IMG/VR virus record: IMGVR_UViG_3300028591_000127 | Coordinates: 1 to 64,000 of that record | Source of the DNA: a virus | Lineage: Duplodnaviria; Caudoviricetes | Length of the DNA stretch: 64,000 nucleotides | Direction: 5' to 3' (one strand) | Shown here: piece after piece, positions 1-64,000 of the stretch | Position numbering within the stretch: position 1 is the stretch's first letter | Layout: every line of letters starts with the position of its first letter | Program-made: the position numbers and the translations under genes | Notes under the pieces: generated by a model | The model's database searches: none | Seen by the model: only the letters and a program-made list of their open reading frames with translations | Told to the model about the DNA's origin: nothing

Positions 1-380
1 TTTTATTTTATTGAATTTATTATTTTATTTAATTATTCAGGGTATATTATTCTATAAGACGAAGTCTCGACCGCGAAGCGGCCTCATCCGTTAAACGAGG
101 GCCTATGTACCGAGTAGGATGAGGAGAGACTGTGTTATTCACCTCGGGCTCAGGTTCTTTCAGCTTTAGATGAAAGGTTCTGTGGCTCCGGGAGGGCGAG
201 GGGAATCACTAGTATATTAATAATTTTCAGTCGTTTCACTCCTTCCATGTCTTTGGTCTCATTACACTTCATTCTTTCCTTCACTCCTTCGTCATTTCAG
301 TCAATCATTCCGTTTCATTCAACAGAAAGCTCTTAGTGGCGAAAAATTTGTGTAACTAAAATGAGCCCGAATCCTTATAT

Positions 381-983
381 TTGATGAAAAGAACAAAGGA
401 ATCCTGTTATTTATGTTTTAATATTGAAGATCCAGAAGAAGAATTGAAATTTCTTTCTATTCTTGAGAAACTTAAAATACCTTATTTTGGTAATCTAGAT
501 GATAGGTTGTGTATAGAATTCGCTGATTATTATATGGCATATTTTTTAGCCAATCATCAGGGAGAAACTGGCCAATTATTTTTATCGAAAATTAGGAAAT
601 ATTCTCAAAATTCAACGCCAGCAAACGAAACAGGTACGGGGGTAATTACAGAATATCATGAAAGGGAAGTTACTAGGTGTGTTTGGCAGGATCCTGAGTC
701 GACAGAACAGGAGGTAGTTGTAAAATCATATGAGCATCTTCCATTAAGCTGTTTCGTTCCTATTATTAATGATAAAGGTTGGTATTCATTCTCAATATCT
801 TCAGTGAGTTCTACTACGATTTCTATTATTAATACTGATTGTATTTGTATTTCTGGTGGTAGTTATTCAAATCTTTGTAACTATTATAGAAGTTTTTCTG
901 ATATTCATAAGTCAGATTTTAATAGCGATAGTGGTTTAATTTTAGAAATCTTAATTATGCGAGGTATCTGTTCCCCTGAGTAA
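381..983 (+). CDS. Hypothetical protein (200 aa), the only sizeable plus-strand gene, directly upstream of the cassette array
   Basis: ORF track; followed by a hairpin and T-run; no motif I recognise. Confidence 0.6.
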   Translation: MMKRTKESCYLCFNIEDPEEELKFLSILEKLKIPYFGNLDDRLCIEFADYYMAYFLANHQGETGQLFLSKIRKYSQNSTPANETGTGVITEYHEREVTRCVWQDPESTEQEVVVKSYEHLPLSCFVPIINDKGWYSFSISSVSSTTISIINTDCICISGGSYSNLCNYYRSFSDIHKSDFNSDSGLILEILIMRGICSPE

Positions 984-1003
984 GGGGGACTTTATTTTTT
1001 TTT
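970..1003 (+). terminator. Intrinsic terminator after ORF 381-983
   Basis: Stem GTTCCCCT(970-977)/AGGGGGAC(983-990), loop GAGTA, then TTTATTTTTTTTT. Confidence 0.7.
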
Positions 1004-1017
1004 CTTGGTATAATAGA

Positions 1018-4000
1018 ACATGTAACAGGTAGTAGCTATCAAATACTTAACTGTTCAGAAGTTAGTAAAATATCTATCTATATTATATATTCTCACGATG
1101 GTTTAATTCATTTTTCTCAAACTGGTCAGCCAACTAAATCTAAACAATACTAACATGTAACAGTAAGTACTTATGGAGATAGAGGGCCTAGTCAAGGGTG
1201 GGCTACAACTCATCCACATAGAGTAGATAATAGAAATGGAATGGTATTAAATAGAGGTGGAGGTGGTTTCCCTAGTAAATCTAACCAATAACTAACATGT
1301 AACAGAAAATACATCTGGAAATAAATGGTCATCCACAGATCAAAGTATAACAAAAGGATTTCTAGTAGTGCTTTCTTATGGAGGACTTACTTCCAGTAAT
1401 TTGACTTTTAAATCTAACCAATACTTATACTACATGTAACAATTAGTATATATAGTCATTGTTCAGGAGAAATGACAAAAAGTCAACCGGTAGAAGTACA
1501 TCAAAGTGAAGGAAAGATTGTATCTCATCAGTCTAGTTGGGATATAGTTAAATCTAACCAATATTTATATATACTACACTACATGTAACAAGTACTAGTT
1601 GGGCTAATGGAGAACCTACCGACCGTAGATCTGCATATCTTATAACTAATTCATATCTAGTTATGCTTGCTCATTCTTATACTCCTAAATCTAACCAATA
1701 CTCGACTAACATGTAACAGGTGACAGATATGCAAGTGTTTTGGAAAACAGTATATATCGTATAATAATGGTTCATCCTAATTCGATGGTAGGAACTTTTT
1801 ATGATCCTGGTAGTTTTGCAAATAAATCTAACCAATATTTATACATACATGTAACAGGTAGTAGCTATTATATATGGGCTAGTGGAGATACAGATAATTT
1901 TGCCAACTTCAGACCAAAAATTTCTATGGGAATAAGTAGTAGTATGACCCTAATGTTTTATCCAACATTACTAAAATCTAACCAACACTTGACTAACATG
2001 TAACAGGAGGTACTAATGTTGGAAGACATAATATAGGTGATTGGTCAAGTATAAGACCTTTTATAGTAAATTTATCTCTTGGTATCGTAAATCCAGGTAT
2101 TAGTACAGTTACTTGGATTAAATCTAACCGATACTTTACTATACTACATGTAACAAGCTATAATCTTCATAGTCATGGTACTACTGAACATGATAAGACA
2201 CGAAATAAATCAGTTCATCTTTTCATTAGTTCTAATCTACCTGCAGGAACATATACAGGAGGAGTAGTAGAATTAATTTATAAATCTGCCCAATACTTGT
2301 TGAGACTTCTATACATACATGTAACAGGAGAAGGAAATTTTGTTTCAGTAGCAGAAAAAAGTAAAACGCTTCTGTATTATATTTGGAATTCAACAGTTGT
2401 AAGTCAGACTGGAGGATCCTGGTGGAGAACTAAATCTGCCCAATACTTTTTACAACATGTAACAGCATTTAGTACTTTCATATGGTCCACACAAGAGTAT
2501 ACAAAGAAAGATGCAGTTAGAGTTTGTCTTGATTCTAGAGGAGTATTTGACAATATCAGTGGTAATTTAGCCTATAAATCTAACCGATACTGACATGTAA
2601 CAACAAAGACACTTATTGGTGATAGTGGTGAGACATCTGGGGTTTATACTATCTATTGTCTGGGTGATAGAGGATATGTAATAATACCAAATAATGGATA
2701 TTCTACTGCAGCGATTAAATCTAACCAATACTTACTAACATGTAACAAGTAGTCAGGAATATTCTAGTTGTGAATCAGCAAAGATAATCCCAATGCAAAG
2801 ACATGGTAATAATGTTTATCCAATGACAAGTTATTCCTATACAGGTTGTTATAAATCTAACCGATACTTAATCTACATACATGTAACAGATTACAATTAT
2901 AAAGTATCTTGTTGTGAAGATTCCGCTATTACTACTTGTAGATTTTTAAGTTTAGGTAGTTATAGTGGAACAGGAGGTATATGTTCTTTAGGTGGTTTTG
3001 GTATAAATCCTATTAAATCTAACCAATACTAACATGTAACAACAGACTGGAGATATAATACATGTGAACACTCAAAGCAATCTAGTTATAATTTTATTTC
3101 GGGTGGACGAATTTATCCAGGCAACGGATATTACAAATCTAACCAATACTTACAACATGTAACAGATAGTATATGGTGTATTGGTGAAAATATTGATGGA
3201 AAACGGGGAGCATATTTTATATCTGGAAGCTTAATAGGTATTTACCATGCTGGTGGGTATAAATCTTACCAATACTTAATCTGCATACATGTAACAGGTT
3301 GGCGAGACTTAGCTCTTCCATGTTGCAATGAATCTAGTAAAAAGATTAATACTATAATTGGTGATAATACAAAAAACATAAGACATGACTGGCCTGGTAA
3401 AATATTAAATTACCAATACATGGACTTACTACATGTAACAGTTTATAACTATGATGGTTATCCTTGGAATGTTTTCTGTTGCTCAGTAGATAAGACAACT
3501 GATAGGTCACATACTTTAGCTATGGGTAATTCACTAAGACCTACAGAAAATCAAGTTAATTTAATTTATTACAGTAATCCTACTGGTCAAAAATCTACCC
3601 AATACTAAAATAATACATGTAACAGGTTATAATCAAGCTAACATTAGATTTAGTGTAGATGAAAATAGTACGGTATATGGTAAGACTGCAGGTCCTTGGA
3701 ATGGTGAGGTAGGAACAAGCGTAGGGAGTATGAGAATATTTAAATCTACCCGATACTTTAAACTAACATGAAATAGGTAGTGTTAATAGAAGATCTTTAA
3801 ATGAGTTAACTAAGGAAAGGTCTAACTTTATTAATGTTTCTAATGGTTATGTTGAAATGAGTGAATATACTGCTTTTAAATCTAACCAATACTTTCCATA
3901 CATGTAACAGATAGTAATAGGTGGCTGTCTGCAGAGCAAAGTGCATCAAGAGGATCTCTAATAGTACTTTCTTCTGGATCATATCTTTCCAGTAGTACTT

Positions 4001-6756
4001 ATAGTAGTACTTCAAAATCTAACCAATACTCATACTACAACATGTAACAGAAGGTATTGGTAGACATAGTAGTTCTTGTGCATCAAAATTATATGATTGG
4101 ACAAAGAGTAATGGTGGTAATCATATTTGGAATGGATTTGCTAATATAGGTAAATCTACCCAATACTCTCTACATGTAACAGGGGGTACTAATGTTGGAA
4201 GACATAATATAGGTGACTGGTCAAGTATAAGACCTTTTACAGTAAATTTATCTCTTGGTATCATAAATCCAAGTGCCTCTAGTGCTGTTAGCTGGACTAA
4301 ATCTAACCAATACTTTTCATACATGTAACAAGTCCAGGTAATAGATGTTCAGCAATAGAGAAAAGTAAAATTTATATCAATTATCTGTGGAATTCCTCAG
4401 TTTGGAATACCTCTGGAGGATCTGCTATGAGACCTGAAAAATCTAATCAATACTAACATGTAACAGATAGTACAAGATCCTCTAATGGAGAATGTAGGTT
4501 CAATGCTTGTTGTACAACTCTTAATAGTATAAATGTTTATGCTTCTTATGCATCTGGAGGACATACATATAAATCTGCCCAATACTTAGTCCCTACATGT
4601 AACAGGTAATAATGGTGTTTCTGGTGAATGTTACCGTACACTAGCTTATAGGACTAATGGTTTTGTATTTTGTGAAAATAACGGACTCAAGGCATATATT
4701 TATAAATCTAACCAATACTGACATGTAACAAACAATTCTGCCACGATAGCTAGTAGTATGGAAACTGGAAGGGGTAATAGTTGGTGTCTATATCAAGGAG
4801 TTAGAAGGGATTTTGTAAGTAAATCTAGCCAATACTGAGATCTCTACATGTAACAGGTACTAGTCAATTTTTTATGGTTTCAAGTAAGGATAATAGTAAG
4901 ACATCATATTCCGTGGTTAATTACTTTGGAAATAGCAATTTTATAGCTTCTGTAAATAAATCTAACCAATACAGGGATCTCTACATGTAACAGATAGACA
5001 ATGGGCTTTTGGAGAACAAGCCAAACCAATGTGTTATTCTATAACATATAATATGATGGTACTTATTCAGCATCCAGGAAATTACAAATCTAACCAATAC
5101 TTACTAACATGTAACAAGCAGTTTCTGTAGAAGTAGTTGTGGAGAGGGTGAGAAAAGAGCTATGCATTGTTTATTCATCAATCTTTATTATAATGATAGG
5201 GGTGATGTATTCACTGCTAGTTATATGAAATCTACCCGATACTGGCAAACATGTAACAGATAGTACTAAGAGATTTAGTCAAGCTGAAGTAAGTAATTTA
5301 TCTGTTTTTTATATTGCTGTTAGTACTGGAATAGTCCATTATCGGGATCCTATCGGTAGTCATCCTTTTTCTAAATCTAACCAATACAGACATGTAACAG
5401 GAGGAAATAGTAATTATTACTTCTCGGGAGCTGGTGAAATAAGTAAAGTATCTCCAGTTAGATTTAAAGCTAATGATCTGTCTATATTCTTTATTGGAGC
5501 AGGAGGATCCTCTAATTCTAAATCTCACCAATACTAACTAACATGTAACAGGTAGTTATAATAGAAGTAGTTGTGGAGAAGGTGAAAAAAGAGCTATGTA
5601 TTGTTTAATTAATAATGGTAGTCAAATAGCCATTGGTTATTATACTACTATTAGTAAATCTAACCAATACTCTCTACATGTAACAGGAGGAAGTAATTAT
5701 CTTTTCATCTGGGGAGCTGGTGAGACGAGTATTGTATCTCCAGTTAGATTTCAGGCTGAATTGTCCATATCATTCACTGGAGGAGGGGAGCCAGTAATTA
5801 TAAATCTAAACAATACTTACACTAACATGTAACAAGTTTTAGAAGTCATGCTAAACAGGTTAATAATGGTAAAATAGATTCGATTGGTAATTCTGCTTCT
5901 ATTAGGGTAGATGGTTTAGCAAATTATAAATCTAACCAATACTACTATAATATACATGTAACAGGTTATAGTCACTCTATGTATTCTAGGTCCTGTATTA
6001 AAGAATATAGTAATTCTCATAGTACACAGGTTTTTCTATATCAAGGAGAAGTTGGTAGTTCTGCACTTGGAGTTGGTTATTCTAAATCTAACCAATACAT
6101 GTAACAGATAGTGGTATGAGTAGAATAGTATTTGCTGCAGCAGGCGATAAATATACTAGTATGCCGCTTCAGTGTAGATCTGAGGGTACTGTTCTTACTG
6201 AATTTGCAGTACATAAGTTTAAATCTAACGAATACTAACATGTAACAGGTAATAGATATAGTCATAGTTCAGGAGAAACTTCAAAAGTTCATCCGGGAGG
6301 AATAGCTATTGGACAAGCAATCGTTTATATTCAGAATGGATGGATAATGAAATCTCACCAATACTAACATGTAACAGTAAGTACAAGAAGATTTAGCTGT
6401 TGTGAAATTTCTAAAATATTAATGTGGTATGTAAATTTAAACAACGGACTTATCTTATTAGGGGCTGGAAATTGTTATAAATCTACCCCATACTTGTTGA
6501 AATTTTTAACATGTAACAGGTAATAACTATGTATGGAGGCATTCTTTGTATGAACTGTCTAAAACTATAATTTATGCATTTTCTTTAGGTAGAGGAGGAT
6601 TTTTTGGTGGTGGAGGTGAGCAAATGAAATCTAACCGATACTTATAACATGTAACAATAGATACTTTGTTTGGTCTTAGTGAAAGTAGTCAGAAACAGAC
6701 CACCTCTCTTTCACTGGTATTAGGAAGAACTAATGTTAATAATAAATCTAACCAAT
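1018..6756 (+). repeat. Array of 41 tandem variable cassettes (alternative C-terminal variable regions for gene 8215-15423)
   Basis: ACATGTAAC starts at 1018,1153,1295,1432,1581,1709,1847,1996,2146,2317,2455,2593,2738,2879,3032,3155,3287,3431,3615,3766(degenerate ACATGAAAT),3900,4040,4172,4321,4456,4595,4721,4846,4983,5107,5249,5390,5541,5676,5825,5954,6097,6238,6367,6509,6647. Each unit ends in an AAATCTAACCAATAC-like motif and translates as HVT-(variable)-KSxxY. Confidence 0.95.
4595..4719 (+). repeat. Cassette 26: exact copy of the variable segment currently in the gene
   Basis: 125/125 identity to the reverse complement of 8259-8383. Confidence 0.97.
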
Positions 6757-6758
6757 GT

Positions 6759-7047
6759 AGGTCTCAACAAGTATCGGTTAGATTTATAACAAGCTTGTCC
6801 AGCCCCAGTTATATTTCCATTCCCCCATAGAATACTCATTTCCACCCGGTTCCTCTCTTTAATGTTCCATACACCATTATTACCTCCTGTTACATGTATG
6901 TATAAGGACCTTAACAAGTATTGGCTAGATTTACTTAAATAATTAGGATTACCATCAGTTGATATCGTCGAACCGGAAAGAGTGCCACGACAAATTACTG
7001 ATACTTCATGAATACTGGTAATTCTACTACCACTTGTTACATGTGCC
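6759..7047 (-). repeat. Two further cassettes in inverted orientation (starts 7044 and 6897)
   Basis: Minus-strand translation AHVTSGSRITS...KSSQYLLRSLYIHVTGGNNGVW...KSNRYLLRP (ORF 6720-7049); same anchors. Confidence 0.9.
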
Positions 7048-7053
7048 ATGAAT

Positions 7054-7098
7054 AAAAAAAAAGAAGTGAAGTCTAGCTTTTACACTAGGCCTCACTTC
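7054..7098 (-). terminator. Intrinsic terminator ending the minus-strand tail operon before the array
   Basis: Stem GAAGTGAAGTCTAG(7063-7076)/CTAGGCCTCACTTC(7085-7098), with a 9-nt U-tract on the minus strand (A-run 7054-7062). Confidence 0.75.
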
Positions 7099-7102
7099 CG
7101 GA

Positions 7103-7345
7103 TCAAGAAATTATGACAGATCCATACATTATATTTTTAAGTTGTCCATCATTTCCCAAAATAAAGTACAGGTATTTGTCTATGGGTTCTTCTGGTATTG
7201 TTTCTGTTACCTCAATGCCCACAACGCTTTTAGAGATTATTCCGAGATTTGATATTTGTTCTATTCCGGTCTCAATATTATTCAGTTTTTCTGCGTCGAT
7301 TGGTGTATTTCCGTCGACCCATTTAGTTTTATTATACTCTATCAT
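7103..7345 (-). CDS. Small phage tail-associated protein (80 aa)
   Basis: YNKTKWVDGNTPIDAEKLNNIETGI resembles a motif common in phage tail/baseplate proteins; ATGA overlap with upstream gene. Confidence 0.6.
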   Translation of the reverse strand: MIEYNKTKWVDGNTPIDAEKLNNIETGIEQISNLGIISKSVVGIEVTETIPEEPIDKYLYFILGNDGQLKNIMYGSVIIS

Positions 7346-7668
7346 TTTTTACCACAGATAACTTTTCCACAAGTACTATTACCACAGATGGCGGGGCAGA
7401 TTTTAGTTACGCTAAGTATTTGAAGATCTTTTAGGTAGAATTCTTTCCCATTAAGTCCCTCCAGTGTTACTACCGTGACTCCCCGTCCTGTTTGTGTTTC
7501 AATTTTTATTTTGACGTCTTTAATAAGGAACACTTCATCGGTTGGCACGCCCCAGGATCCTGTTCCTACAGCTTTAGACGTAATTTTTGCTGTTCCCCCA
7601 ATAAGATTCCCATAGTTCCAGTTACCATAGGGTGAGGTATTAGCTAAAATTTTATTATTCTTCATCAT
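7342..7668 (-). CDS. Hypothetical protein (108 aa) with Cys-rich C-terminus
   Basis: ORF track; overlaps both neighbours in the operon. Confidence 0.6.
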   Translation of the reverse strand: MMKNNKILANTSPYGNWNYGNLIGGTAKITSKAVGTGSWGVPTDEVFLIKDVKIKIETQTGRGVTVVTLEGLNGKEFYLKDLQILSVTKICPAICGNSTCGKVICGKK

Positions 7669-8146
7669 AGAGGTTATCGATCCATTCGTCCAATTTATCT
7701 TTATCGTCCCAGCAATTTTTCAGGCAATCGTCAATAAAGTTCGAGTATTCATTTCTGAACTGGTAATATTCTTCTTGTGTTTCGAACTTATATCTAGTAT
7801 TATCTCCGAGTCTAATTTCCGGCAAGAATTGTTCGTTTTCTTTCACGGCATCATAGTTTCTTTGATAATTGATCTGATTTTCTGTTGATAGCCAGACCGG
7901 GTGTGTTTTCCATGTGAATCCCTCTAGTATATTCTGGTCGCACCTATCATTGAGGTAGTTTTCTAGTCTGGTTTTTATGGTTGTTTTGTCTGGTTTTTGG
8001 CCTTTAAACAGAAACTCAACCCAGGACCACCCTTTATCAGCGTTTTCCAGAACATCATAGGCCAGTACAGTATAGATTTGATTTCCAACCATAAAATGTT
8101 GAATCTTATCTGGTTTCTTTTCTGTGCTATAAATTCTTTCTATCAT
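7655..8146 (-). CDS. Putative tail-fibre assembly/chaperone protein (DUF4376-like); paralog of 16014-16514
   Basis: ILEGFTWKTHPVWLSTENQINY matches ILSGFTWRGKSVWLSAENQRNF; lies directly downstream of the adhesin. Confidence 0.6.
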   Translation of the reverse strand: MIERIYSTEKKPDKIQHFMVGNQIYTVLAYDVLENADKGWSWVEFLFKGQKPDKTTIKTRLENYLNDRCDQNILEGFTWKTHPVWLSTENQINYQRNYDAVKENEQFLPEIRLGDNTRYKFETQEEYYQFRNEYSNFIDDCLKNCWDDKDKLDEWIDNLYDEE

Positions 8147-8214
8147 TTTGTTATGGTTTTAAAGGGGATTAGGGAGAGTTTGTCTATTTCCCTCCCTTTC
8201 CCAGATTAAGTTTA

Positions 8215-11200
8215 CTATAGTTCAGGCCGCCAGTAGAAAGCTGCCACAGGTCTCAACAAGTATTGGTTAGATTTATAAATATATGCCTTGAGTCCGTTAT
8301 TTTCACAAAATACAAAACCATTAGTCCTATAAGCTAGTGTACGGTAACATTCACCAGAAACACCATTATTACCTGTTACATGTGCCCCCCAGCCGACTAC
8401 GGAGGCTGATCCCACCGCTTGAGCCCTCCTTACCAGGATGTGGTAGATAGGCCTAACTGGTTCGGGTAGTGCTTCGAGGGTAGATATCCTCATATTGCCC
8501 ATTTCGTTTTTATTGAAGTAGGTATCATTTCTTGAGGTTCCATTATTGTTGAGCCACCATTGCCTACATATTTCCCCCAGGTCAGGGAGGTACCACTGCC
8601 CCCGCTTGAAGAAGCTTGAGCGATTCGAGCCCGCCCCTGTTGTAGGTTCCCACTGTCTACACTTCATAAATGCTGGATAGAACATAAACTGATAAGCAGC
8701 ATTACCGTTATTAGTTAATTGCGCCGCAGGCCAAGACTGTTGGTATTGCGTAGTATATGTAGTTGGTGTCATATCTTTGAAGTAGTAAGAGGACATATTC
8801 TCTTCCCACAGATCAGTTGTGTCATCATCTGAGGGTCTAATGAAAGGATATTTTTCAGCCCATCTTCCCTGTTCACCTTCACGTCCTGCTGTAGTATCAT
8901 CTTTACTTATCCATTGAACAGCACCAGAATCAGGATTAGTGATTGTGGTTCTAGCTAAGACATATTCAAAGAATTTATAGACTTTATCAGCTACAGTATC
9001 GGTAGCAATTTGTCCTGGATTTCTATATTTTGTCTTAGTGGCGACATCAATAGAGGTTGAGTAAGTCATTGTTCCGTTAGTATTGGAAGCAGCATTTAAC
9101 CAGCCAGCGGTATAAGGATTAGCGTAGGCGACATTATTAGGATTAGGTAGCCAAACTCTATTACCCTCGCCGTCGGTCATTTCCATATTACTAGCTGACA
9201 TAGTCCAGTTAGAACCGCCAATAGTACGTGAGGATCCTGCTAAATTAGAATTAATAACTTCAACGCTACCGCCACCTGCTCTATAGGGTGTAATACCGTT
9301 ATAGATGGCATTATCGAGTGTTGCAGCGGAAGAGCTAATAGTTTCATCAGACAGTCCTAGCCTATACATCGAGTTAACGTAGGTAGCAAAAATAGTATCG
9401 TATCCACTATTATTGCCTGGTCCCCAATAATCAGAGCCGATTGAGTTATAGGCATCAACTCTAACATCATAGATTTCAACACCTTCTCCAGCATTTTGTC
9501 TAGTGGACATAAATACAACACCAGTTAAGATTTTACCTGTACTATACTTATCATCACAGCAACCATCATTCCAAGCAAAGTCCCCTACTTGTGGTGCTCT
9601 CTTAAAGAATCCAATAATGACATCGAGTTTTGTCGTTCTATTCTCGACTGGAGTATTACCAGTAGGATCAGTTCTGACAATGCTGACTCTCAGACAGAAA
9701 CGTCTTTGCTGTTGGTCAGGAGACTCAAGGAAGTTAGGATTATTCAGAACATTAGCAGAATCAAACTCCATTGTTAAGGATTGCTGGTCTGTTATAGTTA
9801 CGAGACCACTAATAGAGGTTGCAGTGTTGGCTCCAGTTACTCCAGACTCAGAATTAATAACTCTCGGTGCATATTCAGAAGAAGAATCCTCAAAATCTTG
9901 GTGAATATAAACACTAGTATCGTCATCCTCCACTGTTAAGAAGCTCCAAGTAATAGCAGGTTTTCCATCAATAATATCGAAGTCATTAAAGTTTTCGGTA
10001 GGTGGAATAATGCTACCTCCTTGATAAATATACTTTGTTACACCACCGACAGTCTTAGTAGTCAGAAGATTACCATAGATAAAGTTAGGAATACTAATTT
10101 CACCTCTAACACCGGGAGACCATCCATTATTACCTCCAGAGTAGATTTGGTGATCAACGTAGAGAGGGTTATTAATATCTGTAATATCTCCATATTTATT
10201 AATCAGTTCAATCTTCTCTGCCCACTTAAGATATCTATAACCTACTGTTGAATTTGCCTCATTATCGTGGAGATAGATTTTGCCACTAAAGGTTGTTCTA
10301 GCTGATAGTGTTGAATCTCCAACTTTAGCGTAGTAGCAGAGAACGTCAGTACTAACTATCTTATTAGTACTACTTCCCCATCTAACATTAATAAGGTTAC
10401 AGTTTTCAAGTGGCGGTACTCCTTCTCTAGTTTTATCTCTATAAATGTTATAAGCAATATTATAGGTACTAAAGACAGCCTCATTCAGGTTTCGTCCGTT
10501 AATAGTTAGGTCTGTTAGGTTTGGATATCCCGAATAGGTTTCAGCTCCAACAGTATAATCGATGGCCTGGAAGGCGAAGCTAGTGATATTAGGTAGATCA
10601 GAGAGACTAAGTGTTGTCAAGGTTCCTGGCAGATATAGTTCAGTCAGAGTATCCGTTCTAGGTAGATTAACTTGGCTTAAGTTAGTTCCTCTTAGGTCTA
10701 GTTTCTGGAGTCTATATTGTTCAGTAAAATTACCTACACCACTAATACTGCTAACTCCACTCAGATCAAGAACTTTTATGAGTTTTGTATTTTCGGTTAT
10801 ATTAATATTGGTAGGTCTAAATACTAAGCCATCACCAGAAGCATCAAACTCAACAAGTCTTTTACCATTGAGAGTAAAGGTGGCATTTGGGTCTGTTATG
10901 AATCTATTGAAGGATCCCAGCTTTCTATAATAGTTAACACCGCAAAGAGCCAGAGTAGTGTCACCGGATACAGTACCAATAACAAATGGTAAGGGATTTT
11001 CTGTTTCACCTACTATCTTAATAGGCATACCTTGTGCATCGACTCTCCAACCTCCAGGTGCAAGTCTTACGTTATCTGTTACCACTGAAGAGCCAAATCC
11101 ACCCGAGGGATAGAGCCATTGATGTGGAACAAGGTTGAGTACTACTTCCAAATTACTGAGACCGCTAGGCATTTGACCAGTTCTAACACTGAGTGATCCT

Positions 11201-14200
11201 GAAGCAGCAGCACCAGAGAATTCTCCATAGGTACAATATGATGAGAGGTAGATAAGTCTTCTCTTCATAAATTCCTTTTCAGCCTGGAGTTGATCACCAA
11301 GAGACTGAGTGATAGGCATAATACCGGGAGGGTCGAAGGTACCCTGTTCAGTGGCAAGTTGAGCTGTTTCGTATCTGATTTTAGCAGTCTCGTTAAAAGC
11401 AATTGCAGGGAAGTATTCCTGAATATTATAGAAGTATTTTTGACAGCAACCACACACAGAGGTTTCAACTCCTCCAGTAGCAAGAGCTGTCATTCCTGCC
11501 AAGATACTAGACATCATACTCTGCAATCTCGAGTTAGCTTTTCTATCGGTTACTTGATTAGCACCAGTTCCAATACCGTAAGCTCTTTCAATGAGATCTT
11601 GGAGAACGTTAAACTGTCCTTCCCAGTGAGTACCAGTGGGATTACCTTGGATATCACGACCCATAATATCTCTCTCTTCAACCCAATATGGTTTACTTTG
11701 CCAACCTACATTATTAGTTCTGATAATAGTATCAAGGTCGTCCTGTGATAGAGTTATCTTACCAGTACCAGGATCAACAACGTAATAGGTATTCTTAGAT
11801 CTATTATCGGTTCCAGCAATCAGCTTAATAAATTCGTGATGGAAGAGAAGGTCATTAAGAACGAAGAAAGATTCAACATTCAATGCCACTCCATACTTAG
11901 CCTGTGAAACGTTACCAGTTTTAAAGTCCTCAATAATGGCACTTATAATCTGATTGTTTGCTGTTTCTACTGAAGAGGATAGTGTGAGATTCCATCTAGT
12001 ATTAACTTTTACTTCTTGCCATTCTCCCCAAACAGGTCTAGTAATATTATAAGTGTTTCCTCCCCAAGTTACAGATGCGGTAGCTGTACCTGTTACGCTA
12101 CGATATGTGGATCTAACCCACTTTCTTTGAGCATAGTTATATCGATATAGATTATACTGTGAACTTGGTGATTCAATATACTCTGAGTCATTTGAGTCAT
12201 TAGTCATCCAATAACAATAGCTGGTATTGATAGGATCGTATTCAGTATTTTGTGAAGGATCCTCTGTCCAAGCTCTCAGATTAGCTATTGTATCTTCCCA
12301 AGGTTTAATAAAGCAGTTATGTTCGTATAACCAGTTCCATGCATTCTTAATGTAACGCTCAGCTGATAAGGTACCAACAGTTTCTTCCGTTTCAAGCTCT
12401 TCCGGATAAGGTAGCTCTTCACCAGACGTATTAACCCAGGTATTACCCGCATCGAAATTAATATTTTTCAGACCATTATAATAGTAACACTCAGCGTCGG
12501 GATTATAAGTAACTTCCTCATTCCAGGGCACTCTCATGTCAGTTAAGGGATTATTATTATCTGCTCCCTCAAACATACCAAAGAGTTTCATAGCCTTATC
12601 ATAACCCCAAGTTGGTTTATCCATCTTACCAGGTCCAAAGGTACAGAGTCCTTGGAATACTGGCTGGGCATCCTCCGGCGTCTGAACAAAGTAGAGGAAA
12701 GGAAGTTCATAAACAGCAACACGGGCCTTAGAATTAGTCTTCATTATCGTATTACCGTCACTACTCGTCAGACAGATACGCCTATATAGATCATTATATA
12801 GGGCGGTAGCACCAGCTTTATGAGACTGCATTGAAGAGGCGTAATTAATCTTACTAACCAATTTCTTAGCTGCAGGGATATCACTGGTCATGGCGTATTT
12901 CTGACCTACTTCCTCACCGTTCAAATTAGTAAATCCTCCAGTTTCACCTTTCCATTGCCACTGATTATTCCACTCGTAATATGTCTTGGCTGTAGTACCC
13001 TGACCCTTCATTGTAAGTTCAGTCAAGGTTCCAGAATGGTCTTTATCTTGAGTATAGGTACCATCAGCATTTTTATTGACAATACTAATCTCGAGATAAC
13101 CTTTTTGGTCCTGTTGTGTTGCTGCAGAGTGATTACTTACATTATAACCATGCCAGAGTAAGCAGTTATATTGTTCTTTAGCAAGTGAATAATTGATATA
13201 ACCATTAGCAGTAATACTATTAGCTACTTTAAAGGCCTGTTTCTGAATTGCTGAAGGTAAGGATGACATATAATCCTGCTCAACATCACGACTACTAAGG
13301 CCTCCATAGCTACCAGTATAAATTCTAATTGAATAAATATCAATATCAGCATCGGGAGCACCAATTCTTATACCACCATGACCACCAGAGCTAATAAACT
13401 CATTTGCAGAACTATTATTAAATTTAAATTCGCGATTAATAACACCATTAATAAAAACTCTACCATAAGGTACTTCACCCGAGTTACCAGCCAGAGATCT
13501 TACATTATGAACAACGTTAAAGGCAATATGTGTTCTAACATCTTCTTGCCAAGCGAAGTTTTGCTGTTTCTCTGAGGTATTGCTAGTAGTCATGAATACA
13601 CCCTCTAGCGGTTTAAGTTGAATACCTTTAGTACAGTTTCCATTAGCATCTTCTTCACAGATTCTGAAAATGGGAGTATCTTCATCTGTTATATTACTAA
13701 CCATGAAATCTACTTCAATAGTTACATCAGAATTACTATCCTCAGCTCCTATATATTGTCCAAAAGGTTCATAGTCAATAGTAACATATCTATTACTTGG
13801 GACTCTCAACACTGTTTGTCCTACGGATCCTGTTACGCTATTAGTATCTTTAATCCAGCCATCAGAAGTCCAGTTAAATCCTTCAAAGTTTGCTGATACT
13901 GGTTGGCCATTAGCAGCATTGATAATTGTAGCTCTATTTTCTGCTGTTTCTGAATTACTTCTAGATTTTGGATTTAAGATAAAGGATGCGTGAGCTGTAG
14001 GGGTAAAGTCTTCTGAGTTCTCTACGACAACAGGTATTCTATTTCCAGTAAAACCTGACAACATATTGGATCCTTCAATATCAGTAGCTCTCAAGTAGGT
14101 CTGTATAGTTCTAAGGACTTTCTCTTCAATCTCAAGAGTATTGTTAAAGGTATATTTCGTAAGAGACTGTGCAGCTGTTTGTTCAAAGGTAAGATACTCA

Positions 14201-15423
14201 GTTGATCCAGTACTATTACCAAAAGCAAATCTCACATATCCCTCATCGTTGCTGGTCGGTCCACAATAAAGGGCATACCTAAAGAAATCGGTAGCTACGT
14301 AATTAGATGCTTGACTGACACAATTTTGAATTAATAATCTAGGAACACCATCATACTGGGACTCATCATTATCATCATAATTTCTCTGAACCATGACCTG
14401 ATTAACAACCCTGGCTGATTCTTTAGAAGGATCACCACTAACAGAAAGCCAAGCAGTAATAGTATGAACGCCATGACTTAATAGGAACTTCTTTTGACTT
14501 TCATTAGAAGGTTCTGTATATGTGTAGATGTATGGTGTCTCTAAGTATGAAGTAGTTCCAAGACCTATTACTGTGATTTCTTTAGTACTTGCAGTGCTTC
14601 CAGGACTGTCCATATCACCAGTAGAAGTTGATATTTGAATATGAAGATCCTTACCAACTGCACCCCCAATATAATAGCGGAAGAGATATGTATTATGGTC
14701 AGTGTCTGATCCGTCCTTCATACCAATAATAGGTCTTTCCCAATTGCCAGCAAACTCAATACTAAGTGTTGTTTTTGTTATACTACTAATCTGAACGGCA
14801 TTAGAGCTTGCTTGCATATCATCATTATTGACATTGACAATAAATCTCATCTGATATCCTACAACATCAGCGTCAACGTATTCAGAAATGTCATAGGTTT
14901 CATAATCATTCTCATCATCAATACTGGCTGAATTTATATTTTTTGACGCCTTTAGAACCCAAGATGAATTACTAGAAGTACGACCATAAATATTAAGGGT
15001 GCCAGTAACAGGGTTATCTACTGGTGCTGCATCAGCCTCCTTAAGTGTTGATGTAAATCTAATACTTGCTGATACCATTCCATCAATACTAACAATAGTA
15101 CTCGGGGTATCAACAAGCTCCAATTTAAGAGTAGTAACGGTAGCACCTCCACCGCCACCACCAGCAGCAGGGAGTACGATGTTTTCTAAGATTAAATTTG
15201 TCTTAGTAGGATCTCCCACCCACTCTTCATAATCCTCTATTGATGCGAAGGCCAGCATGTGATATTGGTCGTCGCTCCCCTTTTCTGGTTGTGAAAAGTA
15301 TCCAATTTTATTATCCTTATGATCTTTTAGGTACCTCTTTATAAACTCTTCTACACTAGTTCCGGCATAGTTTTCCCAAGAGGTTTCAAAATCAGGGATT
15401 AAAGTATTTATAATATCTGCCAT
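8215..15423 (-). CDS. Large putative adhesin/tail-fibre protein (2402 aa) with LamG-like and LRR-like segments and a C-terminal CLec-fold domain; expression locus of the cassette array
   Basis: Paralog of the DGR target (KINYASSMQSHK, GTDNRSKNTYY); C-terminal WYLPDLGE...HVT...KSNQYLLRPVAAF. Confidence 0.85.
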   Translation of the reverse strand: MADIINTLIPDFETSWENYAGTSVEEFIKRYLKDHKDNKIGYFSQPEKGSDDQYHMLAFASIEDYEEWVGDPTKTNLILENIVLPAAGGGGGGATVTTLKLELVDTPSTIVSIDGMVSASIRFTSTLKEADAAPVDNPVTGTLNIYGRTSSNSSWVLKASKNINSASIDDENDYETYDISEYVDADVVGYQMRFIVNVNNDDMQASSNAVQISSITKTTLSIEFAGNWERPIIGMKDGSDTDHNTYLFRYYIGGAVGKDLHIQISTSTGDMDSPGSTASTKEITVIGLGTTSYLETPYIYTYTEPSNESQKKFLLSHGVHTITAWLSVSGDPSKESARVVNQVMVQRNYDDNDESQYDGVPRLLIQNCVSQASNYVATDFFRYALYCGPTSNDEGYVRFAFGNSTGSTEYLTFEQTAAQSLTKYTFNNTLEIEEKVLRTIQTYLRATDIEGSNMLSGFTGNRIPVVVENSEDFTPTAHASFILNPKSRSNSETAENRATIINAANGQPVSANFEGFNWTSDGWIKDTNSVTGSVGQTVLRVPSNRYVTIDYEPFGQYIGAEDSNSDVTIEVDFMVSNITDEDTPIFRICEEDANGNCTKGIQLKPLEGVFMTTSNTSEKQQNFAWQEDVRTHIAFNVVHNVRSLAGNSGEVPYGRVFINGVINREFKFNNSSANEFISSGGHGGIRIGAPDADIDIYSIRIYTGSYGGLSSRDVEQDYMSSLPSAIQKQAFKVANSITANGYINYSLAKEQYNCLLWHGYNVSNHSAATQQDQKGYLEISIVNKNADGTYTQDKDHSGTLTELTMKGQGTTAKTYYEWNNQWQWKGETGGFTNLNGEEVGQKYAMTSDIPAAKKLVSKINYASSMQSHKAGATALYNDLYRRICLTSSDGNTIMKTNSKARVAVYELPFLYFVQTPEDAQPVFQGLCTFGPGKMDKPTWGYDKAMKLFGMFEGADNNNPLTDMRVPWNEEVTYNPDAECYYYNGLKNINFDAGNTWVNTSGEELPYPEELETEETVGTLSAERYIKNAWNWLYEHNCFIKPWEDTIANLRAWTEDPSQNTEYDPINTSYCYWMTNDSNDSEYIESPSSQYNLYRYNYAQRKWVRSTYRSVTGTATASVTWGGNTYNITRPVWGEWQEVKVNTRWNLTLSSSVETANNQIISAIIEDFKTGNVSQAKYGVALNVESFFVLNDLLFHHEFIKLIAGTDNRSKNTYYVVDPGTGKITLSQDDLDTIIRTNNVGWQSKPYWVEERDIMGRDIQGNPTGTHWEGQFNVLQDLIERAYGIGTGANQVTDRKANSRLQSMMSSILAGMTALATGGVETSVCGCCQKYFYNIQEYFPAIAFNETAKIRYETAQLATEQGTFDPPGIMPITQSLGDQLQAEKEFMKRRLIYLSSYCTYGEFSGAAASGSLSVRTGQMPSGLSNLEVVLNLVPHQWLYPSGGFGSSVVTDNVRLAPGGWRVDAQGMPIKIVGETENPLPFVIGTVSGDTTLALCGVNYYRKLGSFNRFITDPNATFTLNGKRLVEFDASGDGLVFRPTNINITENTKLIKVLDLSGVSSISGVGNFTEQYRLQKLDLRGTNLSQVNLPRTDTLTELYLPGTLTTLSLSDLPNITSFAFQAIDYTVGAETYSGYPNLTDLTINGRNLNEAVFSTYNIAYNIYRDKTREGVPPLENCNLINVRWGSSTNKIVSTDVLCYYAKVGDSTLSARTTFSGKIYLHDNEANSTVGYRYLKWAEKIELINKYGDITDINNPLYVDHQIYSGGNNGWSPGVRGEISIPNFIYGNLLTTKTVGGVTKYIYQGGSIIPPTENFNDFDIIDGKPAITWSFLTVEDDDTSVYIHQDFEDSSSEYAPRVINSESGVTGANTATSISGLVTITDQQSLTMEFDSANVLNNPNFLESPDQQQRRFCLRVSIVRTDPTGNTPVENRTTKLDVIIGFFKRAPQVGDFAWNDGCCDDKYSTGKILTGVVFMSTRQNAGEGVEIYDVRVDAYNSIGSDYWGPGNNSGYDTIFATYVNSMYRLGLSDETISSSAATLDNAIYNGITPYRAGGGSVEVINSNLAGSSRTIGGSNWTMSASNMEMTDGEGNRVWLPNPNNVAYANPYTAGWLNAASNTNGTMTYSTSIDVATKTKYRNPGQIATDTVADKVYKFFEYVLARTTITNPDSGAVQWISKDDTTAGREGEQGRWAEKYPFIRPSDDDTTDLWEENMSSYYFKDMTPTTYTTQYQQSWPAAQLTNNGNAAYQFMFYPAFMKCRQWEPTTGAGSNRSSFFKRGQWYLPDLGEICRQWWLNNNGTSRNDTYFNKNEMGNMRISTLEALPEPVRPIYHILVRRAQAVGSASVVGWGAHVTGNNGVSGECYRTLAYRTNGFVFCENNGLKAYIYKSNQYLLRPVAAFYWRPEL
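8259..8383 (-). other. Exchangeable variable region (expression site) within the adhesin gene
   Basis: Bounded by the same two anchors as the array units; identical to cassette 26. Confidence 0.9.
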
Positions 15424-15436
15424 AATTTATTAAAAA

Positions 15437-15631
15437 TCAATTTCCTTTCCATCCTTCTTTTCCAAGCCAAGGTTTAGCACCAACCCAATGACCTGAACCA
15501 AAGCAGGATCTTATGCCTTGCCAAATTAAAACTGCACCTCTATATACGGCGGTAGCAGTGTATTGAACAAACTCTCCTCCAACGATTTTCCACCAGTGTA
15601 TAGAGACAGTTTCTTTATTTTTTATAATCAT
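15437..15631 (-). CDS. Small Trp/Gly-rich protein (64 aa) preceding the adhesin
   Basis: ORF track; ATGA overlap with upstream gene; SCFGSGHWVGAKPW. Confidence 0.65.
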   Translation of the reverse strand: MIIKNKETVSIHWWKIVGGEFVQYTATAVYRGAVLIWQGIRSCFGSGHWVGAKPWLGKEGWKGN

Positions 15632-16002
15632 GACTCCTCTTCGTAGATGTAATAGAGTGTATTTTCGTCTTTTGGAGTAAGAGCTTCATATTCAGCTTCG
15701 GTTAAGTAGACTATTCTAATCTCTGAATCATAAAATATCTTTAGATCGTTAAAGTGATCTGTACCATTACCTACTTTATATGCATCATAAACTCCATTAT
15801 TTTGTGTTGAGACCCTAATAGTAACTCCATCTCCATAGATCTTATTCTGAAGTGTCAAAAAGTCTAGGTTGCCCTTAATAGGTAGAACTGCACTTTGAAC
15901 GAAGTCTTTTATATTATTACCATTATCATCAATAACAGCTTCAACGTGAGTTCTAGGAGCAAAGACATTACCTTCAGAATCCTTTAATTGTCGAATATTC
16001 AT
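15628..16002 (-). CDS. Small tail-fibre-associated protein (124 aa)
   Basis: YKVGNGTDHFNDL and LTEAEYEALTPKDENTLYYI resemble motifs seen in phage fibre proteins. Confidence 0.6.
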   Translation of the reverse strand: MNIRQLKDSEGNVFAPRTHVEAVIDDNGNNIKDFVQSAVLPIKGNLDFLTLQNKIYGDGVTIRVSTQNNGVYDAYKVGNGTDHFNDLKIFYDSEIRIVYLTEAEYEALTPKDENTLYYIYEEES

Positions 16003-16013
16003 TGCTATTTTAT

Positions 16014-16514
16014 TTATAATTCTAAACTATCTACCCACTTGGTTGCTGCATCTTTATTCCGCCAGCCTTCATTGAGTGTTTGATTAATAAATTCTACTCC
16101 TTGCAGATAAAATTCAGTAAGATCTTCTACGGTAGTGAATTCATGATAGATCGGCAATTTATGTTCATCCTCACCAATCTTAAAGGTTATTGGCAGAGAA
16201 TCACCATTAGTAATCATCGCCGCTCTTTGCCCTTCTGAAAAATTACGTTGATTCTCAGCTGACAACCATACACTTTTCCCTCGCCATGTAAAACCTGATA
16301 GGATCTTCTTATCAGTCTGAGAGTCGATATCAACTAGGAGCGCATTAAGAATATCATCTTTTGTTACAGACCCACTTGTCTCTATAGTAACACTAATAGC
16401 ACTCCAAGTTCCGTCTGGATTCTCTTTAGCATCATAGTTGATAGTAGTATATACTGTTCCTGGACCAAAAGATTTTATTATGGTGTCCGGTTTCTCTGAA
16501 AATGTTTCCATCAT
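16014..16514 (-). CDS. Putative tail-fibre assembly/chaperone protein (DUF4376-like); paralog of 7655-8146
   Basis: Shared GFTW..VWLS.ENQ.N motif. Confidence 0.6.
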   Translation of the reverse strand: MMETFSEKPDTIIKSFGPGTVYTTINYDAKENPDGTWSAISVTIETSGSVTKDDILNALLVDIDSQTDKKILSGFTWRGKSVWLSAENQRNFSEGQRAAMITNGDSLPITFKIGEDEHKLPIYHEFTTVEDLTEFYLQGVEFINQTLNEGWRNKDAATKWVDSLEL

Positions 16515-17926
16515 AATTTTAATTTATATTTCTTTTTTAATTTTACTATCTCATATGGCCCGACAATGTACATTTTCTCCCAGAAGCCCATTCCCATCTT
16601 GTCAATAGCTTTTCGTCGTTTTCGATAAGTTCTTCTTCTCCGACAGAATCCAAGATATGAGTTCATAACGCACTCTACATACCGGCAGTCTGCTGGGGTC
16701 ATATCTCCCTCTTTCATCAACTTATCAATGTCTTGAAATCTTTTTCTCATGTGTCGAATAGTTCTATTACTAAGATATAGTCTTCCGGGTTTAATATACG
16801 TTCCAACAAACAATACTCCGTGAGATACTGGTTGAAAATATCTCTTTTCTTTATGCATTGTCAGCCCTAGTTTATCTTTTAAGAAATTTTCTATTTTAAA
16901 AATAGATTCTTTTAGAAACTTTAAATCATCACTTACCAGAATAAAGTCATCAACAAATTGTGCTACACAATAATTTTTACCACGAAATAGCCAATGTACA
17001 TAGCTGATGAAGTGAGACATGAGAAAGTTAGCAAATAACTGAGTAGTAAGGTTGCCAATAGGAAGTCCTGTTTCCATAGTAAATAGTGATTTACGAGGAT
17101 TTAACTCATTCCACCATTCTGGAGGTGAGTTTATAATACAGTCTTTTTCTGGGTGATGCATTACAACCTCACGAACTAAGTATAGTAAGAGATTCTTATA
17201 TTCACCGTTATACTTCCGCTTTATAAATCGCTCCAGTAGGCACCAGAGAAGATCTTTATTGATGGACATAAAAAATCCCTCTAAGTCCCCTCTAAACACC
17301 CATGCTGGACGGCGATAATTGTTGGAAATACTTCGCATACCTTCTGCTACGTGTGTTACGGCTTTGTCTGTCCCAAACCCTTTGCGACAATTAAAAGACA
17401 CATTACCTTGTGATTCAAATCGTTTTTCAAACAATGGAGTTAGTCGAAGGGCTATCCAATGGTGTACGATTCGGTCTCGGAAAGAAGCTGCAAAAACTTC
17501 TCGCAGTTTTGGGTATTTAACTAGGAAGCAGGTAGATGTTCCAGGCTTATAAGTACCTTCCCACATTTCATTTGCTAAAACTGGTATATCTACGTTCGCT
17601 TTAGTCATATATTCAACAGCTTGTGCAGAGCGCATCTTTCCACGAAGACAGTCATGGTATGCTTCCCATACAGAATTAATAAAAGATTGTGGCACGGGAT
17701 AATCGGTAAACGCTGAAACAGCCCAAACAACGTTCGAGTTGTACTTATTGTTGTTGTTGTTCACGGTACCATTCTGGAAGTTGACGTTCCATGCGTTCGT
17801 AGCATTGTTCTCGGAACACGACCAGAAGTTACTGTTTCTATGCGACTCTGCAACATAGTAGCTGCCACACTTTTCTTGTGAAGCAGCGAGTCGCCCGTTT
17901 AGCGGATTATATGACACTCTAATCAT
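16511..17926 (-). CDS. DGR reverse transcriptase (ORF includes the TR at its 5' end; alternative GTG start near 17695)
   Basis: REVFAASFRDRIVHH, CRKGFGT, GDLEGFFMSI, GLPIGNLTTQLFAN, FVDD; adjacent TR and Avd. Confidence 0.95.
   Translation of the reverse strand: MIRVSYNPLNGRLAASQEKCGSYYVAESHRNSNFWSCSENNATNAWNVNFQNGTVNNNNNKYNSNVVWAVSAFTDYPVPQSFINSVWEAYHDCLRGKMRSAQAVEYMTKANVDIPVLANEMWEGTYKPGTSTCFLVKYPKLREVFAASFRDRIVHHWIALRLTPLFEKRFESQGNVSFNCRKGFGTDKAVTHVAEGMRSISNNYRRPAWVFRGDLEGFFMSINKDLLWCLLERFIKRKYNGEYKNLLLYLVREVVMHHPEKDCIINSPPEWWNELNPRKSLFTMETGLPIGNLTTQLFANFLMSHFISYVHWLFRGKNYCVAQFVDDFILVSDDLKFLKESIFKIENFLKDKLGLTMHKEKRYFQPVSHGVLFVGTYIKPGRLYLSNRTIRHMRKRFQDIDKLMKEGDMTPADCRYVECVMNSYLGFCRRRRTYRKRRKAIDKMGMGFWEKMYIVGPYEIVKLKKKYKLKL
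17706..17836 (-). ncRNA. DGR template repeat (TR)
   Basis: 131 bp aligning without gaps to 18542-18672 with 15 mismatches, 14 at TR adenines (coding strand); AAC-rich. Confidence 0.95.
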
Positions 17927-18360
17927 AACAGACTATAATTACCCTGGCCATTGTTATAATCGCGCAACGCTATTGCTTGTGCAACGATTCCACGTGCCAC
18001 TTTCTTTATTTTATCTTCTACTGGTTTTCCTATTAGTCCTTTACGGAATAATATGTGTATATCGTCTTGGACATCCTCAACGAAGATCCGCACCATGTTG
18101 AGATATTCAACTCTCTGACTGGGGTCATATACAGAGTGGGATAGTCCAATACATTTTTTAGCCTCGCTTACTGTCAAAAGAATACTATCTATGAATTTTG
18201 TTAGTTTACGAGGCACTAAGTCATATAAATTAACAATATTATATTTTAATTCAATCGCATCTCGATAGATAGACATTTGTCGTAAAGTGCGATGATTTCG
18301 CTTTTTTGAATTGCTAGCCTCTACAATTTCTTGAGGAATTATTACGCCTTTCTGTTCCAT
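17923..18360 (-). CDS. avd: DGR accessory variability determinant (Avd-like four-helix protein)
   Basis: 145-aa basic, helical-looking protein located between target gene and TR/RT. Confidence 0.75.
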   Translation of the reverse strand: MEQKGVIIPQEIVEASNSKKRNHRTLRQMSIYRDAIELKYNIVNLYDLVPRKLTKFIDSILLTVSEAKKCIGLSHSVYDPSQRVEYLNMVRIFVEDVQDDIHILFRKGLIGKPVEDKIKKVARGIVAQAIALRDYNNGQGNYSLL

Positions 18361-18482
18361 AGTGCTTCAAGAATTCCATTTTGTTCAGAAATAATTACTT
18401 TATTAGATGGTGTCCCGTAGGATTCACTTCTTATTTTCTTTTTGTTAATATCTACTGACATCAAATTAATAGTTTTTAAAGC

Positions 18483-18509
18483 GGACGACGGCTAACAAAG
18501 CCGCCATCC
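18483..18509 (-). promoter_or_regulatory. Hairpin downstream of the VR (candidate DGR target-recognition stem-loop)
   Basis: GGACGACGGCT-AACAA-AGCCGCCATCC imperfect inverted repeat about 14 nt past the stop codon. Confidence 0.5.
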
Positions 18510-18522
18510 ACAAAGCAAAAAG

Positions 18523-21500
18523 TTACGCACTGAGTGCGTAAGTAAACGCTGAAACAGCCCAAACAACGCTCGAATTGCACTTATTGTCGGGGTAGTTCAC
18601 GGTACCATTCTGGAAGCCGACGGGCCATGCGTACGCAGCATTGTACTCGGAACACGACCAGAAGTAACTGTTATTCCACATTGGATAATACGTGGTATTT
18701 ACTCCAGCCTCATTAAGACGATTTAGAATATTAGCCATAAGCGGATAGTTAGCGTCAGCCAGTGATTGGTCTTCATTGGCATAGGCTTTATTTGGAGTGC
18801 TATTATTTACTTTATTGCGCGAAGCATGATAAAATTGATATATCTTATATAGCATACCACAAGCAGGCAATAGCCAGTGTCCACGTCCATATTGCACATT
18901 AAGGGTTTCACCATCCTTTGTTTCTGGGACATATAGTTGACAAGCGTATCCAGCTGGATAAAATAGCATATAAAATCTCTGAGGATTTGTTGCGCCAAAT
19001 GCATTCTCAAGATAGTTCAGTGCTAACATCATATCTCCAAGTTCTGTAGTACTTCTTGGGAGCTCTAACTGTACTGCCTTCTGTTTTGCCCATTCCATAA
19101 GTTGTTTTTGGGCGACAGAAAGTGTTGACCATTTTGTAGAGTCAAAAGCCCCGGCCTCAGTAACGGCAGTCTTACACAAGTAGATGATGCCTTCATAGGT
19201 GACTGTTTGTCCACGATCATAAGTTTGTTCTGTACTAAACTCTGGAGCAGTTAAATCAACGGTATTCCACAGATTTGCAATCCAGCCTTTAATGATAGCT
19301 TTTGATCTATCTGACATTGCGATTGTCTTTGTTTGAGAGTCATAATCTCCCGTACCACTATTACCAAGAGCAAAACTATTTAAGGTAACACCACTTTGAC
19401 TGGCAATCGCTGAACAGGTTGTAGCGTCTATTGTATTACTATCAGTTCCTTGTTGAATACCCCACGGTAATGCGGAGGTATTAAGTGCTGAGTTAGTACT
19501 AGTAACTACTGTTGCTCTTTTCGCAACCACATCGATGCTTAATGAATTTGTACCATTAGTAACTCTCAAGGCATATCCAACTATAGATTTGTCGTAGTGG
19601 AAGTCATCATCAAAAGAACCATCAGCATAGGCAAAGTCGCCGCGTTTGGGTAATCTATCAAATGCTCCTACTTTCCAATAAGCACTAACTGTGTCACCGT
19701 TGGCAAGTTGTGCAGTCACCTTTAGTTTATAACGAGTTTCATCTCCAGAAGTATTTAAGCTTACTATGTTTGCTGTTCCTTCAACGGAATCAGTTATCTG
19801 AATAAACGCTGCTGCATCAGGATCCTCAACTTCTTGTTGATTCTCGTCTAGTTTAACAAATTGCCAGTTTAATGCGGGCTTTTCATTAATAAAAACAATA
19901 TTATTACCAGTATCTGCAGTAATGCCAAATTGTGTAGTACCTGTCTGCTTGAAGTATTTTTGTCCAGTGATATACAGATGTTGAACAGCAACTTTCGTAT
20001 AATTAACGTACAAAGTACTAGACGGATCTTGAATATTTCCGTACTTTCTGTAGAGCATTAGTACCTCATCTAAAGATAACTGTGCTGCTACTAGCATATT
20101 AATGCTTCCGGTTAATGTACATGACGGTAGATTTGCTAACCACATTAAAAGCTCCTTCGATACTGATTGCCAAGTGACATTAGTTAAGGTTAGCTCTGTT
20201 AATGGTGCATTTCCACTATAACATTGTTCTACAATATTTCTACCAATTGCTCCAATACTATTCAAAACAACGGCACTAAGGCTACTTACGCCCTCTAGAG
20301 TGAGAGTTTGTAAAGTATTTATGTAGGATAGCTCTAATCTTGTCATTGTTGAGCCGAGTCGAGCTGTTACTAGGGGTACACCATTAGCAAACTGTACTAA
20401 GTTAAATGAGCTTTCTCGTAAGTCAAGATTAGTAAGTCTTGTACATTTTGTTAGATTTAGAGCTCCTGAAACAGTATTTACTCCCCTCATTATGAACTCA
20501 GTAATATTGATAGCATTGCTTATCTCTACACCGGTAGCAAGGAATTGGTTTGTATCTGTACCATTAGGATTGATTGTAATCCTACGTAATCTCTTTCCTG
20601 AGAATGAGAACGTTCCTTGTTGTGAGGATAGTCCAATATTCATATCACCAAGATCACTATAATAGTCGATACCTCTAATAGCAATCCAAGAGTCTGATGA
20701 GAGAGTAATAGCGGGATAGCTAATAGTTTCTCCAGCAGCTACTCTAACTCTCTTTCCATTTGCACTGGCGGGATAATTACTACTATCAGATCCTACACGC
20801 GGATATAGCCATTTAGCAGGAGTTAATTGAAAATTATAGATTGCACCAGATTTTCCTCTCCATGACATACCATTGGCTGCAGTAGAACTTCCAGCAAATT
20901 CTCCATACTCACACCAAGATGATATATACATAATACGATCTCGTAGCCATTGATACTCACTCCATCTTTGTGACCCACATGATTGAGTGATAGCTTGTGC
21001 AGAGTCATTTTTATAGTCTCCGGAAGCTTGTGCTCTTGCAGCTGCTTCATAAACTAAGCGGGCCTGTTCATTATAGGCAATTCCTGGGAAGTAATCCTGT
21101 GTTGAGAGAAGGTAAGATTCATGAAATCTTAAAACTGTTCCACTAAGTTGTGCCATGGCAGTAAACATATTGTTCATCATGGCAGTCATTTCTGTCTCAA
21201 AGGCTTCCTCTAGGAGATTATAATATCCTGATTCTTCGCCCTGCCAATAGAATTCATCCGCAGCATTTTTATCGTGTTCCTCAACAAAATATGGTTTTCT
21301 TTGTTGGCCTACATTATTAGTCTTTAATGTTGTATCTACATCATCTTGTTCATGACGAATTTTTAATGTTACAGGATCAGTATAATAGTAAGTATTTTTA
21401 GCTCGGTTATCTGTACCTGCATATAACTTAACAAAACAGCTATGATATAAAGCATCATCAATGTGAATATAGTTAGATGCTGTTTCATGAAAATCTCTTT

Positions 21501-24500
21501 GACGAGTACTAATAATTATATTATTAATATTACCCCACTGTCCCTCTGACCACTCTACTGCTGTTATTCCCAGACTAGTACAGAAGTTTTCATACTGCGT
21601 CCGTAAATTTAATTTCTCATAACTTCCTGTCCCCAGCTTTTCTATACCTGCATCTACCCATTGCTGAGTAAGTTCATCATAACGATAGAGATCATATCGA
21701 CTACTTCCTACTATATTAGGATCGTTACTTGTTACCCAATATAGTTTCGTAGTATCTACACTTTCACTGGCTCGTAATTGAGTTAAAGTTCCTGTAAATA
21801 CGTTTAAGCGACTATAGTGTAAGTAAACATAGTTAAAGAAGGCCTTTTGTGCATTAATAGCATTTTCTGAGCTAGGATATTCTTTGTTATTGCTATCTTT
21901 TGAGGTAACACCAAATCCAAAGTCTAATTGTTTTTGTCCATTATACATCCAAGCTTCGTCATCGGGAGAGTACGTGATATCATCATTCCAAGGTATACGG
22001 AATAAGGCTAATGGTCTATCATTGTTTGCGCCTTCAACCATCAGCATATCAGGTGTACTAGTTTTATTAAACCCAAAAGTAGGTTTATCTCCCTTACCTG
22101 CACCAAAGGTCATAAGATATTTGAATACCCAAGGATCATTCTCTGTCTCACGATGGAAGAAAAGGAACGGTTTCTCTAATACAGCAATTCTAGCGTTAGC
22201 ATATAGACTCATTTGTGAGGGTCTAGTTATTACGCCATTAGTTATTAATTGCTTAAAAAGATCGTTATAGATCCATGTTAGCCCAAGTTTATGAGATTGC
22301 ATTGACGAGGCAAAGTTGATTTTTCCAACAAGTTTCTTTGCTAGGGCTTCACCTTCCTTAAGTGCAAATCCACTACCTGCTGCGTGAGTCGTTTCATCAT
22401 CAGAGGTAAATACTGAATTATCTGTTATCTTGTATTGTTGATTCCAGTCGTAGTAAGTCATTGCAGTAGTTCCCTGTCCGCTGGATTCTAATTCAGTTAT
22501 TTTTCCACTATGAGTAGGATCTCCAACTTGTTTAATTTCAATAGAAACTCCAGTTGTTTTTCCTTTATTTTCATCACCATACTTTGGTAGATGTCCTGTA
22601 TGTCCAATAATATTATATTTTCCTAAACACTTACTCCAACTTATATTTCCATTATCATCTAAGATATCATTAGCCTCCTGAAAAGTTATTTTTTCAGAAG
22701 TAGTAGCCAAAGATGATTTATAATTTTGCATTACCTCTGCCGTTGATAGTGCCTGGTTTTCATAGCATCTAATACTGAAGATATCAATGTCAGCTGCCGA
22801 ACTACCAATAATAGTACTAACGTTGGTACTATCTGTAAAGCGGTCAGTGGCGCTATAAGTAATTTCACGCTCTATCTTATCATTAATAAAGATGCGAATT
22901 AGGTTTAAGCTACCCAGATTGTATACCACATTGATACTAAGGCGGGTTCTCATTTCTTCTGCCCAGCTAACGTTCTGGTCATCGAGAGCTCGTTTGCCTT
23001 GGGTCATTATATAGGCCTCTGTTGGTAGCATTTCAAATCCCCAGATCTTTCCATCTACTGCTTCAGTCCCTATTTGAAGTACTGGTACAGTGTCATCTGT
23101 AATAGCATAGGTACGAAAATCAATTTCTAATGTCATGCTATATCCAGCATTATTACCACTAACAAAATACTGGAAAGGATTATAATTTATATCCAGATTT
23201 CGTCCTGCTGGTATATGCAAGGATTTTATTTTTTCAGCATTACTACTTTGATCATCCAGGTTACGTAGAACTTCCATCCAACCGTCAGTAGTAAAATTGA
23301 ATCCAGTAAATGAAGCCTCTACTGTATTACCTGTTATGGAATTTACTATAGTATCTGGATGTTCTTCGCTATTGTTTCTATCTGAGGGATTAATAGCAAA
23401 ATTAGCTCCCCTAGTAGGTTGATTAGTTGCAGAATTACTGAATACCAAAGATAGTGGGCTTACTAATTGGTTTCCTTCACCATCCTCTATATACATATGG
23501 CCAATGAACTCTGTTATATCAACATCATCAATTTCTACTCCGAGTTGGACTGAAAGATTATACATTTGATTGTTTTCTGCAGTAAACGTCCAGGTAGCAT
23601 AAGAATTTTCGCTATTTTCATCCATCAGACGAAAAACTACAGTCATTTGTTCTTCATCACCACAATATACTGCCCAATCAAAGAAATGTACCTCGCTCCA
23701 GTTATCGAATGAGGTATTGAGATTGTTTATGCTGAGAAGTTTTCTACTACCGTCAGCAACAATATATTGGCTTTCTACCCAAGGAGTTGAAACAGACTCA
23801 TTGACATACAACCTTGCTCTTACTGTATGTACTCCACCAGAGAGAAGTGTAGATAGTGTTGAAGGATCCGTAAACTCAAAAGTCATACCAGTTGTTGTAT
23901 TAGTTCCTGTTCCGAGATTACGTGAGCATCCAGGATCACCATTTAGGTATGAATATTGTGCTCTAAAGGACGTTCCAATACCAGTACCAAACTCCATTTG
24001 TAGGGTTTTTGCTACAGCACCGCCAACAAGATAATTGAGAGATAATGTACTTCCTGTTATTGGAAATTCCAACAGACTATTTGGAACTAGGGATAGGTTA
24101 ACAACGCTTAGTGTAAAACTTCGCCAGACAGATGAAGCATATTCTCCAGCAGCTTTCATTCGTACATAATTAGTACCAGATGTCAGGAATGGCTTTAAAC
24201 TAATTTCTGTCCACGATAGTGAGTTGGCAGGAATAACAATTTGATCACGGTTTACCCAAGCCGCTGATGCATTTGTGCGAGTCTGAATAGTTACTACGAG
24301 ATCCTCACTTATATTATCTGTTCCACCAGCAGCATACGTAATAGTAGAGGTTCCTTTGATATTTACTGTTACATTATCATTGGCCTGTATACTAGCGGGT
24401 GTTTCTTGTAATGTTAGCTGTACTGTATAGATATCTCCTCCTTCTGCTGTTGGTAGATTATCGTATGAAATAATGAGCGCAAGACCTTCCTCACCCCACT

Positions 24501-24801
24501 TATCTGTATCGGAGAGTAAAGTCCAGTCACTGTATGCATCAGCATCTTTGAACATTACCATACAGAGTCCTGAGTCATCGCTGTTGGCAACAACTTTAAC
24601 GTACCCAACTTTACTATTGAGAGCTTCATCTTGCGACGCATTCTTTAACTCTATTTCGGAAACTTTTGTTTTGATAGCAGACTCTATTACTTCATGACTT
24701 TTACCCCATTCTTTACCTACATTATCTCCATCCTGGTAAATACCTCCCCAAGCATCCTCAAAATTAGTAAGTGGAGTATTATCTACAATTTTCTTAGTCA
24801 T
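18523..24801 (-). CDS. DGR target: large adhesin/tail-fibre protein (~2092 aa from MTKKIV) with C-terminal CLec-fold domain
   Basis: VR at the 3' end; WLLP motif upstream of it; paralog of 8215-15423. Start moved from 24882 because of the small ORF 24833-24937. Confidence 0.9.
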   Translation of the reverse strand: MTKKIVDNTPLTNFEDAWGGIYQDGDNVGKEWGKSHEVIESAIKTKVSEIELKNASQDEALNSKVGYVKVVANSDDSGLCMVMFKDADAYSDWTLLSDTDKWGEEGLALIISYDNLPTAEGGDIYTVQLTLQETPASIQANDNVTVNIKGTSTITYAAGGTDNISEDLVVTIQTRTNASAAWVNRDQIVIPANSLSWTEISLKPFLTSGTNYVRMKAAGEYASSVWRSFTLSVVNLSLVPNSLLEFPITGSTLSLNYLVGGAVAKTLQMEFGTGIGTSFRAQYSYLNGDPGCSRNLGTGTNTTTGMTFEFTDPSTLSTLLSGGVHTVRARLYVNESVSTPWVESQYIVADGSRKLLSINNLNTSFDNWSEVHFFDWAVYCGDEEQMTVVFRLMDENSENSYATWTFTAENNQMYNLSVQLGVEIDDVDITEFIGHMYIEDGEGNQLVSPLSLVFSNSATNQPTRGANFAINPSDRNNSEEHPDTIVNSITGNTVEASFTGFNFTTDGWMEVLRNLDDQSSNAEKIKSLHIPAGRNLDINYNPFQYFVSGNNAGYSMTLEIDFRTYAITDDTVPVLQIGTEAVDGKIWGFEMLPTEAYIMTQGKRALDDQNVSWAEEMRTRLSINVVYNLGSLNLIRIFINDKIEREITYSATDRFTDSTNVSTIIGSSAADIDIFSIRCYENQALSTAEVMQNYKSSLATTSEKITFQEANDILDDNGNISWSKCLGKYNIIGHTGHLPKYGDENKGKTTGVSIEIKQVGDPTHSGKITELESSGQGTTAMTYYDWNQQYKITDNSVFTSDDETTHAAGSGFALKEGEALAKKLVGKINFASSMQSHKLGLTWIYNDLFKQLITNGVITRPSQMSLYANARIAVLEKPFLFFHRETENDPWVFKYLMTFGAGKGDKPTFGFNKTSTPDMLMVEGANNDRPLALFRIPWNDDITYSPDDEAWMYNGQKQLDFGFGVTSKDSNNKEYPSSENAINAQKAFFNYVYLHYSRLNVFTGTLTQLRASESVDTTKLYWVTSNDPNIVGSSRYDLYRYDELTQQWVDAGIEKLGTGSYEKLNLRTQYENFCTSLGITAVEWSEGQWGNINNIIISTRQRDFHETASNYIHIDDALYHSCFVKLYAGTDNRAKNTYYYTDPVTLKIRHEQDDVDTTLKTNNVGQQRKPYFVEEHDKNAADEFYWQGEESGYYNLLEEAFETEMTAMMNNMFTAMAQLSGTVLRFHESYLLSTQDYFPGIAYNEQARLVYEAAARAQASGDYKNDSAQAITQSCGSQRWSEYQWLRDRIMYISSWCEYGEFAGSSTAANGMSWRGKSGAIYNFQLTPAKWLYPRVGSDSSNYPASANGKRVRVAAGETISYPAITLSSDSWIAIRGIDYYSDLGDMNIGLSSQQGTFSFSGKRLRRITINPNGTDTNQFLATGVEISNAINITEFIMRGVNTVSGALNLTKCTRLTNLDLRESSFNLVQFANGVPLVTARLGSTMTRLELSYINTLQTLTLEGVSSLSAVVLNSIGAIGRNIVEQCYSGNAPLTELTLTNVTWQSVSKELLMWLANLPSCTLTGSINMLVAAQLSLDEVLMLYRKYGNIQDPSSTLYVNYTKVAVQHLYITGQKYFKQTGTTQFGITADTGNNIVFINEKPALNWQFVKLDENQQEVEDPDAAAFIQITDSVEGTANIVSLNTSGDETRYKLKVTAQLANGDTVSAYWKVGAFDRLPKRGDFAYADGSFDDDFHYDKSIVGYALRVTNGTNSLSIDVVAKRATVVTSTNSALNTSALPWGIQQGTDSNTIDATTCSAIASQSGVTLNSFALGNSGTGDYDSQTKTIAMSDRSKAIIKGWIANLWNTVDLTAPEFSTEQTYDRGQTVTYEGIIYLCKTAVTEAGAFDSTKWSTLSVAQKQLMEWAKQKAVQLELPRSTTELGDMMLALNYLENAFGATNPQRFYMLFYPAGYACQLYVPETKDGETLNVQYGRGHWLLPACGMLYKIYQFYHASRNKVNNSTPNKAYANEDQSLADANYPLMANILNRLNEAGVNTTYYPMWNNSYFWSCSEYNAAYAWPVGFQNGTVNYPDNKCNSSVVWAVSAFTYALSA
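18542..18672 (-). repeat. DGR variable repeat (VR)
   Basis: Encodes NSYFWSCSEYNAAYAWPVGFQNGTVNYPDNKCNSSVVWAVSAF; adenine-specific differences from TR. Confidence 0.95.
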
Positions 24802-24832
24802 ATTTGTTATCTTTATATCATTTTTATTATCT

Positions 24833-24937
24833 TTACCACGGCTCGCTGCGGAACCAGCCATCTGAGCGGAACCAAGCAGCAATATATCCCTCGATAGCCA
24901 TAGCCATCATCATTATTCTACGGCGAAAGCTGCTCAT
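24833..24937 (-). CDS. Unlisted 34-aa protein MSSFRRRIMMMAMAIEGYIAAWFRSDGWFRSEPW
   Basis: Translated by hand; ATGA overlap with the stop of 24934-26328; same position and Trp-rich end as 15437-15631. Confidence 0.6.
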   Translation of the reverse strand: MSSFRRRIMMMAMAIEGYIAAWFRSDGWFRSEPW

Positions 24938-26328
24938 GATTCAGCCGCCCCCCATCCGGCATAAAGTGCAAGGTTATTCTGAATACTTACTTGATATGTG
25001 TAGCCACTCTCCCATATAGGTTCTTCTAGCCAACGCACATCGCTAGGAAGACTTAATTCGAAATCATTACCTGTAACAGTAAATTCCAGCATATATTCAT
25101 TTGCAAAACCTTCTGTTCCAGCTGCTAGCGTTAATGTCAGACTACTTATAGGAGTAGCCCAATGGTTAAACGCATTAGGTTGTATAGTGACAGTTGTTGA
25201 AGTTTGTTCTGTAATGCGTCTACGATCTCTATCTTCTTCCAGCTGTTCAATAAGATTTGAATTCATGTCGGCAAGTCTCTTAACAGAGTAGGGTTCTGCT
25301 TTTAAGAGACCAACGATTAGATATCCATTTTGTCCTGCTGTAATAATAAGATTAGTGGCAGTAATAGACTGTTCACTTTTATCAAGTAGAACAGCATTAG
25401 TATCTAACCATGCCCACAGTAAAGCACTAGTACCTCCTGTTCCTGAGATTTGAAATTTATGTCCGGTTTCAACAGGAATAAGGATTGATTGTTGCGCGTT
25501 ACTGGAGCCACCTGTTTTTGTTGAGATGTTAATAGTAGTACCAATGTTTACATTAGTGTTATAGTAACCAGTTGATCCTTCTATTGAGTAATTTTCCTCA
25601 CTAGTATAGTCTACCTCCAAAAGACCCTGAATAAGATCGAGTTTAGTATCGGCAACATATTCTCCTTCCTGTAGATCCTTGACATTATCCTCCAGGATAA
25701 GAACTCTACCATTTTGTGGTTCGTCAGTTTCTTTCTTAATTGTCGTTGTTCCACCTTCATCTTGACTGACGGCAAAATATCCATTAGCCGAAATAGTGAC
25801 TTTTATTGATGGATTTACGCTAGCCACAGTGTTTCCAGAGAAGACGGGATTAGTGCTTATTGAGGGTACAGTACTATACAGACCATAGTTCAGTCCGTGT
25901 GCTGTTTCATATGTTTGTGTTACTTCAATTTTATCTCCTCTCAATACTTGGACATACAGGATCTTATTATTATTACTTTCAACAACATTACCTGAGAAAT
26001 TAATAGTTAAGTCATCAAGCTCTGTTGGTGTAAGTTCCATTTTATATTCACCATAAAGATCCTGCATCTTTGCTTCCAGGATCTCAACAGTACTACTAAT
26101 TTCTGCAGTAGTATCAAGATAGTGGAGAGTAAGTTCTTTGGCAACAGTTACACCATCACCAACAATATAACAATCAAATACGCCCTGACCGTCAGAAGTC
26201 ATTGTGTTATCTGAACTGATCAGAGCATATTCATTGTTAGCAAGGATTAAACTAGATCTAGAGCCACCAGCCTGAATAGCTTGGAGATTATATCTTCTAG
26301 GTCCGTTTTCATTTCCGATAAGTTGCAT
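24934..26328 (-). CDS. Putative tail-fibre/structural protein (464 aa)
   Basis: ORF track; IVGDGVT motif; beta-rich composition; context. Confidence 0.55.
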   Translation of the reverse strand: MQLIGNENGPRRYNLQAIQAGGSRSSLILANNEYALISSDNTMTSDGQGVFDCYIVGDGVTVAKELTLHYLDTTAEISSTVEILEAKMQDLYGEYKMELTPTELDDLTINFSGNVVESNNNKILYVQVLRGDKIEVTQTYETAHGLNYGLYSTVPSISTNPVFSGNTVASVNPSIKVTISANGYFAVSQDEGGTTTIKKETDEPQNGRVLILEDNVKDLQEGEYVADTKLDLIQGLLEVDYTSEENYSIEGSTGYYNTNVNIGTTINISTKTGGSSNAQQSILIPVETGHKFQISGTGGTSALLWAWLDTNAVLLDKSEQSITATNLIITAGQNGYLIVGLLKAEPYSVKRLADMNSNLIEQLEEDRDRRRITEQTSTTVTIQPNAFNHWATPISSLTLTLAAGTEGFANEYMLEFTVTGNDFELSLPSDVRWLEEPIWESGYTYQVSIQNNLALYAGWGAAES

Positions 26329-26330
26329 AA

Positions 26331-27083
26331 TTAACTAGCTGCAAAATCATTAACTGTTCTACCACTGAGATAATACTTAGTGAGGCTTGCAAGAGAGTTT
26401 ATTCCATCTCCAATAGCGATAGCATTAAAGACGTTACTTTGTGTCTGATCTGTTGCAATTCTCCAGATCTCTCCCCGGGCTGGAACTCTTGAGCCTCCAG
26501 AAGCCCCCATAACCCAGCAAAGTCCTTGTCCTGTTCTTGAAATTATCGTCTCATTAAGTATTTTTCCTTGATTAGCAGACAGAGGCTTGGCGGGTTCAGT
26601 GGAGGCTAGGCTATTAACAACATCACTAGCACTCAAAACACCTCCTAAATTAATCTTAACCTGTTCTTTTTCAACATCAGTTAAGACCTGTTCTGTCTTT
26701 CTAATGGCTGTATTCAGTAGTGTTCTGTTTACGTTATTTATTTCGACATCCTCAGCAGAAGATGAAACTTTAGGATATATGGCATTATAGATACCCCCAC
26801 TTCGAACTACATTTTCAGATCCTTCGGTAGGAACAGTATCAAACACAAGAGCCTCAGCCGCCATCTGTTTTTGATTGATTTCAGTCATGAGTTCTATTCT
26901 CAGAGCATCAATCAGAGCGTCAGACTCTTGTTTACTATAAATATTGCCCTCAAGTTTAGAGTCTATTATATCCTCAACTGTATTACCCTCATTATCAACA
27001 ACTGCTCTTACTGAGGTTAACGGATACAGTTTAATTCCATTTTTTTTAAGGATCTCGATACTTACTACATCATTACTTGGCAT
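26331..27083 (-). CDS. Putative tail-fibre protein (250 aa)
   Basis: VVNSLASTEPAKPLSANQGKILNE fibre-repeat-like motif; AIRKTEQVLT shared with ALRKTPQTLT in 27462-29996. Confidence 0.6.
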   Translation of the reverse strand: MPSNDVVSIEILKKNGIKLYPLTSVRAVVDNEGNTVEDIIDSKLEGNIYSKQESDALIDALRIELMTEINQKQMAAEALVFDTVPTEGSENVVRSGGIYNAIYPKVSSSAEDVEINNVNRTLLNTAIRKTEQVLTDVEKEQVKINLGGVLSASDVVNSLASTEPAKPLSANQGKILNETIISRTGQGLCWVMGASGGSRVPARGEIWRIATDQTQSNVFNAIAIGDGINSLASLTKYYLSGRTVNDFAAS

Positions 27084-27087
27084 AGTC

Positions 27088-27459
27088 TTAATTCAGTCCG
27101 TAATTAGCTATTTGTTCTTTAACGTCCCTAATAAATTTATCATGTTCAGCCACGACGGGATCGTTAGGGTTTTCTCTGAATCTTCTAGATAGTCCAGCAT
27201 TATAACTTGCTACTGCCAGAGAGTCTCGAAGTCCATAAGCTGTCATCTCTGCCGCATTAATAACATTAGCCTTACTTAATTCTCCTTTTACGGGAATAGC
27301 AAAAGCAGTAGTATTTCCAAAGGAATCAGTACCATGAAATATCCATACTATGTTTTCATCTGATCCCTTAGTAATTATCAGTTTTCCGTTCAACCAGACA
27401 TTTTCTCCAGAAGTATCTTTAGACTGATCACTTAGTATAATTTCTTTCTTGAAAAACAT
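27088..27459 (-). CDS. Hypothetical protein (123 aa)
   Basis: ORF track; operon spacing. Confidence 0.6.
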   Translation of the reverse strand: MFFKKEIILSDQSKDTSGENVWLNGKLIITKGSDENIVWIFHGTDSFGNTTAFAIPVKGELSKANVINAAEMTAYGLRDSLAVASYNAGLSRRFRENPNDPVVAEHDKFIRDVKEQIANYGLN

Positions 27460-27461
27460 AA

Positions 27462-29996
27462 TTAGATATTTAATTTAGCCTCTAAGGTAGGCGCACAAGT
27501 ATTAAGTTGTGAATTAGCAGGTCCTGTAGCACGGATTGTTCTAACTACTGATCCAGTTTCAAGAGGAATACGTCCAATAGCAGTAAAGAGTCTAGTCTTT
27601 CCATCAGAGAGTCCAGACGTTGTAATACCTGCTTTTACTTGATATCCTTCACCTAAGTTATTACTGCTAGCGGGATCTGTTGTAGAACCAAAAGGAGTAT
27701 AAGGATATCTTCTCTTAGGAACCCCATCAAGTGAGGCGCCTGTATGGGTAGCATATTTATACTCTGAAACCCAGCTAAAGTCAGTATTAGTAGTGATAGG
27801 AGATCCAGGTAGAATCCATTCTGTTGGATCGGGTTGATAATAGAGATCGATACCAGTAGTAACTCCGCTACTTACATTATTTACAACTTCTATACCACCA
27901 TTCCAATAATTAAGTCTATCACTACCAAAGTTAATTCCGTCATAAAGGGAGGTAACAGTATAGATTGTAAGTTGGTAATCTTTTGATACTCTTTCATAAC
28001 CAGTTTCTATTCCTTCAACGGGATCTTCATAGAACTTAGCTACGATAGTATCAACTCTACCAACAGTAAGATTAGTCATTTTGCTATTTTCATCCAAGGC
28101 CACACTAAGGACTCCATCTCCATAATACCAATAGTAGGTATTGCCATAGAAGTCAAAGTAGTTCATTGTTCCTCCAGTTATTGAGGAAGACAGTACACCA
28201 ATCTCATTAGCATAGGACAGTGCCATTTGAGCTTCCATAACTGGACTAGCGGGCCAACCTTGATTCAGAATATCCCTCCACTTAACTTGAGGATCGTCTT
28301 CATTTGTGGCCCCCTCAGTAGTATCAATAGTGTAATAAATGTTAGCGATGTCATCAAACGAGGCAAAGTGGTTAGTGTCACTAGATCCATCTTCAACACA
28401 GGTATATTTTACACCACCATTTATCAGAACATTTTTGAAACTATCTTCATTAGTTAGAACACTGATTTCTTGTCCTTGGTCATGGGAACTCCAAAAATTC
28501 TTATTCTCAGCCTTTAATCTTTCTAATGAAATCATAGTAGACAGAGCTCTCCAGGATCCTTCATGATAGGTCATACTTTCACCTATTCTTGATTTCTCTC
28601 CGGCTTCCACCTGGCTAAGTCCTGTTCTCGGATAGGTTCTATTTCTATTATTGAAGATAGAAATATTCTGATGAAGACCATCTTGTCCTTTACATCTTGT
28701 ACTAGTTCTATATAGATAATAGAAGCACCTACTTTGTTCTGTTAGGCCATTGACGATAGTAGCACAAGAGTCAGGAGATATGGCAAAGGGATTAACTTTA
28801 TTGTCGGAGCTGATAGTGATTCCATCCCAAATTGTAGGATTTTTAAAGAGTCCTATCCAAACTTTATTGCTATTACCGAGTTCTTCATCGAGCAGGTATA
28901 TAGTTTCTGGATAACCTACGCCGATAGTATATTTTGTTTCGGTAGTTTCCCAGGGTCTAACTTTGTGAGTAACGGCATGGAAAGTCTCTCCATTAGTTGA
29001 AGTATAGATTGTTCTGGGATCTTCACCATTAGCAATAAGCTCCTTATCAATAGCCCACTCAGCATCAGGATCGAAGCCTCCATCATAAGCTTCTATAGGT
29101 TCGTAGGCTATATTTTCTGAATCATAGGTATAAAAAGTATAGTCGTCACCGAAACACTCATTATATTGCTCAACTGTAATCCCAACAGCAGGTACAAAGT
29201 TTCCGGTTGTTTTTGATCTAAGGAAGTTTGCTGGATTCAATATAGCAACTGGAACAGTACCATTAGAAGAGCTGTTATCTGAGGTATCCAACAAGTATGC
29301 AGACATTTTATTAAGCAGAGAACTATCACCAGAATCGATAGTAAGAGTAGTGAGACTAGTATTAGGCCCAAAACTACCTGCGTAATAAGCTGAGGAACTA
29401 AGTCTTTGAATCTCTTCACTGTTTCTTTCAACAACTTCAACAAGACTGGCAGGTGCAGCACCAATATTGGTCCTAGCTTGTGCCTGTTCTTCATCTGTTA
29501 GTGTTTGTGGCGTCTTTCGAAGCGCTGTTATAATCAGATTTTCTTCTACATCGCCAGCATCATCACCTGTGGGAGATGACGTTATAAAACTTTGTGTTGC
29601 AATACTGTTGGATATTGGGTTTTCAGAGGTAGCGTCCAAAGCAGTATCTACACTAAGACTCTTTTCCCATGCGGTAGGATCAGAGAATGTTTTAGTAGAG
29701 TCAGAATAAGTCCAATCTTCAACTTTTCCTGAGCTCCCTTTAAATTTAATGTTTGTTCCAAGTACCTTATCCTTATCGAGCAAGGCAATGGAAATCTTAT
29801 CAAGTGCTGTATTAAGACTATAACAAGAATCTCCAATAGGCCAACCATTAGGCCAAATAGAGTCAATGTTATACTCGTTAATAAGTGATGTTAAGTCGAC
29901 TCCTAGTTCTGGATGTCCTACAGCATCCGTAGCAGTTGCAGGCCAGATTGTTTGTCCAGATCTTAATATCGCATGTATTTCTTTCTTATTACTCAT
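27462..29996 (-). CDS. Putative fibre/structural protein (844 aa)
   Basis: VDTALDATSENPISN and QTLTDEEQAQARTNIGA fibre-type motifs. Confidence 0.6.
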   Translation of the reverse strand: MSNKKEIHAILRSGQTIWPATATDAVGHPELGVDLTSLINEYNIDSIWPNGWPIGDSCYSLNTALDKISIALLDKDKVLGTNIKFKGSSGKVEDWTYSDSTKTFSDPTAWEKSLSVDTALDATSENPISNSIATQSFITSSPTGDDAGDVEENLIITALRKTPQTLTDEEQAQARTNIGAAPASLVEVVERNSEEIQRLSSSAYYAGSFGPNTSLTTLTIDSGDSSLLNKMSAYLLDTSDNSSSNGTVPVAILNPANFLRSKTTGNFVPAVGITVEQYNECFGDDYTFYTYDSENIAYEPIEAYDGGFDPDAEWAIDKELIANGEDPRTIYTSTNGETFHAVTHKVRPWETTETKYTIGVGYPETIYLLDEELGNSNKVWIGLFKNPTIWDGITISSDNKVNPFAISPDSCATIVNGLTEQSRCFYYLYRTSTRCKGQDGLHQNISIFNNRNRTYPRTGLSQVEAGEKSRIGESMTYHEGSWRALSTMISLERLKAENKNFWSSHDQGQEISVLTNEDSFKNVLINGGVKYTCVEDGSSDTNHFASFDDIANIYYTIDTTEGATNEDDPQVKWRDILNQGWPASPVMEAQMALSYANEIGVLSSSITGGTMNYFDFYGNTYYWYYGDGVLSVALDENSKMTNLTVGRVDTIVAKFYEDPVEGIETGYERVSKDYQLTIYTVTSLYDGINFGSDRLNYWNGGIEVVNNVSSGVTTGIDLYYQPDPTEWILPGSPITTNTDFSWVSEYKYATHTGASLDGVPKRRYPYTPFGSTTDPASSNNLGEGYQVKAGITTSGLSDGKTRLFTAIGRIPLETGSVVRTIRATGPANSQLNTCAPTLEAKLNI

Positions 29997-30591
29997 AAAT
30001 TATCTCGAAATAATCGCAAATCCCTTTAACCATAATGTTAGCCAGAGTCTGTTTACCATTATCAGATAAGAGAAATTCTACTTCTTTCTTATTAGTCATA
30101 AATAGGTTTTCAACGAGAATGGCTGGCATACTTGTTTTTCCTAAGACTGTAAGATTAGCTTTCCAATAGAGTTTTCCTGTTTCTTGCGTTCTTACCCTAA
30201 GTCCTTCCTGTCTAGCGTGATTAGCTGTTAGAGATGCCAATTTCTTAGACTCACTACTCGCTCTTGGTGAAACAAAGACTGACCAACCATTAGAGTTTGT
30301 CCATCCTTCACCTCTATCAGCATCAACATGAATACTTAAGAATATAATTTTCTCTTTTGGGTTATTCTTAGCAATTTCATTAGCTCGAATACATCTTTTT
30401 AAGAGTCCAATTTCAGGACCCTCATCTTCTCTTATATAGGTTGTTCTCTGATGTTTGATCCCTAGGCTATCGAGTTGGTTTTCTATTATCCTACAAACCT
30501 CTCTTGCCCAGCGATATTCTCTTAGTCTTCCGTCAGGACTTCTTTTTCCTGCAACTTTCCCATTATGTCCGGGATCCAGAATTACCATCAT
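29989..30591 (-). CDS. N-acetylmuramoyl-L-alanine amidase (Amidase_3), probable endolysin
   Basis: ILDPGH..E, SIHVDA, MPAILVENLFMTN zinc-amidase motifs; start placed at MMVILD to avoid overlap. Confidence 0.9.
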   Translation of the reverse strand: MMVILDPGHNGKVAGKRSPDGRLREYRWAREVCRIIENQLDSLGIKHQRTTYIREDEGPEIGLLKRCIRANEIAKNNPKEKIIFLSIHVDADRGEGWTNSNGWSVFVSPRASSESKKLASLTANHARQEGLRVRTQETGKLYWKANLTVLGKTSMPAILVENLFMTNKKEVEFLLSDNGKQTLANIMVKGICDYFEIIYE

Positions 30592-30595
30592 ATAA

Positions 30596-31663
30596 TCACT
30601 TGATTTCGATGATTGTTGAGGCAGCATTAATTTGTCTGAGACTTCTATAGTATCTATAGCTGCTAGTTTGTCCTTCTCCTCTAACAGAGATTGAAGTTCC
30701 AGATATCCAATCAGTATCACGTACTCCATCAACCCAGACACTTTTATTTGGGTTATAGTAAGCATCTGGAATTAGTATATAGATATATTTTCCGCCAGTG
30801 GTATCAATATCCAAGAGTTTTCCATTTAGATAGGTGTCAGGGTCCATAATAAACTCATTAGCAAAACCCGCCTCAATTGGGTCAAAGCCGAGGATTTCTG
30901 ACATCGATATAGTATTAGTCAGGGCCCCATAGTATAATTTTCTTCTATATCTGACTGTTAAGGATTCTGAGCCACTAACTAGGTTCTCATTATTTACACC
31001 ACCGACAGTAAATACAATATCCCCCGGAACTTGAAGACCAGTATAGTCACCTGCTGTCCAAGTCTTATAACCATTACTATCAACAGTTATGGTTCCAAAA
31101 TCTCCAATAGATGACCCACCAACAGTAACACTCATTGTGTTTGTATCTGTAGGACAAGCGACAATATTACCATTCACAAGTCTTCTCGTATTCCAGGTTA
31201 ATACTGGAAAGAAGCTAAGGCCTGGCTCTACTATAACATTTGTTGACCCACTTGGTATTGTGATATATCCAGTACCGGGAGAATTAGCAGAAATTGTTAG
31301 GTCACTTATAATAATAGGGTAGAGTTCAGCCCTAATTTGTTTTAAGGCCGTATCAATCTGACTGTCCTTAGTATTATTCTCTTCCAGTACTTGCAATAAC
31401 AGACTAAGTGCTACTGATCTGCTATTGGCATTTGCAGTATCAGTTATATCATCCGCCAAGAGCTTTCTGAACTTACCTGTAACCTGGTTTGAGGCATTAG
31501 AAGAGTTATAAACATATTTAATATCTCCAATCATAACCTCAAATCCATCAGGTACAGGAGTTGTCCAGTTTGCCAAATCATTCAAACTCTTAGCCATATT
31601 TTGTCTCTCATCGAGGAATCTTTTCCCTTCATAGAGAAAGTTTGTACCAATCGTTGAAGGCAT
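30596..31663 (-). CDS. Hypothetical virion protein (355 aa)
   Basis: ORF track. Confidence 0.6.
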   Translation of the reverse strand: MPSTIGTNFLYEGKRFLDERQNMAKSLNDLANWTTPVPDGFEVMIGDIKYVYNSSNASNQVTGKFRKLLADDITDTANANSRSVALSLLLQVLEENNTKDSQIDTALKQIRAELYPIIISDLTISANSPGTGYITIPSGSTNVIVEPGLSFFPVLTWNTRRLVNGNIVACPTDTNTMSVTVGGSSIGDFGTITVDSNGYKTWTAGDYTGLQVPGDIVFTVGGVNNENLVSGSESLTVRYRRKLYYGALTNTISMSEILGFDPIEAGFANEFIMDPDTYLNGKLLDIDTTGGKYIYILIPDAYYNPNKSVWVDGVRDTDWISGTSISVRGEGQTSSYRYYRSLRQINAASTIIEIK

Positions 31664-31666
31664 AAT

Positions 31667-33190
31667 TTATAAAATCTCATTAATATTAGTGATGACATTA
31701 GTATCAAAGCCTACAATCATAGCTAGGGCTGTTCCATTCCACTGAAATAGTTGGGTGTCAATATAGTAGATTTGAGCTTTAACGACTGGATCTGTAATAT
31801 AACTTCCATTATAATATTTGTTTATATCTTTTATCCAGAATTTCTTCGTGCTACCAGTCGGGATAGCTGATGAAGAATTAACAAATCCACCATCAAGGTA
31901 AAGAATAATGTCATCACCATCAATACCAGTTGTTTCATCGAGCAGTGTTTTATCTATTTTACCCCTATCATTAAGAACCAGCAAACCTCCTGCCTCATTC
32001 TTGCCTTCCCACGCTTCAATCAAGGCGTTAGCATCGAGCTTAGAGAAAGAGTTGATATAGTCTGGATCATTAATATCAACAAATACTAATTCTTGCTTAA
32101 AGTCATTAATAGATACAGCTGCCTTCTTGACATAAACGTAATAGTATAGACCCTGTTCTTCAAAATAAATCTCTGAACAAATATAATCATCAATATAATC
32201 CATACTATTATCATCAAGAATATGCAGAAGACTACCAAAATATTTAGGGGTAGCAAATACAACAGCTTGATTAGTAAGATCTTTATGTTCCCAGGCGAAA
32301 TTTCTATCTTTTACACAGAGGGACTTTTCAAGATTGCCAAGGAGAGATTCTGTTGGGTTAGACCAATTATCAAGATCTTCCTCTCCCACTAAACCATAGT
32401 AAATATAGTCACCGAACCAAATAGTGCAAGATCCTTCAGAAACAGCCTTAAACGTTGTTCCCGGGAGAGTATGACTAGCCTTTATTGTTATCTCCTGCGT
32501 TTCTGAAATATTCTCGATAGTCCAAGTATTTCCCTCTATTACTGTGTCGTTGTGAGTAAGTACAACCTCATTTGTAACATCCTCTCCGTCTCTAGTAGTG
32601 ACTGTTATACTTAGAGGGACATTAGTCAAAGTTCTAGCAGAATAAAGATATACACCGTCAGTTGGGGCTACATTTACTTCTAAGTTGCTATATTTGATTA
32701 GAAATTCTACTGTATCCTCTACGAAATTTTGATTAAAGAAATCATCCTCACGTTTCAAGGATCCATTATTATAGAACCATCTATAACCAGTTCCAAGGTC
32801 AACAAAAGTTATTGACTCTGTTTCAGTAATCTCCTCAATGACTCTTTCTGTCCCTGTCTCATCAATATAAACGTAGTTCCAAACACCATTAACTTTTGTA
32901 ATATATCTCTCACCGTGTATTAAGACAGAAACGTCAGGAAGAAGTTCTGTTATTCCTGTTACAGTAACTTCATTGCCTACAGTCAATACTCTATAGTATT
33001 CTTCACCAATACCGTCCCCAATACCAAGAGCTACAATTATTCCTATCGTGCCTCTAAAATCAGGAACTTCTTTAGTGTATTTTACCATTACGACCTCACC
33101 TTTATGAAACTCATATTCATTCAGTCTAAGGATCGCAACTCTTCTACTTGATTCGGTATACTGACTGCGTGATATTTGAATAGTACTCAT
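31667..33190 (-). CDS. Hypothetical virion protein (507 aa)
   Basis: ORF track. Confidence 0.6.
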   Translation of the reverse strand: MSTIQISRSQYTESSRRVAILRLNEYEFHKGEVVMVKYTKEVPDFRGTIGIIVALGIGDGIGEEYYRVLTVGNEVTVTGITELLPDVSVLIHGERYITKVNGVWNYVYIDETGTERVIEEITETESITFVDLGTGYRWFYNNGSLKREDDFFNQNFVEDTVEFLIKYSNLEVNVAPTDGVYLYSARTLTNVPLSITVTTRDGEDVTNEVVLTHNDTVIEGNTWTIENISETQEITIKASHTLPGTTFKAVSEGSCTIWFGDYIYYGLVGEEDLDNWSNPTESLLGNLEKSLCVKDRNFAWEHKDLTNQAVVFATPKYFGSLLHILDDNSMDYIDDYICSEIYFEEQGLYYYVYVKKAAVSINDFKQELVFVDINDPDYINSFSKLDANALIEAWEGKNEAGGLLVLNDRGKIDKTLLDETTGIDGDDIILYLDGGFVNSSSAIPTGSTKKFWIKDINKYYNGSYITDPVVKAQIYYIDTQLFQWNGTALAMIVGFDTNVITNINEIL

Positions 33191-33199
33191 TCTTTTTAA

Positions 33200-33916
33200 T
33201 TACTTTTTACCCGCAGAAGAGATAGCTGTTATTCTGGGGATAAAGGTATTATGAATTAAATCCTCATCATACACTATCGCCTTCTCTGTACTATCGTTCG
33301 TCCACTCAATTACTATGAATCCAATAGGTCTTCTTACGCCGGGAACACTAATAAAAGATTGTTTTCTAGACTTATCAGTTTCAGAGACTAATTCATAAAT
33401 TCCACGATATTTACGTCTAAAATCAACATCTCTTGCCCCGTTGCAGTTGAGGACTTCTCCGTCTTGAAGTTTAGAGAAGAATTCAGTGTACATTGAGGTA
33501 TTTACATTCTGATAATATCTTCCTGGGATTTCAGGAATACCGTATCGAGGTATACACTTCATCAAGTCAAAGAACTTAAATGGCATACCTTCTAGGTTTT
33601 CTTCAGAATTATGATATTCAAAATAAAGTATTCTATCAGCTCCAACTGTAGCCCTAAGCTCAGATAAGATTGGAGTAAGTTCGGTCATATAGACTTCTTG
33701 CCAATGCATCTTTTCATTATGAATATCTTCACAAATAGCATTAACAAATTCTATGACCCCTTTAGTAACAGATCTTATGTTGATAATACCAATAAATAGT
33801 ATAATCATGATTAACCACAGTATAGCCCGTCGAATACCTACCTTTTCATCAAGTTCCAAGATAAAGTTTTTCAACGAGACTAATGCTGTAGTTAGAGAGT
33901 GCAAAAACAATTCCAT
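33200..33916 (-). CDS. Putative holin (single TM helix plus soluble GAF-like domain, T4 T-like architecture)
   Basis: Hydrophobic AILWLIMIILFIGII, then GADRILYFEYHN...PIGFIVIEW; near the amidase. Confidence 0.5.
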   Translation of the reverse strand: MELFLHSLTTALVSLKNFILELDEKVGIRRAILWLIMIILFIGIINIRSVTKGVIEFVNAICEDIHNEKMHWQEVYMTELTPILSELRATVGADRILYFEYHNSEENLEGMPFKFFDLMKCIPRYGIPEIPGRYYQNVNTSMYTEFFSKLQDGEVLNCNGARDVDFRRKYRGIYELVSETDKSRKQSFISVPGVRRPIGFIVIEWTNDSTEKAIVYDEDLIHNTFIPRITAISSAGKK

Positions 33917-33920
33917 TTCA

Positions 33921-36900
33921 TTAATTAATTAATGCTGTTATATTAGGTGAAGGGCTAGTATAACGATTATTACCAGATGCTGACACATATCCTGCCGTTC
34001 CTGCTGTGGCTGCATAAGAAGCACCACTAGATCCTCCTCCTGTAACCCTAGACATAATGCCCGCAGCAGATTCAGCAAAAACATTTTTCGGTGTGGTATT
34101 TACGTCAGGTTCCTCATCCTGATAAACAGCGCTTTCTTCGGTTGATAAGATTTGATTAACTTCTTCTAAAACATCGCCAGAATACACATAAGAATATCCA
34201 ACTGCTGCTGGATCTGCACCAAGCTCACTTCTAACTGTTGTCATATTAAGTGGTGTAGTTCCGTCTTGAATCAGCGAATATACGCTTTTACCGCTATTAA
34301 ATCCTCCCTTCCAGGTATTACCGCCGAGGTTATTCCATTTTGTCCAATCAGAGTTTTCATTAGAGGATGCCCCCGCAGTCGTACTAGAGTTTACGCTATT
34401 TTTCTGTTTCAAAGCTATGTATCCTACGTATGTTTTTGCCGGTCTAAATATATTAAAACATACACGGCTTACTATATTACTATCTTTTACTTGTTTTAAT
34501 GATTTTCCCCAAGTTTCTCTAAAATAATAATCTTTCTTTAATTTGAAGTCAACTATAACAGATCCAACTAAGAAGCCTCCTTTTGAGTTGTCAACAACAT
34601 AGCCTGTTGGAATTGTATCAACAATTAGATCTTGACCTTCAGGTTCATCGCCTTCATAGATTAAGATACGTCCAACCTGTGTATGAGCAGAGTCAGGATT
34701 CCTGATAGCCCGGAGCGGATATCCAGGAATATTATTGACTATTTTTATCTTACTAATATCTATGATTTCTTCAAAGTTATACGGTGTGTTATCAGCCTTT
34801 AATGGAATATCACTACTAAATAAATCTTCTACCCCCTCCCAATCTATCACACTAATTGGAATAAGACCGTACTGTTGGAATAAGTACACAACTTGACATC
34901 CAGCATTCTTATGGGTTCCACTAAAATATAAGTCATAATAAACATCATATGCACCTTGACCATTTGTCTTAGATCTTCTATAATAGCACTCATTATTATT
35001 CCAAGTCGAAGTGTCTGTTGCTCCAGAGCTAGTTACGGGCCATGGTTTAAGTGCATATAAAAAGGATGACGGTGCATTATTATTATTAGCATAGCCGAAT
35101 TTAGCTGGCAGTTTAAGTTCTTTACCTTTCGTACTAAGTTGTCTGTAGATATTCATTTGTTTAGAATTACCTAATCCATCTCGAACACTTAAAGACAGGG
35201 GGCTTAGTGGAAATTTAGTAGAGAATCCATTAAGAGTTAAGCTACTATTATTATAGCCGTTATCTTTTCTTCTACCCTCAAAGCTTACATCAATACTATT
35301 ATTGGTTATTGTACTATCGTTAGTAGTATATTTAGTATCAATTCCGCTGTAGATATCAATGACGTCACCATTCAGCAAGACAGAATTATCATCAATATAA
35401 CTAGCAATCTTGTTATTATTGACAATAGCGATATTATTATTAACATCAAGTTTCTTAAGTCTGATAGGCAACGTTTTAGAAGTACCTGATCCACTTAAGG
35501 ACCTAATTATTAATTCAGCACCAGTATTTTCAAGATCCTCAGCAGTATCGTTCTTTTCTACAATATCCCCCGGAGCATAGAGTAATGAGATGATAACTGG
35601 CTCTCCATTAATTTTATGGCAATAGAATCTTTCATTTTTGTTTGTAGTGTCAAGCTCGTCAGGCTTTGTATTATCATAAAGACTAAATAGACCTCTTTTA
35701 TCCTTTAAAACAATCTGATAAGTTTCTTCAGAATTTGAACTATCAACCAAAAATCCATACAACCCAATATGACTAACATCAATATAATCTATTGGTTCCT
35801 CAGAGTCATTTTCTTTGTAAACTTTAATATCACTAATGGTGTTATTTTCTGGTTCTACAGATAGTAAGAGAGACTGCATTTTATCCCTGAAAAGCCAGGT
35901 TCTCCAGTCATCATTTTCAGTATCTCTTGAGTCGGTAAATCCTCTAAAGAAATCGAATTGATAAGTGAAGTATTCATCTTTTCTTCTAACTTTCTTATCT
36001 GCACTAATTAGAATACCGTCAGAGAGTGTAAATTCCTCTGAATAATAGTACCCGTTTGGGGATAGTATTGGGTCCGGAAGAATCTTATTAGAGCCTATAA
36101 TTTTTAAGTTGGGATCGTTATTGTTTCCTGGCAACCAATATGGTGTTTCTCTATCGTCTGAAGTTATAAAGATTCTCTTACTGGTATAATTATTTTCGTC
36201 ATTTCTTGTTAAGTACTCAAGACCATTAACTTTTCGATAAGTTTGGATAACTTTACCCTCATCATTCTCGACTAGCTCATCTTCAATAAATACGTTTAAT
36301 GGATTGATAGTTTTTTTACCTGCCAGATTAATTGTAAGAGTATCAAAATCCCTTTCTGTTACTCTAACCCAGCCTTTTTCTTGGTCTTCCGGAGCTGATA
36401 CTGTTAGTTTTATCTTTATATAAACATCCCCTAGTTTTTCAGGCCACCAAGCAGGCTCTGCACTAATTCTCCTCTTTATAGTTACTAAAAGGCCGGTTAG
36501 GGAGACAAGTCCCTGCGTTTGGTAGAATTCAAAACTTTTTCTCTGAGCAGTAACTAAGAGGTTATTTTTTATTGTATCACTACTATATTCAATCTCAATA
36601 GTAGGAAAGCCAGCAACACTATCTTGTCCTGTACTAGTATTTATGCCCACCTTTGCAAAACAGAGAGGCATAAATCCAATATTAAGATTAGTTATCTCGC
36701 CAATAGTATCAATAGGAATAGCAAAACTAGGAACAGCGACCCCATTAACAAAATTACCTAAGGTTCCGTCTTTAGGATTACAAGATACAACAGCAGCTTC
36801 ACCCGAACCAATAGAGCTATCTCCTAAAGTGTGTTGGATAGAAACAAGTCTTCTTACACTATCTTCTCCTGTAAGCTCTATAGGTACATCAGCGTAATAG

Positions 36901-39320
36901 TCTCCAGCAATACTATCAGGGAGAGTAAAACCAAGGCTTAGAATTTTTGTGACTTTATATTGATTATCAGTCATAGTAAGACCGTTGTTAGCCACTGTTT
37001 CCCAATCTGTAACGTCAGGATCTCCTCCCTCTGTTGTCCTAGCTACTGTAAATTTATATTTATTAGACTGAAAATAAGGATTAATGACCTTTATCGTGAA
37101 ATATTTTTCAGTATCAATACCATTATTTGATATTGTGGGATTTCCAGTACCACCGTATTTAAACAAAATTCTAGGATCCTGGGCAGTTATTCTATAGTTA
37201 TTATAGTTATCTACATTACTACCTTCAACAAAGATTATTTTCTCCAAACTATCAAGAGCATTGTCCATCTCTTCGTTACTACCACTAAAGCCAGTAAAAA
37301 CATTAGAAGGGTCAATTTCCTCTGCAACATCATTATAGAGAATAATAGGGTTAGTAGATTCTACAACACGTCTATAAATCAGATAGAAAGATAAGATATG
37401 GTCATTCAGATTAATTTTTACTAATCTCTTATAGGAACTACCATTTTCATCAATTGGTCCCCACTTCTCAGTAATCTCATTTGGTATCTCACTATCAACC
37501 TCTGTTATTGATCTAGCTTCAATAGTAAAATCATATTTATAGACATTGTTACTATCTAGCCACAAATTAGATGTAGTCTTACTAACTAATTCTCTTCTTT
37601 TTGTTACTTTACTAGATTCAATGAAGTATTTAGTATTAGGATTAGCTTTAATAGTGTTTGCCTCAGCTACAGAGATTTTCTTTAAACCAGTACTATCATT
37701 GACAAGCCACTTAGTATTTTTTATACCATCAACAGCACTCTCACAAGGAATATCTGAGGGAGTTATATAGGTCTTGTTGAGATCAGCTACTTTTTCCTGA
37801 GATAAGTTATAACCCTTGAATCCTTTATCCAGCACCCAATCAGCAGTGGAGGCGGGACTGTCAAATTTCACATAGCTCTTTGATGGGCTGGGTGTGACAT
37901 CTTTAGTCTTCTTATATTCCACAAAGGTTACGTCTTGTGCATGGTCCGTATTGGTATATGTAGATTTCTCATACCAACCTTCTTTAAGTGGATTTTTTCC
38001 AGCGGTGTCAACAATTGCAACAACAGAGTCTACTACTTTCTTTTCAAGAGCAACCATCTTTTTTGGAACTTCTTCAAAATAGTCATAACTTGGTGATTTA
38101 GTAATAATCAAACTGAAATATTTATCAAATTCATCGGTTGAGTAGTCTGTTGTTATGACATTCTTTGTATTATCTGATACAGAAGTTTCATTAAGGGACT
38201 TAAGAGTGTATTTCGTTCCACTTACAAAAGGTTTATTTTTATCTGAAACAGATGTAGTAAATTTTTTATTATCACTATAAATAGTTACTGTTACGTAGTT
38301 ATTCTGTGGATCGGAACTATCTAGAACTATAGTTGGATATATATCATCAACATTATTAGTTCCAATTCCAGAGAAAGTATATGTTCCCTTAGTAATAACA
38401 GGTTTAATAAAAGTTATTCTATTTGTGTTGAGAGAAGATGGATTACCTTCATAGTCCGTATAGCTTAAGACTCCCTCTAAATCACATCGCCCAATACCAC
38501 CTGTTACGTCAAGAGTTCCAGCCGTTTTATTTATTGTCCAGAGAGCCGCGCCAGTAGATGAAGTCTTATACTTTATACCAGTACCTTTCTCTATTAGGTT
38601 CTCTTTTAAGACTGTTATAGTAGCTCCTGTTTTTCTACAAATATCGTAAGTAATAGTACAGTTGATGGGGACACTATCATTACCTTGATATAAATAATAG
38701 TAAGTTATTCCTGTATCTCGGTTCGTTAGTCCTGGAAGATCATTGGCGAAGATTTCAACAGACTTATAGACTTTTATTATTCTACTATCATGAATAGCTT
38801 CACCTTGAGTATTAATATAAGGCGAAGTAAGTCCCACATCACTATTGAATTGGCCTTGGATATACTCTTCAAAAGAGTTTTTATCGACATATTCCTCATC
38901 AATAGACTCATCATCACCTACTAAATAAGCATTTACAGAAGGAGTATTTGTTGGACTCTCAAGATATTCAGTAGTTTGGAATGGGTAATCTTCAGTTTCA
39001 ATATTAGCTACTGTTTCTGAAGGAAAGACTATTCTAATATGATTTTGTCCCCCATCCACCCATTCATCTTGATCTATATTCTGAACTACGATACCAAGAA
39101 TTGGGTCTCCCAACAAGTCGCTCATATAATATAAGCAAACGTCACCGAGAGTTTCTCCCTCTATACAAACATCAAGGGTCTTATCCTGTTCCTTCCAAAC
39201 AGCATTTAAATCCTTTATTTCTCCTTCTTCGCCGATGGAATAGTTACAAAACTTAATAACTTCACCAAAGACTGTTGCATTGTCGTAAAACTCTCTTAAA
39301 AATTTAGCAATCATAAACAA
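33921..39320 (-). CDS. Large virion structural protein (1799 aa)
   Basis: ORF track; tail-module context. Confidence 0.65.
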   Translation of the reverse strand: MFMIAKFLREFYDNATVFGEVIKFCNYSIGEEGEIKDLNAVWKEQDKTLDVCIEGETLGDVCLYYMSDLLGDPILGIVVQNIDQDEWVDGGQNHIRIVFPSETVANIETEDYPFQTTEYLESPTNTPSVNAYLVGDDESIDEEYVDKNSFEEYIQGQFNSDVGLTSPYINTQGEAIHDSRIIKVYKSVEIFANDLPGLTNRDTGITYYYLYQGNDSVPINCTITYDICRKTGATITVLKENLIEKGTGIKYKTSSTGAALWTINKTAGTLDVTGGIGRCDLEGVLSYTDYEGNPSSLNTNRITFIKPVITKGTYTFSGIGTNNVDDIYPTIVLDSSDPQNNYVTVTIYSDNKKFTTSVSDKNKPFVSGTKYTLKSLNETSVSDNTKNVITTDYSTDEFDKYFSLIITKSPSYDYFEEVPKKMVALEKKVVDSVVAIVDTAGKNPLKEGWYEKSTYTNTDHAQDVTFVEYKKTKDVTPSPSKSYVKFDSPASTADWVLDKGFKGYNLSQEKVADLNKTYITPSDIPCESAVDGIKNTKWLVNDSTGLKKISVAEANTIKANPNTKYFIESSKVTKRRELVSKTTSNLWLDSNNVYKYDFTIEARSITEVDSEIPNEITEKWGPIDENGSSYKRLVKINLNDHILSFYLIYRRVVESTNPIILYNDVAEEIDPSNVFTGFSGSNEEMDNALDSLEKIIFVEGSNVDNYNNYRITAQDPRILFKYGGTGNPTISNNGIDTEKYFTIKVINPYFQSNKYKFTVARTTEGGDPDVTDWETVANNGLTMTDNQYKVTKILSLGFTLPDSIAGDYYADVPIELTGEDSVRRLVSIQHTLGDSSIGSGEAAVVSCNPKDGTLGNFVNGVAVPSFAIPIDTIGEITNLNIGFMPLCFAKVGINTSTGQDSVAGFPTIEIEYSSDTIKNNLLVTAQRKSFEFYQTQGLVSLTGLLVTIKRRISAEPAWWPEKLGDVYIKIKLTVSAPEDQEKGWVRVTERDFDTLTINLAGKKTINPLNVFIEDELVENDEGKVIQTYRKVNGLEYLTRNDENNYTSKRIFITSDDRETPYWLPGNNNDPNLKIIGSNKILPDPILSPNGYYYSEEFTLSDGILISADKKVRRKDEYFTYQFDFFRGFTDSRDTENDDWRTWLFRDKMQSLLLSVEPENNTISDIKVYKENDSEEPIDYIDVSHIGLYGFLVDSSNSEETYQIVLKDKRGLFSLYDNTKPDELDTTNKNERFYCHKINGEPVIISLLYAPGDIVEKNDTAEDLENTGAELIIRSLSGSGTSKTLPIRLKKLDVNNNIAIVNNNKIASYIDDNSVLLNGDVIDIYSGIDTKYTTNDSTITNNSIDVSFEGRRKDNGYNNSSLTLNGFSTKFPLSPLSLSVRDGLGNSKQMNIYRQLSTKGKELKLPAKFGYANNNNAPSSFLYALKPWPVTSSGATDTSTWNNNECYYRRSKTNGQGAYDVYYDLYFSGTHKNAGCQVVYLFQQYGLIPISVIDWEGVEDLFSSDIPLKADNTPYNFEEIIDISKIKIVNNIPGYPLRAIRNPDSAHTQVGRILIYEGDEPEGQDLIVDTIPTGYVVDNSKGGFLVGSVIVDFKLKKDYYFRETWGKSLKQVKDSNIVSRVCFNIFRPAKTYVGYIALKQKNSVNSSTTAGASSNENSDWTKWNNLGGNTWKGGFNSGKSVYSLIQDGTTPLNMTTVRSELGADPAAVGYSYVYSGDVLEEVNQILSTEESAVYQDEEPDVNTTPKNVFAESAAGIMSRVTGGGSSGASYAATAGTAGYVSASGNNRYTSPSPNITALIN

Positions 39321-40951
39321 TTAATGATGTTGTTCTCCTTATAAAACACTAGGCCTCCAACAGCGCCGATAATATTAAAGTTACCTTCTGGAAGATTACT
39401 AGACTTTCTCAAGTTATTTAAGAAAGAGTTCGTCACATATTTTCCATTTTGGTAAGAATAGTCAGGAATTTCAGATACTCCCCTCAACCCTTTCTTGATT
39501 ACAGTGGGAGAACCGAATTTTCCAGCTCTATTTAGATAATAGACTTTTTCTGTCTTAGGATCCTTAAGAATGGCTGTCTTATCATTTACAAAGATAACAT
39601 TGTTCAGTTCTTCAGGTAATATCCATAGACATCTTGAGGAATTAAGGACCATTAAGTATTCGGGATTAAGAATTTTTGATTTGTCCATATCTCTTGATAA
39701 TACAAACCAGCTTCCGTACTTCTTAATTACCTTTAATCCTCTTCCATCTCTCAGGTCAGTTAGTGTATTGCTTATTCCAGGTATTTTCTGAATCATTTCT
39801 GCCCTATCAAAGAATACTGACTCTGATCCAAGATCTACTATTTTGTTCTTTGGTTTTCCAGGGTCTAGCAAGTAATTATGCCCCTCACCCTCTTTACAGA
39901 CTATGGAGTTCTTATCTAGATTGACTATCCAATTATCAGTTCCATCATTCACCCTAACATACTTACCACAAAACTCAATGATCTCTAGATTTCCACCAAA
40001 GAGTTCAGGCAGTGTTTGATATTCTCTGTCATAGTAGTAGGCGTGTTTCCAATAATCTTTTTTGGTTAGTGATGCAATATAGTAAGCTCCGGTATTATTC
40101 CAAGAGTATATTACTAAGTCTCCCTTATAATACCCTACTTGATATCTAGCCACATTACCAAATCCATGAAGATTGTCTGATATTGAGTTTTCTCTTTCTA
40201 ATCTTACCTCTTCAATAGTTCCAGTAGAGTTATTAACTAGGATTGAAGTATTATCAAAATAGAAGATCTTATCACTTCCACCAGAGAAAATATCAGTCAC
40301 ATTATCCGTACACCTTGACTGAATAGAAACTTGTCCCTTAGCTCCTCTAATATCTTTTACTTTTAGGAATCCAACGTTTGACCAGTCTCTATTTACTAAT
40401 TTAATCTCTTTAACATTTTCATTAAAGGGATTGTTATTAGGGTTATTAGCAACTGAATTAACCGTACTGAAAGTTAAAGTCAGATTATTGAGCTTATATG
40501 ATTTGAAGTATTGGGCACTTTCATCAACTCTTTTTCCCATTGGTCCGTCAAGGATAGTATAGGCTAAGATTCTGTTATCCTCTAAGAATATTAAAGTATC
40601 TATGCCATCGTCCTTAATTACCTCGTGCATTAGGTCGAAGTTAAGTAAGAAGTTAAGGTTACTAAGGTCAGGATCCTCACTATCTATATCAGTCGTACAA
40701 TCAACCTCCCTATAAATCTTATTCTCCTGATAATCCTCAAGCAATAAGAGGTTACTTTTAATCTCGTCAATACTGCTAGGTATAGGGGTGCTTGAGAGGA
40801 GGTCTTCTATTTTAGTTCCCTCTATTGATACCTGACTTATGAAGAATTTACCCGGATGAAGCTTAAAAGATTCCCTAGAGTAGGCAATGACAGAGGTACA
40901 GGTACTTAAGTTTGCCAACCACAGAAGGGTTGTCTTATGAGCAATTTCCAT
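39311..40951 (-). CDS. Hypothetical protein (546 aa)
   Basis: ORF track. Confidence 0.65.
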   Translation of the reverse strand: MEIAHKTTLLWLANLSTCTSVIAYSRESFKLHPGKFFISQVSIEGTKIEDLLSSTPIPSSIDEIKSNLLLLEDYQENKIYREVDCTTDIDSEDPDLSNLNFLLNFDLMHEVIKDDGIDTLIFLEDNRILAYTILDGPMGKRVDESAQYFKSYKLNNLTLTFSTVNSVANNPNNNPFNENVKEIKLVNRDWSNVGFLKVKDIRGAKGQVSIQSRCTDNVTDIFSGGSDKIFYFDNTSILVNNSTGTIEEVRLERENSISDNLHGFGNVARYQVGYYKGDLVIYSWNNTGAYYIASLTKKDYWKHAYYYDREYQTLPELFGGNLEIIEFCGKYVRVNDGTDNWIVNLDKNSIVCKEGEGHNYLLDPGKPKNKIVDLGSESVFFDRAEMIQKIPGISNTLTDLRDGRGLKVIKKYGSWFVLSRDMDKSKILNPEYLMVLNSSRCLWILPEELNNVIFVNDKTAILKDPKTEKVYYLNRAGKFGSPTVIKKGLRGVSEIPDYSYQNGKYVTNSFLNNLRKSSNLPEGNFNIIGAVGGLVFYKENNIINCL

Positions 40952-41696
40952 ATGTTATATAACAAGATTTAATGAAACACTCTTTAATATCATCATTGGT
41001 TGGAGTGATTTTAAGGAGGTTATCCTGATAATCAAGTCTAATTCCATCAGTGATAGGAGTACTGAGTGTTTCTTTCACGATTGAGTATGTAGTTTCTGTT
41101 TCCCCGGTATAAGTAAATGCCTCAAACACAAAGTCTTGAATCATAGGATAGATTACAGCATTTGTCGTATATTGAATAACAAGGCTTACTCTACAGGTGA
41201 CATTTATACCTGCATAATACTCAGCAATTTTATTGAGGTTTAAAGTCCTAGTATATTGTCCAGGCCTTATGAGGTTGAAAGTTACAGTTCCATTGAGAAT
41301 ATCAATACTCATGGTCTCTGAATTGTACAAAGATGTTTCACTAGTCTTCATTCTGTCAAGCTCTTCACTATAATATGACTTAATTATATCCAATAGATTA
41401 TTTGTTACGGAAGAATCATCATTACTGCTAACTAGAACATAACTGTCCATAAAGGTAGGATCCTTCATATACAAAAGACCCGTACCTCTATCGACATATT
41501 TATTCATAGTTACGTGATTACTTCTTTCACTAGTCATAGCCTTAACCTCACTAATTCTAGCAGCTCTTTGGAAAGAACCTTGATTGTCTACTACACTAGC
41601 AAAACCATCAGGCCTGTCCTTATGAAAGATTAGACCGTCAGCAGTAAAGATTTTATTGCTTTTGTCTGAATCCGTTACTATTTTAAGTTTCTGCAT
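40935..41696 (-). CDS. Hypothetical protein (253 aa)
   Basis: ORF track. Confidence 0.65.
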   Translation of the reverse strand: MQKLKIVTDSDKSNKIFTADGLIFHKDRPDGFASVVDNQGSFQRAARISEVKAMTSERSNHVTMNKYVDRGTGLLYMKDPTFMDSYVLVSSNDDSSVTNNLLDIIKSYYSEELDRMKTSETSLYNSETMSIDILNGTVTFNLIRPGQYTRTLNLNKIAEYYAGINVTCRVSLVIQYTTNAVIYPMIQDFVFEAFTYTGETETTYSIVKETLSTPITDGIRLDYQDNLLKITPTNDDIKECFIKSCYITYGNCS

Positions 41697-41700
41697 ACCA

Positions 41701-44700
41701 TCAAACGTAATAAATATGATTAACCTCCTCTATCTCTACTTTTTCACCCTCCAAACCATAAGAAGGATTTTTAGTATATCCACTGAGGAAAATCTTAAGA
41801 ACTCCTTGCTCTCCAGTATTTCCAGTAGTAGGACAAGGAACACATTTTAAGAAATCAAGTCTTATTCCATACAAATCACCGAACGTATAAGGTTCATAAT
41901 GAGTGAAAGGAGTTACTGTCCAAGTCTTATCAATTTTAGGATAGAAGAAAATTCTACTATTCCAACCTGTCCCTTCGACATATCTAAATCTCTTGGAAAC
42001 TACTGTCGTGGTGTCTCCCGTTGGCTCATCTGGTTCATCCGGCTCGTCTGGATCGTCTGGATCATCATCCCCTGAAGTATTAGTGGCTTCAAGCCCAACA
42101 CACCATTTCCATCTCATTCTATTATAAAACAGAGATGCAATGGAATATCCAATACAGATCTTTGGGATAATATCGATAGTAGGAATCCAGTTCTCTAGAT
42201 CAGAAGGCTCCCAGAAATATTCTTCATCTCTTAGATTCTTATAGGTAAACTCGATCTGTTGAATTTCGTAGTACCATTTGAATCTTGGAGTGCCTACATT
42301 GTCAGAGTTGTTATGGTTAACATTAGTACCTCTATAGATATCAAGCATATCAGCTCTAGAGTCATTTGTGGCTGTTAAGACATGATCACTATATTTTTCA
42401 TACAATCCTTGATCATTTGGACTAAGTACATAGAGGCTATTGACTGGTTTACCAACATAGTATTTTTTCTTTTCATCAATGCTAGTATCAGCAGGTCTCT
42501 CGTAGTTATGACTGCTAGAGTTATAAACGTACCAATAAGTTCTTTTAACTGTGGCATAACCTGTTTTACCTGGGCCGTAGTCATTTTCGTCCAGACTTAG
42601 ATATGTAGAGCTAGTTCCAGTTGCAGAAGGATTTCTTTCAAAACTTACAATCTTTATCTTGATAAATTGATCTCCATCCTCACAAACATAATAATCCTTA
42701 TCTTCCTGAACAGTAGTATCATTGGAAAGAGAGTATTGTTTAATATACATCTCTCCAAGATCCCCATCAGTATATTCATCTCCTGGTTGGTAGTTTGATA
42801 AATCTAATAGAGTATAGTTATCTCCTTCCTTTTCATAGTAGGAGTACTTATCACTAATCAAGTAATTGTCCTGATCATCGACGGGGTTATCTACGCCCTC
42901 AGAACTAACTTGAATATAACCACTTACCTCAAACCAACCTTCAGTAGAGGGGGAATGTTCTCTCAGCTTACTATCATCTAGAATATGATACTTGTTGCTA
43001 AAGTATTCAATTCCTCTATATGGTCTTCTCTCAGCTGCATTCTTATAATTATAGATGGCATTAGCAATACCCTTATAGAGCTGACCAACCTTATGACAGA
43101 GTCCATACTTCTTTGGGCTAATATACTCATCAACCAATAAGACAGGGGTGCAGATCTTACCTTCTGGATTTAATGATGTAGGAATAGTTTCTCCAATATA
43201 ATAATTTGTATTGGGATTAAACAATACATCATAGGATCTTACGTAAGGAGTTAATACATCATTAGTTGGATTCTTAACAAAATAGCCTTCTTCAATTGGA
43301 GACACAAGAGTATTAGAAATATAAAGAGGTGTAGTATCTGCTTTTGTTTTTGCATATGTCTTAAACCCATCTCTAATATTACCAATAATTGTATCAGCAG
43401 TCTTTACGACAACTTTCTCAAATAGATTGGCTAGAGGATATGTTACCAATGACCAAGTGTTTAATCTCTTATAGTAAGTTCTTCCACCTACCGCTGTTTC
43501 ATCTGTTGTCTTAATCCAGTTATAGGTTCCAACACCATCACCAGGCACTCTTTCGAACAACTCATCGTTAGCAGGGGCTGTTGTGGTAGTGGCTTCATAG
43601 AGGTTAGAACCATCAGTAGCGCCTTCAACAAGTATATAACGATCTAAACCATCCTCACACTTAACCAGAGCATAGTAGTCTTTACCATCTGCTCTTACTG
43701 TATCGGCTGTCTTCACAAATTTAGTTTCGTACCACTCATCTTCACTAGGAGACTTAAGAAGACTATCTTTGCTTGAAGTTATATAAGAGGTTTGAGCATC
43801 TGTTTGAACTTTATAGTAAGTTTCGCTGTCATCCCAAGTAGTCTCAGTAGCTCTCTCCATCTTATAATTACCAAGGGCTGAATCGAAACCTGTCTTCTTG
43901 AAAAGACCGTGTTTATAGGGATTCAAAACAAGAGGATTACTTACCTTCTCATACCAATTCTGTGATACAGGACTATAGCTACTTCTTTTCCTATAATATG
44001 TTTTCCAGAGTCTTTTAATAATATCAAGAGACTTTTTGTATCTTCCGTCAACTAACTCATAGCAGTTATGCAGCAGTGGACTATCAATAAAGTCAGAGTA
44101 TTCGATATATTCCGGAACCTCCTCAAAGGCAGTACCCCTAACAGCTCCTGGACTAGGAGGGGTAGTTCTAATGATTCTATAGTATGTCTTAGTCAGTTGA
44201 TAAATAATATCATCTGTTGGAACATAGGTAGGCTCCTCATAGGTGCTTTTATCAACTGTAGAGAAAGATACACATTCTTCAATGCCATCGAAATCTCCAG
44301 TATTAGTGATGACTTTGAAAATCTTATTCTTCCAAGATCCAGGTTTAGCAAAGGATGATTGAACTTTAGGATTAACTACTTCATCATGCCTAATACCATA
44401 AATAATTCTCCTAACGTCGGTAAGTTTATCAAGATCAATTCTAGTTAGTTTAACTCCTTTCTTGTTTCCACTATCATCGTCATCACCTCCACCACCACCT
44501 TCATCAGTAGTAGTTACCTCTTCTTCATATCCTCCAACATATCCCTTATTGTTTTCCGAATAGACAACAACATCATTCTCGTTAAACTTTTTATCAAGTT
44601 GGCCTAAATCAACAATATAGGTTCTTGTATCAGTATTACCGTTCTTATCTCTCATCAGTACTTTAATCTCGACTTCTGTTCCATCAAGATTTATACTTTT

Positions 44701-46551
44701 GAAATCATAAGTTTTGTTTACGTCAATATCGCCAGTTGGGTATAAGAAGGATCTATCAATAATTTCTCCACTATTATCCTTTGAATATATTCTTTCAGTG
44801 TCTTCGGGAAGATAATTATTTACGTCTCTAGTTAGGATCTCTTTAACATAGTCCCCACAATATTTAGGAGGATTGTCTGTGCTAATTAGTCTATAATAGA
44901 CTACACCTGGCTCCATTTCATCATTACTGGCCAATTCATCTCCATAATCCTCATCAAAGGCAGGGACATAACCAAAGCCGTCAGGATCTGCTAAGAATAT
45001 TTCAGACTTCTTAATTCCTTCAATAGTTTCAATAGTGAAGAAATTAGTATTATAGTAGAAGAGTTTATATTCCTCAGACTGATCAACCAAACTATCAATA
45101 TCTATCTCACTCTTTACAGTCAGTTCTTTCGTTAATGTGTGAATAAAACTAATCTTACCTGCAAAATGATTATAGGTGTTATCTGAAAAATTACGTCTTG
45201 GTACTATAACTTGTTGAGTAACACTATAGTATGTTACCCCTGCCACAGGAGATTGATCAGTGGCGGGTTTATAAATTCCATCAAGAGAGTCAAAGTAATA
45301 GAGACCTAACTCAGCTGGATTGCTGTAAGCATTAGTACTATATTCTGTAAACTCGTTATAGAATAATGTAAAAGTAACCTTACCAGCATACAAATTGTTA
45401 GTTTTTGTAATACCACTTAGCTCAACTTTTAAGAAACAGCCATTAGGATAACCTTTAACCGGCTTTTTTATACAGTAGATGACGGGCTCTGTATAATATT
45501 CGTTTACTGTTGGGTCGAGATTAGCATCGGCCAAATTAACAGTTAGATTGTGATATGTCTTAGTGTCCGCATAAATCCAGTCGCCATCAAAGTATTCATC
45601 AAACTCCTCATAGATTCCCAGAGTTATAGGACAGAAAGATTCTCCCGGTTTAAAGTAGATATCATCCTCCTCTTCTCCAATAGTAAAAGAATATTTCTGA
45701 AGTTGAGTATCAGTATTCTCTCCGATTGGTAGTCTTTTAATTCTATAATTGTTTCTAATAAGTTCAGCTTCTGCATTGAGTCTTTGAAGCTCTTTCTTAT
45801 AAAACTCTTTAACTGAATCTAGCTCTTGAAGGATTGAACTACTTGCTGAATGTGAAGTCCTCCATTCACTAGCTTCGGTAGATTCAAAGACTGTCCCACT
45901 AGTACTCTCTACATAACGATACATAGTGGTTCCATAAGTAGGATCGACTAATTCTTGAACTCTGACATACTTCTTATCGGTGTCAGCTATATAAGTAAAT
46001 TGTCTAAGAATTACTTCTCCAAGCTCTTGAACCCAATCAGAATTATTTTCATTCTTAGTGATAAAGAAATTTGCTACAACATCTCTATCTACTCTAAAAA
46101 TGGCATTATTTAAGTCGGAGGTTTCAAGGACAGTATCGAGAGGGGTTAGTGTAGTTGAGACGATTTTGTCTTCTTGTTCAGACTCATCACCATTAAAGAA
46201 CTCACTAAGAATAATTTCTCTATCCTTTGTTATCTTATTGCTAATTAGTCCTTTGCTATTAAATCCACTCATATAAAGCTGAAGGATTCTACTCAAAGTT
46301 AGAAGTGATACCTCTTTATCTTCATCTTTATTAGGATCAAAATTCAGATATTCTTCTATTGAGGCAACATTATTACCAAGATATAGCTTGTAATAAAGAC
46401 TATTAGCCGGGAGTGAAGGATCTTTACCTGTTACGGTGGCTAAGACGTTGTATATTTCACCACCTTTCACAACAAAATCACCCTTCTCAAAAGTAGTATC
46501 TGGAGCATAGGCAAAAATACCCTTTATACTCTTTTCACTATTAATTATCAT
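41701..46551 (-). CDS. Large repeat-containing virion protein (1616 aa)
   Basis: About ten copies of a Y-x-x-(T/A/S)-x-D-x6-K/T-x-YY motif; DDPDDPDEPDEPDEP linker. Confidence 0.65.
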   Translation of the reverse strand: MIINSEKSIKGIFAYAPDTTFEKGDFVVKGGEIYNVLATVTGKDPSLPANSLYYKLYLGNNVASIEEYLNFDPNKDEDKEVSLLTLSRILQLYMSGFNSKGLISNKITKDREIILSEFFNGDESEQEDKIVSTTLTPLDTVLETSDLNNAIFRVDRDVVANFFITKNENNSDWVQELGEVILRQFTYIADTDKKYVRVQELVDPTYGTTMYRYVESTSGTVFESTEASEWRTSHSASSSILQELDSVKEFYKKELQRLNAEAELIRNNYRIKRLPIGENTDTQLQKYSFTIGEEEDDIYFKPGESFCPITLGIYEEFDEYFDGDWIYADTKTYHNLTVNLADANLDPTVNEYYTEPVIYCIKKPVKGYPNGCFLKVELSGITKTNNLYAGKVTFTLFYNEFTEYSTNAYSNPAELGLYYFDSLDGIYKPATDQSPVAGVTYYSVTQQVIVPRRNFSDNTYNHFAGKISFIHTLTKELTVKSEIDIDSLVDQSEEYKLFYYNTNFFTIETIEGIKKSEIFLADPDGFGYVPAFDEDYGDELASNDEMEPGVVYYRLISTDNPPKYCGDYVKEILTRDVNNYLPEDTERIYSKDNSGEIIDRSFLYPTGDIDVNKTYDFKSINLDGTEVEIKVLMRDKNGNTDTRTYIVDLGQLDKKFNENDVVVYSENNKGYVGGYEEEVTTTDEGGGGGDDDDSGNKKGVKLTRIDLDKLTDVRRIIYGIRHDEVVNPKVQSSFAKPGSWKNKIFKVITNTGDFDGIEECVSFSTVDKSTYEEPTYVPTDDIIYQLTKTYYRIIRTTPPSPGAVRGTAFEEVPEYIEYSDFIDSPLLHNCYELVDGRYKKSLDIIKRLWKTYYRKRSSYSPVSQNWYEKVSNPLVLNPYKHGLFKKTGFDSALGNYKMERATETTWDDSETYYKVQTDAQTSYITSSKDSLLKSPSEDEWYETKFVKTADTVRADGKDYYALVKCEDGLDRYILVEGATDGSNLYEATTTTAPANDELFERVPGDGVGTYNWIKTTDETAVGGRTYYKRLNTWSLVTYPLANLFEKVVVKTADTIIGNIRDGFKTYAKTKADTTPLYISNTLVSPIEEGYFVKNPTNDVLTPYVRSYDVLFNPNTNYYIGETIPTSLNPEGKICTPVLLVDEYISPKKYGLCHKVGQLYKGIANAIYNYKNAAERRPYRGIEYFSNKYHILDDSKLREHSPSTEGWFEVSGYIQVSSEGVDNPVDDQDNYLISDKYSYYEKEGDNYTLLDLSNYQPGDEYTDGDLGEMYIKQYSLSNDTTVQEDKDYYVCEDGDQFIKIKIVSFERNPSATGTSSTYLSLDENDYGPGKTGYATVKRTYWYVYNSSSHNYERPADTSIDEKKKYYVGKPVNSLYVLSPNDQGLYEKYSDHVLTATNDSRADMLDIYRGTNVNHNNSDNVGTPRFKWYYEIQQIEFTYKNLRDEEYFWEPSDLENWIPTIDIIPKICIGYSIASLFYNRMRWKWCVGLEATNTSGDDDPDDPDEPDEPDEPTGDTTTVVSKRFRYVEGTGWNSRIFFYPKIDKTWTVTPFTHYEPYTFGDLYGIRLDFLKCVPCPTTGNTGEQGVLKIFLSGYTKNPSYGLEGEKVEIEEVNHIYYV

Positions 46552-49500
46552 TGTGTATCTTAAACTCTATTTCACTTAAATTACTTGTAAAACTTCCCTT
46601 GCCTACGTTAAAGATTCTAACAATGTAAACGCCAGGATTACCTGAAGCACCATATAAGCTAGTTTCTTCAACAGGTCCAAAGACAGTCATATCTCTGAGA
46701 GTACCAAAAACCTGAACCTCTTCATTTCCTTCATAGGGCCCAAACCACGTACTTGTTCCAGCAGGTCTGAACGAGATTTTAGGAGTTATATTGAGATCCT
46801 GAGTATAGATTTTAAACTCAGCCTTACTCAGGTTAGCTCTATAAGTATCTGGGTCAGCGACATCGACAGGTACAGCTATTTCACTATACTTTGGAACTGT
46901 AAAATATGGAGTCTTCACATCAAAGCCTTCATTGAAGATGCACCTAAATGTCATTTCAACAGTGTAGGTCTTCTCAAAGTAAAGTTTATATACTGGGGCA
47001 GCATTAAGATAAAGTTTGTCTGTTATTATGACATTACCATTACTAGTCTGCTCAAAACCAAGTAGAGTGTCTTCTTCGTCTCTTACATTAATATTAGAAA
47101 CGTACTCTCTGGTGACATTAACGAGGTTTATTCTATAGGTCAATATAGATCTACCTTCTAAACTTGAGATTGTGATAGCGTAAGACCTTCCAGCAACTAT
47201 TCTATCAGAGGCCTCACTATAAGAGGTACTGAAATTAACAGTTTCTTGTCTTTTTCCCCCATCAATATAGACCTGGAACGTAGGAGCCATTTCATAAGGA
47301 CCAAATTCTACATAAACAGTTCTATCCTCTCTAATGGTATCCCAAAGATCATATTCTCTACTTTTTACTACCAGGTTATCAGTACTTTGGTTGGTTGATC
47401 TAGTCTCAATAAACTCTTTCAGTGTTATAGTGCCCTCTTCATATTTTGTTCCAGACACTCTATAATCATAATTATTTAAAGTGGCTGCTGTATACTGAGT
47501 TTTATCTGTTACTCTATTGACTATTAAGATCTTATCATCCTGTTTTAGTACTTCAGCTTTATCCCACAACACTGCTCTTTTCGCAACTTTAATGCTGCTG
47601 GCCACATTGGATGCAGTAGCTATAACAATACCGTTAAATTTACTATAGAGCTTACTAAAATTTGCAGAGCTAGCATTTAGGATAGTGCTGTTAGGCAGAA
47701 CGTTAGTTTCTTTAGTGGAGGCTTTATTAATAATCTTATATTGAGCTGAATCAAGATAAGATTTATCGACGGTAAATCTACTCTTATTAGCGAGTGTTGC
47801 AACGCTCTTCTCCATTGATACACTAGCTTTTACATTAGCAACCGACGAAACTACTGAACTTTTCTTAACATCAAAGGCAATAGTATTAAGTAGGGCCTCA
47901 TTACTTTTTGTGTAAGGTTCAAGTTTCAATATTCTAATTGGATCTTCCTTAAACTCTCTTGACTCTGTATAGACTCTCTTCAGTATATAACCAGGCGCAG
48001 CTCTAAATCCTATAGATGTTTGGGTAGTATCGCTATTAACAGTCAATTTCTTTGGTGTTAGGATCTCGCCACCCTCTGAAACAACAATATTTATGGTATC
48101 TGTTTTCCAAGCTCTCATATTATCTAAGCCTGACCACTTTGGTGAAATATCGGGAAAGCTATTGACATTATTATTATCAACACTAATATAATACTTTCCT
48201 TTATATCTAACAAGCTCACCAGAAGAATAAACTCTAGAAACTAGCCAAGTATCATAAAGTTCAACCCAATAGTAGAGATAGTCTGTATAAGTGATTCCGT
48301 AATTATGACTATAGTTTATAGTTCTTGATAGCTCAACTTCAGGCTTTTCTCCGGGCCTATGAAGGTATGAATCTTCTCTTGTTGCAATATAAGACTTATC
48401 ACCTATTAGAACCTCGTCACCTTTCCTAATTACACCAGTTTTATTATTCAGTACTATTCCCTCTCGGGCAACACCTAAATCAGTTTCAGGGTGTACATTA
48501 AGAGATGCATTAATCCACTCAAAGATTATATTTCCTGTTGTTGTAGTTGTCCAATCAGAGCTTCCTACATACCTGATATAAGAGGTTTGAGTAGAAACTT
48601 TACCAGATTCATATACAACAGCCTTATATTTTCCGTTTATTTCTACTATTTGTCCTAATAAGAATCGTTCTTTTTCGCTCTTAGGGACAAAAGTCTGAAG
48701 TCCGGCATAATTCCTAATTAACTCTCTAAGGCCAGGATAATCTTCGTAGGTTCTTGTAAATCTTTTATTGCCAAGTAAAGTTCCAGAATTACCATCAAAG
48801 GTATATTGACCATCTCGTTTTAGATACTCTCCAGAACCTTTTCCGATTTTATGAAAGTCATCTTCTCTTAAGAGGTAAGTATTTTTATTTCTTTCTGGAT
48901 TATTTGAGCTAAGCCAGTTTTGATAAGAAATATTAATACTAACCACTTCACCCTCTGGAGAAATTATAAACCAGAGTACTTTTCTAGCGTGGATATTATT
49001 AAGGATCTCAATTTCGTATTCAAATTGACCAGGTATGTCTTCAACTAAGTCTTCTTTGCCGATAATTTCATTGACGAGATATACCTTATTATAGTTTTCA
49101 GGGACATCAATCATAACTAATCTCTGATCACCTATATTTGTCAGACTAAAGAATTGAGCCTCTAATCTTTCAAACCCACCATAGTTACCACAACAATATA
49201 CGCCTTCTAATGAACAGCCGTGAAATTCATAGAGTCTAAAGAAATTTGAATTTTCTCTTTTTATTTTTCTAAGTCTTTCACAGATTATTTCATCTATGAG
49301 GATTGTATAAACTTCTTTATCAGATACTTTCTCTTTACCTATAGTAACGCTTGACATCCCCATTCTAGGATTCTCAGAAAGAATCTCCTTACTGACATGG
49401 GCCTGTATGGCATCTGTTTCAAAAGTATAATCCCAGGTGTTCAAAAAGTCGTTATCTTTCTTAACAATAATTTTTATATAATCACCAATCTTAAAGTCAG

Positions 49501-49861
49501 GTAATGAAGCCCCTAGGATATACTTTTCATCCTCATAAAGAGCTGTAGAATCTAGGGTCACCATCCTAATTTCATCGACGGTATTAGTGGGAAAGAAGGT
49601 TTTAGAAATCTTGTCTATTTCCCAAGGATCCTTAAATTCTTCACTTGCGTTCTCTAAATACTCGAGATTAAAGGTATCGTTGTAGTTATCTTTTTGTAGG
49701 AGATTCTCTAAATTATATTCACCAAGATCAGCTACTCGCCCCAGTAACTTCTCATCACTTCCTCGATATTGAAGAATAGTAGAGCTTCCCCCTGTTATAG
49801 CAACAGTTTTAATGTCACTTATATGAGATCCAGAGGCAGTAATATTTAAGTTATTAGTCAT
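46541..49861 (-). CDS. Putative baseplate/tail protein (1106 aa) with a CBM5/12-like motif
   Basis: WLVSRVYSSGELVRYKGKYYIS...PDISPKW; follows baseplate genes. Confidence 0.55.
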   Translation of the reverse strand: MTNNLNITASGSHISDIKTVAITGGSSTILQYRGSDEKLLGRVADLGEYNLENLLQKDNYNDTFNLEYLENASEEFKDPWEIDKISKTFFPTNTVDEIRMVTLDSTALYEDEKYILGASLPDFKIGDYIKIIVKKDNDFLNTWDYTFETDAIQAHVSKEILSENPRMGMSSVTIGKEKVSDKEVYTILIDEIICERLRKIKRENSNFFRLYEFHGCSLEGVYCCGNYGGFERLEAQFFSLTNIGDQRLVMIDVPENYNKVYLVNEIIGKEDLVEDIPGQFEYEIEILNNIHARKVLWFIISPEGEVVSINISYQNWLSSNNPERNKNTYLLREDDFHKIGKGSGEYLKRDGQYTFDGNSGTLLGNKRFTRTYEDYPGLRELIRNYAGLQTFVPKSEKERFLLGQIVEINGKYKAVVYESGKVSTQTSYIRYVGSSDWTTTTTGNIIFEWINASLNVHPETDLGVAREGIVLNNKTGVIRKGDEVLIGDKSYIATREDSYLHRPGEKPEVELSRTINYSHNYGITYTDYLYYWVELYDTWLVSRVYSSGELVRYKGKYYISVDNNNVNSFPDISPKWSGLDNMRAWKTDTINIVVSEGGEILTPKKLTVNSDTTQTSIGFRAAPGYILKRVYTESREFKEDPIRILKLEPYTKSNEALLNTIAFDVKKSSVVSSVANVKASVSMEKSVATLANKSRFTVDKSYLDSAQYKIINKASTKETNVLPNSTILNASSANFSKLYSKFNGIVIATASNVASSIKVAKRAVLWDKAEVLKQDDKILIVNRVTDKTQYTAATLNNYDYRVSGTKYEEGTITLKEFIETRSTNQSTDNLVVKSREYDLWDTIREDRTVYVEFGPYEMAPTFQVYIDGGKRQETVNFSTSYSEASDRIVAGRSYAITISSLEGRSILTYRINLVNVTREYVSNINVRDEEDTLLGFEQTSNGNVIITDKLYLNAAPVYKLYFEKTYTVEMTFRCIFNEGFDVKTPYFTVPKYSEIAVPVDVADPDTYRANLSKAEFKIYTQDLNITPKISFRPAGTSTWFGPYEGNEEVQVFGTLRDMTVFGPVEETSLYGASGNPGVYIVRIFNVGKGSFTSNLSEIEFKIHNDN

Positions 49862-50408
49862 AGAAGCTGGTTGTATCTACGGTTAATGTTCGTGTAGTAT
49901 AGGCTGTTCCTCCAAAAGTAAGTTGTCCTGAAAAATTGTCAAGAAACTTAAAGGAAGATTCATCTATATTAATATTGATTTGAAGGAAGTATAGAAGAGC
50001 CCCAAGGAATTCTTCAAAATATTTACAGAACCTATCTCTATCAATTCCCTCTGGAGTGCTTGTTAATCTAATAGTACAAACACCTCCGTTATAAAATAGG
50101 GGTTCTTCTAAGCTTCCTAGATTTATAATATTGTATTGTGTTAAGAGATTGAAGACTGTAAAAGTTCCCTTGACTGTATAGAAAGAGTGAGCCAGGTAAT
50201 TTATGTTTCCCTCTCTTGTTTTCTCATTCTCATTAGGGATAGCGTAATCTAAAAATCTATATACGGGATCATTCTTCACTCTCCATTCATACAGAGAATC
50301 AAGGTCGTTGAGGTCTGATGAATAGGTTGTGTTGTAAGCCCCCAATAGATTGACTAGCTGCTTTACTATTGGTATTTCCCTAAGATTTTTCTTTATATAG
50401 ATTTTCAT
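49854..50408 (-). CDS. Putative baseplate wedge protein (184 aa)
   Basis: FYTVKGT motif; position after the J/gp6-like gene. Confidence 0.45.
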   Translation of the reverse strand: MKIYIKKNLREIPIVKQLVNLLGAYNTTYSSDLNDLDSLYEWRVKNDPVYRFLDYAIPNENEKTREGNINYLAHSFYTVKGTFTVFNLLTQYNIINLGSLEEPLFYNGGVCTIRLTSTPEGIDRDRFCKYFEEFLGALLYFLQININIDESSFKFLDNFSGQLTFGGTAYTTRTLTVDTTSFYD

Positions 50409-52246
50409 TTCACAACGCTAGTAGTTATTGTGTAATTTATAGAGTAATAGGCATCAATCCCATGAGTATTAAGAATCGACTCTTCATCCACGGACCTACC
50501 CTCTGGAGTCTTATAGGTTATTGAAATCCTCTTAATCTTCTTAACATTTTCAAGCTTTCCAATATAAGCTTCAATTTCTTTTATTGTAGACTCATCAAAC
50601 TTAATACCAAACTTTTGCTGATAATATTTCTTGAGGATATTTGTTCCAATCAAGTCTTCATAATTCTCAGCCTCATTTCTAAACAATTCAACGTGGATAT
50701 CGAAGTTAGCAATATAGGCCTGTCCTTGATTAATATTAATATCATCAATAACGTAATAAGCTAAGTTATTCTGCTTAAAGGTATTAATCTCTTCGTCTGT
50801 CAAAAGTTGTGAACCTTTTGGAATATAATAGATGCTGATTACACTTGGTCTCGTACTATTACTGTTACTCTCAAAGCTGTAGATTGTTCCTCCAGCCATA
50901 ATTTTCTCTGGGTAAATTTCCTCTAATACAGTACCAATATCACTATTACTTCTTAGAATACTATTAACGAATCTATCACGAGAAGCTTTATAGTGAATAG
51001 TATTAAGGTCATCTGGATCTACTCCATCAACAAAACACATACCAGTAGTCCCTTCAAACGGAGTCAAACACTCTGTTCTAAGAAAGGGATTTTGATGTAT
51101 TGTTCCTAATGAGTCAGTAATATTCCCATAATCTAAATACTCAGCACCTTGAAGATTAAGTCTTCTCAGCTCATTGTTATTGTATTGTTCCAGCTTAGAG
51201 AAACCGAAGAACTTAGCGTAAACCCTTGTCGATGTGGCAGTAGGATCAAAGTTGGAATCTCTGTTTGCTTTGTTAGAATTATAATAATTAGCAATATAAA
51301 GTCTAGAACCAAAAGATGGTAAGGTCAGATCAAAGACATTACCTGTTAAGATATGCTCTGAAAATATTCTTGTTACATTGGCGGGCTTCATATCACTGAG
51401 AAGAGCTGATTTATTACCACTTTCTACAACTTGGCCAAGCTTTACAAAAACATCTGACGAAAGATTATCAGATATACAGTCAACATAGTAAGTATTACTT
51501 ATATCTACGTCAACATTATCAATTTCCAGAGACTCGCCCGTTCTTTTAGGGGCTATTAGGCACTTAATAAGCTGAATTCCTGATACTGACTCATCTTCTT
51601 CCTCTGTATTTTCATCATCAGTAAGAAGAGTTGGATAAAAGGTAGCAGTATTATAATTCCAATCTCCAGAAAATCTATAGTCAAGAGTTAGTTGATCTAT
51701 TGATACTTTGCCTGGCTTACTATATTTATAAATAGTTCCAGCAGCATTATCAACAATCATATTCTGGCTGGCATCATCAATACAAATAATACTATAGCCT
51801 TTTTTCCTCATTTCGTTTTCGTATGAGATCTCCTGTGAACTACTACTTGAGGATCCCATAGTTGTTGTTCCCCCTCTCACAATCTCGTCGTTCAGAATAT
51901 TCTTGATTTGATAATAACCAAGATAATAAACTTTGAAATTTTGAGATTCAATAAGGGTATCATAAGGATTTAAAGTCAGATATTTAGTGGGTCTGATTTT
52001 AAGAAAAACTCTTGGACAACTTCCTCTAAAAACTGAGTACATATTATCCATGCAGTGTTGGATCTTAGAGTTTATCAAAGCTGCCTTTTCAATTGAAGAT
52101 TCTTTAAGATAGGATATATTTTCTACTTCATTTATATAGGTAGCATTACTTAGCAACTGTACAAGGAGCTCAACTGATTCACCCTTTAAGCCAATATTTT
52201 TAGCAACCTGATTATACCTATCTATATAATCTTGTACTGTTCTCAT
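50405..52246 (-). CDS. Putative baseplate wedge protein (T4 gp6/P2 J-like, 613 aa)
   Basis: N-terminal LKESSIEKAALINSKIQHC resembles the gp6 N-terminus; follows a gp25-like gene. Confidence 0.55.
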   Translation of the reverse strand: MRTVQDYIDRYNQVAKNIGLKGESVELLVQLLSNATYINEVENISYLKESSIEKAALINSKIQHCMDNMYSVFRGSCPRVFLKIRPTKYLTLNPYDTLIESQNFKVYYLGYYQIKNILNDEIVRGGTTTMGSSSSSSQEISYENEMRKKGYSIICIDDASQNMIVDNAAGTIYKYSKPGKVSIDQLTLDYRFSGDWNYNTATFYPTLLTDDENTEEEDESVSGIQLIKCLIAPKRTGESLEIDNVDVDISNTYYVDCISDNLSSDVFVKLGQVVESGNKSALLSDMKPANVTRIFSEHILTGNVFDLTLPSFGSRLYIANYYNSNKANRDSNFDPTATSTRVYAKFFGFSKLEQYNNNELRRLNLQGAEYLDYGNITDSLGTIHQNPFLRTECLTPFEGTTGMCFVDGVDPDDLNTIHYKASRDRFVNSILRSNSDIGTVLEEIYPEKIMAGGTIYSFESNSNSTRPSVISIYYIPKGSQLLTDEEINTFKQNNLAYYVIDDININQGQAYIANFDIHVELFRNEAENYEDLIGTNILKKYYQQKFGIKFDESTIKEIEAYIGKLENVKKIKRISITYKTPEGRSVDEESILNTHGIDAYYSINYTITTSVVK

Positions 52247-52578
52247 AATTCGATAGTAAAGGTCTCTATTGTTTCATTAACGGAGACTGTCAACCTAGCT
52301 TTCTCCGCGTCAAGTAGTTCAATGCTGTCTAAAGTTAAGGTAACGTTATCGTTATCAGCAAACTTACTATTGATTGTTCTAACTAAAGAATCAATCCTGT
52401 TGCTTATTTCATTTTTCAAGTCACCTTTTTTAGTGTCTGTTAAGATAAAATCAAATCCCATATTAGACCCAGGGATATCCTTTGGGTAAATACTGAGATA
52501 GAGTTTAAACAAGTCTAAGATATACAGCTCTACTCTTTCAGTACTTCCTCCAGTACTAAGTAAATATTTAGTTTTCAT
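52243..52578 (-). CDS. Putative gp25-like baseplate/sheath initiator (111 aa)
   Basis: Size, DIPGSNMGFD motif, synteny. Confidence 0.45.
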   Translation of the reverse strand: MKTKYLLSTGGSTERVELYILDLFKLYLSIYPKDIPGSNMGFDFILTDTKKGDLKNEISNRIDSLVRTINSKFADNDNVTLTLDSIELLDAEKARLTVSVNETIETFTIEL

Positions 52579-53075
52579 TCTATTGATACAAATGTAGCTG
52601 CCCCTGAATAGGTAGCATGAGATCCTGGAACTGTGTCTGTAGCTTTCTTAATTCCTGCTATAATTTCTTTACAGACAGATACCATGGCATCTTGCTGGTT
52701 ATCTGCCTTACTTGCTGTAATGTTGATTGTGGGAATTACGTAAGCAGGGGGTAGTGCAAATCCAGTCGGCCATACAACTTCCCAAGTTTTAGCATTATCA
52801 TTTAAGTCTGAACTAAATTTAGCTAAAGCACTGGAACAATCTGAAGCACCACTAGGACTTAAGGATCCAGCTGTTTTCAGATTAGTAATAATTTCGACCA
52901 TTGGATCTGGAGTAGCTTCAGGGTCAACAGCTGACCAAGCATAAGTTACTACAGCATTACCCTCTACATATTCACAAAGAGCTGCATAGAATTTGTTGTT
53001 AGCATCAGAGGCATCAGTACTCTTATTGATTCGACTAATTATAGCGTTAGCCATCGCTTCTGCTGTCATAGCCAT
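52575..53075 (-). CDS. Hypothetical baseplate-region protein (166 aa)
   Basis: ORF track. Confidence 0.6.
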   Translation of the reverse strand: MAMTAEAMANAIISRINKSTDASDANNKFYAALCEYVEGNAVVTYAWSAVDPEATPDPMVEIITNLKTAGSLSPSGASDCSSALAKFSSDLNDNAKTWEVVWPTGFALPPAYVIPTINITASKADNQQDAMVSVCKEIIAGIKKATDTVPGSHATYSGAATFVSIE

Positions 53076-53082
53076 AGTACTA

Positions 53083-54399
53083 TCAATTACCTCCTTTCTT
53101 AGCTAATCTATCTTTTTCTGTTAGTCCACCAAAAATAGTTTCATATTCTGGTTTCCAATTATCATTTAACCTTAGTTTTGGGAGAAATTCTATTAATTTA
53201 TTTAAATGATTTTTCCCTTTGGTTATAGAACAATATGACTTAAGCACTAAATTTTTGTAATCTTCCCAGTTTGATATTTTTTCTTGAGACCTCAAGTTAG
53301 TTTTTATAGATCTAATGATAGATAAAACAGTAGTTTTCTCAGAATTATTTGAAATGGAAAGTTTCTTCTTTGCCTCTTCTTTTCTCTGTTTTTTACTGAT
53401 TTCAAATTTTTTATCAATAAATTCTATAGTTAGACCTCCAAAAAGAAGTTCCAGTTGTGGTGTCCATCGACTATCTTCTTTTAATTTAGGAAGTATTTTC
53501 ATTAATCGATAAAAATGTCTTTCTGCGCCAGATATATCACTATAAGCTGATAATATTATCTCGTAGTATTCATCAAAAGATTTTATATCTTTTTTGGATT
53601 TAGACATATTTTTTTCGAGCTGATTAAATGTTTTAGTTATCGTAAGGTTATTAACAGCTTTCTCCCTATTCTCTGGGGTATTGCATACTCCCATAGGGTC
53701 TCCGTACTCTTCTATATTTTTGTTTACCATCCTTTGAATTGCTTCTTTAGATGCATTTGGTCCATGAAGAGTACCATATTTTTCTAAGTTAGTTTGTCTT
53801 CGTTTTTCATTAGCTTCTGGAGTGAATGCATTAATAAAACCTCCATGACCATATCGTTCTTCTTTAGTTTTGTTTCCTTTTGCAAAAGCTTCTGGTGTAT
53901 GGCAGTTAACAAAAGTTTCTCCATATAGTCTTCTACGAGTTTCGAGCGATCTTTCAATAGATTCTCGACAACTTACGCTCATATCATCGGCGCCCCATGT
54001 TAGGTTATATCCGAAGCAGTCTGGATCTTTGACACAAGTATGCAGAGTTTTTATCCAGTAAACTTCTTTTTCATTTAGTTCTTCTCGATTTTTTCCTACA
54101 TCTATTATATATACGATAAACGACTCGAGACCATATTTTTTCCAAGCCCTATATAAAGCTCGTGTCTCATTTAATTCTTCAGAAACAAATCTGTTGTAGT
54201 CTCTGAAATGTCCTACATAGGTTTTACTAAATCTGTTTCTTACTTGGACAGTTTGACCTATATAATTTTTACCATTTACGTTGTTATGTACACAGTATAT
54301 AACATTTTCCATCAAAAAACCTTCTGGAAATTTGTTATCATAGGCATCAAGAAGGCTCATTGTTGATAAAATGTTTACTTCTATATTATTTAGTATCAT
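53083..54399 (-). CDS. Free-standing GIY-YIG homing endonuclease (438 aa)
   Basis: VIYCVHNNVNGKNYIGQT..R...LNEKEVYWI...GYN, followed by T-x-x-x-x-YG repeats; Lys-rich, unlike neighbours. Confidence 0.85.
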   Translation of the reverse strand: MILNNIEVNILSTMSLLDAYDNKFPEGFLMENVIYCVHNNVNGKNYIGQTVQVRNRFSKTYVGHFRDYNRFVSEELNETRALYRAWKKYGLESFIVYIIDVGKNREELNEKEVYWIKTLHTCVKDPDCFGYNLTWGADDMSVSCRESIERSLETRRRLYGETFVNCHTPEAFAKGNKTKEERYGHGGFINAFTPEANEKRRQTNLEKYGTLHGPNASKEAIQRMVNKNIEEYGDPMGVCNTPENREKAVNNLTITKTFNQLEKNMSKSKKDIKSFDEYYEIILSAYSDISGAERHFYRLMKILPKLKEDSRWTPQLELLFGGLTIEFIDKKFEISKKQRKEEAKKKLSISNNSEKTTVLSIIRSIKTNLRSQEKISNWEDYKNLVLKSYCSITKGKNHLNKLIEFLPKLRLNDNWKPEYETIFGGLTEKDRLAKKGGN

Positions 54400-54403
54400 A
54401 GTC

Positions 54404-55168
54404 CTAGTTATTTAGTGATTTGGATGATGATTGCGCCGCACCTGTAAAGCAGCAGAAAGGAATTCCACACCAAGCTCCACGTCCTTCTGGAGTTGGGGTT
54501 CCGGCTACTGTTACTGAAGCTCCAGTAATTTTAACATCAGGTGAATCTATTGTACATGATCCACTTACTTTAGCACTCAAAGATTTTCCAACCTTAGCGT
54601 CAACATTACCATCAACTTTTATCGTTGTGTTTCCATTTACCGTTATGTCAGAGTTACCTTTAACTACGGCTGTAAAGTTTCCATCGATATTAACTTCGTG
54701 GTCCTTAGTTATATGCACTTTTCCAGCGCCTTCCATCTCTACCTCTAAGTTACCTTCCTTGTCTATTTTAATCCAGGAAGTACAATCTGGTGTTGGTTTT
54801 GAGTCTTCTTTATCGTCATACCACTCTCCCTTATCTGTATCTGGGAAAATTAAATCCTTGCCATTATTTGAATTATTGGCATCGACAGGGATAATACCAA
54901 TCTGAATAAAATCCTCTTTTATCCAAATCTTCTTACCCCTTGATCGAATACCTATAAAATCGTTCTCTTTTAGCTTTTTATATAAATAGTATGAATGATA
55001 AATTGGGTCTACTTCCAACAACATTACATTATCCCCTACTCTTGGCTCATCTACCTCTCCTCTAAAAGGAAAAGCATTGAGTTTCTGATTTTTACCAGGG
55101 ATATCTACCTCAATCGTATAAAGATCGGGGTCTAATACTTGTGAAATAACACCAAAATAAGTTTCCAT
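54404..55168 (-). CDS. Baseplate central spike (gp5/gpV-like: OB-fold plus beta-helix), ~254 aa
   Basis: EPRVGDNV; 8-residue VxGN repeats (IDGNFTAVVKGNSDITVNGNTTIKVDGN); C-terminal Cys cluster. Confidence 0.75.
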   Translation of the reverse strand: METYFGVISQVLDPDLYTIEVDIPGKNQKLNAFPFRGEVDEPRVGDNVMLLEVDPIYHSYYLYKKLKENDFIGIRSRGKKIWIKEDFIQIGIIPVDANNSNNGKDLIFPDTDKGEWYDDKEDSKPTPDCTSWIKIDKEGNLEVEMEGAGKVHITKDHEVNIDGNFTAVVKGNSDITVNGNTTIKVDGNVDAKVGKSLSAKVSGSCTIDSPDVKITGASVTVAGTPTPEGRGAWCGIPFCCFTGAAQSSSKSLNN

Positions 55169-55172
55169 ATTA

Positions 55173-56336
55173 TTAAATTGAAACGCCCCTTGTAATATCA
55201 TCATCAGTACCCACATTATAGCCGCTTTTATCCTCAAGGCCAACGAGTACTGAATAATAGTCAAATTCTCCTTCACCAACCTCATTAGCTCCCCAAGAGA
55301 TTTCTAGTGAGTTTTCTTTGATGAGGTAAAGTCTCTGAATCACAGTCTTTGTTTTTCCATCTGCATAATCTTCCTCGATTGCAGGTTCATATATTGTTAC
55401 TACATCTCCAATCTCATACTTAGGAAAGAGTTTATTAACAATAGTCATGTGATGGAAGTAATTTGAGGACTGATATTTTCTATTAAAGACACCATTCTGA
55501 TAGAGTGGTTCATAGTCTTTTTGGAAGTAGTAATAATTCTTATATTTCTGATAGACTTTCAAATTTTTACTTTCCCAATTAGAATAATCAAGAACAGCCT
55601 CAGTATTTTCTGTGTCATTCCAGAGGTCAATTTCTTGGGCGTAGAGATCAGGTTTACTTGTATCCTCCTCTCTATAAAGATCTTTATCAATTTTATAGAG
55701 TGTTGGAGTTCCTAAGCTTAACGTTATCTTGTCTTTTTCATCTTTTTCACCTCTAGAATTAAATTCACCCATAGTATCTTTCAACAATAGGCCTTCCATT
55801 CCATAAGCGAATATACAGTCTCTCTTAAAGGAGTAGCAGAGTTTAGTACAAAAATCTGCATTAGTTTCATTATTCTGAAAATATCTAGGATCCTTAGAGA
55901 TATCAGACTTTATCTTTATTGATTTTTTCCAGGGATATAAGCTGTTAATGACATCAGCTATTGGGTCGTCGTAGTATAAAGTGATCTTCTCGTTATAGAA
56001 GTCTAACTTATTTATACAACAAAATTTAGCCTCAAAGTAGTTATTACTAAACTGGACATAGGAGTAGACACATAGTTTAATGATTCTTTTCATACCACTC
56101 TCTACGTGTCTAATCTCCAAATCTCCAGTTTTATATTTTTCTTTAAAGAACTCTATACTAGTGCCATCACCAACGTAAGTTAATCCCATTCTTCCCGTTG
56201 CCGGCTTTCCACCAAGCTCCTCATGAATCTTTATCCAATCTAGTTTAAAAGAGTTTTGAAACCAAGGTTGAAGATTGACCAATAAGTCTCTTGAATCATG
56301 AAAGCCTGAGGTCCATAGCTGTGAGTTATCTAGCAT
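55173..56336 (-). CDS. Putative baseplate hub protein (387 aa)
   Basis: YFQNNETNADF motif and position upstream of the spike gene. Confidence 0.55.
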   Translation of the reverse strand: MLDNSQLWTSGFHDSRDLLVNLQPWFQNSFKLDWIKIHEELGGKPATGRMGLTYVGDGTSIEFFKEKYKTGDLEIRHVESGMKRIIKLCVYSYVQFSNNYFEAKFCCINKLDFYNEKITLYYDDPIADVINSLYPWKKSIKIKSDISKDPRYFQNNETNADFCTKLCYSFKRDCIFAYGMEGLLLKDTMGEFNSRGEKDEKDKITLSLGTPTLYKIDKDLYREEDTSKPDLYAQEIDLWNDTENTEAVLDYSNWESKNLKVYQKYKNYYYFQKDYEPLYQNGVFNRKYQSSNYFHHMTIVNKLFPKYEIGDVVTIYEPAIEEDYADGKTKTVIQRLYLIKENSLEISWGANEVGEGEFDYYSVLVGLEDKSGYNVGTDDDITRGVSI

Positions 56337-56638
56337 TCTTTCAAAATTCTTATTAATACATCTCTTGGTAATACCTGAATAATAGCACCCTTCTTAAGAT
56401 CGCTCAGACTTACTCCACAAGAAAGCATAAAGAGGCCGAGAAGGTCGACATCATTATATAATTCCTCACAGATTAGGTCTGGGCGATACTCAAAGGTTCT
56501 AATTTCATAAGGTACTCTTTCTGAATGGGCATCACGAATCTTATCTAGAAGAACAGAGTTGAAGACATCGACACCATCAATATAAGTTGATAAGTCATCA
56601 TCCTTAGAGATGAAATTTTCCTTATTTCTCGTAAACAT
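56330..56638 (-). CDS. Putative gp53/LysM-like baseplate protein (102 aa)
   Basis: YRPDLICEELYND...LKKGAIIQV. Confidence 0.6.
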   Translation of the reverse strand: MFTRNKENFISKDDDLSTYIDGVDVFNSVLLDKIRDAHSERVPYEIRTFEYRPDLICEELYNDVDLLGLFMLSCGVSLSDLKKGAIIQVLPRDVLIRILKEC

Positions 56639-56644
56639 AGTATA

Positions 56645-57844
56645 TTATTGATTAGAAATCTTACTAGAGGCTTCCTTAACCGCACCCTTAACTTCCTGAT
56701 AAGATCCTTTAATTGCATCATCAATCTCTTTGATTTTAGTCTTAAGATTAGTACCATCAACGAAGTCCCAAAGCAATGAATTACTTACCTCAGTTGCAGG
56801 TTCAAGATTAAGAATAACATCGCAAGATAAAGGAGCTCTCAGTTTATCACCATCTGGACACTTACACATTGTTTTAGAGTAGTTAAAGGCTGCACTACGT
56901 ATTACTAAGTTATCAATACAGTAATAACCACCAACAACAAGTCTTAAGGATCCAAAGTTACAAGTATCGATATCTACAATACCTGTTCTGTATCCCCCAG
57001 GAGGTAGCTGCCAAAAAGCAAACTGTTGACCTTGAGCCTCTCCAGCTTTGATAGCAACATGAGGTCCTGCAGCATAGTTCTTTAGTTCCTTGATATAGGT
57101 ATGAACATCCTTCCACTTACCAGAAGCATCATATCCAGAAAATACAGTATACTTCATTACCAAGTTACCGAAAGTAGTCTTAGTCCCCTTAAAATAACTA
57201 AACTGAGTTCCTGTAAGATGAAGAGCTGAGTTAAGATAAGTTAAGGCTTCATCTCTCATACCATTATCATTATTCACGAAACCATTAGCATATTGCTTAA
57301 CTTTACCAAAATATTCGTCAGCTAATCTTCCCGCAGCGTCTGTTATTGGGGAGAAAAACTCGCTAACACTATCCATAGTTTCCTCACCAAAGATTCTATT
57401 GGCAAACCCTTTGACACTCTCTGTAGCTTTATTAACTAGTCTTTGCGTATTGCTTGTTAATTCACCGAGCATCCTAGCATTTTCTTTTGTACTAAAATAG
57501 CCAATATAACCAGATAAAGACCCAGTAACATCAGTAATTAAACTCCCTAAAGGGTCACCTCCTCTACCACTAAAGTCATTGTTTATTGAGATATTGAAAT
57601 CTTCACCAAGGACTGCTCTAGCAATAGGCTCTTCTTGATACCCAAGACCTTTACTACCTGTGTCTGCCATCTTAGGTTTTGAAGTCTCTACAAATTTACT
57701 ACCATCATACTCGCTACTTGGATGGAGCGTTACTGATAGGAGTGGATTATTTAGCTGGTTGTCGTAGTAGAAGCCATTAATACTAAAGGGATTTTTTTCT
57801 GGAGCCTTAGAACCATAATTTAGTTTTATATTGTGCTCTGTCAT
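56645..57844 (-). CDS. Putative tail-tube initiator/baseplate protein (399 aa)
   Basis: Position after tape measure; C-terminal PLSCDVILNLEP. Confidence 0.45.
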   Translation of the reverse strand: MTEHNIKLNYGSKAPEKNPFSINGFYYDNQLNNPLLSVTLHPSSEYDGSKFVETSKPKMADTGSKGLGYQEEPIARAVLGEDFNISINNDFSGRGGDPLGSLITDVTGSLSGYIGYFSTKENARMLGELTSNTQRLVNKATESVKGFANRIFGEETMDSVSEFFSPITDAAGRLADEYFGKVKQYANGFVNNDNGMRDEALTYLNSALHLTGTQFSYFKGTKTTFGNLVMKYTVFSGYDASGKWKDVHTYIKELKNYAAGPHVAIKAGEAQGQQFAFWQLPPGGYRTGIVDIDTCNFGSLRLVVGGYYCIDNLVIRSAAFNYSKTMCKCPDGDKLRAPLSCDVILNLEPATEVSNSLLWDFVDGTNLKTKIKEIDDAIKGSYQEVKGAVKEASSKISNQ

Positions 57845-57847
57845 GAA

Positions 57848-60800
57848 TTATCCTCCTTTATACATCGATTTAGGTTGAACTTGTTGAGGCGTAGGAATAG
57901 GTGCAGAAGATTTTACTGCACTAATAATCCTATCATTTCCAGAACCCGTTATAGTACCGAGGGCTGCCATGTCTTTATTATTCTGAACGCCCACTGCTAC
58001 GATAGTCTGTTGAACATTCTGAACTACTGAAATTAAGTTAGCTAAGATTTGTTCCGTCTTACCGCTTTTATCATTCATCTTCATATTATTTAGAGTGTCA
58101 GTTCTAAATCCTTCCAATACACTACTGAGGGGCTCATCACTCATCCAATTAGGAATAACGTACTCACCACCATGGACAGTAGCATGTTGAGAATGATTTG
58201 GATTACCCTTAATTCTTCCACCAACAGCTTTAGTGACAGTAGTACCAGAACTTCCCCACCCGCTCGAACCAGATAGTGACACTAACGGAGTTTCTTTCGC
58301 TGTCTCTGAATAAGATTTCTTAGAGGTATTAAAGATACTTTTAAGTTTTCCAGATTTTTTATCGACAACGTTTTCTGATTTTACAACAAGATTATCCTCC
58401 CATCCTTCTTTGGCAACCTCACGTATTTCACCCTTAAGGTCAGAGCTTAAATTCTTTGATTTTATATATGATACAGCAGACTTCTTCTTGCTACTACTAG
58501 TGTTTTTCCATTCTTCACTTGCGAATACTTCTCTAAGCAGTCGGTTATATTCTTCTGGGTTGTCCTTGAATTTACCGTTCCTGAAGTCGTTTTCAATAGC
58601 AGCAAGTTTCTCCAAGGCAGAAAGTTTACTATATAAGACATCCCTAGTTTCTAGATATGTCTCCGTAATATCATTCCAAGAGTAGTTTAGAGCTTTAACA
58701 ACCCCATTTCCGTACTTCTTGATCATTTCTGCCATACCACCACAGAAACTACCAGCACTTTCAATGCACTTTGTCAATTCAGCATCAAGATCTTCTGTCT
58801 TAGTATTTTTTAACTTCTCAGCCTTCTCTTTTCTTACTCTTGCTTCCTTTACGGCATTTTCTAGTTCTTTGACCTCTTTTTCGTTAAGATCTCCAAAAGA
58901 CTTAAGTTCTTCTATGATGTTAGTATATTCATCTTCAACGGCATCTCTCATTTTGACATACTTAAGAGCAAGTTCTTGATCAGTAAGACCTTCATTGCTT
59001 TCAAGAGAATCAAAGTACTCATCAAAATGGGATCTTTTATACTCAATATCACTTAATTTGCCAATCTTTTCATTATATCCTTTATTAACACCAATAAGTC
59101 TACCTTTATCTTCTGCACTCTTTCCAGAACTGAGAGATACCTGTCTTTCTCCCATCCTTGCTCTTTGATTCTTCAAGAGTTTCCATTGGAAATATAGCTC
59201 ATCTTTTCTTTCTTTAGGAGTCTCCTGAGCCTTCATTTCAGCCTCGACCTTTCTAATTTCCTCAAGATTTTTAGCCATTTCTTCCTGGTTATAAATAGAA
59301 GACTCAAAATCTGCTTTAGTTACTCCTTTCTTAGCAAAATTATAATCATTACCTGCCAAAACCTTTTTATAAAGCCCTTTTACTAGGTCACTGTTGGCAA
59401 CGGCTTCTCTAACCTTCCCTGAAGAAGAGGAGATTTCTGGAAAAAATTGTCGGAGTTCTTCATCAGACATAGATCCTAACCACTCATTAAATCTCTCGTC
59501 TACGTTAGATGTATTATAATCAACATAATCTCTTAGATATTTTTGAGCTTTGGGGTCTAACTCTTGATAGTACTTTCTGAAGTTCTGCCTTTCAGCTTTA
59601 TGGTCTCTATATTTATAGTCTTGCCGAAATGAAGTTCCAAGAGTAGTAGTGGAGGTATCAGTTTTTGATCTATAAACTCTATTTTCAGGACTTAATAAGT
59701 TGTCTAATAGCTCATCAGAAATATTATGTGTAATATCGCGAGATACAAAAACATCATTAAGTTTTTTCTTAATGTGTTCTCTGCTATAGGATCCTGCCTT
59801 ATTTGTATACCAATCATTGAAATCATCGAAGTTCTTAAAGGCCGTACCATCACTCCTGTGTAATGCTATTTTATTCTCATAGGCTTTATTCCAGATTTCA
59901 CCGGCTTCGTATTTTATCTGTGATTCCTTAACTTTTTCTTGAGGAACCCTAGTATCACCGATAGTAGCTGGCTCTCCTGCAATGAAATCAGCAACGTCAG
60001 ATGCAACTTCCCCTAGACCAGTTTCTACACATTCCTCTCTATGGCCGCCACCAACGCGCTCACTGGTTTCTCCACTAGCTTCCTGAGGTGCGTTAGAAAC
60101 TTGTTCCGGAATAGAATCGACCTCTTGTCCTGTATATCCTCCGCTTGATATCGCTGTATCTATAGTGCCTTCTTCTCCAGCGGCTTGATTATAGGTTTCA
60201 TAAGCCCCATTAGCAAGTTTTATTCGACTCTCATGTTCCTGATTTACTCTTCTCTGGCTCCATCCTGCCTGTCTTGCGGTTCTCGTTGTTCCATCATAAC
60301 CTGCGTATCTCTCATAGTATGCCCAAGCTTCCGAGGCTTCTTGTGGAGTTTTTGCAGAACTTAATCGTCTTTGTACATCTCTAGTATCAGTTCCTGTATA
60401 TGGTACTGATCCATCTAAAGTACCCAGAAGAAAATCTAATTGAGTTCCAAGATCACTCCATTTCTTTCCTTTCTTTGAAGCATACTGATTAAGACTCCTC
60501 AAGTTACTTCCATTCCACATAGCAATACCACCAGAGTATAAGCCATTACTATCTTTTACAACTCTTCCTGGATTTACAGCTGATTCTGCACGTAAATTAC
60601 CGACAATACCTGCTGCCTGCTCTTTAGTCAAACCTTTCTTAGTAAGATAGTCCATAGCAAAAATTACATTGGATCTTTCTTGAGCCTTAGTAATTTTAGT
60701 TGATTTTGTAATACCAAGAAGATTAGCTGTTGATCTAATACCCTCACCAATCAAGTCACCAGCCTTATCGAACACATACCCACTCCTTTCTTTCATTCCT

Positions 60801-63085
60801 TCTATTTGCTGAACGAATGGGTGGTTTTCTTGCTGTTGTTCGTAAGCCTTTCTTTGACTAATAATATCAGTGATTTTGTCTGTATATTTAGAGTAATCAG
60901 CGAATTGACTTTTAAACCATTGACTCTTGGAACCTTTATTTTTCCAGGCTCTTCTTACTCCAGTCTGACCACCACTCTCCTTAACAATATTATTTTCGAT
61001 ACCGCTAAGAACTAGAGCTACATCATCCTCATCTTCCTGTTTATATAAAGTTCTTTCAAGGATCTTTAGGTCGTTCTCAGAGAGTTTATAGTAATTATAG
61101 GTGCCCGTGCCTTGACCCCTAATATTAGCCGCTGGTCTAGGATCTGTTGCTGGAACAAGAGTTAGTCTATAGTCTTCAGTTTCAGCCCAATCTACTAATG
61201 AAGTGAGTCCACTTTTTACAACCTGTCTTGTAGCATATCCTGCACCCAAGGCCGAAAAATTGGCTGTTCCACCAGTAGCTAAAAATATACCACCTCCAAC
61301 AGCAGCACCCGCAACGTCGCCTACTACTCTTCCTACCTGGTCACCCCAAGATTCACCATTAAGACCCATGGGTAGTTTCTCGGAGCCGTCAACGTTATGA
61401 TTGTTAGAATACTGTAGAAGTTGTTGATCAGCAGTATATTCTTCTCGAACATACTTCATCTTAACTGGGTGTGCTAAGAGTCTCGTTCTATCGGCGGGAT
61501 TTTTGAAGAATCTTATTATAAATTCTCTATCTACATAAACCGAACCATTCTTTTTAGCAGCCTTCTTAAGACGACTAAGACCTGCCAGAACTCTACCAGC
61601 ATCTACGTGACCATATTCTTCGGCATCTACGTAGGCGCCCATGATGTCACGACCCTGAGCAACAGTACTTGCAACAGATCCTGTCAATTGACCACTGCCA
61701 TCTAGAGCTGTACTATGAAGAGCATAAGCATACCGGCCTTTATCGTTTTTCGTTTCAAGAACATAGTCACCACGAGAAGTATTTGTTCCAACACCTAAAC
61801 TCTCAAACTCGCTATTACCTCGTCTTCCAATACCCTCTTTAATTTGATTTATATTTTTATTAGCAAGAGTACTTTTTTCAATATTCTGTTTAGCTGCAAT
61901 ACTAGCACCCTTAACAGGATCAACGAGCGTAGTTAAGACAGTTCCTAGATAAGAGCTGATGTTACTGAACGTGGAGGAAATTATATTACTAAATCCTGTC
62001 AGAACACCTTTTAGTTGGTTTCCTAAGAGTCCATAATCTTGATTAGCAATATTATTTCCTATATCACCCATTGATGGGAAAGGAATGCTCTTGATTGCCT
62101 CTCCACGAATAGCCATCTGCTTTTCAAACCAAAGCCTAATATAATCTCCGAAATTAATGAAAAGATTTTTAAATTCTCCGGCTAGTGATGTTTTCGGATT
62201 TTTAGCTTTGGACATATCACCGGTAAGGAACCAGATTAGGGATCCTCTAAGGTCTTTACCGGCAGCTCTTAATTGTGAGGCTTTCCTTCCAAGCCCAAAG
62301 AAACCAAGAAAATCAGTAATACGGTCATAAATTTGATTTCCGAGATTGATGACCTTATCCCAGTTCTTAGCGAGGAATTGAACACCGAAAATTAAGAGTA
62401 GAGTTCTTATCTGACTACCAATAGTTGTGCCAATCATTCTAGGATCTGAAGCTTTAGCAAGTCTAGTTGTTGTGGCTTCCATCTTTTGAAGCATCTTATT
62501 AATAGACTTACTCAAGCTCCACTCTTTTCTATCATATTCCCTTATCCTTTTATCATTGGCAGCTTTCTGGTGGGAGAACATATTTTCAAGCCAAGTTTTA
62601 AATCTAGCTTGACTCTTTCCTTCCGTATTGTCTGCTGCCTTAAATTGTATAGGTCTACCTTGAATTGGACCTCCAGCGTTAGCAGGGACAGGGACGCTAT
62701 TATTGGTAGTTACATTATTATAGTTATTGTTTATTGTTATGTTGGGTGGCTTAACCTGTACTTCCCTTCTCTGGCTTCTCTGTACTTGTGGCGCACTAAC
62801 ACCGTACTTTCCAAGTATAGCCGCTGTCTGAGGAGATACTTGCTGACCACCACCACCTTCGTTCATTGCCGCCATAGCTCCAGCAGTTCCTAGGGCGTTC
62901 ATTAGCTGTCCTTGATTAGTAGCTTCTTGTTTCTCAACAGCAAGATTCTTAGCCCTTTCTCCTTGAAGTGCAGTTATTTGATTCATATACTGTTCTCTTA
63001 AGGCGGCATCTTGTGAAGGATCCTCAGCTCTATTAGTAGCTAATTTATTCGTCCTCTTATTCAATTCATCTGTAATTGCTGACAT
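57848..63085 (-). CDS. Tape-measure-like protein with phage tail lysozyme domain (1745 aa)
   Basis: GLTKEQAAGIVGNLRAES...GIAMWNG...QLDFL...YERYAG; long helical regions; VHGGEYVIP. Confidence 0.8.
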   Translation of the reverse strand: MSAITDELNKRTNKLATNRAEDPSQDAALREQYMNQITALQGERAKNLAVEKQEATNQGQLMNALGTAGAMAAMNEGGGGQQVSPQTAAILGKYGVSAPQVQRSQRREVQVKPPNITINNNYNNVTTNNSVPVPANAGGPIQGRPIQFKAADNTEGKSQARFKTWLENMFSHQKAANDKRIREYDRKEWSLSKSINKMLQKMEATTTRLAKASDPRMIGTTIGSQIRTLLLIFGVQFLAKNWDKVINLGNQIYDRITDFLGFFGLGRKASQLRAAGKDLRGSLIWFLTGDMSKAKNPKTSLAGEFKNLFINFGDYIRLWFEKQMAIRGEAIKSIPFPSMGDIGNNIANQDYGLLGNQLKGVLTGFSNIISSTFSNISSYLGTVLTTLVDPVKGASIAAKQNIEKSTLANKNINQIKEGIGRRGNSEFESLGVGTNTSRGDYVLETKNDKGRYAYALHSTALDGSGQLTGSVASTVAQGRDIMGAYVDAEEYGHVDAGRVLAGLSRLKKAAKKNGSVYVDREFIIRFFKNPADRTRLLAHPVKMKYVREEYTADQQLLQYSNNHNVDGSEKLPMGLNGESWGDQVGRVVGDVAGAAVGGGIFLATGGTANFSALGAGYATRQVVKSGLTSLVDWAETEDYRLTLVPATDPRPAANIRGQGTGTYNYYKLSENDLKILERTLYKQEDEDDVALVLSGIENNIVKESGGQTGVRRAWKNKGSKSQWFKSQFADYSKYTDKITDIISQRKAYEQQQENHPFVQQIEGMKERSGYVFDKAGDLIGEGIRSTANLLGITKSTKITKAQERSNVIFAMDYLTKKGLTKEQAAGIVGNLRAESAVNPGRVVKDSNGLYSGGIAMWNGSNLRSLNQYASKKGKKWSDLGTQLDFLLGTLDGSVPYTGTDTRDVQRRLSSAKTPQEASEAWAYYERYAGYDGTTRTARQAGWSQRRVNQEHESRIKLANGAYETYNQAAGEEGTIDTAISSGGYTGQEVDSIPEQVSNAPQEASGETSERVGGGHREECVETGLGEVASDVADFIAGEPATIGDTRVPQEKVKESQIKYEAGEIWNKAYENKIALHRSDGTAFKNFDDFNDWYTNKAGSYSREHIKKKLNDVFVSRDITHNISDELLDNLLSPENRVYRSKTDTSTTTLGTSFRQDYKYRDHKAERQNFRKYYQELDPKAQKYLRDYVDYNTSNVDERFNEWLGSMSDEELRQFFPEISSSSGKVREAVANSDLVKGLYKKVLAGNDYNFAKKGVTKADFESSIYNQEEMAKNLEEIRKVEAEMKAQETPKERKDELYFQWKLLKNQRARMGERQVSLSSGKSAEDKGRLIGVNKGYNEKIGKLSDIEYKRSHFDEYFDSLESNEGLTDQELALKYVKMRDAVEDEYTNIIEELKSFGDLNEKEVKELENAVKEARVRKEKAEKLKNTKTEDLDAELTKCIESAGSFCGGMAEMIKKYGNGVVKALNYSWNDITETYLETRDVLYSKLSALEKLAAIENDFRNGKFKDNPEEYNRLLREVFASEEWKNTSSSKKKSAVSYIKSKNLSSDLKGEIREVAKEGWEDNLVVKSENVVDKKSGKLKSIFNTSKKSYSETAKETPLVSLSGSSGWGSSGTTVTKAVGGRIKGNPNHSQHATVHGGEYVIPNWMSDEPLSSVLEGFRTDTLNNMKMNDKSGKTEQILANLISVVQNVQQTIVAVGVQNNKDMAALGTITGSGNDRIISAVKSSAPIPTPQQVQPKSMYKGG

Positions 63086-63366
63086 TATTTAAAGATATTA
63101 TCCTCAACAAAGTCATCTGGTTCTTGATGATTTATAGTTATCCTCATATTTCCACTACTTCCCTGTTTATCTCCAAAAGTCATTAATGGGAAGTCAGGAT
63201 CAGTACCTTTACTTTCGTCGAGGAAATTATTATAAGCCTTTTTAAGTTCATTTAAGAACTCCATTGTATACCCCTCAATATTGTCAACTTTCAGGAACTT
63301 ATTTAAATAGAATTTTAGATCCATCAATCGGGCAATTGACATAGAGGTCTCGAAAGAAATCGACAA
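63085..63366 (-). CDS. Small putative tail/baseplate assembly protein
   Basis: Between hub chaperone and tape measure; start uncertain. Confidence 0.45.
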   Translation of the reverse strand: MSISFETSMSIARLMDLKFYLNKFLKVDNIEGYTMEFLNELKKAYNNFLDESKGTDPDFPLMTFGDKQGSSGNMRITINHQEPDDFVEDNIFK

Positions 63367-63988
63367 TAAGCGATTCTACACTTACTGTCACTCCCCTCCT
63401 TTCTGATTTATCTAATCCCTTATTACACTCTGGACAATATAGGGTTATTGGTTCGAGTTGATCATAATAAAGATCTCTTAAAGCTAATAGGAGGGTAATG
63501 TCATTATGCGTTGCCCCTAAGACATCCTCTTCAACCTGATTAGCTCTCGTTTCAAAATCCTTAATGAGTGCTATAGTTTTAATCATCTTAAGGTCAGTTA
63601 CTTTTCTGTAGGTCAAATACTTACTAAAAACTCTACCAAACTCCCTAACTGTTGGTACTATGGTTTCATAAGAATGCCCTCCCAATTCTATCTTGGCCCC
63701 ATTCATAATCTTAGGGTCAATCTGTTTAAAATGAATATCGTGCTCAAACGATACCGTCTTTTTGATCTTTCTACCACATTCTGGACACTTAACTTCAATT
63801 TGATAACTCAGATCTTCACTAACTGTTATGAGTTTTTTGTAGAAGATCAAGAAATCAACATCCATAATATAACAATTCAGAATGTTAGGATCTTCAGACT
63901 TTAACATATCAATGTCAAACAGGTATTTTCCTAAGTTATCATCTTTTGGAACTCTAGCCATATAATCACAAATACCACTAAAGGTCAT
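63299..63988 (-). CDS. Putative baseplate hub assembly chaperone (T4 gp26-like, Zn-binding); may extend past the window end
   Basis: Two CPEC motifs; position upstream of tape measure. Confidence 0.55.
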   Translation of the reverse strand: MTFSGICDYMARVPKDDNLGKYLFDIDMLKSEDPNILNCYIMDVDFLIFYKKLITVSEDLSYQIEVKCPECGRKIKKTVSFEHDIHFKQIDPKIMNGAKIELGGHSYETIVPTVREFGRVFSKYLTYRKVTDLKMIKTIALIKDFETRANQVEEDVLGATHNDITLLLALRDLYYDQLEPITLYCPECNKGLDKSERRGVTVSVESLIVDFFRDLYVNCPIDGSKILFK

Positions 63989-64000
63989 AGGATTGATGTT

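Follow-up and report, generated by a model that had tools for sequence, protein, structure and literature searches.

A probable library of 43 silent, ready-made binding-tip loops beside one tail-protein gene in a very large phage genome

Why would a phage keep, beside the gene of one tail protein, dozens of short reading frames bounded by the same two sequences? The question arises in a window of 64,000 nucleotides, the first part of the 109-kb virus record IMGVR_UViG_3300028591_000127 that we analysed; the genome itself measures 312 kb, according to a 311,995-bp contig of ENA ERZ27256846, from another archive. This very large genome stores 43 silent, ready-made versions of the binding tip of a single tail protein, a count made in the original prediction and reproduced by our anchor search. 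The main array (1018-6758) is composed of 41 cassettes on the plus strand, each consisting of an anchor A, a loop of 29-50 codons and an anchor B, separated by linkers of 0-20 nt and inverted relative to the target gene. Two further cassettes (6771-7044, minus strand) share the orientation of the gene, and the 3' flank of the gene is copied at the start of their linkers; in related strains this minus-strand arm holds at least five units. The expression site comes in addition to these 43 units. The two arms meet tail to tail at 6742-6787, where two B anchors pair into a hairpin (z -4.8), and the junction lies at the same place in strain L006. Terminator-like hairpins followed by T-runs precede both ends of the array: one on the plus strand at 970-1003, between a 199-aa ORF and cassette 1 (folding z only -1.3), the other on the minus strand at 7053-7099 (z -3.8), where it closes the tail operon immediately ahead of the first cassette on the minus strand. 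The 199-aa ORF (384-983, plus strand) adjoins the array, stays beside it in strain L046 and has no match in Pfam, PHROG or Atlas; no Rfam family was detected in positions 1-19000. A TATAAT motif before unit 1 was considered as a promoter and rejected.

The two anchors are what defines a unit. Anchor A, ACATGTAACA, which contains a palindromic hexamer, occurs in 40 exact copies on the plus strand (1018-6647) and three on the minus strand (6897, 7044 and 8383 as read); one degraded copy is found at 3766, and no other exact copy exists in the 109-kb record. Exact copies of anchor B, AAATCTAACCAATAC, stand in 15 units; with up to two mismatches allowed, the anchor is present in 40 units on the plus strand and three on the minus strand. 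Its first six bases did not vary, even at synonymous sites, in 53 of 53 units, and this core is altered in two units found later. The anchors resemble each other (7 of 10 bases) and, presumably, the RYYYAAC boxes of integrons and the arms of dif sites, likenesses that may be due to chance. From anchor to anchor the units span 112-175 bp, a wider range than the 115-150 bp first proposed for these short-anchor-bounded units. Between the anchors the loops are mutually unrelated, with a median pairwise identity of 48% against 46% for shuffled sequences; the longest stretch common to unrelated units is 14 nt, and no mosaics between unrelated units were seen. The statement that the units share nothing else therefore holds for most of them and fails for a few related pairs (8/23, 87% identity; 32/34, 74%; 30/33, 68%). 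The claim that no unit has a start codon of its own likewise needs an exception: the unit at 7044 possesses an in-frame ATG upstream, within a 109-aa ORF (6720-7049), yet it lies directly behind the terminator.

The same anchors bracket the variable loop of the 2402-aa tail-module protein (8215-15423, minus strand; phrog_24896 family), as had been noticed from the sequence. The expression site (8259-8383, minus strand) comprises anchor A, the loop and anchor B in the 3' end of this gene (residues 2348-2388) and is followed by a constant last strand. The C-terminal domain is predicted to adopt a CLec fold, in which the expressed loop would form the two strands preceding the last one. The predicted structure matches the C-domain of Legionella Lcl (Z 10.1, rmsd 2.4, 119 residues aligned) and BACOVA_04982 (Z 10.4, rmsd 4.2, 194 residues aligned); Foldseek returned no significant match, its best row being the same Lcl domain (E 0.42). 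The protein is 29% identical to a 2119-aa paralogue that is the target of a diversity-generating retroelement (DGR), and related proteins carry a DGR variable region (VR) at the corresponding position. The predicted fold, the structure matches and the VR-bearing relatives thus support the original proposal that the loop occupies the VR position of a C-type-lectin fold. On the basis of fold and gene context, the tip of the 2402-aa protein would act in receptor binding.

Do the silent units still encode loops for this gene? All 43 of the loops examined (42 silent plus the expressed one) are stop-free in the frame of the gene, whereas 1000 shuffles yield 2.05 on average and never more than 7, and the other two reading frames give 3 and 0. 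Among the silent units, 42 of 43 are in frame and stop-free where about two would be expected, the sole frameshifted one being cassette 34 (5676-5816, plus strand), in which one base is missing near the 3' end. The two loop peptides quoted in the original prediction were found at 1295 and 6367. A glutamate is present at loop positions 7-14 in 33 of 43 units, against 11.5 (at most 22) in shuffles, and the cassettes score only slightly above shuffles with a profile of canonical VRs (7 against 1.9 above 3 bits). In four other public samples that carry the array, the frame is kept and free of stops in 44 of 45 full-length units. Orthologous loops are 92-96% identical between strains, compared with 98.5% for the neighbouring tail genes, and their differences are ordinary transitions at all codon positions. 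None of 143 substitutions is a nonsense change, against about 4.8 expected, a contrast that is overstated in that the strains share some changes; in two strains, unit 2 tolerates a stop at the final codon of the anchor. Since the units diverge by 4-8% in their slots with almost no loss of frame, these comparisons support a selective constraint on coding in the frame of the gene, here and in the other strains.

The link between array and gene is provided by cassette 26 (4595-4719, plus strand), whose 125 nucleotides, anchors included, are identical to the expressed loop (125/125). As the original prediction held, the array would feed one expression site, the only one found in 109 kb of the 312-kb genome: the expressed loop corresponds whole to one donor, which is still present in the middle of the array with a 2-nt linker, a single expressed allele having been examined. 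This one exact pair suggests a non-reciprocal transfer in which the donor is retained, and its direction would be from array to gene. All sources are metagenome assemblies, and the duplicate could have been a chimera assembled from a mixed population; such an artefact is extremely improbable, for the joint between loop and constant end is also present in the separate contig L002, the 311,995-bp contig encodes the same protein and repeats the spacing of 7762 bp across the array, and Logan contigs of SRR8436538 break exactly 30 nt inside both loop ends, as an exact repeat predicts. A chimera would, moreover, leave the array itself unexplained. The contigs covering the expression site represent one strain, being 100% identical to the window, sharing the protein and gene spacing or showing breaks of the cassette-26 type, and no second cassette was seen in a live gene at these readable sites.

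An exact pair is compatible with either direction of transfer, and the array might be only an archive in which former expressed loops were captured, never or hardly ever to return. Many linkers start with the 3' flank of the gene and seem more eroded deeper in the array, and decay is visible in some units (unit 34, one cut short in strain L047, one with a damaged anchor in L048). A passive archive would, however, hardly keep its frames through a divergence that calls for selection on coding; the identical unit lies in mid-array and not at an end, and storage without use brings no benefit. We regard this alternative as improbable.

The comparison between strains reveals how the array changes. 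Whole units are gained or lost, joined at either anchor: a unit missing from a strain leaves its first linker (A-to-A join) or its last linker (B-to-B join). The unit found between units 18 and 19 in L048, for instance, is absent here and in L047, each of which retains a different one of its linkers. In L047, unit 19 is followed directly by a unit resembling unit 35. The comparison of related genomes advocated in the original prediction is thereby answered for the array part, where whole units move at the anchors. In L046 and L047, unit 6 bears the B variant and the linker of unit 8, so that the joint must fall within the first ten bases of anchor B. Slippage between short direct repeats can also delete units, and unit loss alone is no proof of a programmed exchange. 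Strain-specific units are scattered over many places inside the array, and every unit is a loop for one gene; a growing array of the integron or CRISPR type, in which an integrase or Cas1-Cas2 inserts whole genes or foreign spacers at one end, was rejected. The contig L004 stops precisely at the point of divergence between the array junction and the 3' flank of the gene. Another cassette in that strain's live gene would account for this, as would a second copy of the array, and it is not counted as evidence.

The same comparison bears on a shufflon-like inversion, in which a site-specific invertase would flip the DNA at anchor A and then at anchor B within one genome, thereby swapping two loops reciprocally. 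Such a device would account for the 41 of 43 units inverted relative to the gene, for the tail-to-tail junction and its two opposite units, which resemble an old inversion, and for the palindromic hexamer of anchor A and the conservation of the anchors at the DNA level. A reciprocal swap in one molecule, however, cannot leave the loop at both places, and a single flip would cut off the constant last strand. The order of the units is collinear in the four samples, with no inverted blocks and no displacement of the junction in L006. No tyrosine or serine recombinase was detected in 109 kb of the 312-kb genome, and no Pfam match among the called genes 10 kb beyond the array. Inversion is accordingly judged improbable as well.

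A canonical mutagenic DGR lies 8 kb from the expression site and serves the 2119-aa paralogue with its own pair of template repeat (TR) and VR. It includes a reverse transcriptase ORF (16511-17926, minus strand; RVT_1) whose 5' part overlaps the TR (17706-17836, minus strand), a 145-aa ORF (17923-18360, minus strand) and the VR (18542-18672, minus strand), 14 of whose 15 differences from the TR fall at TR adenines. The 145-aa ORF has no Pfam match and is assigned to the avd position by its place and by a four-helix-bundle gene that occupies this place in phage BS-TP1. Could this enzyme, or another reverse transcriptase encoded in the remainder of the genome, faithfully copy one unit of a transcribed array into the gene, as a retrohoming system with many templates? 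The target belongs to the DGR family, the enzyme is close at hand and one-way copying is typical of DGRs (PMC3240598). Furthermore, the variation inside anchor B is concentrated in three adenines, two in an AAC codon and one in CAA, which account for 33 changes, whereas non-A sites account for 11. Against this stands the exactness of the copy: the DGR changed 14 of 41 TR adenines in its own VR and none of the 29 loop adenines differs between cassette 26 and the gene (P about 5e-6), which disfavours it as the writer of the expressed loop. The differences between orthologous units do not carry its signature either. DGR VRs are followed by a hairpin or cruciform just downstream (PMC3240598), and a GC-rich one (18478-18508, z -5.9) follows the VR of the paralogue; the hairpin after the stop codon of the 2402-aa gene is weak, with an 11-nt loop and z -1.3. 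The TATAAT before unit 1 is not retained in L046, and promoter-like sites are no commoner than in shuffles. Taken as TRs, the cassettes would thus have a reverse transcriptase with an accessory gene and a target with a CLec C-terminus, and they lack the adenine differences. Many-template retrohoming appears unlikely.

The explanation that we favour, and consider reasonably probable, is that the array is a library holding spare loops for the lectin tip of the 2402-aa protein, and that DNA recombination at the anchors exchanges these loops. A donor cassette would replace the whole loop of the live gene by recombination at anchor A and anchor B, most simply through a double crossover or a conversion tract between genome copies replicating in one cell. 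The outcome would look non-reciprocal because the recipient genome keeps its full array, and, with the 3' joint lying in the ten bases that open anchor B, the gene itself would supply the last codons. Unequal use of these joints between two copies of the array would add or delete units. The 124-bp identity between the expressed loop and its slot could allow changes selected in the live gene to be written back, thereby keeping the silent units intact. For general homologous recombination, anchors that measure 10 and 15 bp are on the short side. The catalyst might be a strand-annealing or RecA-like protein of the phage or, alternatively, a dedicated recombinase that binds the anchors, encoded in the remaining 200 kb or so or by the host. 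In a bolder version, to which we give somewhat less than even credence, unrelated whole loops would be swapped by a dedicated and undescribed machine, either a two-site A/B recombinase or a faithful many-template reverse transcriptase, which originated in a DGR target and may write loops back, thereby building and renewing the library. The function of the library, as judged from fold and gene context, would be the switching of host-surface receptors. A former DGR target is the probable origin of the system, given that relatives bear canonical VRs at the same position. Five records of distant relatives each contain one large adhesin with a TR, and no array was present in the fetched DNA of distant relatives (BS-TP1, 23 loci with related reverse transcriptases and two homologues with odd tips). 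Searches by protein or anchor patterns gave no close relative in viral contigs, JGI metagenomes or GTDB genomes, a coverage outside which near-identical records may lie, and protein searches gave no C-terminal fragments from the proteins of other strains.

Phages vary their receptor-binding proteins by point mutation, by DGR mutagenesis or by the inversion of a few tail-fibre ends. The author of the original prediction knew of no phage system like the present one, and our literature search, outside whose coverage most subscription papers lay, found no description of a phage cassette library either; this points to a cassette-swapping of binding specificity known from bacteria and described in no virus that we could find. 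The Neisseria pilE/pilS and Anaplasma msp2 systems use short silent donors and a single expression site with a non-reciprocal outcome, and the msp2 donors have conserved flanks around a hypervariable region. The phage system shares the short silent donors, the single expression site and the non-reciprocal outcome with them and with tprK. In Treponema pallidum, 53 silent donor cassettes feed seven V regions of tprK by non-reciprocal segmental conversion (PMC10063172). Unlike this mosaic conversion, one loop is replaced whole here, and these bacterial systems serve immune evasion where the phage system would serve receptor choice. In Borrelia, the silent vls cassettes are about 90% identical to vlsE, to which they donate random segments (PMC11499132). 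Like vls, the phage has a single expression site and, facing the other way, an uninterrupted array of silent units; it also shares the retention of the donor and evolution by duplication and loss. It differs from vls in that its loops are alike only at the level of shuffled sequences, with just the 10- and 15-bp anchors in common, that the sole visible event is the copy of a whole loop, and that the system belongs to a virus and targets a lectin-fold binding tip rather than an antigen. The comparison with vlsE and pilE made at the outset therefore stands for the layout and falls for the mechanism, the donors having no internal homology to the expressed loop. Measured against silent-cassette conversion in general, the site, its array and donor retention are present, and donor homology along the length and mosaic conversion are absent.

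The shufflons and tail-fibre invertons (R64 Rci/pilV, Mu Gin, P1 Cin) exchange complete C-termini reciprocally at one kind of site by means of an adjacent invertase. They share with the phage library alternative C-terminal parts of an adhesin beside one gene, short conserved bounding sites and inverted orientation (see also PMC9881135); the phage library differs from them by its two different anchors, internal loop, retained donor, collinear arrays and lack of an adjacent recombinase in 109 kb. DGRs are exemplified by mtd, avd, TR and brt of the Bordetella phage BPP-1 (PMC3240598), and those of crAss-like phages have up to three TR-VR pairs (PMC12386605). As in DGRs, the target is the last loop of a CLec-fold tail protein, with relatives bearing canonical VRs and a canonical DGR next door. 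Unlike DGRs, which have one TR per VR and adenine mutagenesis, the phage array offers 43 unrelated donors, an exact copy, loops varying from 29 to 50 aa and no strong hairpin behind the target.

If this reading is right, a stock of more than 40 loops of varied lengths, pre-tested and unrelated to one another, would constitute a further route of receptor-binding variation, in which one step achieves a large jump in specificity with no search through non-functional variants. The presence of an ordinary DGR on a paralogue makes both strategies comparable in one genome, and an exchange via only 10- and 15-bp anchors would point to an undescribed recombination activity. The cassettes also amount to a natural panel of lectin loops that share a scaffold, with which the bacterial surface glycans that they bind could be found. 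Such arrays may be common, because gene callers miss them.

A motif search finds exact copies of anchor A 40 times on the + strand and 3 times on the - strand, and anchor B, with up to 2 mismatches allowed, again 40 times on the + strand and 3 times on the - strand; no exact anchor A or B was found in the 109,071-bp record outside the array and the expression site. Parsing by anchors resolves a main array of 41 units (1018-6758, + strand), two units on the - strand (7044-6918 and 6897-6771) and the expression-site copy (8383-8260, - strand), which lies in the 3' end of the ORF of the 2402-aa tail protein, with the constant last strand behind it. The count of 43 units, with anchors common to the C-terminal loop of this protein, agrees with the original prediction, whereas the unit size announced there (about 115-150 bp) has to be widened to the measured span of 112-175 bp. 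The units are joined by linkers of 0-20 nt. Their loops resemble each other about as much as shuffled DNA does (median identity 48% vs 46%), and three loop pairs are clearly related. Terminator-like hairpins precede the array at both ends, which would fit its being silent.

The 43 loops that stand in frame between their anchors, 42 of them silent plus the loop of the expression site, are all free of stop codons, where shuffles give 2.05. Unit 34 has a frameshift, and the last anchor codon of unit 2 is a stop codon. A glutamate occupies loop positions 7-14 in 33 of the 43 units, vs 11.5 in shuffles, which suggests that the WSSxE motif of the family has retained its Glu. The expressed loop is identical to unit 26 over 125/125 bases. 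Together with the coding constraint and the anchor-bounded unit changes described below, this exact pair supports the earlier proposal of a silent library of receptor-binding loops, the expressed allele being known from one strain, and from this evidence we infer a switch of the loop in the live gene. An archive that is never used appears improbable to us; it would leave unexplained the selection on units that keep their slots.

The comparison of the locus in related strains, recommended with the original prediction, finds the array in four other samples, obtained by exact-protein look-ups; in three of them the neighbouring tail genes are 98.5% identical to those of the window. The unit order is collinear and whole units are gained or lost at the anchors. 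The contigs L004/L005 and L006 possess three additional units behind unit 7044, L046 lacks units 4, 7 and 8, L047 lacks units 7, 8 and 16, has three additional units and passes from unit 19 directly to a unit-35-like unit, and L048 has an additional unit between 18 and 19. A missing unit leaves behind either its first or its last linker, so that joins at A and at B occur separately; unit 6 in L046 and L047 bears the B variant and the linker of unit 8, which places the joint within the first ten bases of B. Unit 20 (3766-3892) has a degraded anchor A, and in L048 its slot (position 1232), with the same linker behind it, is taken by an unrelated loop whose anchor is intact. An inversion within one molecule as the means of swapping loops is very improbable, for the donor could not remain in place and the unit order would be scrambled.

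In the other samples, 44 of the 45 full-length units are in frame and stop-free; one unit has a damaged anchor, and one further unit of L047 is truncated. Since orthologous loops are on average 92-96% identical, below the figure for the nearby tail genes, and since no nonsense change is seen in orthologous units, vs about 4.8 expected (counts partly non-independent), the silent units evolve faster than nearby genes while retaining their frame. The 143 substitutions between orthologous units include 100 transitions and fall on the three codon positions as 36/56/51, the changed codons being 43 synonymous and 84 not. Loops resembling units 1847 and 7044 form two families that have expanded in other strains (L004, L006, L047), each with several diverged copies in the gene-proximal arm, suggesting that recent use and diversification may have taken place there. 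The contigs covering the expression site are each identical to or consistent with the window and therefore represent one strain, and further searches for a second allele of the site found none. The end of L004 (1886-1930) coincides with the last base that the array junction has in common with the 3' flank of the gene, so that a loop like that of unit 6897 may be the one expressed in this strain.

The best reading, which we consider probable, is the replacement of the whole loop by DNA recombination at both anchors. The exchange would most simply take place between genome copies within one infected cell, thereby leaving the recipient's array intact, and the same joints used unequally would add and delete units. 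Write-back from the live gene into the identical array slot could explain why the silent units remain open. No tyrosine or serine recombinase was found in the 109 kb searched.

Upstream, a 2119-aa paralogue (29% identical to the 2402-aa protein) has a complete canonical DGR (16511-24882), with 14 of the 15 TR/VR differences located at adenines of the TR and a strong hairpin behind the VR; this VR is unchanged among the same-strain assemblies examined. The RT in its normal mode is unlikely to be the writer of the loops, because all 29 adenines of the copied loop are unchanged (P about 5e-6 at its own rate of 14/41 adenines) and the differences between orthologous units of the strains lack the adenine signature. 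A faithful RT route is retained at a low probability, because changes in anchor B cluster in an AAC codon and because the sequence examined covers one third of the genome.

The gene of the 2402-aa protein is located within the tail module, and hundreds of homologues of the protein terminate in a canonical DGR-type variable region. In an AlphaFold2 model of its last 460 residues (mean pLDDT 61.5, pTM 0.66), the loop forms two strands and a low-confidence turn ahead of the last strand. The model matches the CLec folds of the Legionella Lcl C-domain (Z 10.1, rmsd 2.4, 119 aligned) and BACOVA_04982 (Z 10.4, rmsd 4.2, 194 aligned); the match to Mtd-P1 is weak (Z 4.4). The model, the CLec matches and the homologues' C-terminal regions bear out the placing of the loop at the variable position of a CLec-fold domain. 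The nearest annotated relative, in Bacteroides phage BS-TP1 (27% identity, with an adjoining RT), points to a Bacteroidales host.

The feature is real, and we class it as a form of silent-cassette variation that occurs in a virus and works via short anchors only. The layout works like those of vls (PMC11499132), pilS and tprK (PMC10063172), but two defining features of these systems are absent: their donors are homologous to the expressed region and their transfer is mosaic, whereas the phage donors lack homology to the loop in the live gene and the transfer observed is that of a whole loop. The target is of the DGR type, but the system does not pass the adenine test of DGRs (PMC3240598). No description of a viral silent-cassette library was found in the literature searched; the closest phage report found concerns Zeta crAss-like phages, with two or three TR/VR pairs whose adenines are still mutated (PMC12386605). 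In related phages of 105-111 kb a single adhesin is served by a DGR and the DNA examined contains no array, which suggests a lineage-specific addition of the library to a second adhesin. Demonstration of a dedicated exchange enzyme, or of a many-template RT that copies faithfully, would make the system categorically new.

The 2402-aa protein, with identical gene spacing across the array, recurs in a 311,995-bp contig (ENA ERZ27256846), and the record is thus a piece of a jumbo phage. The two ends of the record (window positions 4-201 and its final 198 bases) form inverted repeats of about 200 bp with 6 mismatches; the 312-kb contig extends past the left repeat, and both are therefore internal, either having broken the assembly or flanking a large invertible block. 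Just outside the array's left flank, some 3.1-3.8 kb before the first position of the window, this contig carries genes for a 252-aa SbcC/gp46-like ATPase (AAA_23) and an unannotated 700-aa protein, with possible recombination functions. Outside the window (about 79,000-106,300 of the record, - strand), no fewer than 14 ORFs of small to medium size have a common N-terminal motif, M-I-I-x-R/K-x-K-x-F/Y-S, perhaps a capsid-targeting signal of packaged proteins, and in some of them a common acidic stretch follows the motif. Finally, a homing-endonuclease-like ORF of 438 aa lies within the tail region (53083-54399).

Follow-up and report, generated by a model that had tools for sequence, protein, structure and literature searches.

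What role could be played by a tandem array of short coding segments that lies beside one large phage adhesin gene and matches a segment at the end of that gene? Known means by which phages retarget their receptor-binding proteins are mutagenesis by a diversity-generating retroelement (DGR), inversion of DNA segments and exchange with other phages. The window analysed here, 64,000 nucleotides of a large, uncultured Caudoviricetes phage (positions 1 to 64,000 of IMG/VR record IMGVR_UViG_3300028591_000127), appears to hold something different. We consider it likely that the array is a silent donor library for the tip of this giant tail adhesin (adhesin 1), used by anchor-bounded, non-reciprocal copying. 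The features that bear on this are as follows.

970–1000, + strand: terminator-like hairpin between an orphan ORF (381–983) and the array
1018–6758, + strand: array of 41 apparently silent cassettes, head to tail (first CAT at 1019, final anchor ending at 6758)
4595–4719, + strand: unit 26, with the sequence present in the expressed adhesin 1 gene
5677–5816, + strand: unit 34, the sole frameshifted cassette (1-nt deletion before the 3′ anchor)
6771–6896 and 6918–7043, − strand: units 42 and 43, oriented as the adhesin 1 gene, inside an ORF at 6720–7049
7655–8146, − strand: DUF4376 gene downstream of adhesin 1 (adhesin 2 is followed by a counterpart at 16014–16514)
8215–15423, − strand: adhesin 1 (2402 aa), of a large family of phage adhesins (~2000 aa) ending in an Lcl_C / C-type-lectin-like domain
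8259–8383, − strand: expression-site cassette (the 44th copy) at the C terminus of adhesin 1, followed by LLRPVAAFYWRPEL and the stop codon

Anchors were located with a fuzzy search and every unit was then translated. There are 43 units, each running from CATGTAACA to AAATCTAACCAATAC, 41 on the + strand (1019–6758) and two on the − strand (6771–7043). Cassettes of the + array consist of ACATGTAACA, a variable interior of 87–150 nt, AAATCTAACCAATAC and a linker of 0–21 nt. Unit lengths range from 111 to 174 nt and are multiples of 3 in 42/43 units (40/41 in the + array). Taking the interior as the sequence between the 9-nt 5′ anchor (HVT) and the 15-nt 3′ anchor, we found no stop in 1545 codons of the HVT frame (frame 0), and all 43 interiors are open, including 41/41 in the + array. 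Base composition predicts ~126 such stops (P(none) ~6e-58), and the other frames contain 97 (frame 1), 243 (frame 2) and 67–122 (the three reverse frames). When each interior was shuffled 2000 times, a mean of 2.0 and a maximum of 9 of the 43 units were stop-free. The original prediction had counted 42 of 43 units as open and in frame between their anchors, and we recover that count; unit 34 is the exception, to frame and not to stop-freedom, its deletion sitting in a G run in an alignment with its paralog, unit 32.

Coding character is also apparent in composition and in the encoded peptides. The phage's own codon usage favours frame 0 over the five other frames in 42/43 units, and third codon positions are T in 53% and C in 6.5%. 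Interior DNA identity among cassettes is 0.58 against 0.57 for shuffled sequence. Cassette peptides nevertheless keep a Glu/Asp column ~11–16 residues past HVT, plus a Gly; Glu occurs within residues 9–17 in 33/43 units (12.9 expected, maximum 23 in 2000 shuffles), and, aligned with Lcl_C-type variable regions, the column coincides with the near-invariant Glu of their WSSxE motif. The lack of stops, indel-bearing lengths that remain in frame in 42/43 units, the codon usage and the Glu/Asp column together support selection of the cassettes as protein, as had been proposed. The few paralogous cassette pairs within the array, with dN/dS of 0.5–1.1 over very few sites, neither strengthen nor weaken the coding case.

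These open frames bear on whether the array is in use. It could be an inactive relic, an archive of former variable segments or of horizontally captured tips that is now unused, the identity of unit 26 to the gene being a single old accident. Searches for relatives and variant proteins gave no instance of switching, one unit is frameshifted and about four have blemished anchors; moreover, arrays were found at 0 of the 80 related adhesin loci examined, which makes the system rare within the adhesin family. We nonetheless judge a relic very improbable, since 43 saturated, length-variable, stop-free sequences (42 in frame) and invariant anchors need recurrent selection, and since an identity of 125/125 points to a very recent event. 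Open frames in 43 silent units suggest, indirectly, that use of each is frequent enough for selection to act on it.

The anchors show a different kind of conservation. The 10-nt 5′ anchor is invariant in 43–44 of 44 copies, three synonymous sites included, and variation in the 16-nt 3′ anchor is confined to nt 7, 8 and 11, all non-synonymous positions. By this pattern, the anchors are constrained at the DNA level. Blemishes are seen in unit 2 (TAA end in place of TAC), unit 7 (CAC end), unit 17 (in-frame 3-nt deletion in the 3′ anchor), unit 20 (5′ anchor CATGAAATA, reading HEI) and unit 41 (TGT end).

A trace of exchange is seen in the match between array and gene. Unit 26 and the reverse complement of 8259–8383 are identical at 125/125 positions, all 42 adenines unchanged, and the identity stops exactly at the anchors with no identical base past either (measured by its anchors, the 44th copy is 8260–8382; 8259–8383 is the span of identity). 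In this one transfer the donor was retained, the identity is confined by the anchors and adenines were not mutagenized. Adhesin 1 holds a single gene copy of the segment, against 43 cassettes that lack a gene body. One identical pair cannot itself show direction; we infer that the transfer ran from array to gene.

Adhesin 1 has more than 1000 homologs, with a DGR-type end at every C terminus among the best 120, and is 29% identical to adhesin 2 across 2059 aa. The protein has no Pfam match at E <= 0.1, Lcl_C / DUF1566 (PF07603) included, and adhesin 2 scores 23.6 bits against PF07603, below the cut-off of 34.9. A profile built from adhesin 1 and its relatives matches 8q4e_A (Lcl C-terminal domain) and 4eps_A. 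The AF2 model (pLDDT 64, pTM 0.56) has 8q4e_A as its top Foldseek match, a weak one (E 3.7). In VIA-align most of the 50 chains listed for the model are C-type-lectin-like or FGE-type, all of them weak matches (Z < 5); they include the Bd2740 C-terminal domain (Z 4.7), Lcl_C (Z 4.3), intimin, 4eps, TvpA, Mtd and animal CTLDs. Motifs of the Lcl_C family occur in adhesin 1 in the family order, which is YYPAxxxCxxYEP, WxLPxxGEL, the WSSxE region and the C-terminal K(x5)VRxVxAF; alignments and homolog C termini give the adhesin 1 versions as FYPAFMKCRQWEP, WYLPDLGEI and KSNQYLLRPVAAF, and the tail aligns with Lcl_C-type tips as KSNQY-LLRPVAAF against K-x-N-S-x-VVRAVxAF. The WSSxE region is replaced by the cassette, with its Glu kept, and HVT lies where that region starts, the part of the tip targeted by DGRs in both adhesin 2 and the homologs. 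Going by these alignments, the cassette sits where a DGR variable region would be in an Lcl_C-like tip.

The same element is present in a second adhesin within the window, together with a DGR.

16511–24882, − strand: paralogous module with a canonical DGR; adhesin 2 at 18523–24882, 10 kb from adhesin 1
16511–17926: reverse transcriptase of this DGR (RVT_1 match, 1.3e-13)
17706–17836: template repeat (TR), forming a 131-nt pair with the variable repeat
17923–18360, − strand: Avd-sized ORF with no family match
18542–18672: variable repeat (VR) of adhesin 2

Adenines of the TR account for 14/15 of the TR-to-VR differences and, on this sequence signature, adhesin 2 is diversified by a canonical DGR. 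We also considered a DGR acting on adhesin 1 and rejected it: outside the gene the expressed segment occurs just once more, in an identical copy with 42 adenines unchanged. Indeed, no template repeat for adhesin 1 was found, and the TR at 17706–17836 matches the adhesin 2 VR only. A retroelement could still act without mutagenesis, cassette RNA being reverse-transcribed and the cDNA replacing the variable segment in a DGR-like homing that draws on many templates. The DGR reverse transcriptase and Avd-sized ORF are at a distance of 8 kb, in structural terms the cassette corresponds exactly to a DGR variable region, and 25/33 substitutions in the 3′ anchor fall at adenines. Yet this anchor variation is limited to 3/8 adenine positions and always changes the amino acid, the transferred 125 nt keep 42/42 adenines where the phage's reverse transcriptase puts 14/15 changes at adenines in its own target, and cassettes that vary in length and are unrelated in DNA could not be produced by adenine mutagenesis. 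The 109 kb of the record hold one reverse transcriptase only, and a terminator-like hairpin stands ahead of the array. We thus give the retroelement route little credence.

Several features suggest that the array is not expressed where it stands. It runs opposite to the gene, follows the terminator-like hairpin (the adjoining ORF at 381–983 has no family match) and is broken by stops; it therefore looks silent. In ten linkers TAA or TGA follows TAC immediately, and the linkers with an in-frame stop number 12 in total; 10 halt read-through from the preceding unit at the ATG-TAA inside the next 5′ anchor, and 18 are open into the following unit. Linker stops or frame changes divide the array into many short open stretches, the longest being 594 nt, in agreement with the original prediction that the array is not a single polyprotein. 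The prediction that linkers often contain stops likewise stands; that their length is arbitrary stands only in part, multiples of 3 being found in 21/40 against 13 expected.

The two − strand units differ in context from the rest. Units 42 and 43 have the adhesin gene's own flanks, with GGC before the 5′ anchor and TTGTTGAGACCT after the 3′ anchor; their block and unit 41 abut tail to tail; and a hairpin followed by a T run at 7050–7100, read directly in the sequence, ends the gene upstream of them. An inverted two-cassette block with gene-type flanks (6771–7043) and a tail-to-tail junction resemble the products of site-specific inversion of the shufflon or Gin/Cin kind, in which a recombinase would act on the anchors and paired inversions would exchange cassettes reciprocally. 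The array is indeed inverted relative to the gene, and its anchors are short, invariant and asymmetric, features nearer to those of recombinase sites than of homology arms. Against this, the donor, cassette 26, is still in the array, where a reciprocal intramolecular exchange would not have left it, and a single inversion at either anchor would separate the gene from LLRPVAAF or lead it into a stop in a linker. Neither Resolvase (PF00239) nor Phage_integrase (PF00589) has a match in the 109-kb record, an absence that weighs little in ~29% of a genome (CheckV). Inversion is in our view improbable, if less so than a relic or a retroelement.

An array of this kind might also be an artefact, population variants of one hypervariable region having been strung by the assembler into a tandem array that does not exist; the metagenomic origin of the sequence and the inherent hypervariability of the region speak for this. 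Anchors of 10–16 nt, however, are shorter than assembler word lengths, linkers differ between units, and the array is inverted relative to the gene. Moreover, the gene order at the array is identical in three separate assemblies (a 312-kb ENA contig, the 109-kb IMG/VR record and a 3.2-kb Logan contig), which argues that the array is not an assembly artefact; we regard that explanation as barely credible.

Copying from a silent library, the reading we prefer, would work as follows. Each cassette encodes a full, in-frame substitute for the ~40 residues that lie between HVT and KSNQY; the scaffold on either side, to which the essential last strand LLRPVAAF belongs, is present in the gene only. 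A cassette would be expressed once copied into the gene through templated, non-reciprocal recombination, for which gene conversion, a double crossover involving sister genomes and a pair of template switches are candidate routes, with end points within the invariant 10-nt 5′ anchor and the 16-nt 3′ anchor. Since each cassette would at times be exposed to selection in the expression site, frames would stay open and fold-critical residues be kept while the rest diverges. Switching would be ongoing and frequent, and would probably alter receptor specificity, that is, what the phage binds. Anchors of 10 and 16 nt are shorter than the homology usually needed by general recombination, and how such short sequences could guide precise exchange is a mechanistic question in itself. 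Searches of phage GenBank records, IMG/VR, JGI metagenomes and GTDB genomes returned no relatives with these anchors, and protein collections no variant adhesin 1 C terminus.

By analogy, the array most resembles the silent-cassette systems of bacteria, such as vlsE/vls of Borrelia burgdorferi, pilE/pilS of Neisseria and the tprK donor sites of Treponema. Like vls, it combines one expression site with an adjacent, oppositely oriented array of promoterless open-frame cassettes, short conserved repeats border the variable segment (17 bp long in vls, 10 and 16 nt in the phage), and the donor is left intact after transfer (here in one event of inferred direction). Unlike vls, it belongs to a virus, its product is a receptor-binding tip and not an immune-evasion antigen, and its switching is putative. 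Whereas vls moves segmental patches among ~90%-similar cassettes, those described here are unrelated in DNA, and hence cassettes must be moved entire, by exchange with both its end points in the anchors. A bolder proposal, which we hold tentatively and would rate somewhat below even, is that a virus here has a programmed and frequently acting cassette switch, equivalent to antigenic variation in bacteria. Any of 43 ready-made lectin loops would be installed via the 10-nt and 16-nt anchors, whether by dedicated machinery or by template switching in replication between the inverted array and gene, alongside a DGR on the paralogous adhesin, so that one virion would have stored and open-ended repertoires.

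Among phage systems, DGRs (Mtd of Bordetella phage BPP-1, and adhesin 2 here) vary a ~40-residue surface segment of a lectin-like fold in the same protein family, with the presumed common purpose of changing the ligand specificity of a tail adhesin. In contrast to DGR targets, adhesin 1 lacks a template repeat and adenine-specific changes, and its repertoire would be finite and stored (43 units of 111–174 nt) where a DGR makes unlimited substitutions at fixed length. In Mu G/Gin, P1 C/Cin and the R64 shufflon (Rci), a recombinase encoded by an adjacent gene swaps the whole C terminus by reciprocal inversion among 2–7 alternatives. There too, rearrangement gives alternative adhesin ends from oppositely oriented silent segments with short conserved sites; here, however, an internal segment is replaced, the donor is retained, there are 43 alternatives and 109 kb yielded no recombinase. 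Hypervariable segments of T-even gp38 adhesins lie between conserved short glycine-rich motifs which, as in the array, mark off variable loops used in binding and are believed to direct modular exchange (PMC3157838); exchange there is between different phages over evolutionary time, without an intragenomic silent library.

In the literature searched we found no stored intragenomic library of binding loops described for phages. If our reading is correct, such a library of whole loops would be a further route to retargeting, and the host range of giant gut or rumen phages would not be readable from the expressed gene alone. With library and DGR side by side on paralogous adhesins and acting on the same structural element, a finite 'memory' and open-ended mutagenesis could be compared directly. 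Finally, some cassettes are mosaic. Units 8 and 23 are 95% identical over their first 100 nt and divergent after, and units 30 and 33 have only nt 21–66 in common, a pattern that fits recombination among the cassettes.

The 43 cassettes of the array each run from a 5' anchor (HVT) through a variable interior to a 3' anchor (KSNQY). A further copy sits in the gene for adhesin 1 (protein P0001), whose C-terminal tip is the expression site:

1018-6758, plus strand: cassette array, 41 units head to tail, found by conserved-word search
6771-6896 and 6918-7043, minus strand: two units on the opposite strand, found by anchor search
8260-8382, minus strand: 44th cassette copy, within the last 55 codons of the 2402-aa ORF at 8215-15423

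In each plus-strand unit, ACATGTAACA and AAATCTAACCAATAC enclose a variable interior of 87-150 nt, and a linker of 0-21 nt follows. Beyond the array units and the gene copy, the 109-kb record contains no further copy of either anchor. Since the same layout is present in three assemblies, an assembly artefact is disfavoured.

The original prediction was that 42 of the 43 cassettes are stop-free and in frame, having been selected as protein. We translated all units in frame 0, in which CAT GTA ACA is read as HVT and AAA TCT AAC CAA TAC as KSNQY, and reproduced the count: all 43 interiors are stop-free and 42 of the 43 unit lengths (111-174 nt) are divisible by three. Frame 0 has no stop in the 1545 codons of the interiors, where ~126 are expected from base composition; the other frames contain 97 and 243 stops in the forward direction and 67-122 in reverse. 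Shuffling the interiors 2000 times gave a mean of 2.0 stop-free units and never more than 9, so that the 43 observed are far beyond chance. The one frameshift is in unit 34, the sole out-of-frame unit, which lacks a G present in its paralog unit 32. Unit 17 has a 3-nt, in-frame deletion within its 3' anchor, and unit 20 keeps its frame with a mutated 5' anchor. Codon usage, referenced to 23,885 codons from the phage's own long ORFs, favours frame 0 over every other frame in 42 of the 43 units; 53% of third positions are T. Mutual identity is as low as had been proposed, interior pairs averaging 0.58 compared with 0.57 in shuffled sequence, and only five pairs are clearly similar. That the array is an inactive relic is disfavoured because 43 frames have stayed open despite saturated divergence; the open frames are the key internal evidence for a functional library rather than debris.

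Selection on the encoded protein is further borne out by a single acidic column, conserved 11-16 residues past HVT in an alignment of the 43 peptides. In 33 units there is a Glu among residues 9-17, where 12.9 units would be expected and 2000 shuffles gave at most 23. Most units without Glu there have Asp in the acidic column; downstream of it, Asn-Gly recurs. The dN/dS values of paralogous cassette pairs range from 0.3 to 1.6 on 27-38 codons, too few sites for interpretation; for the similar pairs they are 0.5-1.1, again from very few sites. The similar pairs are mosaics: units 8 and 23 have 5 differences over their first 100 nt, beyond which they diverge and show an indel, and the similarity of units 30 and 33 is limited to nt 21-66.

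The array is not one polyprotein, as originally proposed, since its longest open stretch is 594 nt. TAA or TGA directly follows TAC in 10 linkers, and 12 in total contain an in-frame stop; in a further 10, reading ends out of frame at ATG-TAA within the next 5' anchor. The remaining 18 read on, some continuing in frame into the following cassette. Both anchors of every unit in 1018-6758 also hold an alternative-frame stop (ATG-TAA in ACATGTAACA, TAA in AAATCTAACC), so out-of-frame reading of the array ends at each unit. While the prediction that linkers often contain stops thus stands, that of arbitrary linker length holds only in part, 21 of 40 lengths being divisible by three. Several linkers moreover resemble the 3' flank of the gene, as in unit 9 (TTGTTGAGACTT...) compared with the gene (TTGTTGAGACCT). 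This suggests that the units derive from expression-site copies.

The anchors themselves behave like DNA signals and not merely as codons. The 10 nucleotides of the 5' anchor are invariant, three synonymous positions included. Variation in the 3' anchor is confined to nt 7, 8 and 11, and every change alters the amino acid. Nucleotides 7 and 8 open the Asn codon, and nt 11 is the middle base of the Gln codon. Adenines account for 25 of the 33 3'-anchor substitutions (1130-6935; binomial p = 0.013), a bias for which selection for amino-acid variety accounts as well as DGR (diversity-generating retroelement) ancestry does.

Unit 26 (4595-4719) is identical at 125 of 125 bases to the reverse complement of 8259-8383 in the gene. 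The identity stops at once, the next base differing on both sides. The array retains the donor, and none of the 42 adenines is changed, which excludes the mutagenic reverse transcriptase (RT) for this event. Transfer by a non-mutagenic retro-transfer is likewise disfavoured, given the unchanged adenines and a single RT that is demonstrably mutagenic. Nor is a shufflon-like inversion favoured: the donor is retained, and LLRPVAAF, the last strand of adhesin 1, which lies 3' of the cassette and is present only in the gene, must be kept. The match instead speaks for non-reciprocal copying from a template, or else for a double crossover between sister genomes. We consider it likely, with some reservation, that the array is a library of silent donor cassettes for the adhesin 1 tip and that gene conversion or template switching, bounded by the anchors, installs them in the gene. 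Recurrent exposure in the expression site would then keep all units coding. By the standards of general homologous recombination, these anchors are short. Resolvase, Phage_integrase, RecA and RecT have no match in the 109-kb record, which is uninformative at a CheckV completeness of 29%.

The two minus-strand units, 42 and 43, carry the gene's own flanks on their outer sides (GGC + anchor; anchor + TTGTTGAGACCT) and meet plus-strand unit 41 tail to tail. They look like what is left of a rearrangement in which the expression site took part. At the junction (6742-6787), the 3' anchor of unit 41, ending in TGT rather than TAC, abuts the reverse complement of a gene-type 3' flank plus the unit 42 anchor; the junction as a whole is a near-perfect inverted repeat.

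Adhesin 1 is 29% identical over 2059 aa to adhesin 2 (2119 aa), a paralog 10 kb away, and its central part has >1000 metagenome homologs of ~2000 aa each. Nearly all homolog C-termini follow ...WSSSE...AW.V.F..G.......K.....VRAVxAF and are hypervariable and rich in Asn/Tyr/Ser/Gly in the manner of DGR targets. The adhesin 1 C-terminus reads HVT-(cassette)-KSNQY-LLRPVAAFYWRPEL. In alignments with short and long relatives KSNQYLLRPVAAF aligns to K.....VRAVxAF and the cassette to the WSSxE-to-K stretch, the conserved cassette Glu coinciding with the near-invariant Glu of the WSSxE motif. The family motifs FYPA..C..YEP and W.LP..GE are present upstream in the same domain. In Pfam, adhesin 1 gave no score and adhesin 2 fell below the Lcl_C threshold; a profile built with relatives matched 8q4e (Legionella Lcl C-terminal domain) and 4eps (Bacteroides fimbrial protein). 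An AF2 model from 46 sequences reached pLDDT 64 (an earlier run with 19 sequences, pLDDT 50, was set aside). Its structural matches are weak, all with Z < 5; the majority, among them the Lcl C-terminal domain, TvpA and Mtd, are C-type-lectin-like. The modelled tip probably has a C-type-lectin-like fold.

Adhesin 2 (18523-24882, minus strand) has these elements, with template (TR) and variable (VR) regions, at or downstream of its gene:

18542-18672: adhesin 2 VR, from TR/VR comparison
17706-17836: TR, 131 nt, downstream of adhesin 2
16511-17926: RT, downstream of adhesin 2

An Avd-sized ORF is likewise downstream. Of the 15 positions at which TR and VR differ, 14 are adenines in the TR. Together these elements are a canonical, working DGR that acts on adhesin 2. 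A weak Lcl_C match on the RT ORF is explained by the TR, which overlaps the annotated 5' end of that ORF. A single phage therefore has two diversification routes, the DGR for adhesin 2 and the cassette library for adhesin 1, for one structural element that the two paralogs share.

The comparison covered 80 IMG/VR loci that encode adhesin homologs. Most complete loci have a VR and one TR ~600 nt downstream, and none of the 80 has repeated anchors or an array. The cassette library hence looks like an uncommon substitute for a DGR. Homologs P0043 and P0039, whose tips are odd and not of DGR type, were rejected as array carriers, since their contigs are densely filled with ordinary genes and contain no array. 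Megablast of 1-9000 found no DNA relatives in phage GenBank records. The anchor patterns gave no match in IMG/VR, two single chance matches in JGI metagenomes and one chance match in GTDB genomes. For the adhesin 1 tip, neither 90% protein clusters of near or shorter lengths nor tblastn in IMG/VR gave a relative; an exhaustive search of representatives gave only matches that were weak (E >= 2e-7) and confined to the domain's first half. An exact cluster look-up places P0001 with membrane-like peptides of 52-56 aa from soil metagenomes, to which it is unrelated; this is probably an indexing quirk and may hide the protein from cluster-based searches. The closest architecture is that of vls and pilS, bacterial silent-cassette systems, from which the phage array differs in host and purpose and in that whole, mutually unrelated cassettes would be moved between very short anchors. 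Full-text literature searches turned up no stored-cassette system of this kind in phages, and the available portions of the DGR literature on crAss-like phages and 'tentaclins' describe DGR cassettes only.

CheckV rates the record as 29% complete, and a 312-kb ENA contig contains this locus; the greater part of the genome is therefore outside the record, and the phage is probably a jumbo phage. The record ends (window 1-201; 108871-109071 of the full record) form a ~198-nt inverted repeat of 97% identity. They are probably an assembler break at a repeated element, since the ENA contig extends past window position 1. In folding, this repeat does not exceed its shuffles (z = -1.1), and it lacks an Rfam match; across the window, scans for Rfam families and tRNAs gave nothing. 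Besides the array, the only sizeable plus-strand ORF is a Cys-rich one of 199-200 aa (381-983), for which Pfam, PHROG and Atlas show no relative; a strong terminator-like hairpin (970-1000) closes it, just before the first cassette. Most other large ORFs of the window are without any PHROG match; a 438-aa ORF (53083-54399, minus strand) matches PHROG homing-endonuclease families of GIY-YIG type (E 3e-21). Beyond the window, a 90-nt periodic repeat at 70300-72400 of the full record, within a 1541-aa ORF (68376-73001, minus strand), probably encodes a 30-residue tandem protein repeat.

Follow-up and report, generated by a model that had tools for sequence, protein, structure and literature searches.

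The DNA analysed here, referred to as the window (64,000 nt, positions 1 to 64,000 of IMG/VR record IMGVR_UViG_3300028591_000127), belongs to a 109-kb contig that represents the structural part of a jumbo myophage, with sheath and tube matches and a CheckV value of 29%. The phage genome is about 312 kb in size, and capsid relatives that are 60–78% identical are found on contigs of up to 400 kb. The window contains a gene for a 2402-aa tail or adhesin-type protein and a neighboring array of short, silent cassettes that share two sequence anchors with a loop near the C-terminus of that protein. One homologue of the 2402-aa protein is labelled Candidatus Cryptobacteroides, and on this basis a Bacteroidales host is inferred to be likely. 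The features of the locus, in window coordinates, are as follows.

384–983: ORF of 199 aa that precedes the array and is conserved in a related strain, with no known domain
970–1004, plus strand: terminator-like hairpin and T run directly before cassette 1
1018–6759, plus strand: main array of 41 cassettes of 113–176 nt, oriented opposite to the gene, with linkers of 0–19 nt
4595–4719, plus strand: cassette 26 (c26), the putative donor twin, with a 10-nt left anchor, a 99-nt variable body and a 16-nt right anchor; 41 codons without a start or stop of its own
6742–6787, no strand assigned: tail-to-tail junction of the two sub-arrays, with a hairpin (z −3.8) made by two right anchors
6770–7044, minus strand: co-oriented sub-array of cassettes m1 and m2, with a full 19-nt linker and gene-like flanks
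7054–7098, minus strand: terminator-like hairpin and T9 between an 80-aa gene and m1
8215–15423, minus strand: expression locus for the 2402-aa tail or adhesin-type protein
8259–8383, minus strand: expressed loop, an exact match to cassette 26, covering residues 2348–2388 of the 2402-aa protein

The 2402-aa protein belongs to a large family of ~2000-aa DGR targets, most members of which end in a canonical DGR variable region. The expressed loop occupies the position of this variable region, between the region of a conserved acidic residue and the Lys that precedes the last strand. Pfam Lcl_C is matched by 12 of 16 aligned family C-termini; the 2402-aa protein itself has no Lcl_C match, and the AlphaFold model is unusable (pLDDT 40) and leaves a lectin fold unconfirmed. 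Both the lectin fold and the receptor-binding role of the loop domain are inferred by homology, without binding data.

The ends of the 109-kb contig carry a 198-bp inverted repeat (97%; window 4–201, genome 108874–109071). Its assignment as a genome terminus was rejected, since an ENA contig of the same phage continues past it into a 700-aa gene; similar genes of 684–702 aa occur in relatives. The repeat is likely to be a dispersed repeat or the end of a mobile element, and the whole 109-kb structural block could conceivably be invertible. Dozens of small genes with a similar basic leader (e.g. MIILR..K.FS) are located at genome positions 64000–106000 (L001–L003), and also occur in relatives.

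Architecture of the cassette array

The array is composed of 43 mutually unrelated, start-less cassettes, 41 on the plus strand and two (m1 and m2) on the minus strand, with bodies ranging from 87 to 150 nt. Each unit opens with a 10-nt left anchor, ACATGTAACA, and closes with a 16-nt right anchor of consensus AAATCTAACCAATACT; only one gene in the 109-kb contig carries these anchors. The left anchor contains a 6-bp palindrome and is invariant in 41–42 of 42 cases, and in the right anchor the first six bases are the same in all 42. This invariance extends to synonymous sites, and the AAA codon of the anchor does not vary (42/42). Right-anchor variation consists mostly of AAC to NNC and CAA to CGA changes. 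The adenine bias of this variation was considered as proof of a DGR origin and rejected, as the cassette bodies show no such bias.

All 43 bodies are stop-free in the frame of the gene, compared with 1.9 in shuffles, and the anchor-to-anchor frame is kept in 39 of the 41 main-array cassettes. The few decaying units are c17 and c34, which are frameshifted, c2, which has a stop in its anchor, and one unit with a stop in a related strain. Some cassettes are near-duplicates (c8/c23, 87% identical; c32/c34; c30/c33).

The 19-nt linker of the co-oriented units opens with the bases that follow the anchor in the gene itself, and in related strains this sub-array holds five units instead of two. The shorter linkers of the main array resemble deletion products of this full linker, and the co-oriented sub-array (6770–7044; L084, L086) may be the entry point of new cassettes. 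The linkers of c26 are eroded, to 8 and 1 nt. Terminator-like hairpins stand before both sub-arrays. A TATAAT-like hexamer (~1009–1014) directly precedes cassette 1 in the coding sense; promoter-like matches around the array start are at chance level. The 199-aa ORF upstream was rejected as an enzyme because none is recognizable, and it resembles this clade's family of small tandem paralogues.

Some contigs raise the possibility of transcription. An array ORF (window 1785–2003, P0318) is also present on a separate 2,900-bp JGI contig, and if that dataset is RNA, the array is transcribed. Another JGI contig (L087), from a dataset that we take to be a sheep-rumen metatranscriptome, ends one base after the terminator T run (window 7053), as an RNA-derived contig would. 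If L087 is RNA-derived, transcription covers the gene with loop 26 but stops short of m1.

Two identical copies of loop 26

Window 4595–4719, which spans c26, is the exact reverse complement of 8259–8383 at 125 of 125 positions, and the first bases outside this tract mismatch on both sides. The twin is the longest inverted repeat within 1–20000 and the sole exact repeat of more than 33 nt within 1–26000. Read in the coding sense, it contains 42 adenines, 29 of them between the anchors, and none is changed. The second-best cassette is ~60% identical to the expressed loop, and the median cassette–cassette identity is 50%, the level for unrelated AT-rich DNA under the alignment used. No cassette other than c26 shares a match longer than 14 nt with the expressed loop, which corresponds to one entire donor and lacks the segmental mosaic structure of vls-like systems.

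These comparisons uphold a sequence-only reading of the window in its claims of a 125/125 twin, of great divergence from the other cassettes and of about 40 unchanged adenines, the exact count being 42. Two of its claims held only in part. Identity was said to stop at the anchors; the flanking bases do differ, but because the anchors are common to all cassettes, this shows only that the transferred tract ends somewhere within them. The transfer was also said to be recent, which can be stated only relative to strain divergence. Orthologous cassettes are 79–100% identical between strains (mean ~91%), and the twin is likely to be younger than typical strain divergence (mean ~9%), though the c18 orthologues are 100% identical too. 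The proposal of non-reciprocal copying or exchange between sister genomes fits the data. A reciprocal swap within one genome is disfavored because it would leave no twin, and here the donor is retained after transfer, with one copy in the array and one in the gene; exchange with a sister genome would look alike.

An assembler could in principle have borrowed one copy from the other, since this is a short-read metagenome contig with many short repeats. We checked both copies against independent assemblies rather than raw spanning reads, and the result supports two real copies. The Logan assembly of SRR8436538 (k = 31) breaks inside the loop from either side: the contig downstream of the 2402-aa gene starts at window 8288, 30 nt inside the 3′ end of the loop, and the upstream contig truncates the gene to 2356 aa, ending at 8354–8356, ~30 nt inside the 5′ end. 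A break 30 nt inside a repeat is a k − 1 signature, and the far end of the downstream contig obeys the same rule, lying 30 nt inside an unrelated 33-nt repeat. The k − 1 breaks at both ends of the twin therefore indicate that the reads contain one sequence flanked in two different ways.

Other assemblies agree. The ENA contig (ERZ27256846, 311,995 bp) encodes an identical 2402-aa product, and its spacing from the 80-aa gene to the 199-aa gene across the array is 6,120 nt, as in the window. In JGI contig L087, 119 nt of the loop run on into the unique 3′ flank of the gene at 100% identity. Because the shared anchors, at 10 and 16 nt, do not reach k, any join would need real junction reads. The Logan, ENA and JGI assemblies possibly derive from one sample, and no raw spanning reads stand behind them. 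Even so, an artefact is all but excluded, and the two identical copies are real.

Related strains and the direction of transfer

Related strains are represented by short contigs from four other runs (L084–L086, L089, L187–L190), with flanking genes 97–98% identical. The four strains keep the order of the array and have gained or lost whole cassettes at internal positions. One lacks c4, c7 and c8; another (SRR14586338/SRR14597535) lacks c7, c8 and the block c20–c34, c26 included, and carries additional units in five places within the array. Members of the c7 and m1 families are found in either orientation among strains. Because strains differ by whole internal cassettes, there is no leader-end polarity, as the sequence-only reading had supposed. 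The end polarity of CRISPR-like or integron-like arrays is likewise absent, the twin being unit 26 of 41, and an Rfam search gave no match.

The 15-cassette block c20–c34 (window 3766–5817) holds most of the near-duplicates (c23~c8, c21~c3, c30/c33, c32/c34). A degenerate anchor stands at its start, as would be seen if all of it had been imported together from another array.

Comparison of 20 orthologous cassette pairs reveals 192 transition-biased differences, of which 83 involve no adenine. None creates a new stop, compared with 7.7 expected (0/400 simulations). The pN/pS ratio of the cassettes is 0.65, compared with 0.87 ± 0.14 in a neutral simulation and 0.08 in neighboring genes. The pN/pS result is marginal (P ~0.04), and the 20 pairs are not independent.

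Cassettes without starts and with variable linkers can stay stop-free only by passage through the gene, and flow from array to gene must therefore occur. Such flow in general is likely, as inferred from stop avoidance and from the eroded linkers of c26. For this particular event the direction stays unsettled, as the sequence-only reading had held; it is the overall flow that we now favor as array to gene.

Some evidence favors the opposite order of events, in which the loop originated in the gene, as a mosaic or by acquisition from another phage, and slot 26 received its copy later, by overwriting or insertion. The linkers of co-oriented units carry gene downstream bases, as if captured from the gene, and near-duplicate cassettes exist. 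The first 14 nt of c26 are shared with m2 (P ~0.013), the unit with gene-like flanks, a match that hints weakly at a mosaic or at flow from gene to array, and c26 lies within the block that another strain lacks. However, c26 looks less like a fresh archive because its linkers are eroded, whereas the co-oriented units keep the full, gene-like 19 nt. Under archiving alone the cassettes should also decay neutrally; the avoidance of stops means that flow to the gene must take place as well. We consider archiving as the origin of the twin unlikely.

Switching of the expressed site rests on one loop and is not directly observed. No orthologue of c26 is present in the strains seen, where the block c20–c34 is absent. 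Searches with the gene C-terminus and the anchor junctions (IMG/VR, JGI metagenomes, GTDB and INPHARED) returned no second expressed loop, only single chance matches, though near-identical records may be missing from the collections searched.

No array was found in seven to eight capsid relatives examined whole or nearly so (G001–G004, G008, G015, G018, G019). The array thus appears lineage-restricted here, because these more distant relatives lack it. Homologues with odd loops (P0024, P0004, P0001) also have no array. Two apparent matches were rejected: the L102 repeat is a coding leucine-rich repeat, and P0305, which seemed to carry cassette 36 within a longer protein, is an unrelated, mis-clustered protein. 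In G014, a related jumbo phage, a homologue of 2502+ aa (G014:C1 81480–88987, L092) could be the target of a DGR or of an array, and is uninformative as its contig ends inside the variable region. The closest capsid relative, G001, has a different DGR (L118 9174–11881) located among replication genes, with a 330-aa reverse transcriptase (RT), a 135-aa gene and a 333-aa target.

Proposed mechanism of loop transfer and relation to known systems

Adjacent to the expression gene lies a DGR that serves as an internal control. A tandem 2119-aa paralogue is followed by a gene in the Avd position, a template repeat and an RT.

16511–17926, minus strand: DGR reverse transcriptase of the ordinary Bacteroidales type; the control system
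17706–17836, minus strand: DGR template repeat, matching the paralogue's variable repeat only and no cassette
17923–18360, minus strand: 145-aa gene in the Avd position, assigned by position and size, with no profile match
18542–18672, minus strand: DGR variable repeat of the 2119-aa paralogue, with 14 of 41 template adenines changed and one other change

With the first ATG taken as the start of the RT frame, the template repeat falls within its 5′ part, an overlap that several relatives share.

The two paralogues differ sharply in their adenine signatures. The DGR has changed 14 of 41 adenines in its own target, compared with 0 of 42 in the twin (Fisher p = 1.3e-5). With the anchors excluded, 0 of 29 adenines are changed in the twin (p = 2e-4), and the context-weighted chance is ~3e-8. 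Bacteroides DGRs mutate ~50% of available positions (10.1101/2024.11.15.621889). Mutagenic retrohoming is therefore an unlikely origin of the twin, and the earlier claim that the transfer does not look adenine-mutagenic is supported by this control.

Another alternative is faithful RNA-templated copying, in which a plus-strand array RNA in coding sense would be copied by the DGR RT, or by another RT encoded in the ~200 kb outside the contig, without adenine errors. An RT and an Avd-position gene lie 8 kb from the loop, the TATAAT-like hexamer stands immediately before cassette 1 in the coding sense, the right anchor varies mainly by AAC to NNC and CAA to CGA changes, and the 2,900-bp JGI contig with P0318 is possibly RNA-derived. 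Against this, the paralogue carries 14/41 adenine changes made by this very RT, whose 29 relatives, among them those that share its FVDD motif, have ordinary template and variable repeat pairs and no array. The cassettes lack a template-like AAC bias (third-position C is 6%, compared with 42% in the template repeat), and the anchor AAA codon is unvarying (42/42), unlike RT errors. Phage DGRs carry a hairpin downstream of the variable repeat. The paralogue has a strong one after its variable repeat (18481–18511, z −4.1), whereas only a weak hairpin (z −1.4) is found ~55 nt from the expressed loop, and promoter-like matches are at chance level. The DGR RT is probably not the copier, and error-free RT copying in general seems unlikely.

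A two-site recombinase of the shufflon or integron type could act between sister genomes, the twin being the recipient half of a reciprocal event. The anchors are fixed at synonymous positions and the left one contains a 6-bp palindrome, cassettes are gained and lost as whole units, and the tail-to-tail junction looks like an inversion relic. However, no tyrosine recombinase was found by a search limited to PF00589, without serine recombinases, in the 109-kb contig, outside which lie ~200 kb of genome, or in five relatives, and no recombinase gene adjoins the array. Inversions within a single genome would leave no twin, and the left and right anchors are unlike each other. This explanation is very unlikely.

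The reading that we prefer, with moderate confidence, is one-way conversion of the whole loop at the DNA level, bounded by the anchors, or an equivalent exchange involving sister genomes. The occurrence of the same anchors on gene and cassettes, their fixation, the stop-free cassettes, the gain and loss of whole units at the anchors and the absence of an adenine signature are shown; the array-to-gene direction, a DNA rather than an RNA intermediate and the receptor-binding role are inferred. The 99-nt loop would be copied whole from array to gene between two short fixed anchors, with the donor staying in place. A nascent or single strand may switch template at one anchor and return at the other, for which the inverted layout, with a distance of 3.5 kb, would be favorable. 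Alternatively, the loop may be gained by a double exchange when a sister genome is present in the infected cell. The inverted layout would also avoid loss of the three genes between gene and array. Each switch would exchange the ligand-binding loop of a lectin-like tail domain for a pre-selected, unrelated loop. Homologies of 10 and 16 bp are short for general recombination. RecA and RecT profiles had no match in five relatives, and an SMC/AAA gene lies ~3 kb beyond the array on the ENA contig.

A bolder reading also remains possible, in which a dedicated phage factor swaps whole unrelated loops using 10 + 16 bp and writes successful loops back to the array. This factor could be a new anchor-recognizing recombinase, or an RT that is error-free on array RNA. 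If this reading is true, the locus would be a curated, two-way library of receptor-binding loops, and would join DGRs and shufflons as a diversification system of a new class.

The layout most closely resembles silent-cassette systems of bacterial pathogens. Borrelia burgdorferi vls consists of vlsE and 15 silent cassettes (PMC11756760). Both systems have one expression site, a contiguous silent array inverted relative to that site, short direct repeats (17 bp in vls) that bound the variable part and separate the cassettes, one-way transfer with the donor kept, and an inverted repeat between site and array. The vls cassettes are ~90% identical to vlsE and donate segments of variable length, whereas the bodies here are unrelated and 87 to 150 nt long, and the single event seen copies a whole loop with only 10 + 16 bp and two different anchors in place of one repeat. 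The products also differ, a phage tail protein here and an immune-evasion lipoprotein in vls. Switching in vls depends on RuvAB and MutL. Treponema pallidum tprK, with 53 silent donor cassettes (PMC10063172), likewise uses dozens of short, clustered silent donors that are transferred non-reciprocally into variable loops of one site. There, seven variable regions receive segments from donors ~175 kb away; here, one loop lies 1–7 kb from its donors, in a virus.

On the features compared, the locus qualifies neither as a DGR nor as a shufflon. DGRs (BPP-1; Bacteroides, 10.1101/2024.11.15.621889; PMC12875486) also have a C-terminal lectin-type target and an unchanged template, and an RT and Avd-position gene lie nearby here, but serve their own repeat pair in the tandem paralogue. 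Instead of one AAC-rich template there are 43 unrelated donors of variable length, with no adenine mutagenesis, no template matching the loop except c26 and no strong hairpin after it. Shufflons and tail-fibre invertons (Rci/PilV, Mu Gin; PMC9881135) resemble the locus in their silent alternative ends, short conserved sites and inverted layout. They undergo reciprocal inversions of single-copy variants, usually with a recombinase nearby, whereas here an internal loop is replaced, the variant is present twice, the donor stays and no recombinase was found.

Copy-and-paste cassette switching is known from bacterial pathogens; in the literature searched, we found no paper on a phage silent-cassette array and no description of such switching for viruses. 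Among evidence from a single genome, the twin makes the strongest case for the array as a working donor library. Here the array and the DGR serve two paralogous tail proteins of one genome, and the mutagenic DGR provides a built-in control for RT copying. The exact replacement of ~100 bp via anchors of 10–16 bp would also merit attention from the viewpoint of recombination mechanisms. Two routes of phage receptor switching are known, point hypermutation (DGRs) and reciprocal inversion (shufflons), and cassette copying would be a third. Wholesale copying of pre-selected loops that vary in length and sequence would allow jumps that are impossible for a DGR.

Follow-up and report, generated by a model that had tools for sequence, protein, structure and literature searches.

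How could a phage vary the receptor-binding loop of an adhesin whose gene is followed by neither TR, Avd nor RT? This question is raised by the 64,000-nt stretch of IMG/VR record IMGVR_UViG_3300028591_000127 analysed here (the window), in which two paralogous modules follow one another on the minus strand, each composed of a small ORF, an adhesin of >2000 aa and a DUF4376 protein (Table 1). A canonical DGR makes up module 2 (18523-24937), complete with Avd, TR and RT and with TR/VR mismatches specific to adenines, whereas module 1 (7655-15631) has no Avd-TR-RT and has an array of silent cassettes downstream. The original prediction, whose coordinates and features were all recovered in this study, held that the cassette system either took the place of a DGR or evolved from one, or borrows the neighbouring RT and Avd in trans. 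Our analyses support the former part of this interpretation and speak against the latter.

Table 1. Positions of the features of the two modules and the cassette array in the window.
Feature	Position	Strand	Remarks
40 silent cassettes, inverted relative to the gene	1018..6758	+	Parsed by bounding anchors
Donor cassette	4595..4719	+	Identical to the expressed loop, still in the array
Two cassettes in gene orientation	6771..7047	-	Gene-flank pieces kept: GGCACATGTAACA at start, ...YLLRP tail
Two small ORFs, 108 and 80 aa	7103..7668	-	Between DUF4376 and the array
DUF4376 protein, module 1	7655..8146	-	PF14301 E 1.2e-5 (above cut-off); phrog_19239 3e-18
Adhesin 1, 2402 aa	8215..15423	-	Cassette-system expression site
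Expressed loop cassette	8259..8383	-	HVT anchor (ACATGTAACA) to KSNQY anchor (AAATCTAACCAATAC), then tail LLRPVAAFYWRPEL
GC-rich flank just upstream of the expressed cassette	8384..8449	-	62% GC, G6 run
Small Trp-rich protein, 64 aa, 6 Trp	15437..15631	-	Conserved adhesin partner, module 1
Small tail protein, Phage_tail_C tip motif	15628..16002	-	PF24243 at 2.2e-9; between the two modules
DUF4376-like protein, module 2	16014..16514	-	PF14301 E 7e-4 (below cut-off); phrog_19239 3e-30
DGR reverse transcriptase	16511..17926	-	RVT_1 1.3e-13; phrog_1423 2e-62
TR	17702..17839	-	Inside 5' extension of the RT ORF (ORF residues 30-75)
Candidate Avd-type accessory protein, 145 aa	17923..18360	-	Between target gene and TR
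Two strong hairpins directly after VR	18481..18541	-	DNA fold -18.4 kcal/mol, z = -4.1, 0/200 shuffles as stable
Adhesin 2, 2119-aa ORF	18523..24882	-	Likely ATG 24801; DGR target, C-type-lectin-type C-terminus
VR	18538..18675	-	3' end of adhesin 2; 89% identical to TR
Small ORF, 34 aa, 3 Trp	24836..24937	-	Upstream of adhesin 2; doubtful Trp-rich counterpart

The record is a 109-kb fragment of a larger genome, and represents one genome in one consensus assembly; a consensus drawn from a mixed population could mimic the retention of a donor or hide scattered adenine changes. The adhesin is also encoded on a second contig of 311,995 bp. The phage is a large one of gut type, and the two modules are best read as versions of one receptor-binding module of gut or rumen Bacteroidales-type phages. 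The two small ORFs beside the array had no counterpart in any related locus and neither a family match nor a usable Atlas match, except that the 80-aa ORF carries a weak fibre N-terminal motif. No family match or usable Atlas match was obtained for the ORF adjoining the array at 381-983 either. Rfam families gave no matches in the window, and a GC-rich stretch at 50-240 was no more structured than its shuffles.

In module 2, the predicted arrangement of an adhesin with a canonical VR followed by Avd-TR-RT was confirmed. The scored TR/VR block contains 20 mismatches, 15 of which fall on TR adenines (15/44 adenines); the homologous core holds one non-adenine mismatch (C>T), and the remaining four lie at the block edges. 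The 3' ends of TR and VR are identical over about 26 nt. The RT, which is the only one in the 109-kb record, retains intact FVDD and IGNLTTQ motifs, and is 47% identical to the RT of L092, a relative with its own TR/VR pair. The 145-aa protein had no Pfam, NCBIfam or PHROG match; its Atlas model resembles the PF05635 four-helix-bundle cluster (TM 0.79/0.86), and its feature matches include bAvd clusters, so that we regard it as a candidate Avd accessory protein from the modelled fold. The hairpins directly after VR may serve as a target-recognition hairpin, a terminator, or both. In this module, RT-Avd would copy TR with errors at adenines and overwrite VR.

The two adhesins align at 29% identity across ~2060 residues (E = 0), and the five motifs originally quoted as common to them are all present in both proteins at matching positions. 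They are old paralogues belonging to different subfamilies rather than products of a recent duplication. The C-terminus of adhesin 1 matches the lectin domain of adhesin 2 at a pairwise E of 2e-6, and was aligned with those of 34 relatives, with which it has FYPA...W.LP..GE and the final strand LRPVAAF in common. The family profile matches PDB 8q4e at 1.6e-5, and residues 2048-2110 of adhesin 2 give a weak Lcl_C match. For the C-terminal domain of adhesin 1, AlphaFold2 returned two poor models (mean pLDDT 54 and 56), in which the cassette region falls below 50. The DUF4376 proteins of the two modules are 31% identical (E 4e-22). The gene trio proposed for both modules thus stands for the adhesins and the DUF4376 genes; the Trp-rich gene is clear in module 1, where it belongs to a family found directly upstream of the adhesin in 41/80 related loci, and doubtful in module 2, where the 34-aa ORF gave no BLAST match to the 64-aa protein and has only a W..RS..G.W...[KE]PW-like pattern in common with it.

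The array comprises 42 silent cassettes (40 inverted and two gene-oriented) in addition to one expressed copy. Each inverted cassette begins with ACATGTAACA, continues for 37-60 codons to AAATCT(AACCAATAC), and is separated from the next by a spacer of 0-20 nt. The cassettes are promoterless and start-less, and share their bounding words with a single expression site, the C-terminal loop of adhesin 1. The first word (anchor A) is identical in 43/43 copies, synonymous sites included, as is AAATCT in 43/43. Because the anchors are invariant even at synonymous sites, selection appears to act on the DNA word, beyond the peptide. The 3' anchor was also considered for an adenine bias that might betray DGR ancestry: its changes concentrate at three adenines (in AAC and CAA codons), but four other adenines never vary. 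The anchors measure 10 nt and 6-15 nt, one of them containing the palindrome ACATGT; such lengths are short for ordinary homologous recombination.

Between the anchors, the cassettes show near-total mutual sequence divergence, and similar ones are distinguished by ordinary substitutions and indels as well as by mosaic joins. The reading frame is nonetheless kept, with a length of 3n+1 in 41/42 parsed copies (the expressed one counted), and the single stop seen closes the 3' anchor of cassette 2, occupying its last codon, with none inside the cassette bodies. At the aligned S-x-E position, an acidic residue is found in most of the 43 cassette peptides. Internal homology among the cassettes is next to nil, which leaves the anchors as the sole possible guides of an exchange; both are needed, since the final conserved strand (LRPVAAF) is not part of the cassettes. 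The expressed loop is a faithful copy of a perfect donor retained in the array: it is 100% identical to the cassette at 4595-4719 over 125 nt, and the identity stops at the anchors, albeit both copies are seen in a single metagenome consensus, which a mixed population with reciprocal swaps could also yield.

The surroundings of the cassettes may preserve part of their history. The gene-oriented pair, which still carries pieces of gene flank, looks like a relic of a duplicated gene 3' end, and abuts the inverted array, tail against tail, in a hairpin-forming junction at 6744-6790 (z = -3.8). Terminator-like hairpins of the neighbouring genes bracket the array. On the recipient side, the flank just upstream of the expressed cassette ranks in the top 0.07% of the record's 66-nt windows by GC, its fold being non-significant (z = -0.2), and it may mark the recipient site. 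A G-quadruplex at this site was also considered and rejected, as no canonical motif occurs at the slot.

As for the origin of this arrangement, a DGR is the norm in the adhesin family. RT was present in 37/50 related records, and was located 470-930 nt past the adhesin stop codon in 39/63 loci with a complete adhesin. Within the clade of adhesin 1 itself, L092 has the order adhesin-Avd-TR-RT-DUF4376 with A-to-N TR/VR mismatches. In module 1, the DUF4376 gene begins only 68 nt after adhesin 1, where relatives have Avd-TR-RT. The array was predicted to vary the homologous C-terminal loop; it is real, and its slot is homologous to VR, aligning with the VR of relatives column for column. The S-x-E, A-[WY], G and K of the cassettes fall on the WSSSE...AW...G...K...VRAVAAF pattern of those relatives. 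The family norm, the gene order in L092 and the slot/VR alignment together support, at the level of sequence, the proposal that a DGR was the predecessor or the ancestor of the cassette system: the clade is of DGR ancestry, and module 1 has probably lost its Avd-TR-RT. That no TR in the window matches adhesin 1 was borne out, since the 109-kb record contains no TR-like copy of its 3' end, cassettes aside, and no cognate TR elsewhere within those 109 kb. The library itself was considered as an archive of DGR-written VRs and this reading was rejected: third codon positions in the cassettes are 6% C vs 40% C in VR, K, E, Q, M and W together account for 12.6% of cassette residues, and similar cassettes differ in the ordinary ways described above.

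Relatives of the cassette system itself were not found in the collections searched. The exact anchor pattern had no match in IMG/VR or JGI metagenomes, the adhesin-1 C-terminus had no close relative in IMG/VR, and neither shorter protein fragments with other loops nor a second variant at the expression site were seen in the collections searched. A k-mer screen for arrays gave 0/134 related loci (80 viral and 54 genome loci); a single weak k-mer match in L128 proved different from this array type. P0002 and P0003 were also rejected as cassette-type relatives, and P0003 fits a DGR because its two cluster members differ only by Y/S and T/S in the loop.

For the copying itself, we propose that the VR-equivalent loop of module 1 would act as a slot with a fixed DNA word at either end, ACATGTAACA on one side and AAATCT(AACCAATAC) on the other, into which one whole stored cassette would be copied between the words, with the donor staying in place. 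The event would be gene-conversion-like and DNA-templated, proceeding by template switching or break repair. We consider such cassette gene conversion in module 1, beside the DGR of module 2, to be the probable reading of the locus, and infer that the switching is ongoing, DNA-templated and RT-independent. Counting against it are the shortness of the anchors, the failure to find a recombinase, RecA, RecT or HNH in the 109 kb, the single loop seen at the expression site, and the lack of arrays among the 134 related loci, so that comparison lends its function no support.

Among the alternatives, an unlikely one is conservative site-specific recombination, in which an invertase or Rci-like enzyme would act on the anchors and two successive inversions would swap loops, as in shufflon/Min-type systems. 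The inverted orientation of the library, with its two gene-oriented cassettes, and the anchors as invariant DNA words, one bearing the palindrome, would both suit such an enzyme, but neither a serine recombinase (resolvase, PF00239) nor a tyrosine recombinase (phage integrase, PF00589) was found in the 109-kb record. The donor, moreover, is still in the array, a point blunted by the fact that a mixed-population consensus could show the loop at both places. Two different sites would also be required, and one inversion by itself would turn DUF4376 round together with two further genes and deprive the adhesin of its last conserved strand.

Borrowing of the RT and Avd in trans is disfavoured by our data, and we regard it as decidedly improbable. 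By this route, the array would be transcribed, the neighbouring RT (with Avd) would copy a cassette, and the cDNA would replace the loop, so that the library would amount to a multi-template trans DGR. No nucleic-acid enzyme other than RT was found in the 109-kb fragment (RecA, RecT and HNH were absent from it), and an RNA intermediate would explain both donor retention and the indifference to orientation. Nevertheless, RT-Avd is inherently mutagenic at adenines, whether or not the template comes from a DGR (PMC6182149); 0/42 adenines were changed in the copied loop vs 15/44 in the phage's own TR/VR pair, a result with P about 2.5e-8 at that rate. A TGnTATAAT-like word occurs just before cassette 1, after a terminator, but the promoter scan revealed no excess of promoter-like sites. 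No sequence resembling TR flanks or spacers occurs around the cassettes, TR and its flanks have nothing in common with the anchors or the adhesin-1 tail, which the 3' end of TR also fails to match, and no significant hairpin follows the adhesin-1 slot, unlike the VR of adhesin 2. The cassette codons also lack the NNC bias, as is evident from the third-position values given above.

It is very unlikely that the DGR RT or another, unseen enzyme of the phage performs faithful, programmed retrohoming from any of the 42 templates; if it did, the library would have branched off, in a non-mutagenic and multi-template form, from the DGR mechanism itself and not from its target alone. An equally poor prospect is that no system is active and the array, known from one genome with no variants in the collections searched and found in none of the 134 related loci, decays from serial 3'-end duplications recorded by the relic cassettes with gene flanks, the copy having come from one recombination in the past or from faulty assembly, as against this stand the in-frame, stop-free bodies despite divergence and varying length, the synonymous-site invariance of the anchors over 43 copies, the identity that ends exactly at the anchors, and the same protein on the second, 312-kb contig.

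Cassette gene conversion, our preferred reading, places module 1 between several known systems. Module 2 is a DGR of the kind known from Bordetella phage BPP-1 (mtd-avd-TR-brt) and from gut-phage DGRs acting on C-type-lectin tips. Module 1 resembles DGRs in varying the same loop of the same fold, at the VR position, in a paralogue of a DGR-targeted lineage. It differs from them in having no TR, no adjacent RT/Avd (the RT is 8 kb away) and no adenine-specific changes, and its variants are 42 ready-made, unrelated loops of differing lengths rather than point variants of one template. Two lectin-domain proteins are also diversified in a DGR phage with two targets, in which, however, both VRs are written from one TR, whereas the second paralogue here is not a TR target.

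The layout of one expression site with a nearby promoterless array recalls Borrelia burgdorferi vlsE/vls, Treponema pallidum tprK and Neisseria pilE/pilS. In B. burgdorferi B31, the silent vls array is in the opposite orientation to vlsE. As in those systems, short conserved words bound the variable segment; the donor, retained in those systems, is here present in the consensus. Donor cassettes are described for T. pallidum tprK (PMC10063172). Unlike them, the present system belongs to a virus, its target is a lectin loop that binds receptors, not an antigen exposed to the immune system, the single event seen replaced a whole cassette rather than a segment, and the cassettes share almost no internal homology. 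Shufflons and invertible tail-fibre segments (R64 Rci/sfx; Mu Gin, P1 Cin, p15B Min) likewise store alternatives inverted and nearby, and combine short conserved crossover words with C-terminal parts of adhesins or tail fibres; the Rin shufflon of Bifidobacterium prophages is a further example (PMC6109161). In the present case, however, no recombinase gene accompanies the array in 109 kb, the expressed loop is present twice, as if duplicated rather than exchanged, and the variable part is an internal loop between two different words rather than a whole C-terminus at one site. Because the record is a fragment, the missing recombinase weakens membership of the shufflon class without excluding it.

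Full-text literature searches found no published description of library-based variation in a virus. Among pathogens, both bacteria and protozoa are known to vary their antigens from such libraries. Should the cassette system be active, one phage would possess two means of changing host recognition, namely random rewriting by the DGR and recall of stored, pre-tested loops, so that of its two paralogous adhesins one would explore and the other would draw on a repertoire. The paired layout provides a built-in experimental control, since both devices occur in the same virion together with a single RT. In the locus, nature also offers a lectin scaffold with exchangeable binding loops, of potential use in phage host-range work. 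The comparison with relatives suggests a DGR target turning into a silent-cassette expression site, and such a transition would link two classes of diversification device so far treated as unrelated.

The expressed loop of adhesin 1 (2402 aa), which occupies the slot between two short anchors (8259–8383), was found to be 100% identical over 125 nt to one of the cassettes outside the gene (4595–4719, hereafter the donor), and the identity ended at the anchors on both sides. The 5′ anchor, ACATGTAACA, codes for H-V-T and occurs in 40 plus-strand copies from 1018 to 6647 and in three minus-strand copies (at 6888, 7035 and 8374), with zero mismatches across all of them. Every copy is paired with the 3′ anchor, AAATCTAACCAATAC (K-S-N-Q-Y), whose first six bases are invariant in 43 of 43 copies and whose following AAC and CAA codons vary. 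The absence of any synonymous change in CAT-GTA-ACA and AAA-TCT among the 43 copies argues that the DNA words of the anchors are themselves under selection. The cassette units span 37–60 codons and are mutually almost unrelated except for six similar pairs. Their length was 3n+1 in 41 of the 42 cassette copies parsed (the expressed one included), so that the frame is kept between the anchors, and the sole stop seen was the final codon of cassette 2's 3′ anchor. The silent units do not include the final conserved strand (LLRPVAAF), a sequence that scarcely varies across the family. Recombination through one crossover at the 5′ anchor would thus leave the domain defective, and both anchors are needed.

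Terminator-like hairpins lie on both sides of the cassette array and belong to the two transcription units that flank it and converge. Two cassettes run in the orientation of the gene and retain parts of its flanking sequence, which makes them look like what is left of a 3′ end that was once duplicated. At the junction where the inverted array meets these relic cassettes tail to tail (6744–6790), two copies of the 3′ anchor build a hairpin with a 12-bp stem (z = −3.8). Directly before cassette 1, an ORF of 200 aa (381–983, plus strand) ends in a clean terminator and shares the orientation of the library; it belongs to no family, has no relatives in the Atlas and no homologue in any related locus, and its fold was poorly predicted. 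Between that terminator and cassette 1 we noticed an extended −10-like word, TGGTATAAT (1004–1012), which could drive plus-strand transcription across the library; Bacteroidales promoters differ from this consensus. Upstream of the same ORF, at the very start of the contig, a GC-rich stretch (~55% GC, 50–240) stands out from its AT-rich surroundings; it had no Rfam match, and its predicted fold is no more stable than those of shuffled sequences (z = −1.2).

Module 2, with its Avd, template repeat (TR), reverse transcriptase (RT) and variable repeat (VR), is a canonical diversity-generating retroelement (DGR). The TR and VR share 89% identity across 131 nt; 15 of the 20 mismatches in the scored block fall at TR adenines (15 of 44 adenines), a single C>T is the sole other mismatch in the homologous core, and the final ~26 nt are identical. 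The RT matched RVT_1 and phrog_1423 and has intact FVDD and IGNLTTQ motifs. The 145-aa Avd-type ORF had no match in the profile libraries searched, and its Atlas model matched a PF05635 four-helix-bundle cluster (TM 0.79/0.86). Two strong hairpins (z = −4.1) lie 3′ of the VR.

More than 500 adhesin homologues of ~2000 aa were found, nearly all of which have a C-terminal lectin-type domain that follows the pattern WSSSE...AW.V.F..G....K....VRAVAAF. When 35 C-terminal domains were aligned, the S-G-E, A-Y, G and K of the cassettes and the tail LRPVAAF fell on exactly those pattern columns, and, of the 43 cassette peptides, most retain an acidic residue at the aligned position. In its upstream half, the C-terminal domain of adhesin 1 shows significant similarity to the domain of adhesin 2 (E = 2e-6). 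The family profile matched PDB 8q4e across the VR part (E = 1.6e-5), and the quality of two structure predictions was too low to be informative. Judging from the sequence alignments, the slot of adhesin 1 is the VR position.

The possibility that the cassette system borrows the neighbouring RT and Avd in trans had also been raised. The library probably does not use them, as the copied cassette is unchanged at all 42 sense-strand adenines; with 0.34 changes per adenine, the rate in the TR/VR pair of this element, 0/42 changes would have a probability of 2.5e-8. Handa et al. (PMC6182149) showed that the RT-Avd complex has an intrinsic adenine mutagenesis of ~50%, on DGR and non-DGR templates alike. 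Adenine changes that differed from genome to genome would still read as template in a consensus, but such masking is unlikely since fixed adenine changes are seen in the adhesin 2 VR of this assembly. The TR and its flanks showed no similarity to the array or the expression site, the tail of adhesin 1 did not match the TR 3′ end, and no significant hairpin was found in the slot flanks. The cassettes do not look DGR-written either, because C makes up 6% of their third codon positions versus 40% in the VR, and because K, E, Q, M or W account for 12.6% of their residues. Where cassettes resemble each other, the differences between them are ordinary substitutions, indels and mosaic joins.

Neither a serine/tyrosine recombinase nor RecA, RecT or an HNH nuclease was found in 109 kb, and the small ORFs adjoining the array had no matches. 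The change of loop would be a donor-preserving, DNA-templated event, brought about by template switching or break repair with the anchors as guides. We favour such copying; a conservative double inversion, which a metagenome consensus such as this one would allow, is less likely. A 66-nt stretch upstream of the slot (62% GC with a G6 run, in the top 0.07% of windows of a genome of 37% GC) could, speculatively, mark the recipient site.

The genes of both modules lie on the minus strand throughout and, read along it, follow the order of module 2, a small tail-tip protein, module 1 and the cassettes.

Features of the two adhesin modules, ordered along the minus strand
Feature	Position (nt)	Strand
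34-aa ORF, doubtful, module 2	24836-24937	minus
Adhesin 2	18523-24882	minus
Avd-type protein	17923-18360	minus
TR	17702-17839	minus
RT	16511-17926	minus
DUF4376 protein, module 2	16014-16514	minus
Small tail-tip protein, between modules	15628-16002	minus
64-aa Trp-rich protein, module 1	15437-15631	minus
Adhesin 1	8215-15423	minus
DUF4376 protein, module 1	7655-8146	minus
Two small ORFs, no known function, before the cassettes	7103-7668	minus

Every motif that the original prediction quoted as shared by the adhesins was present in both. A tree built from 45 members of the family groups adhesin 1 with P0001, P0002/P0003 and P0101/P0105 in a clade with full support, and adhesin 2 with the proteins of L070, L088 and L089 in another; the two are therefore old paralogues. 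They share 29% identity across ~2060 residues, whereas their respective nearest relatives are 41% and 51% identical to them. The DUF4376 proteins of the two modules (31% identity, E = 4e-22), both matching phrog_19239, are likewise paralogues by sequence. A small Trp-rich gene had been assigned to each module, which holds for module 1: its 64-aa protein is a conserved partner of the adhesin, and 41 of 80 related loci have a homologue that ends just 5′ of the adhesin. The counterpart in module 2 is doubtful, sharing a short Trp pattern and nothing more. Residues 800–1400 of adhesin 1 (11224–13026) form the core in which the adhesin family is most conserved, with invariant H, D, N and DD..D residues (SSMQSHK, GTDNRSKNTYY, DDLDT); this core had neither a Pfam match nor a PDB sequence match and may be an uncharacterised enzymatic or binding domain.

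The proposal that the cassette system replaced, or grew out of, a DGR gained support from the related loci. Sixty-three of them contain the complete adhesin followed by 3 kb or more of sequence; in 39 of these, a same-strand RT lies 470–930 nt past the adhesin stop codon, a gap that leaves room for Avd. An RT was present in 37 of 50 related IMG/VR records, including nine of the 11 with a completeness of 90% or more. L092, the P0105 locus on a MAG contig and the single member of adhesin 1's clade examined at the DNA level, has the order adhesin, Avd-like ORF, TR, RT and DUF4376; its RT is 47% identical to that of the window, and its TR and VR (100 nt) differ at seven TR adenines and one T. Module 1 has the same flanking genes as L092, with a gap of only 68 nt between adhesin and DUF4376. 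The evidence from these comparisons says that the library did replace a DGR. The simplest history would be the loss of Avd-TR-RT from a module of DGR type and the growth of a library out of duplicated 3′ ends.

Two relatives of adhesin 1, P0003 and P0121 (2063 aa), are distinguished by just two substitutions in the C-terminal loop, Y2040S and T2044S, a pattern that fits adenine mutagenesis on an atypical VR. The lectin-type C-termini at L038, L052, L056, L070, L088 and L089 carry odd loops unlike DGR-written ones; neither an RT within 3 kb nor an array was found there, and these appear to be loops fixed after DGR loss.

The IMG/VR record is 109,071 bp long, of which the window is the first 64 kb, and its CheckV completeness is 29%. 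The adhesin 1 protein is also recorded on a contig of 311,995 bp, and the DNA is thus part of a jumbo phage. As adhesin relatives occur in genomes and MAGs of Bacteroides, Prevotella, Parabacteroides and other Bacteroidales, the host is likely a member of the Bacteroidales; a distant relative is found in Bacteroides phage BS-TP1. Beyond the window, at 70300–72300, a 45-nt (15-codon) tandem repeat with 3 to 11 copies per block lies within a 1170-aa minus-strand ORF; it was ruled out as a cassette array, being an in-frame protein repeat.

No cassette array was found among 134 related loci, and a full-text literature search found no description of such a cassette system in phages. Module 2 is an ordinary DGR. 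In the features tested, module 1 differs from a DGR in having neither a template with adenine changes nor an adjacent RT, and from a shufflon in that no recombinase was found in the 109 kb and the donor is duplicated. Module 1 would act in the manner of bacterial silent-cassette systems (vls of Borrelia, tprK of Treponema, pilS of Neisseria), with the difference that it sits in a virus, on a DGR-type lectin loop.
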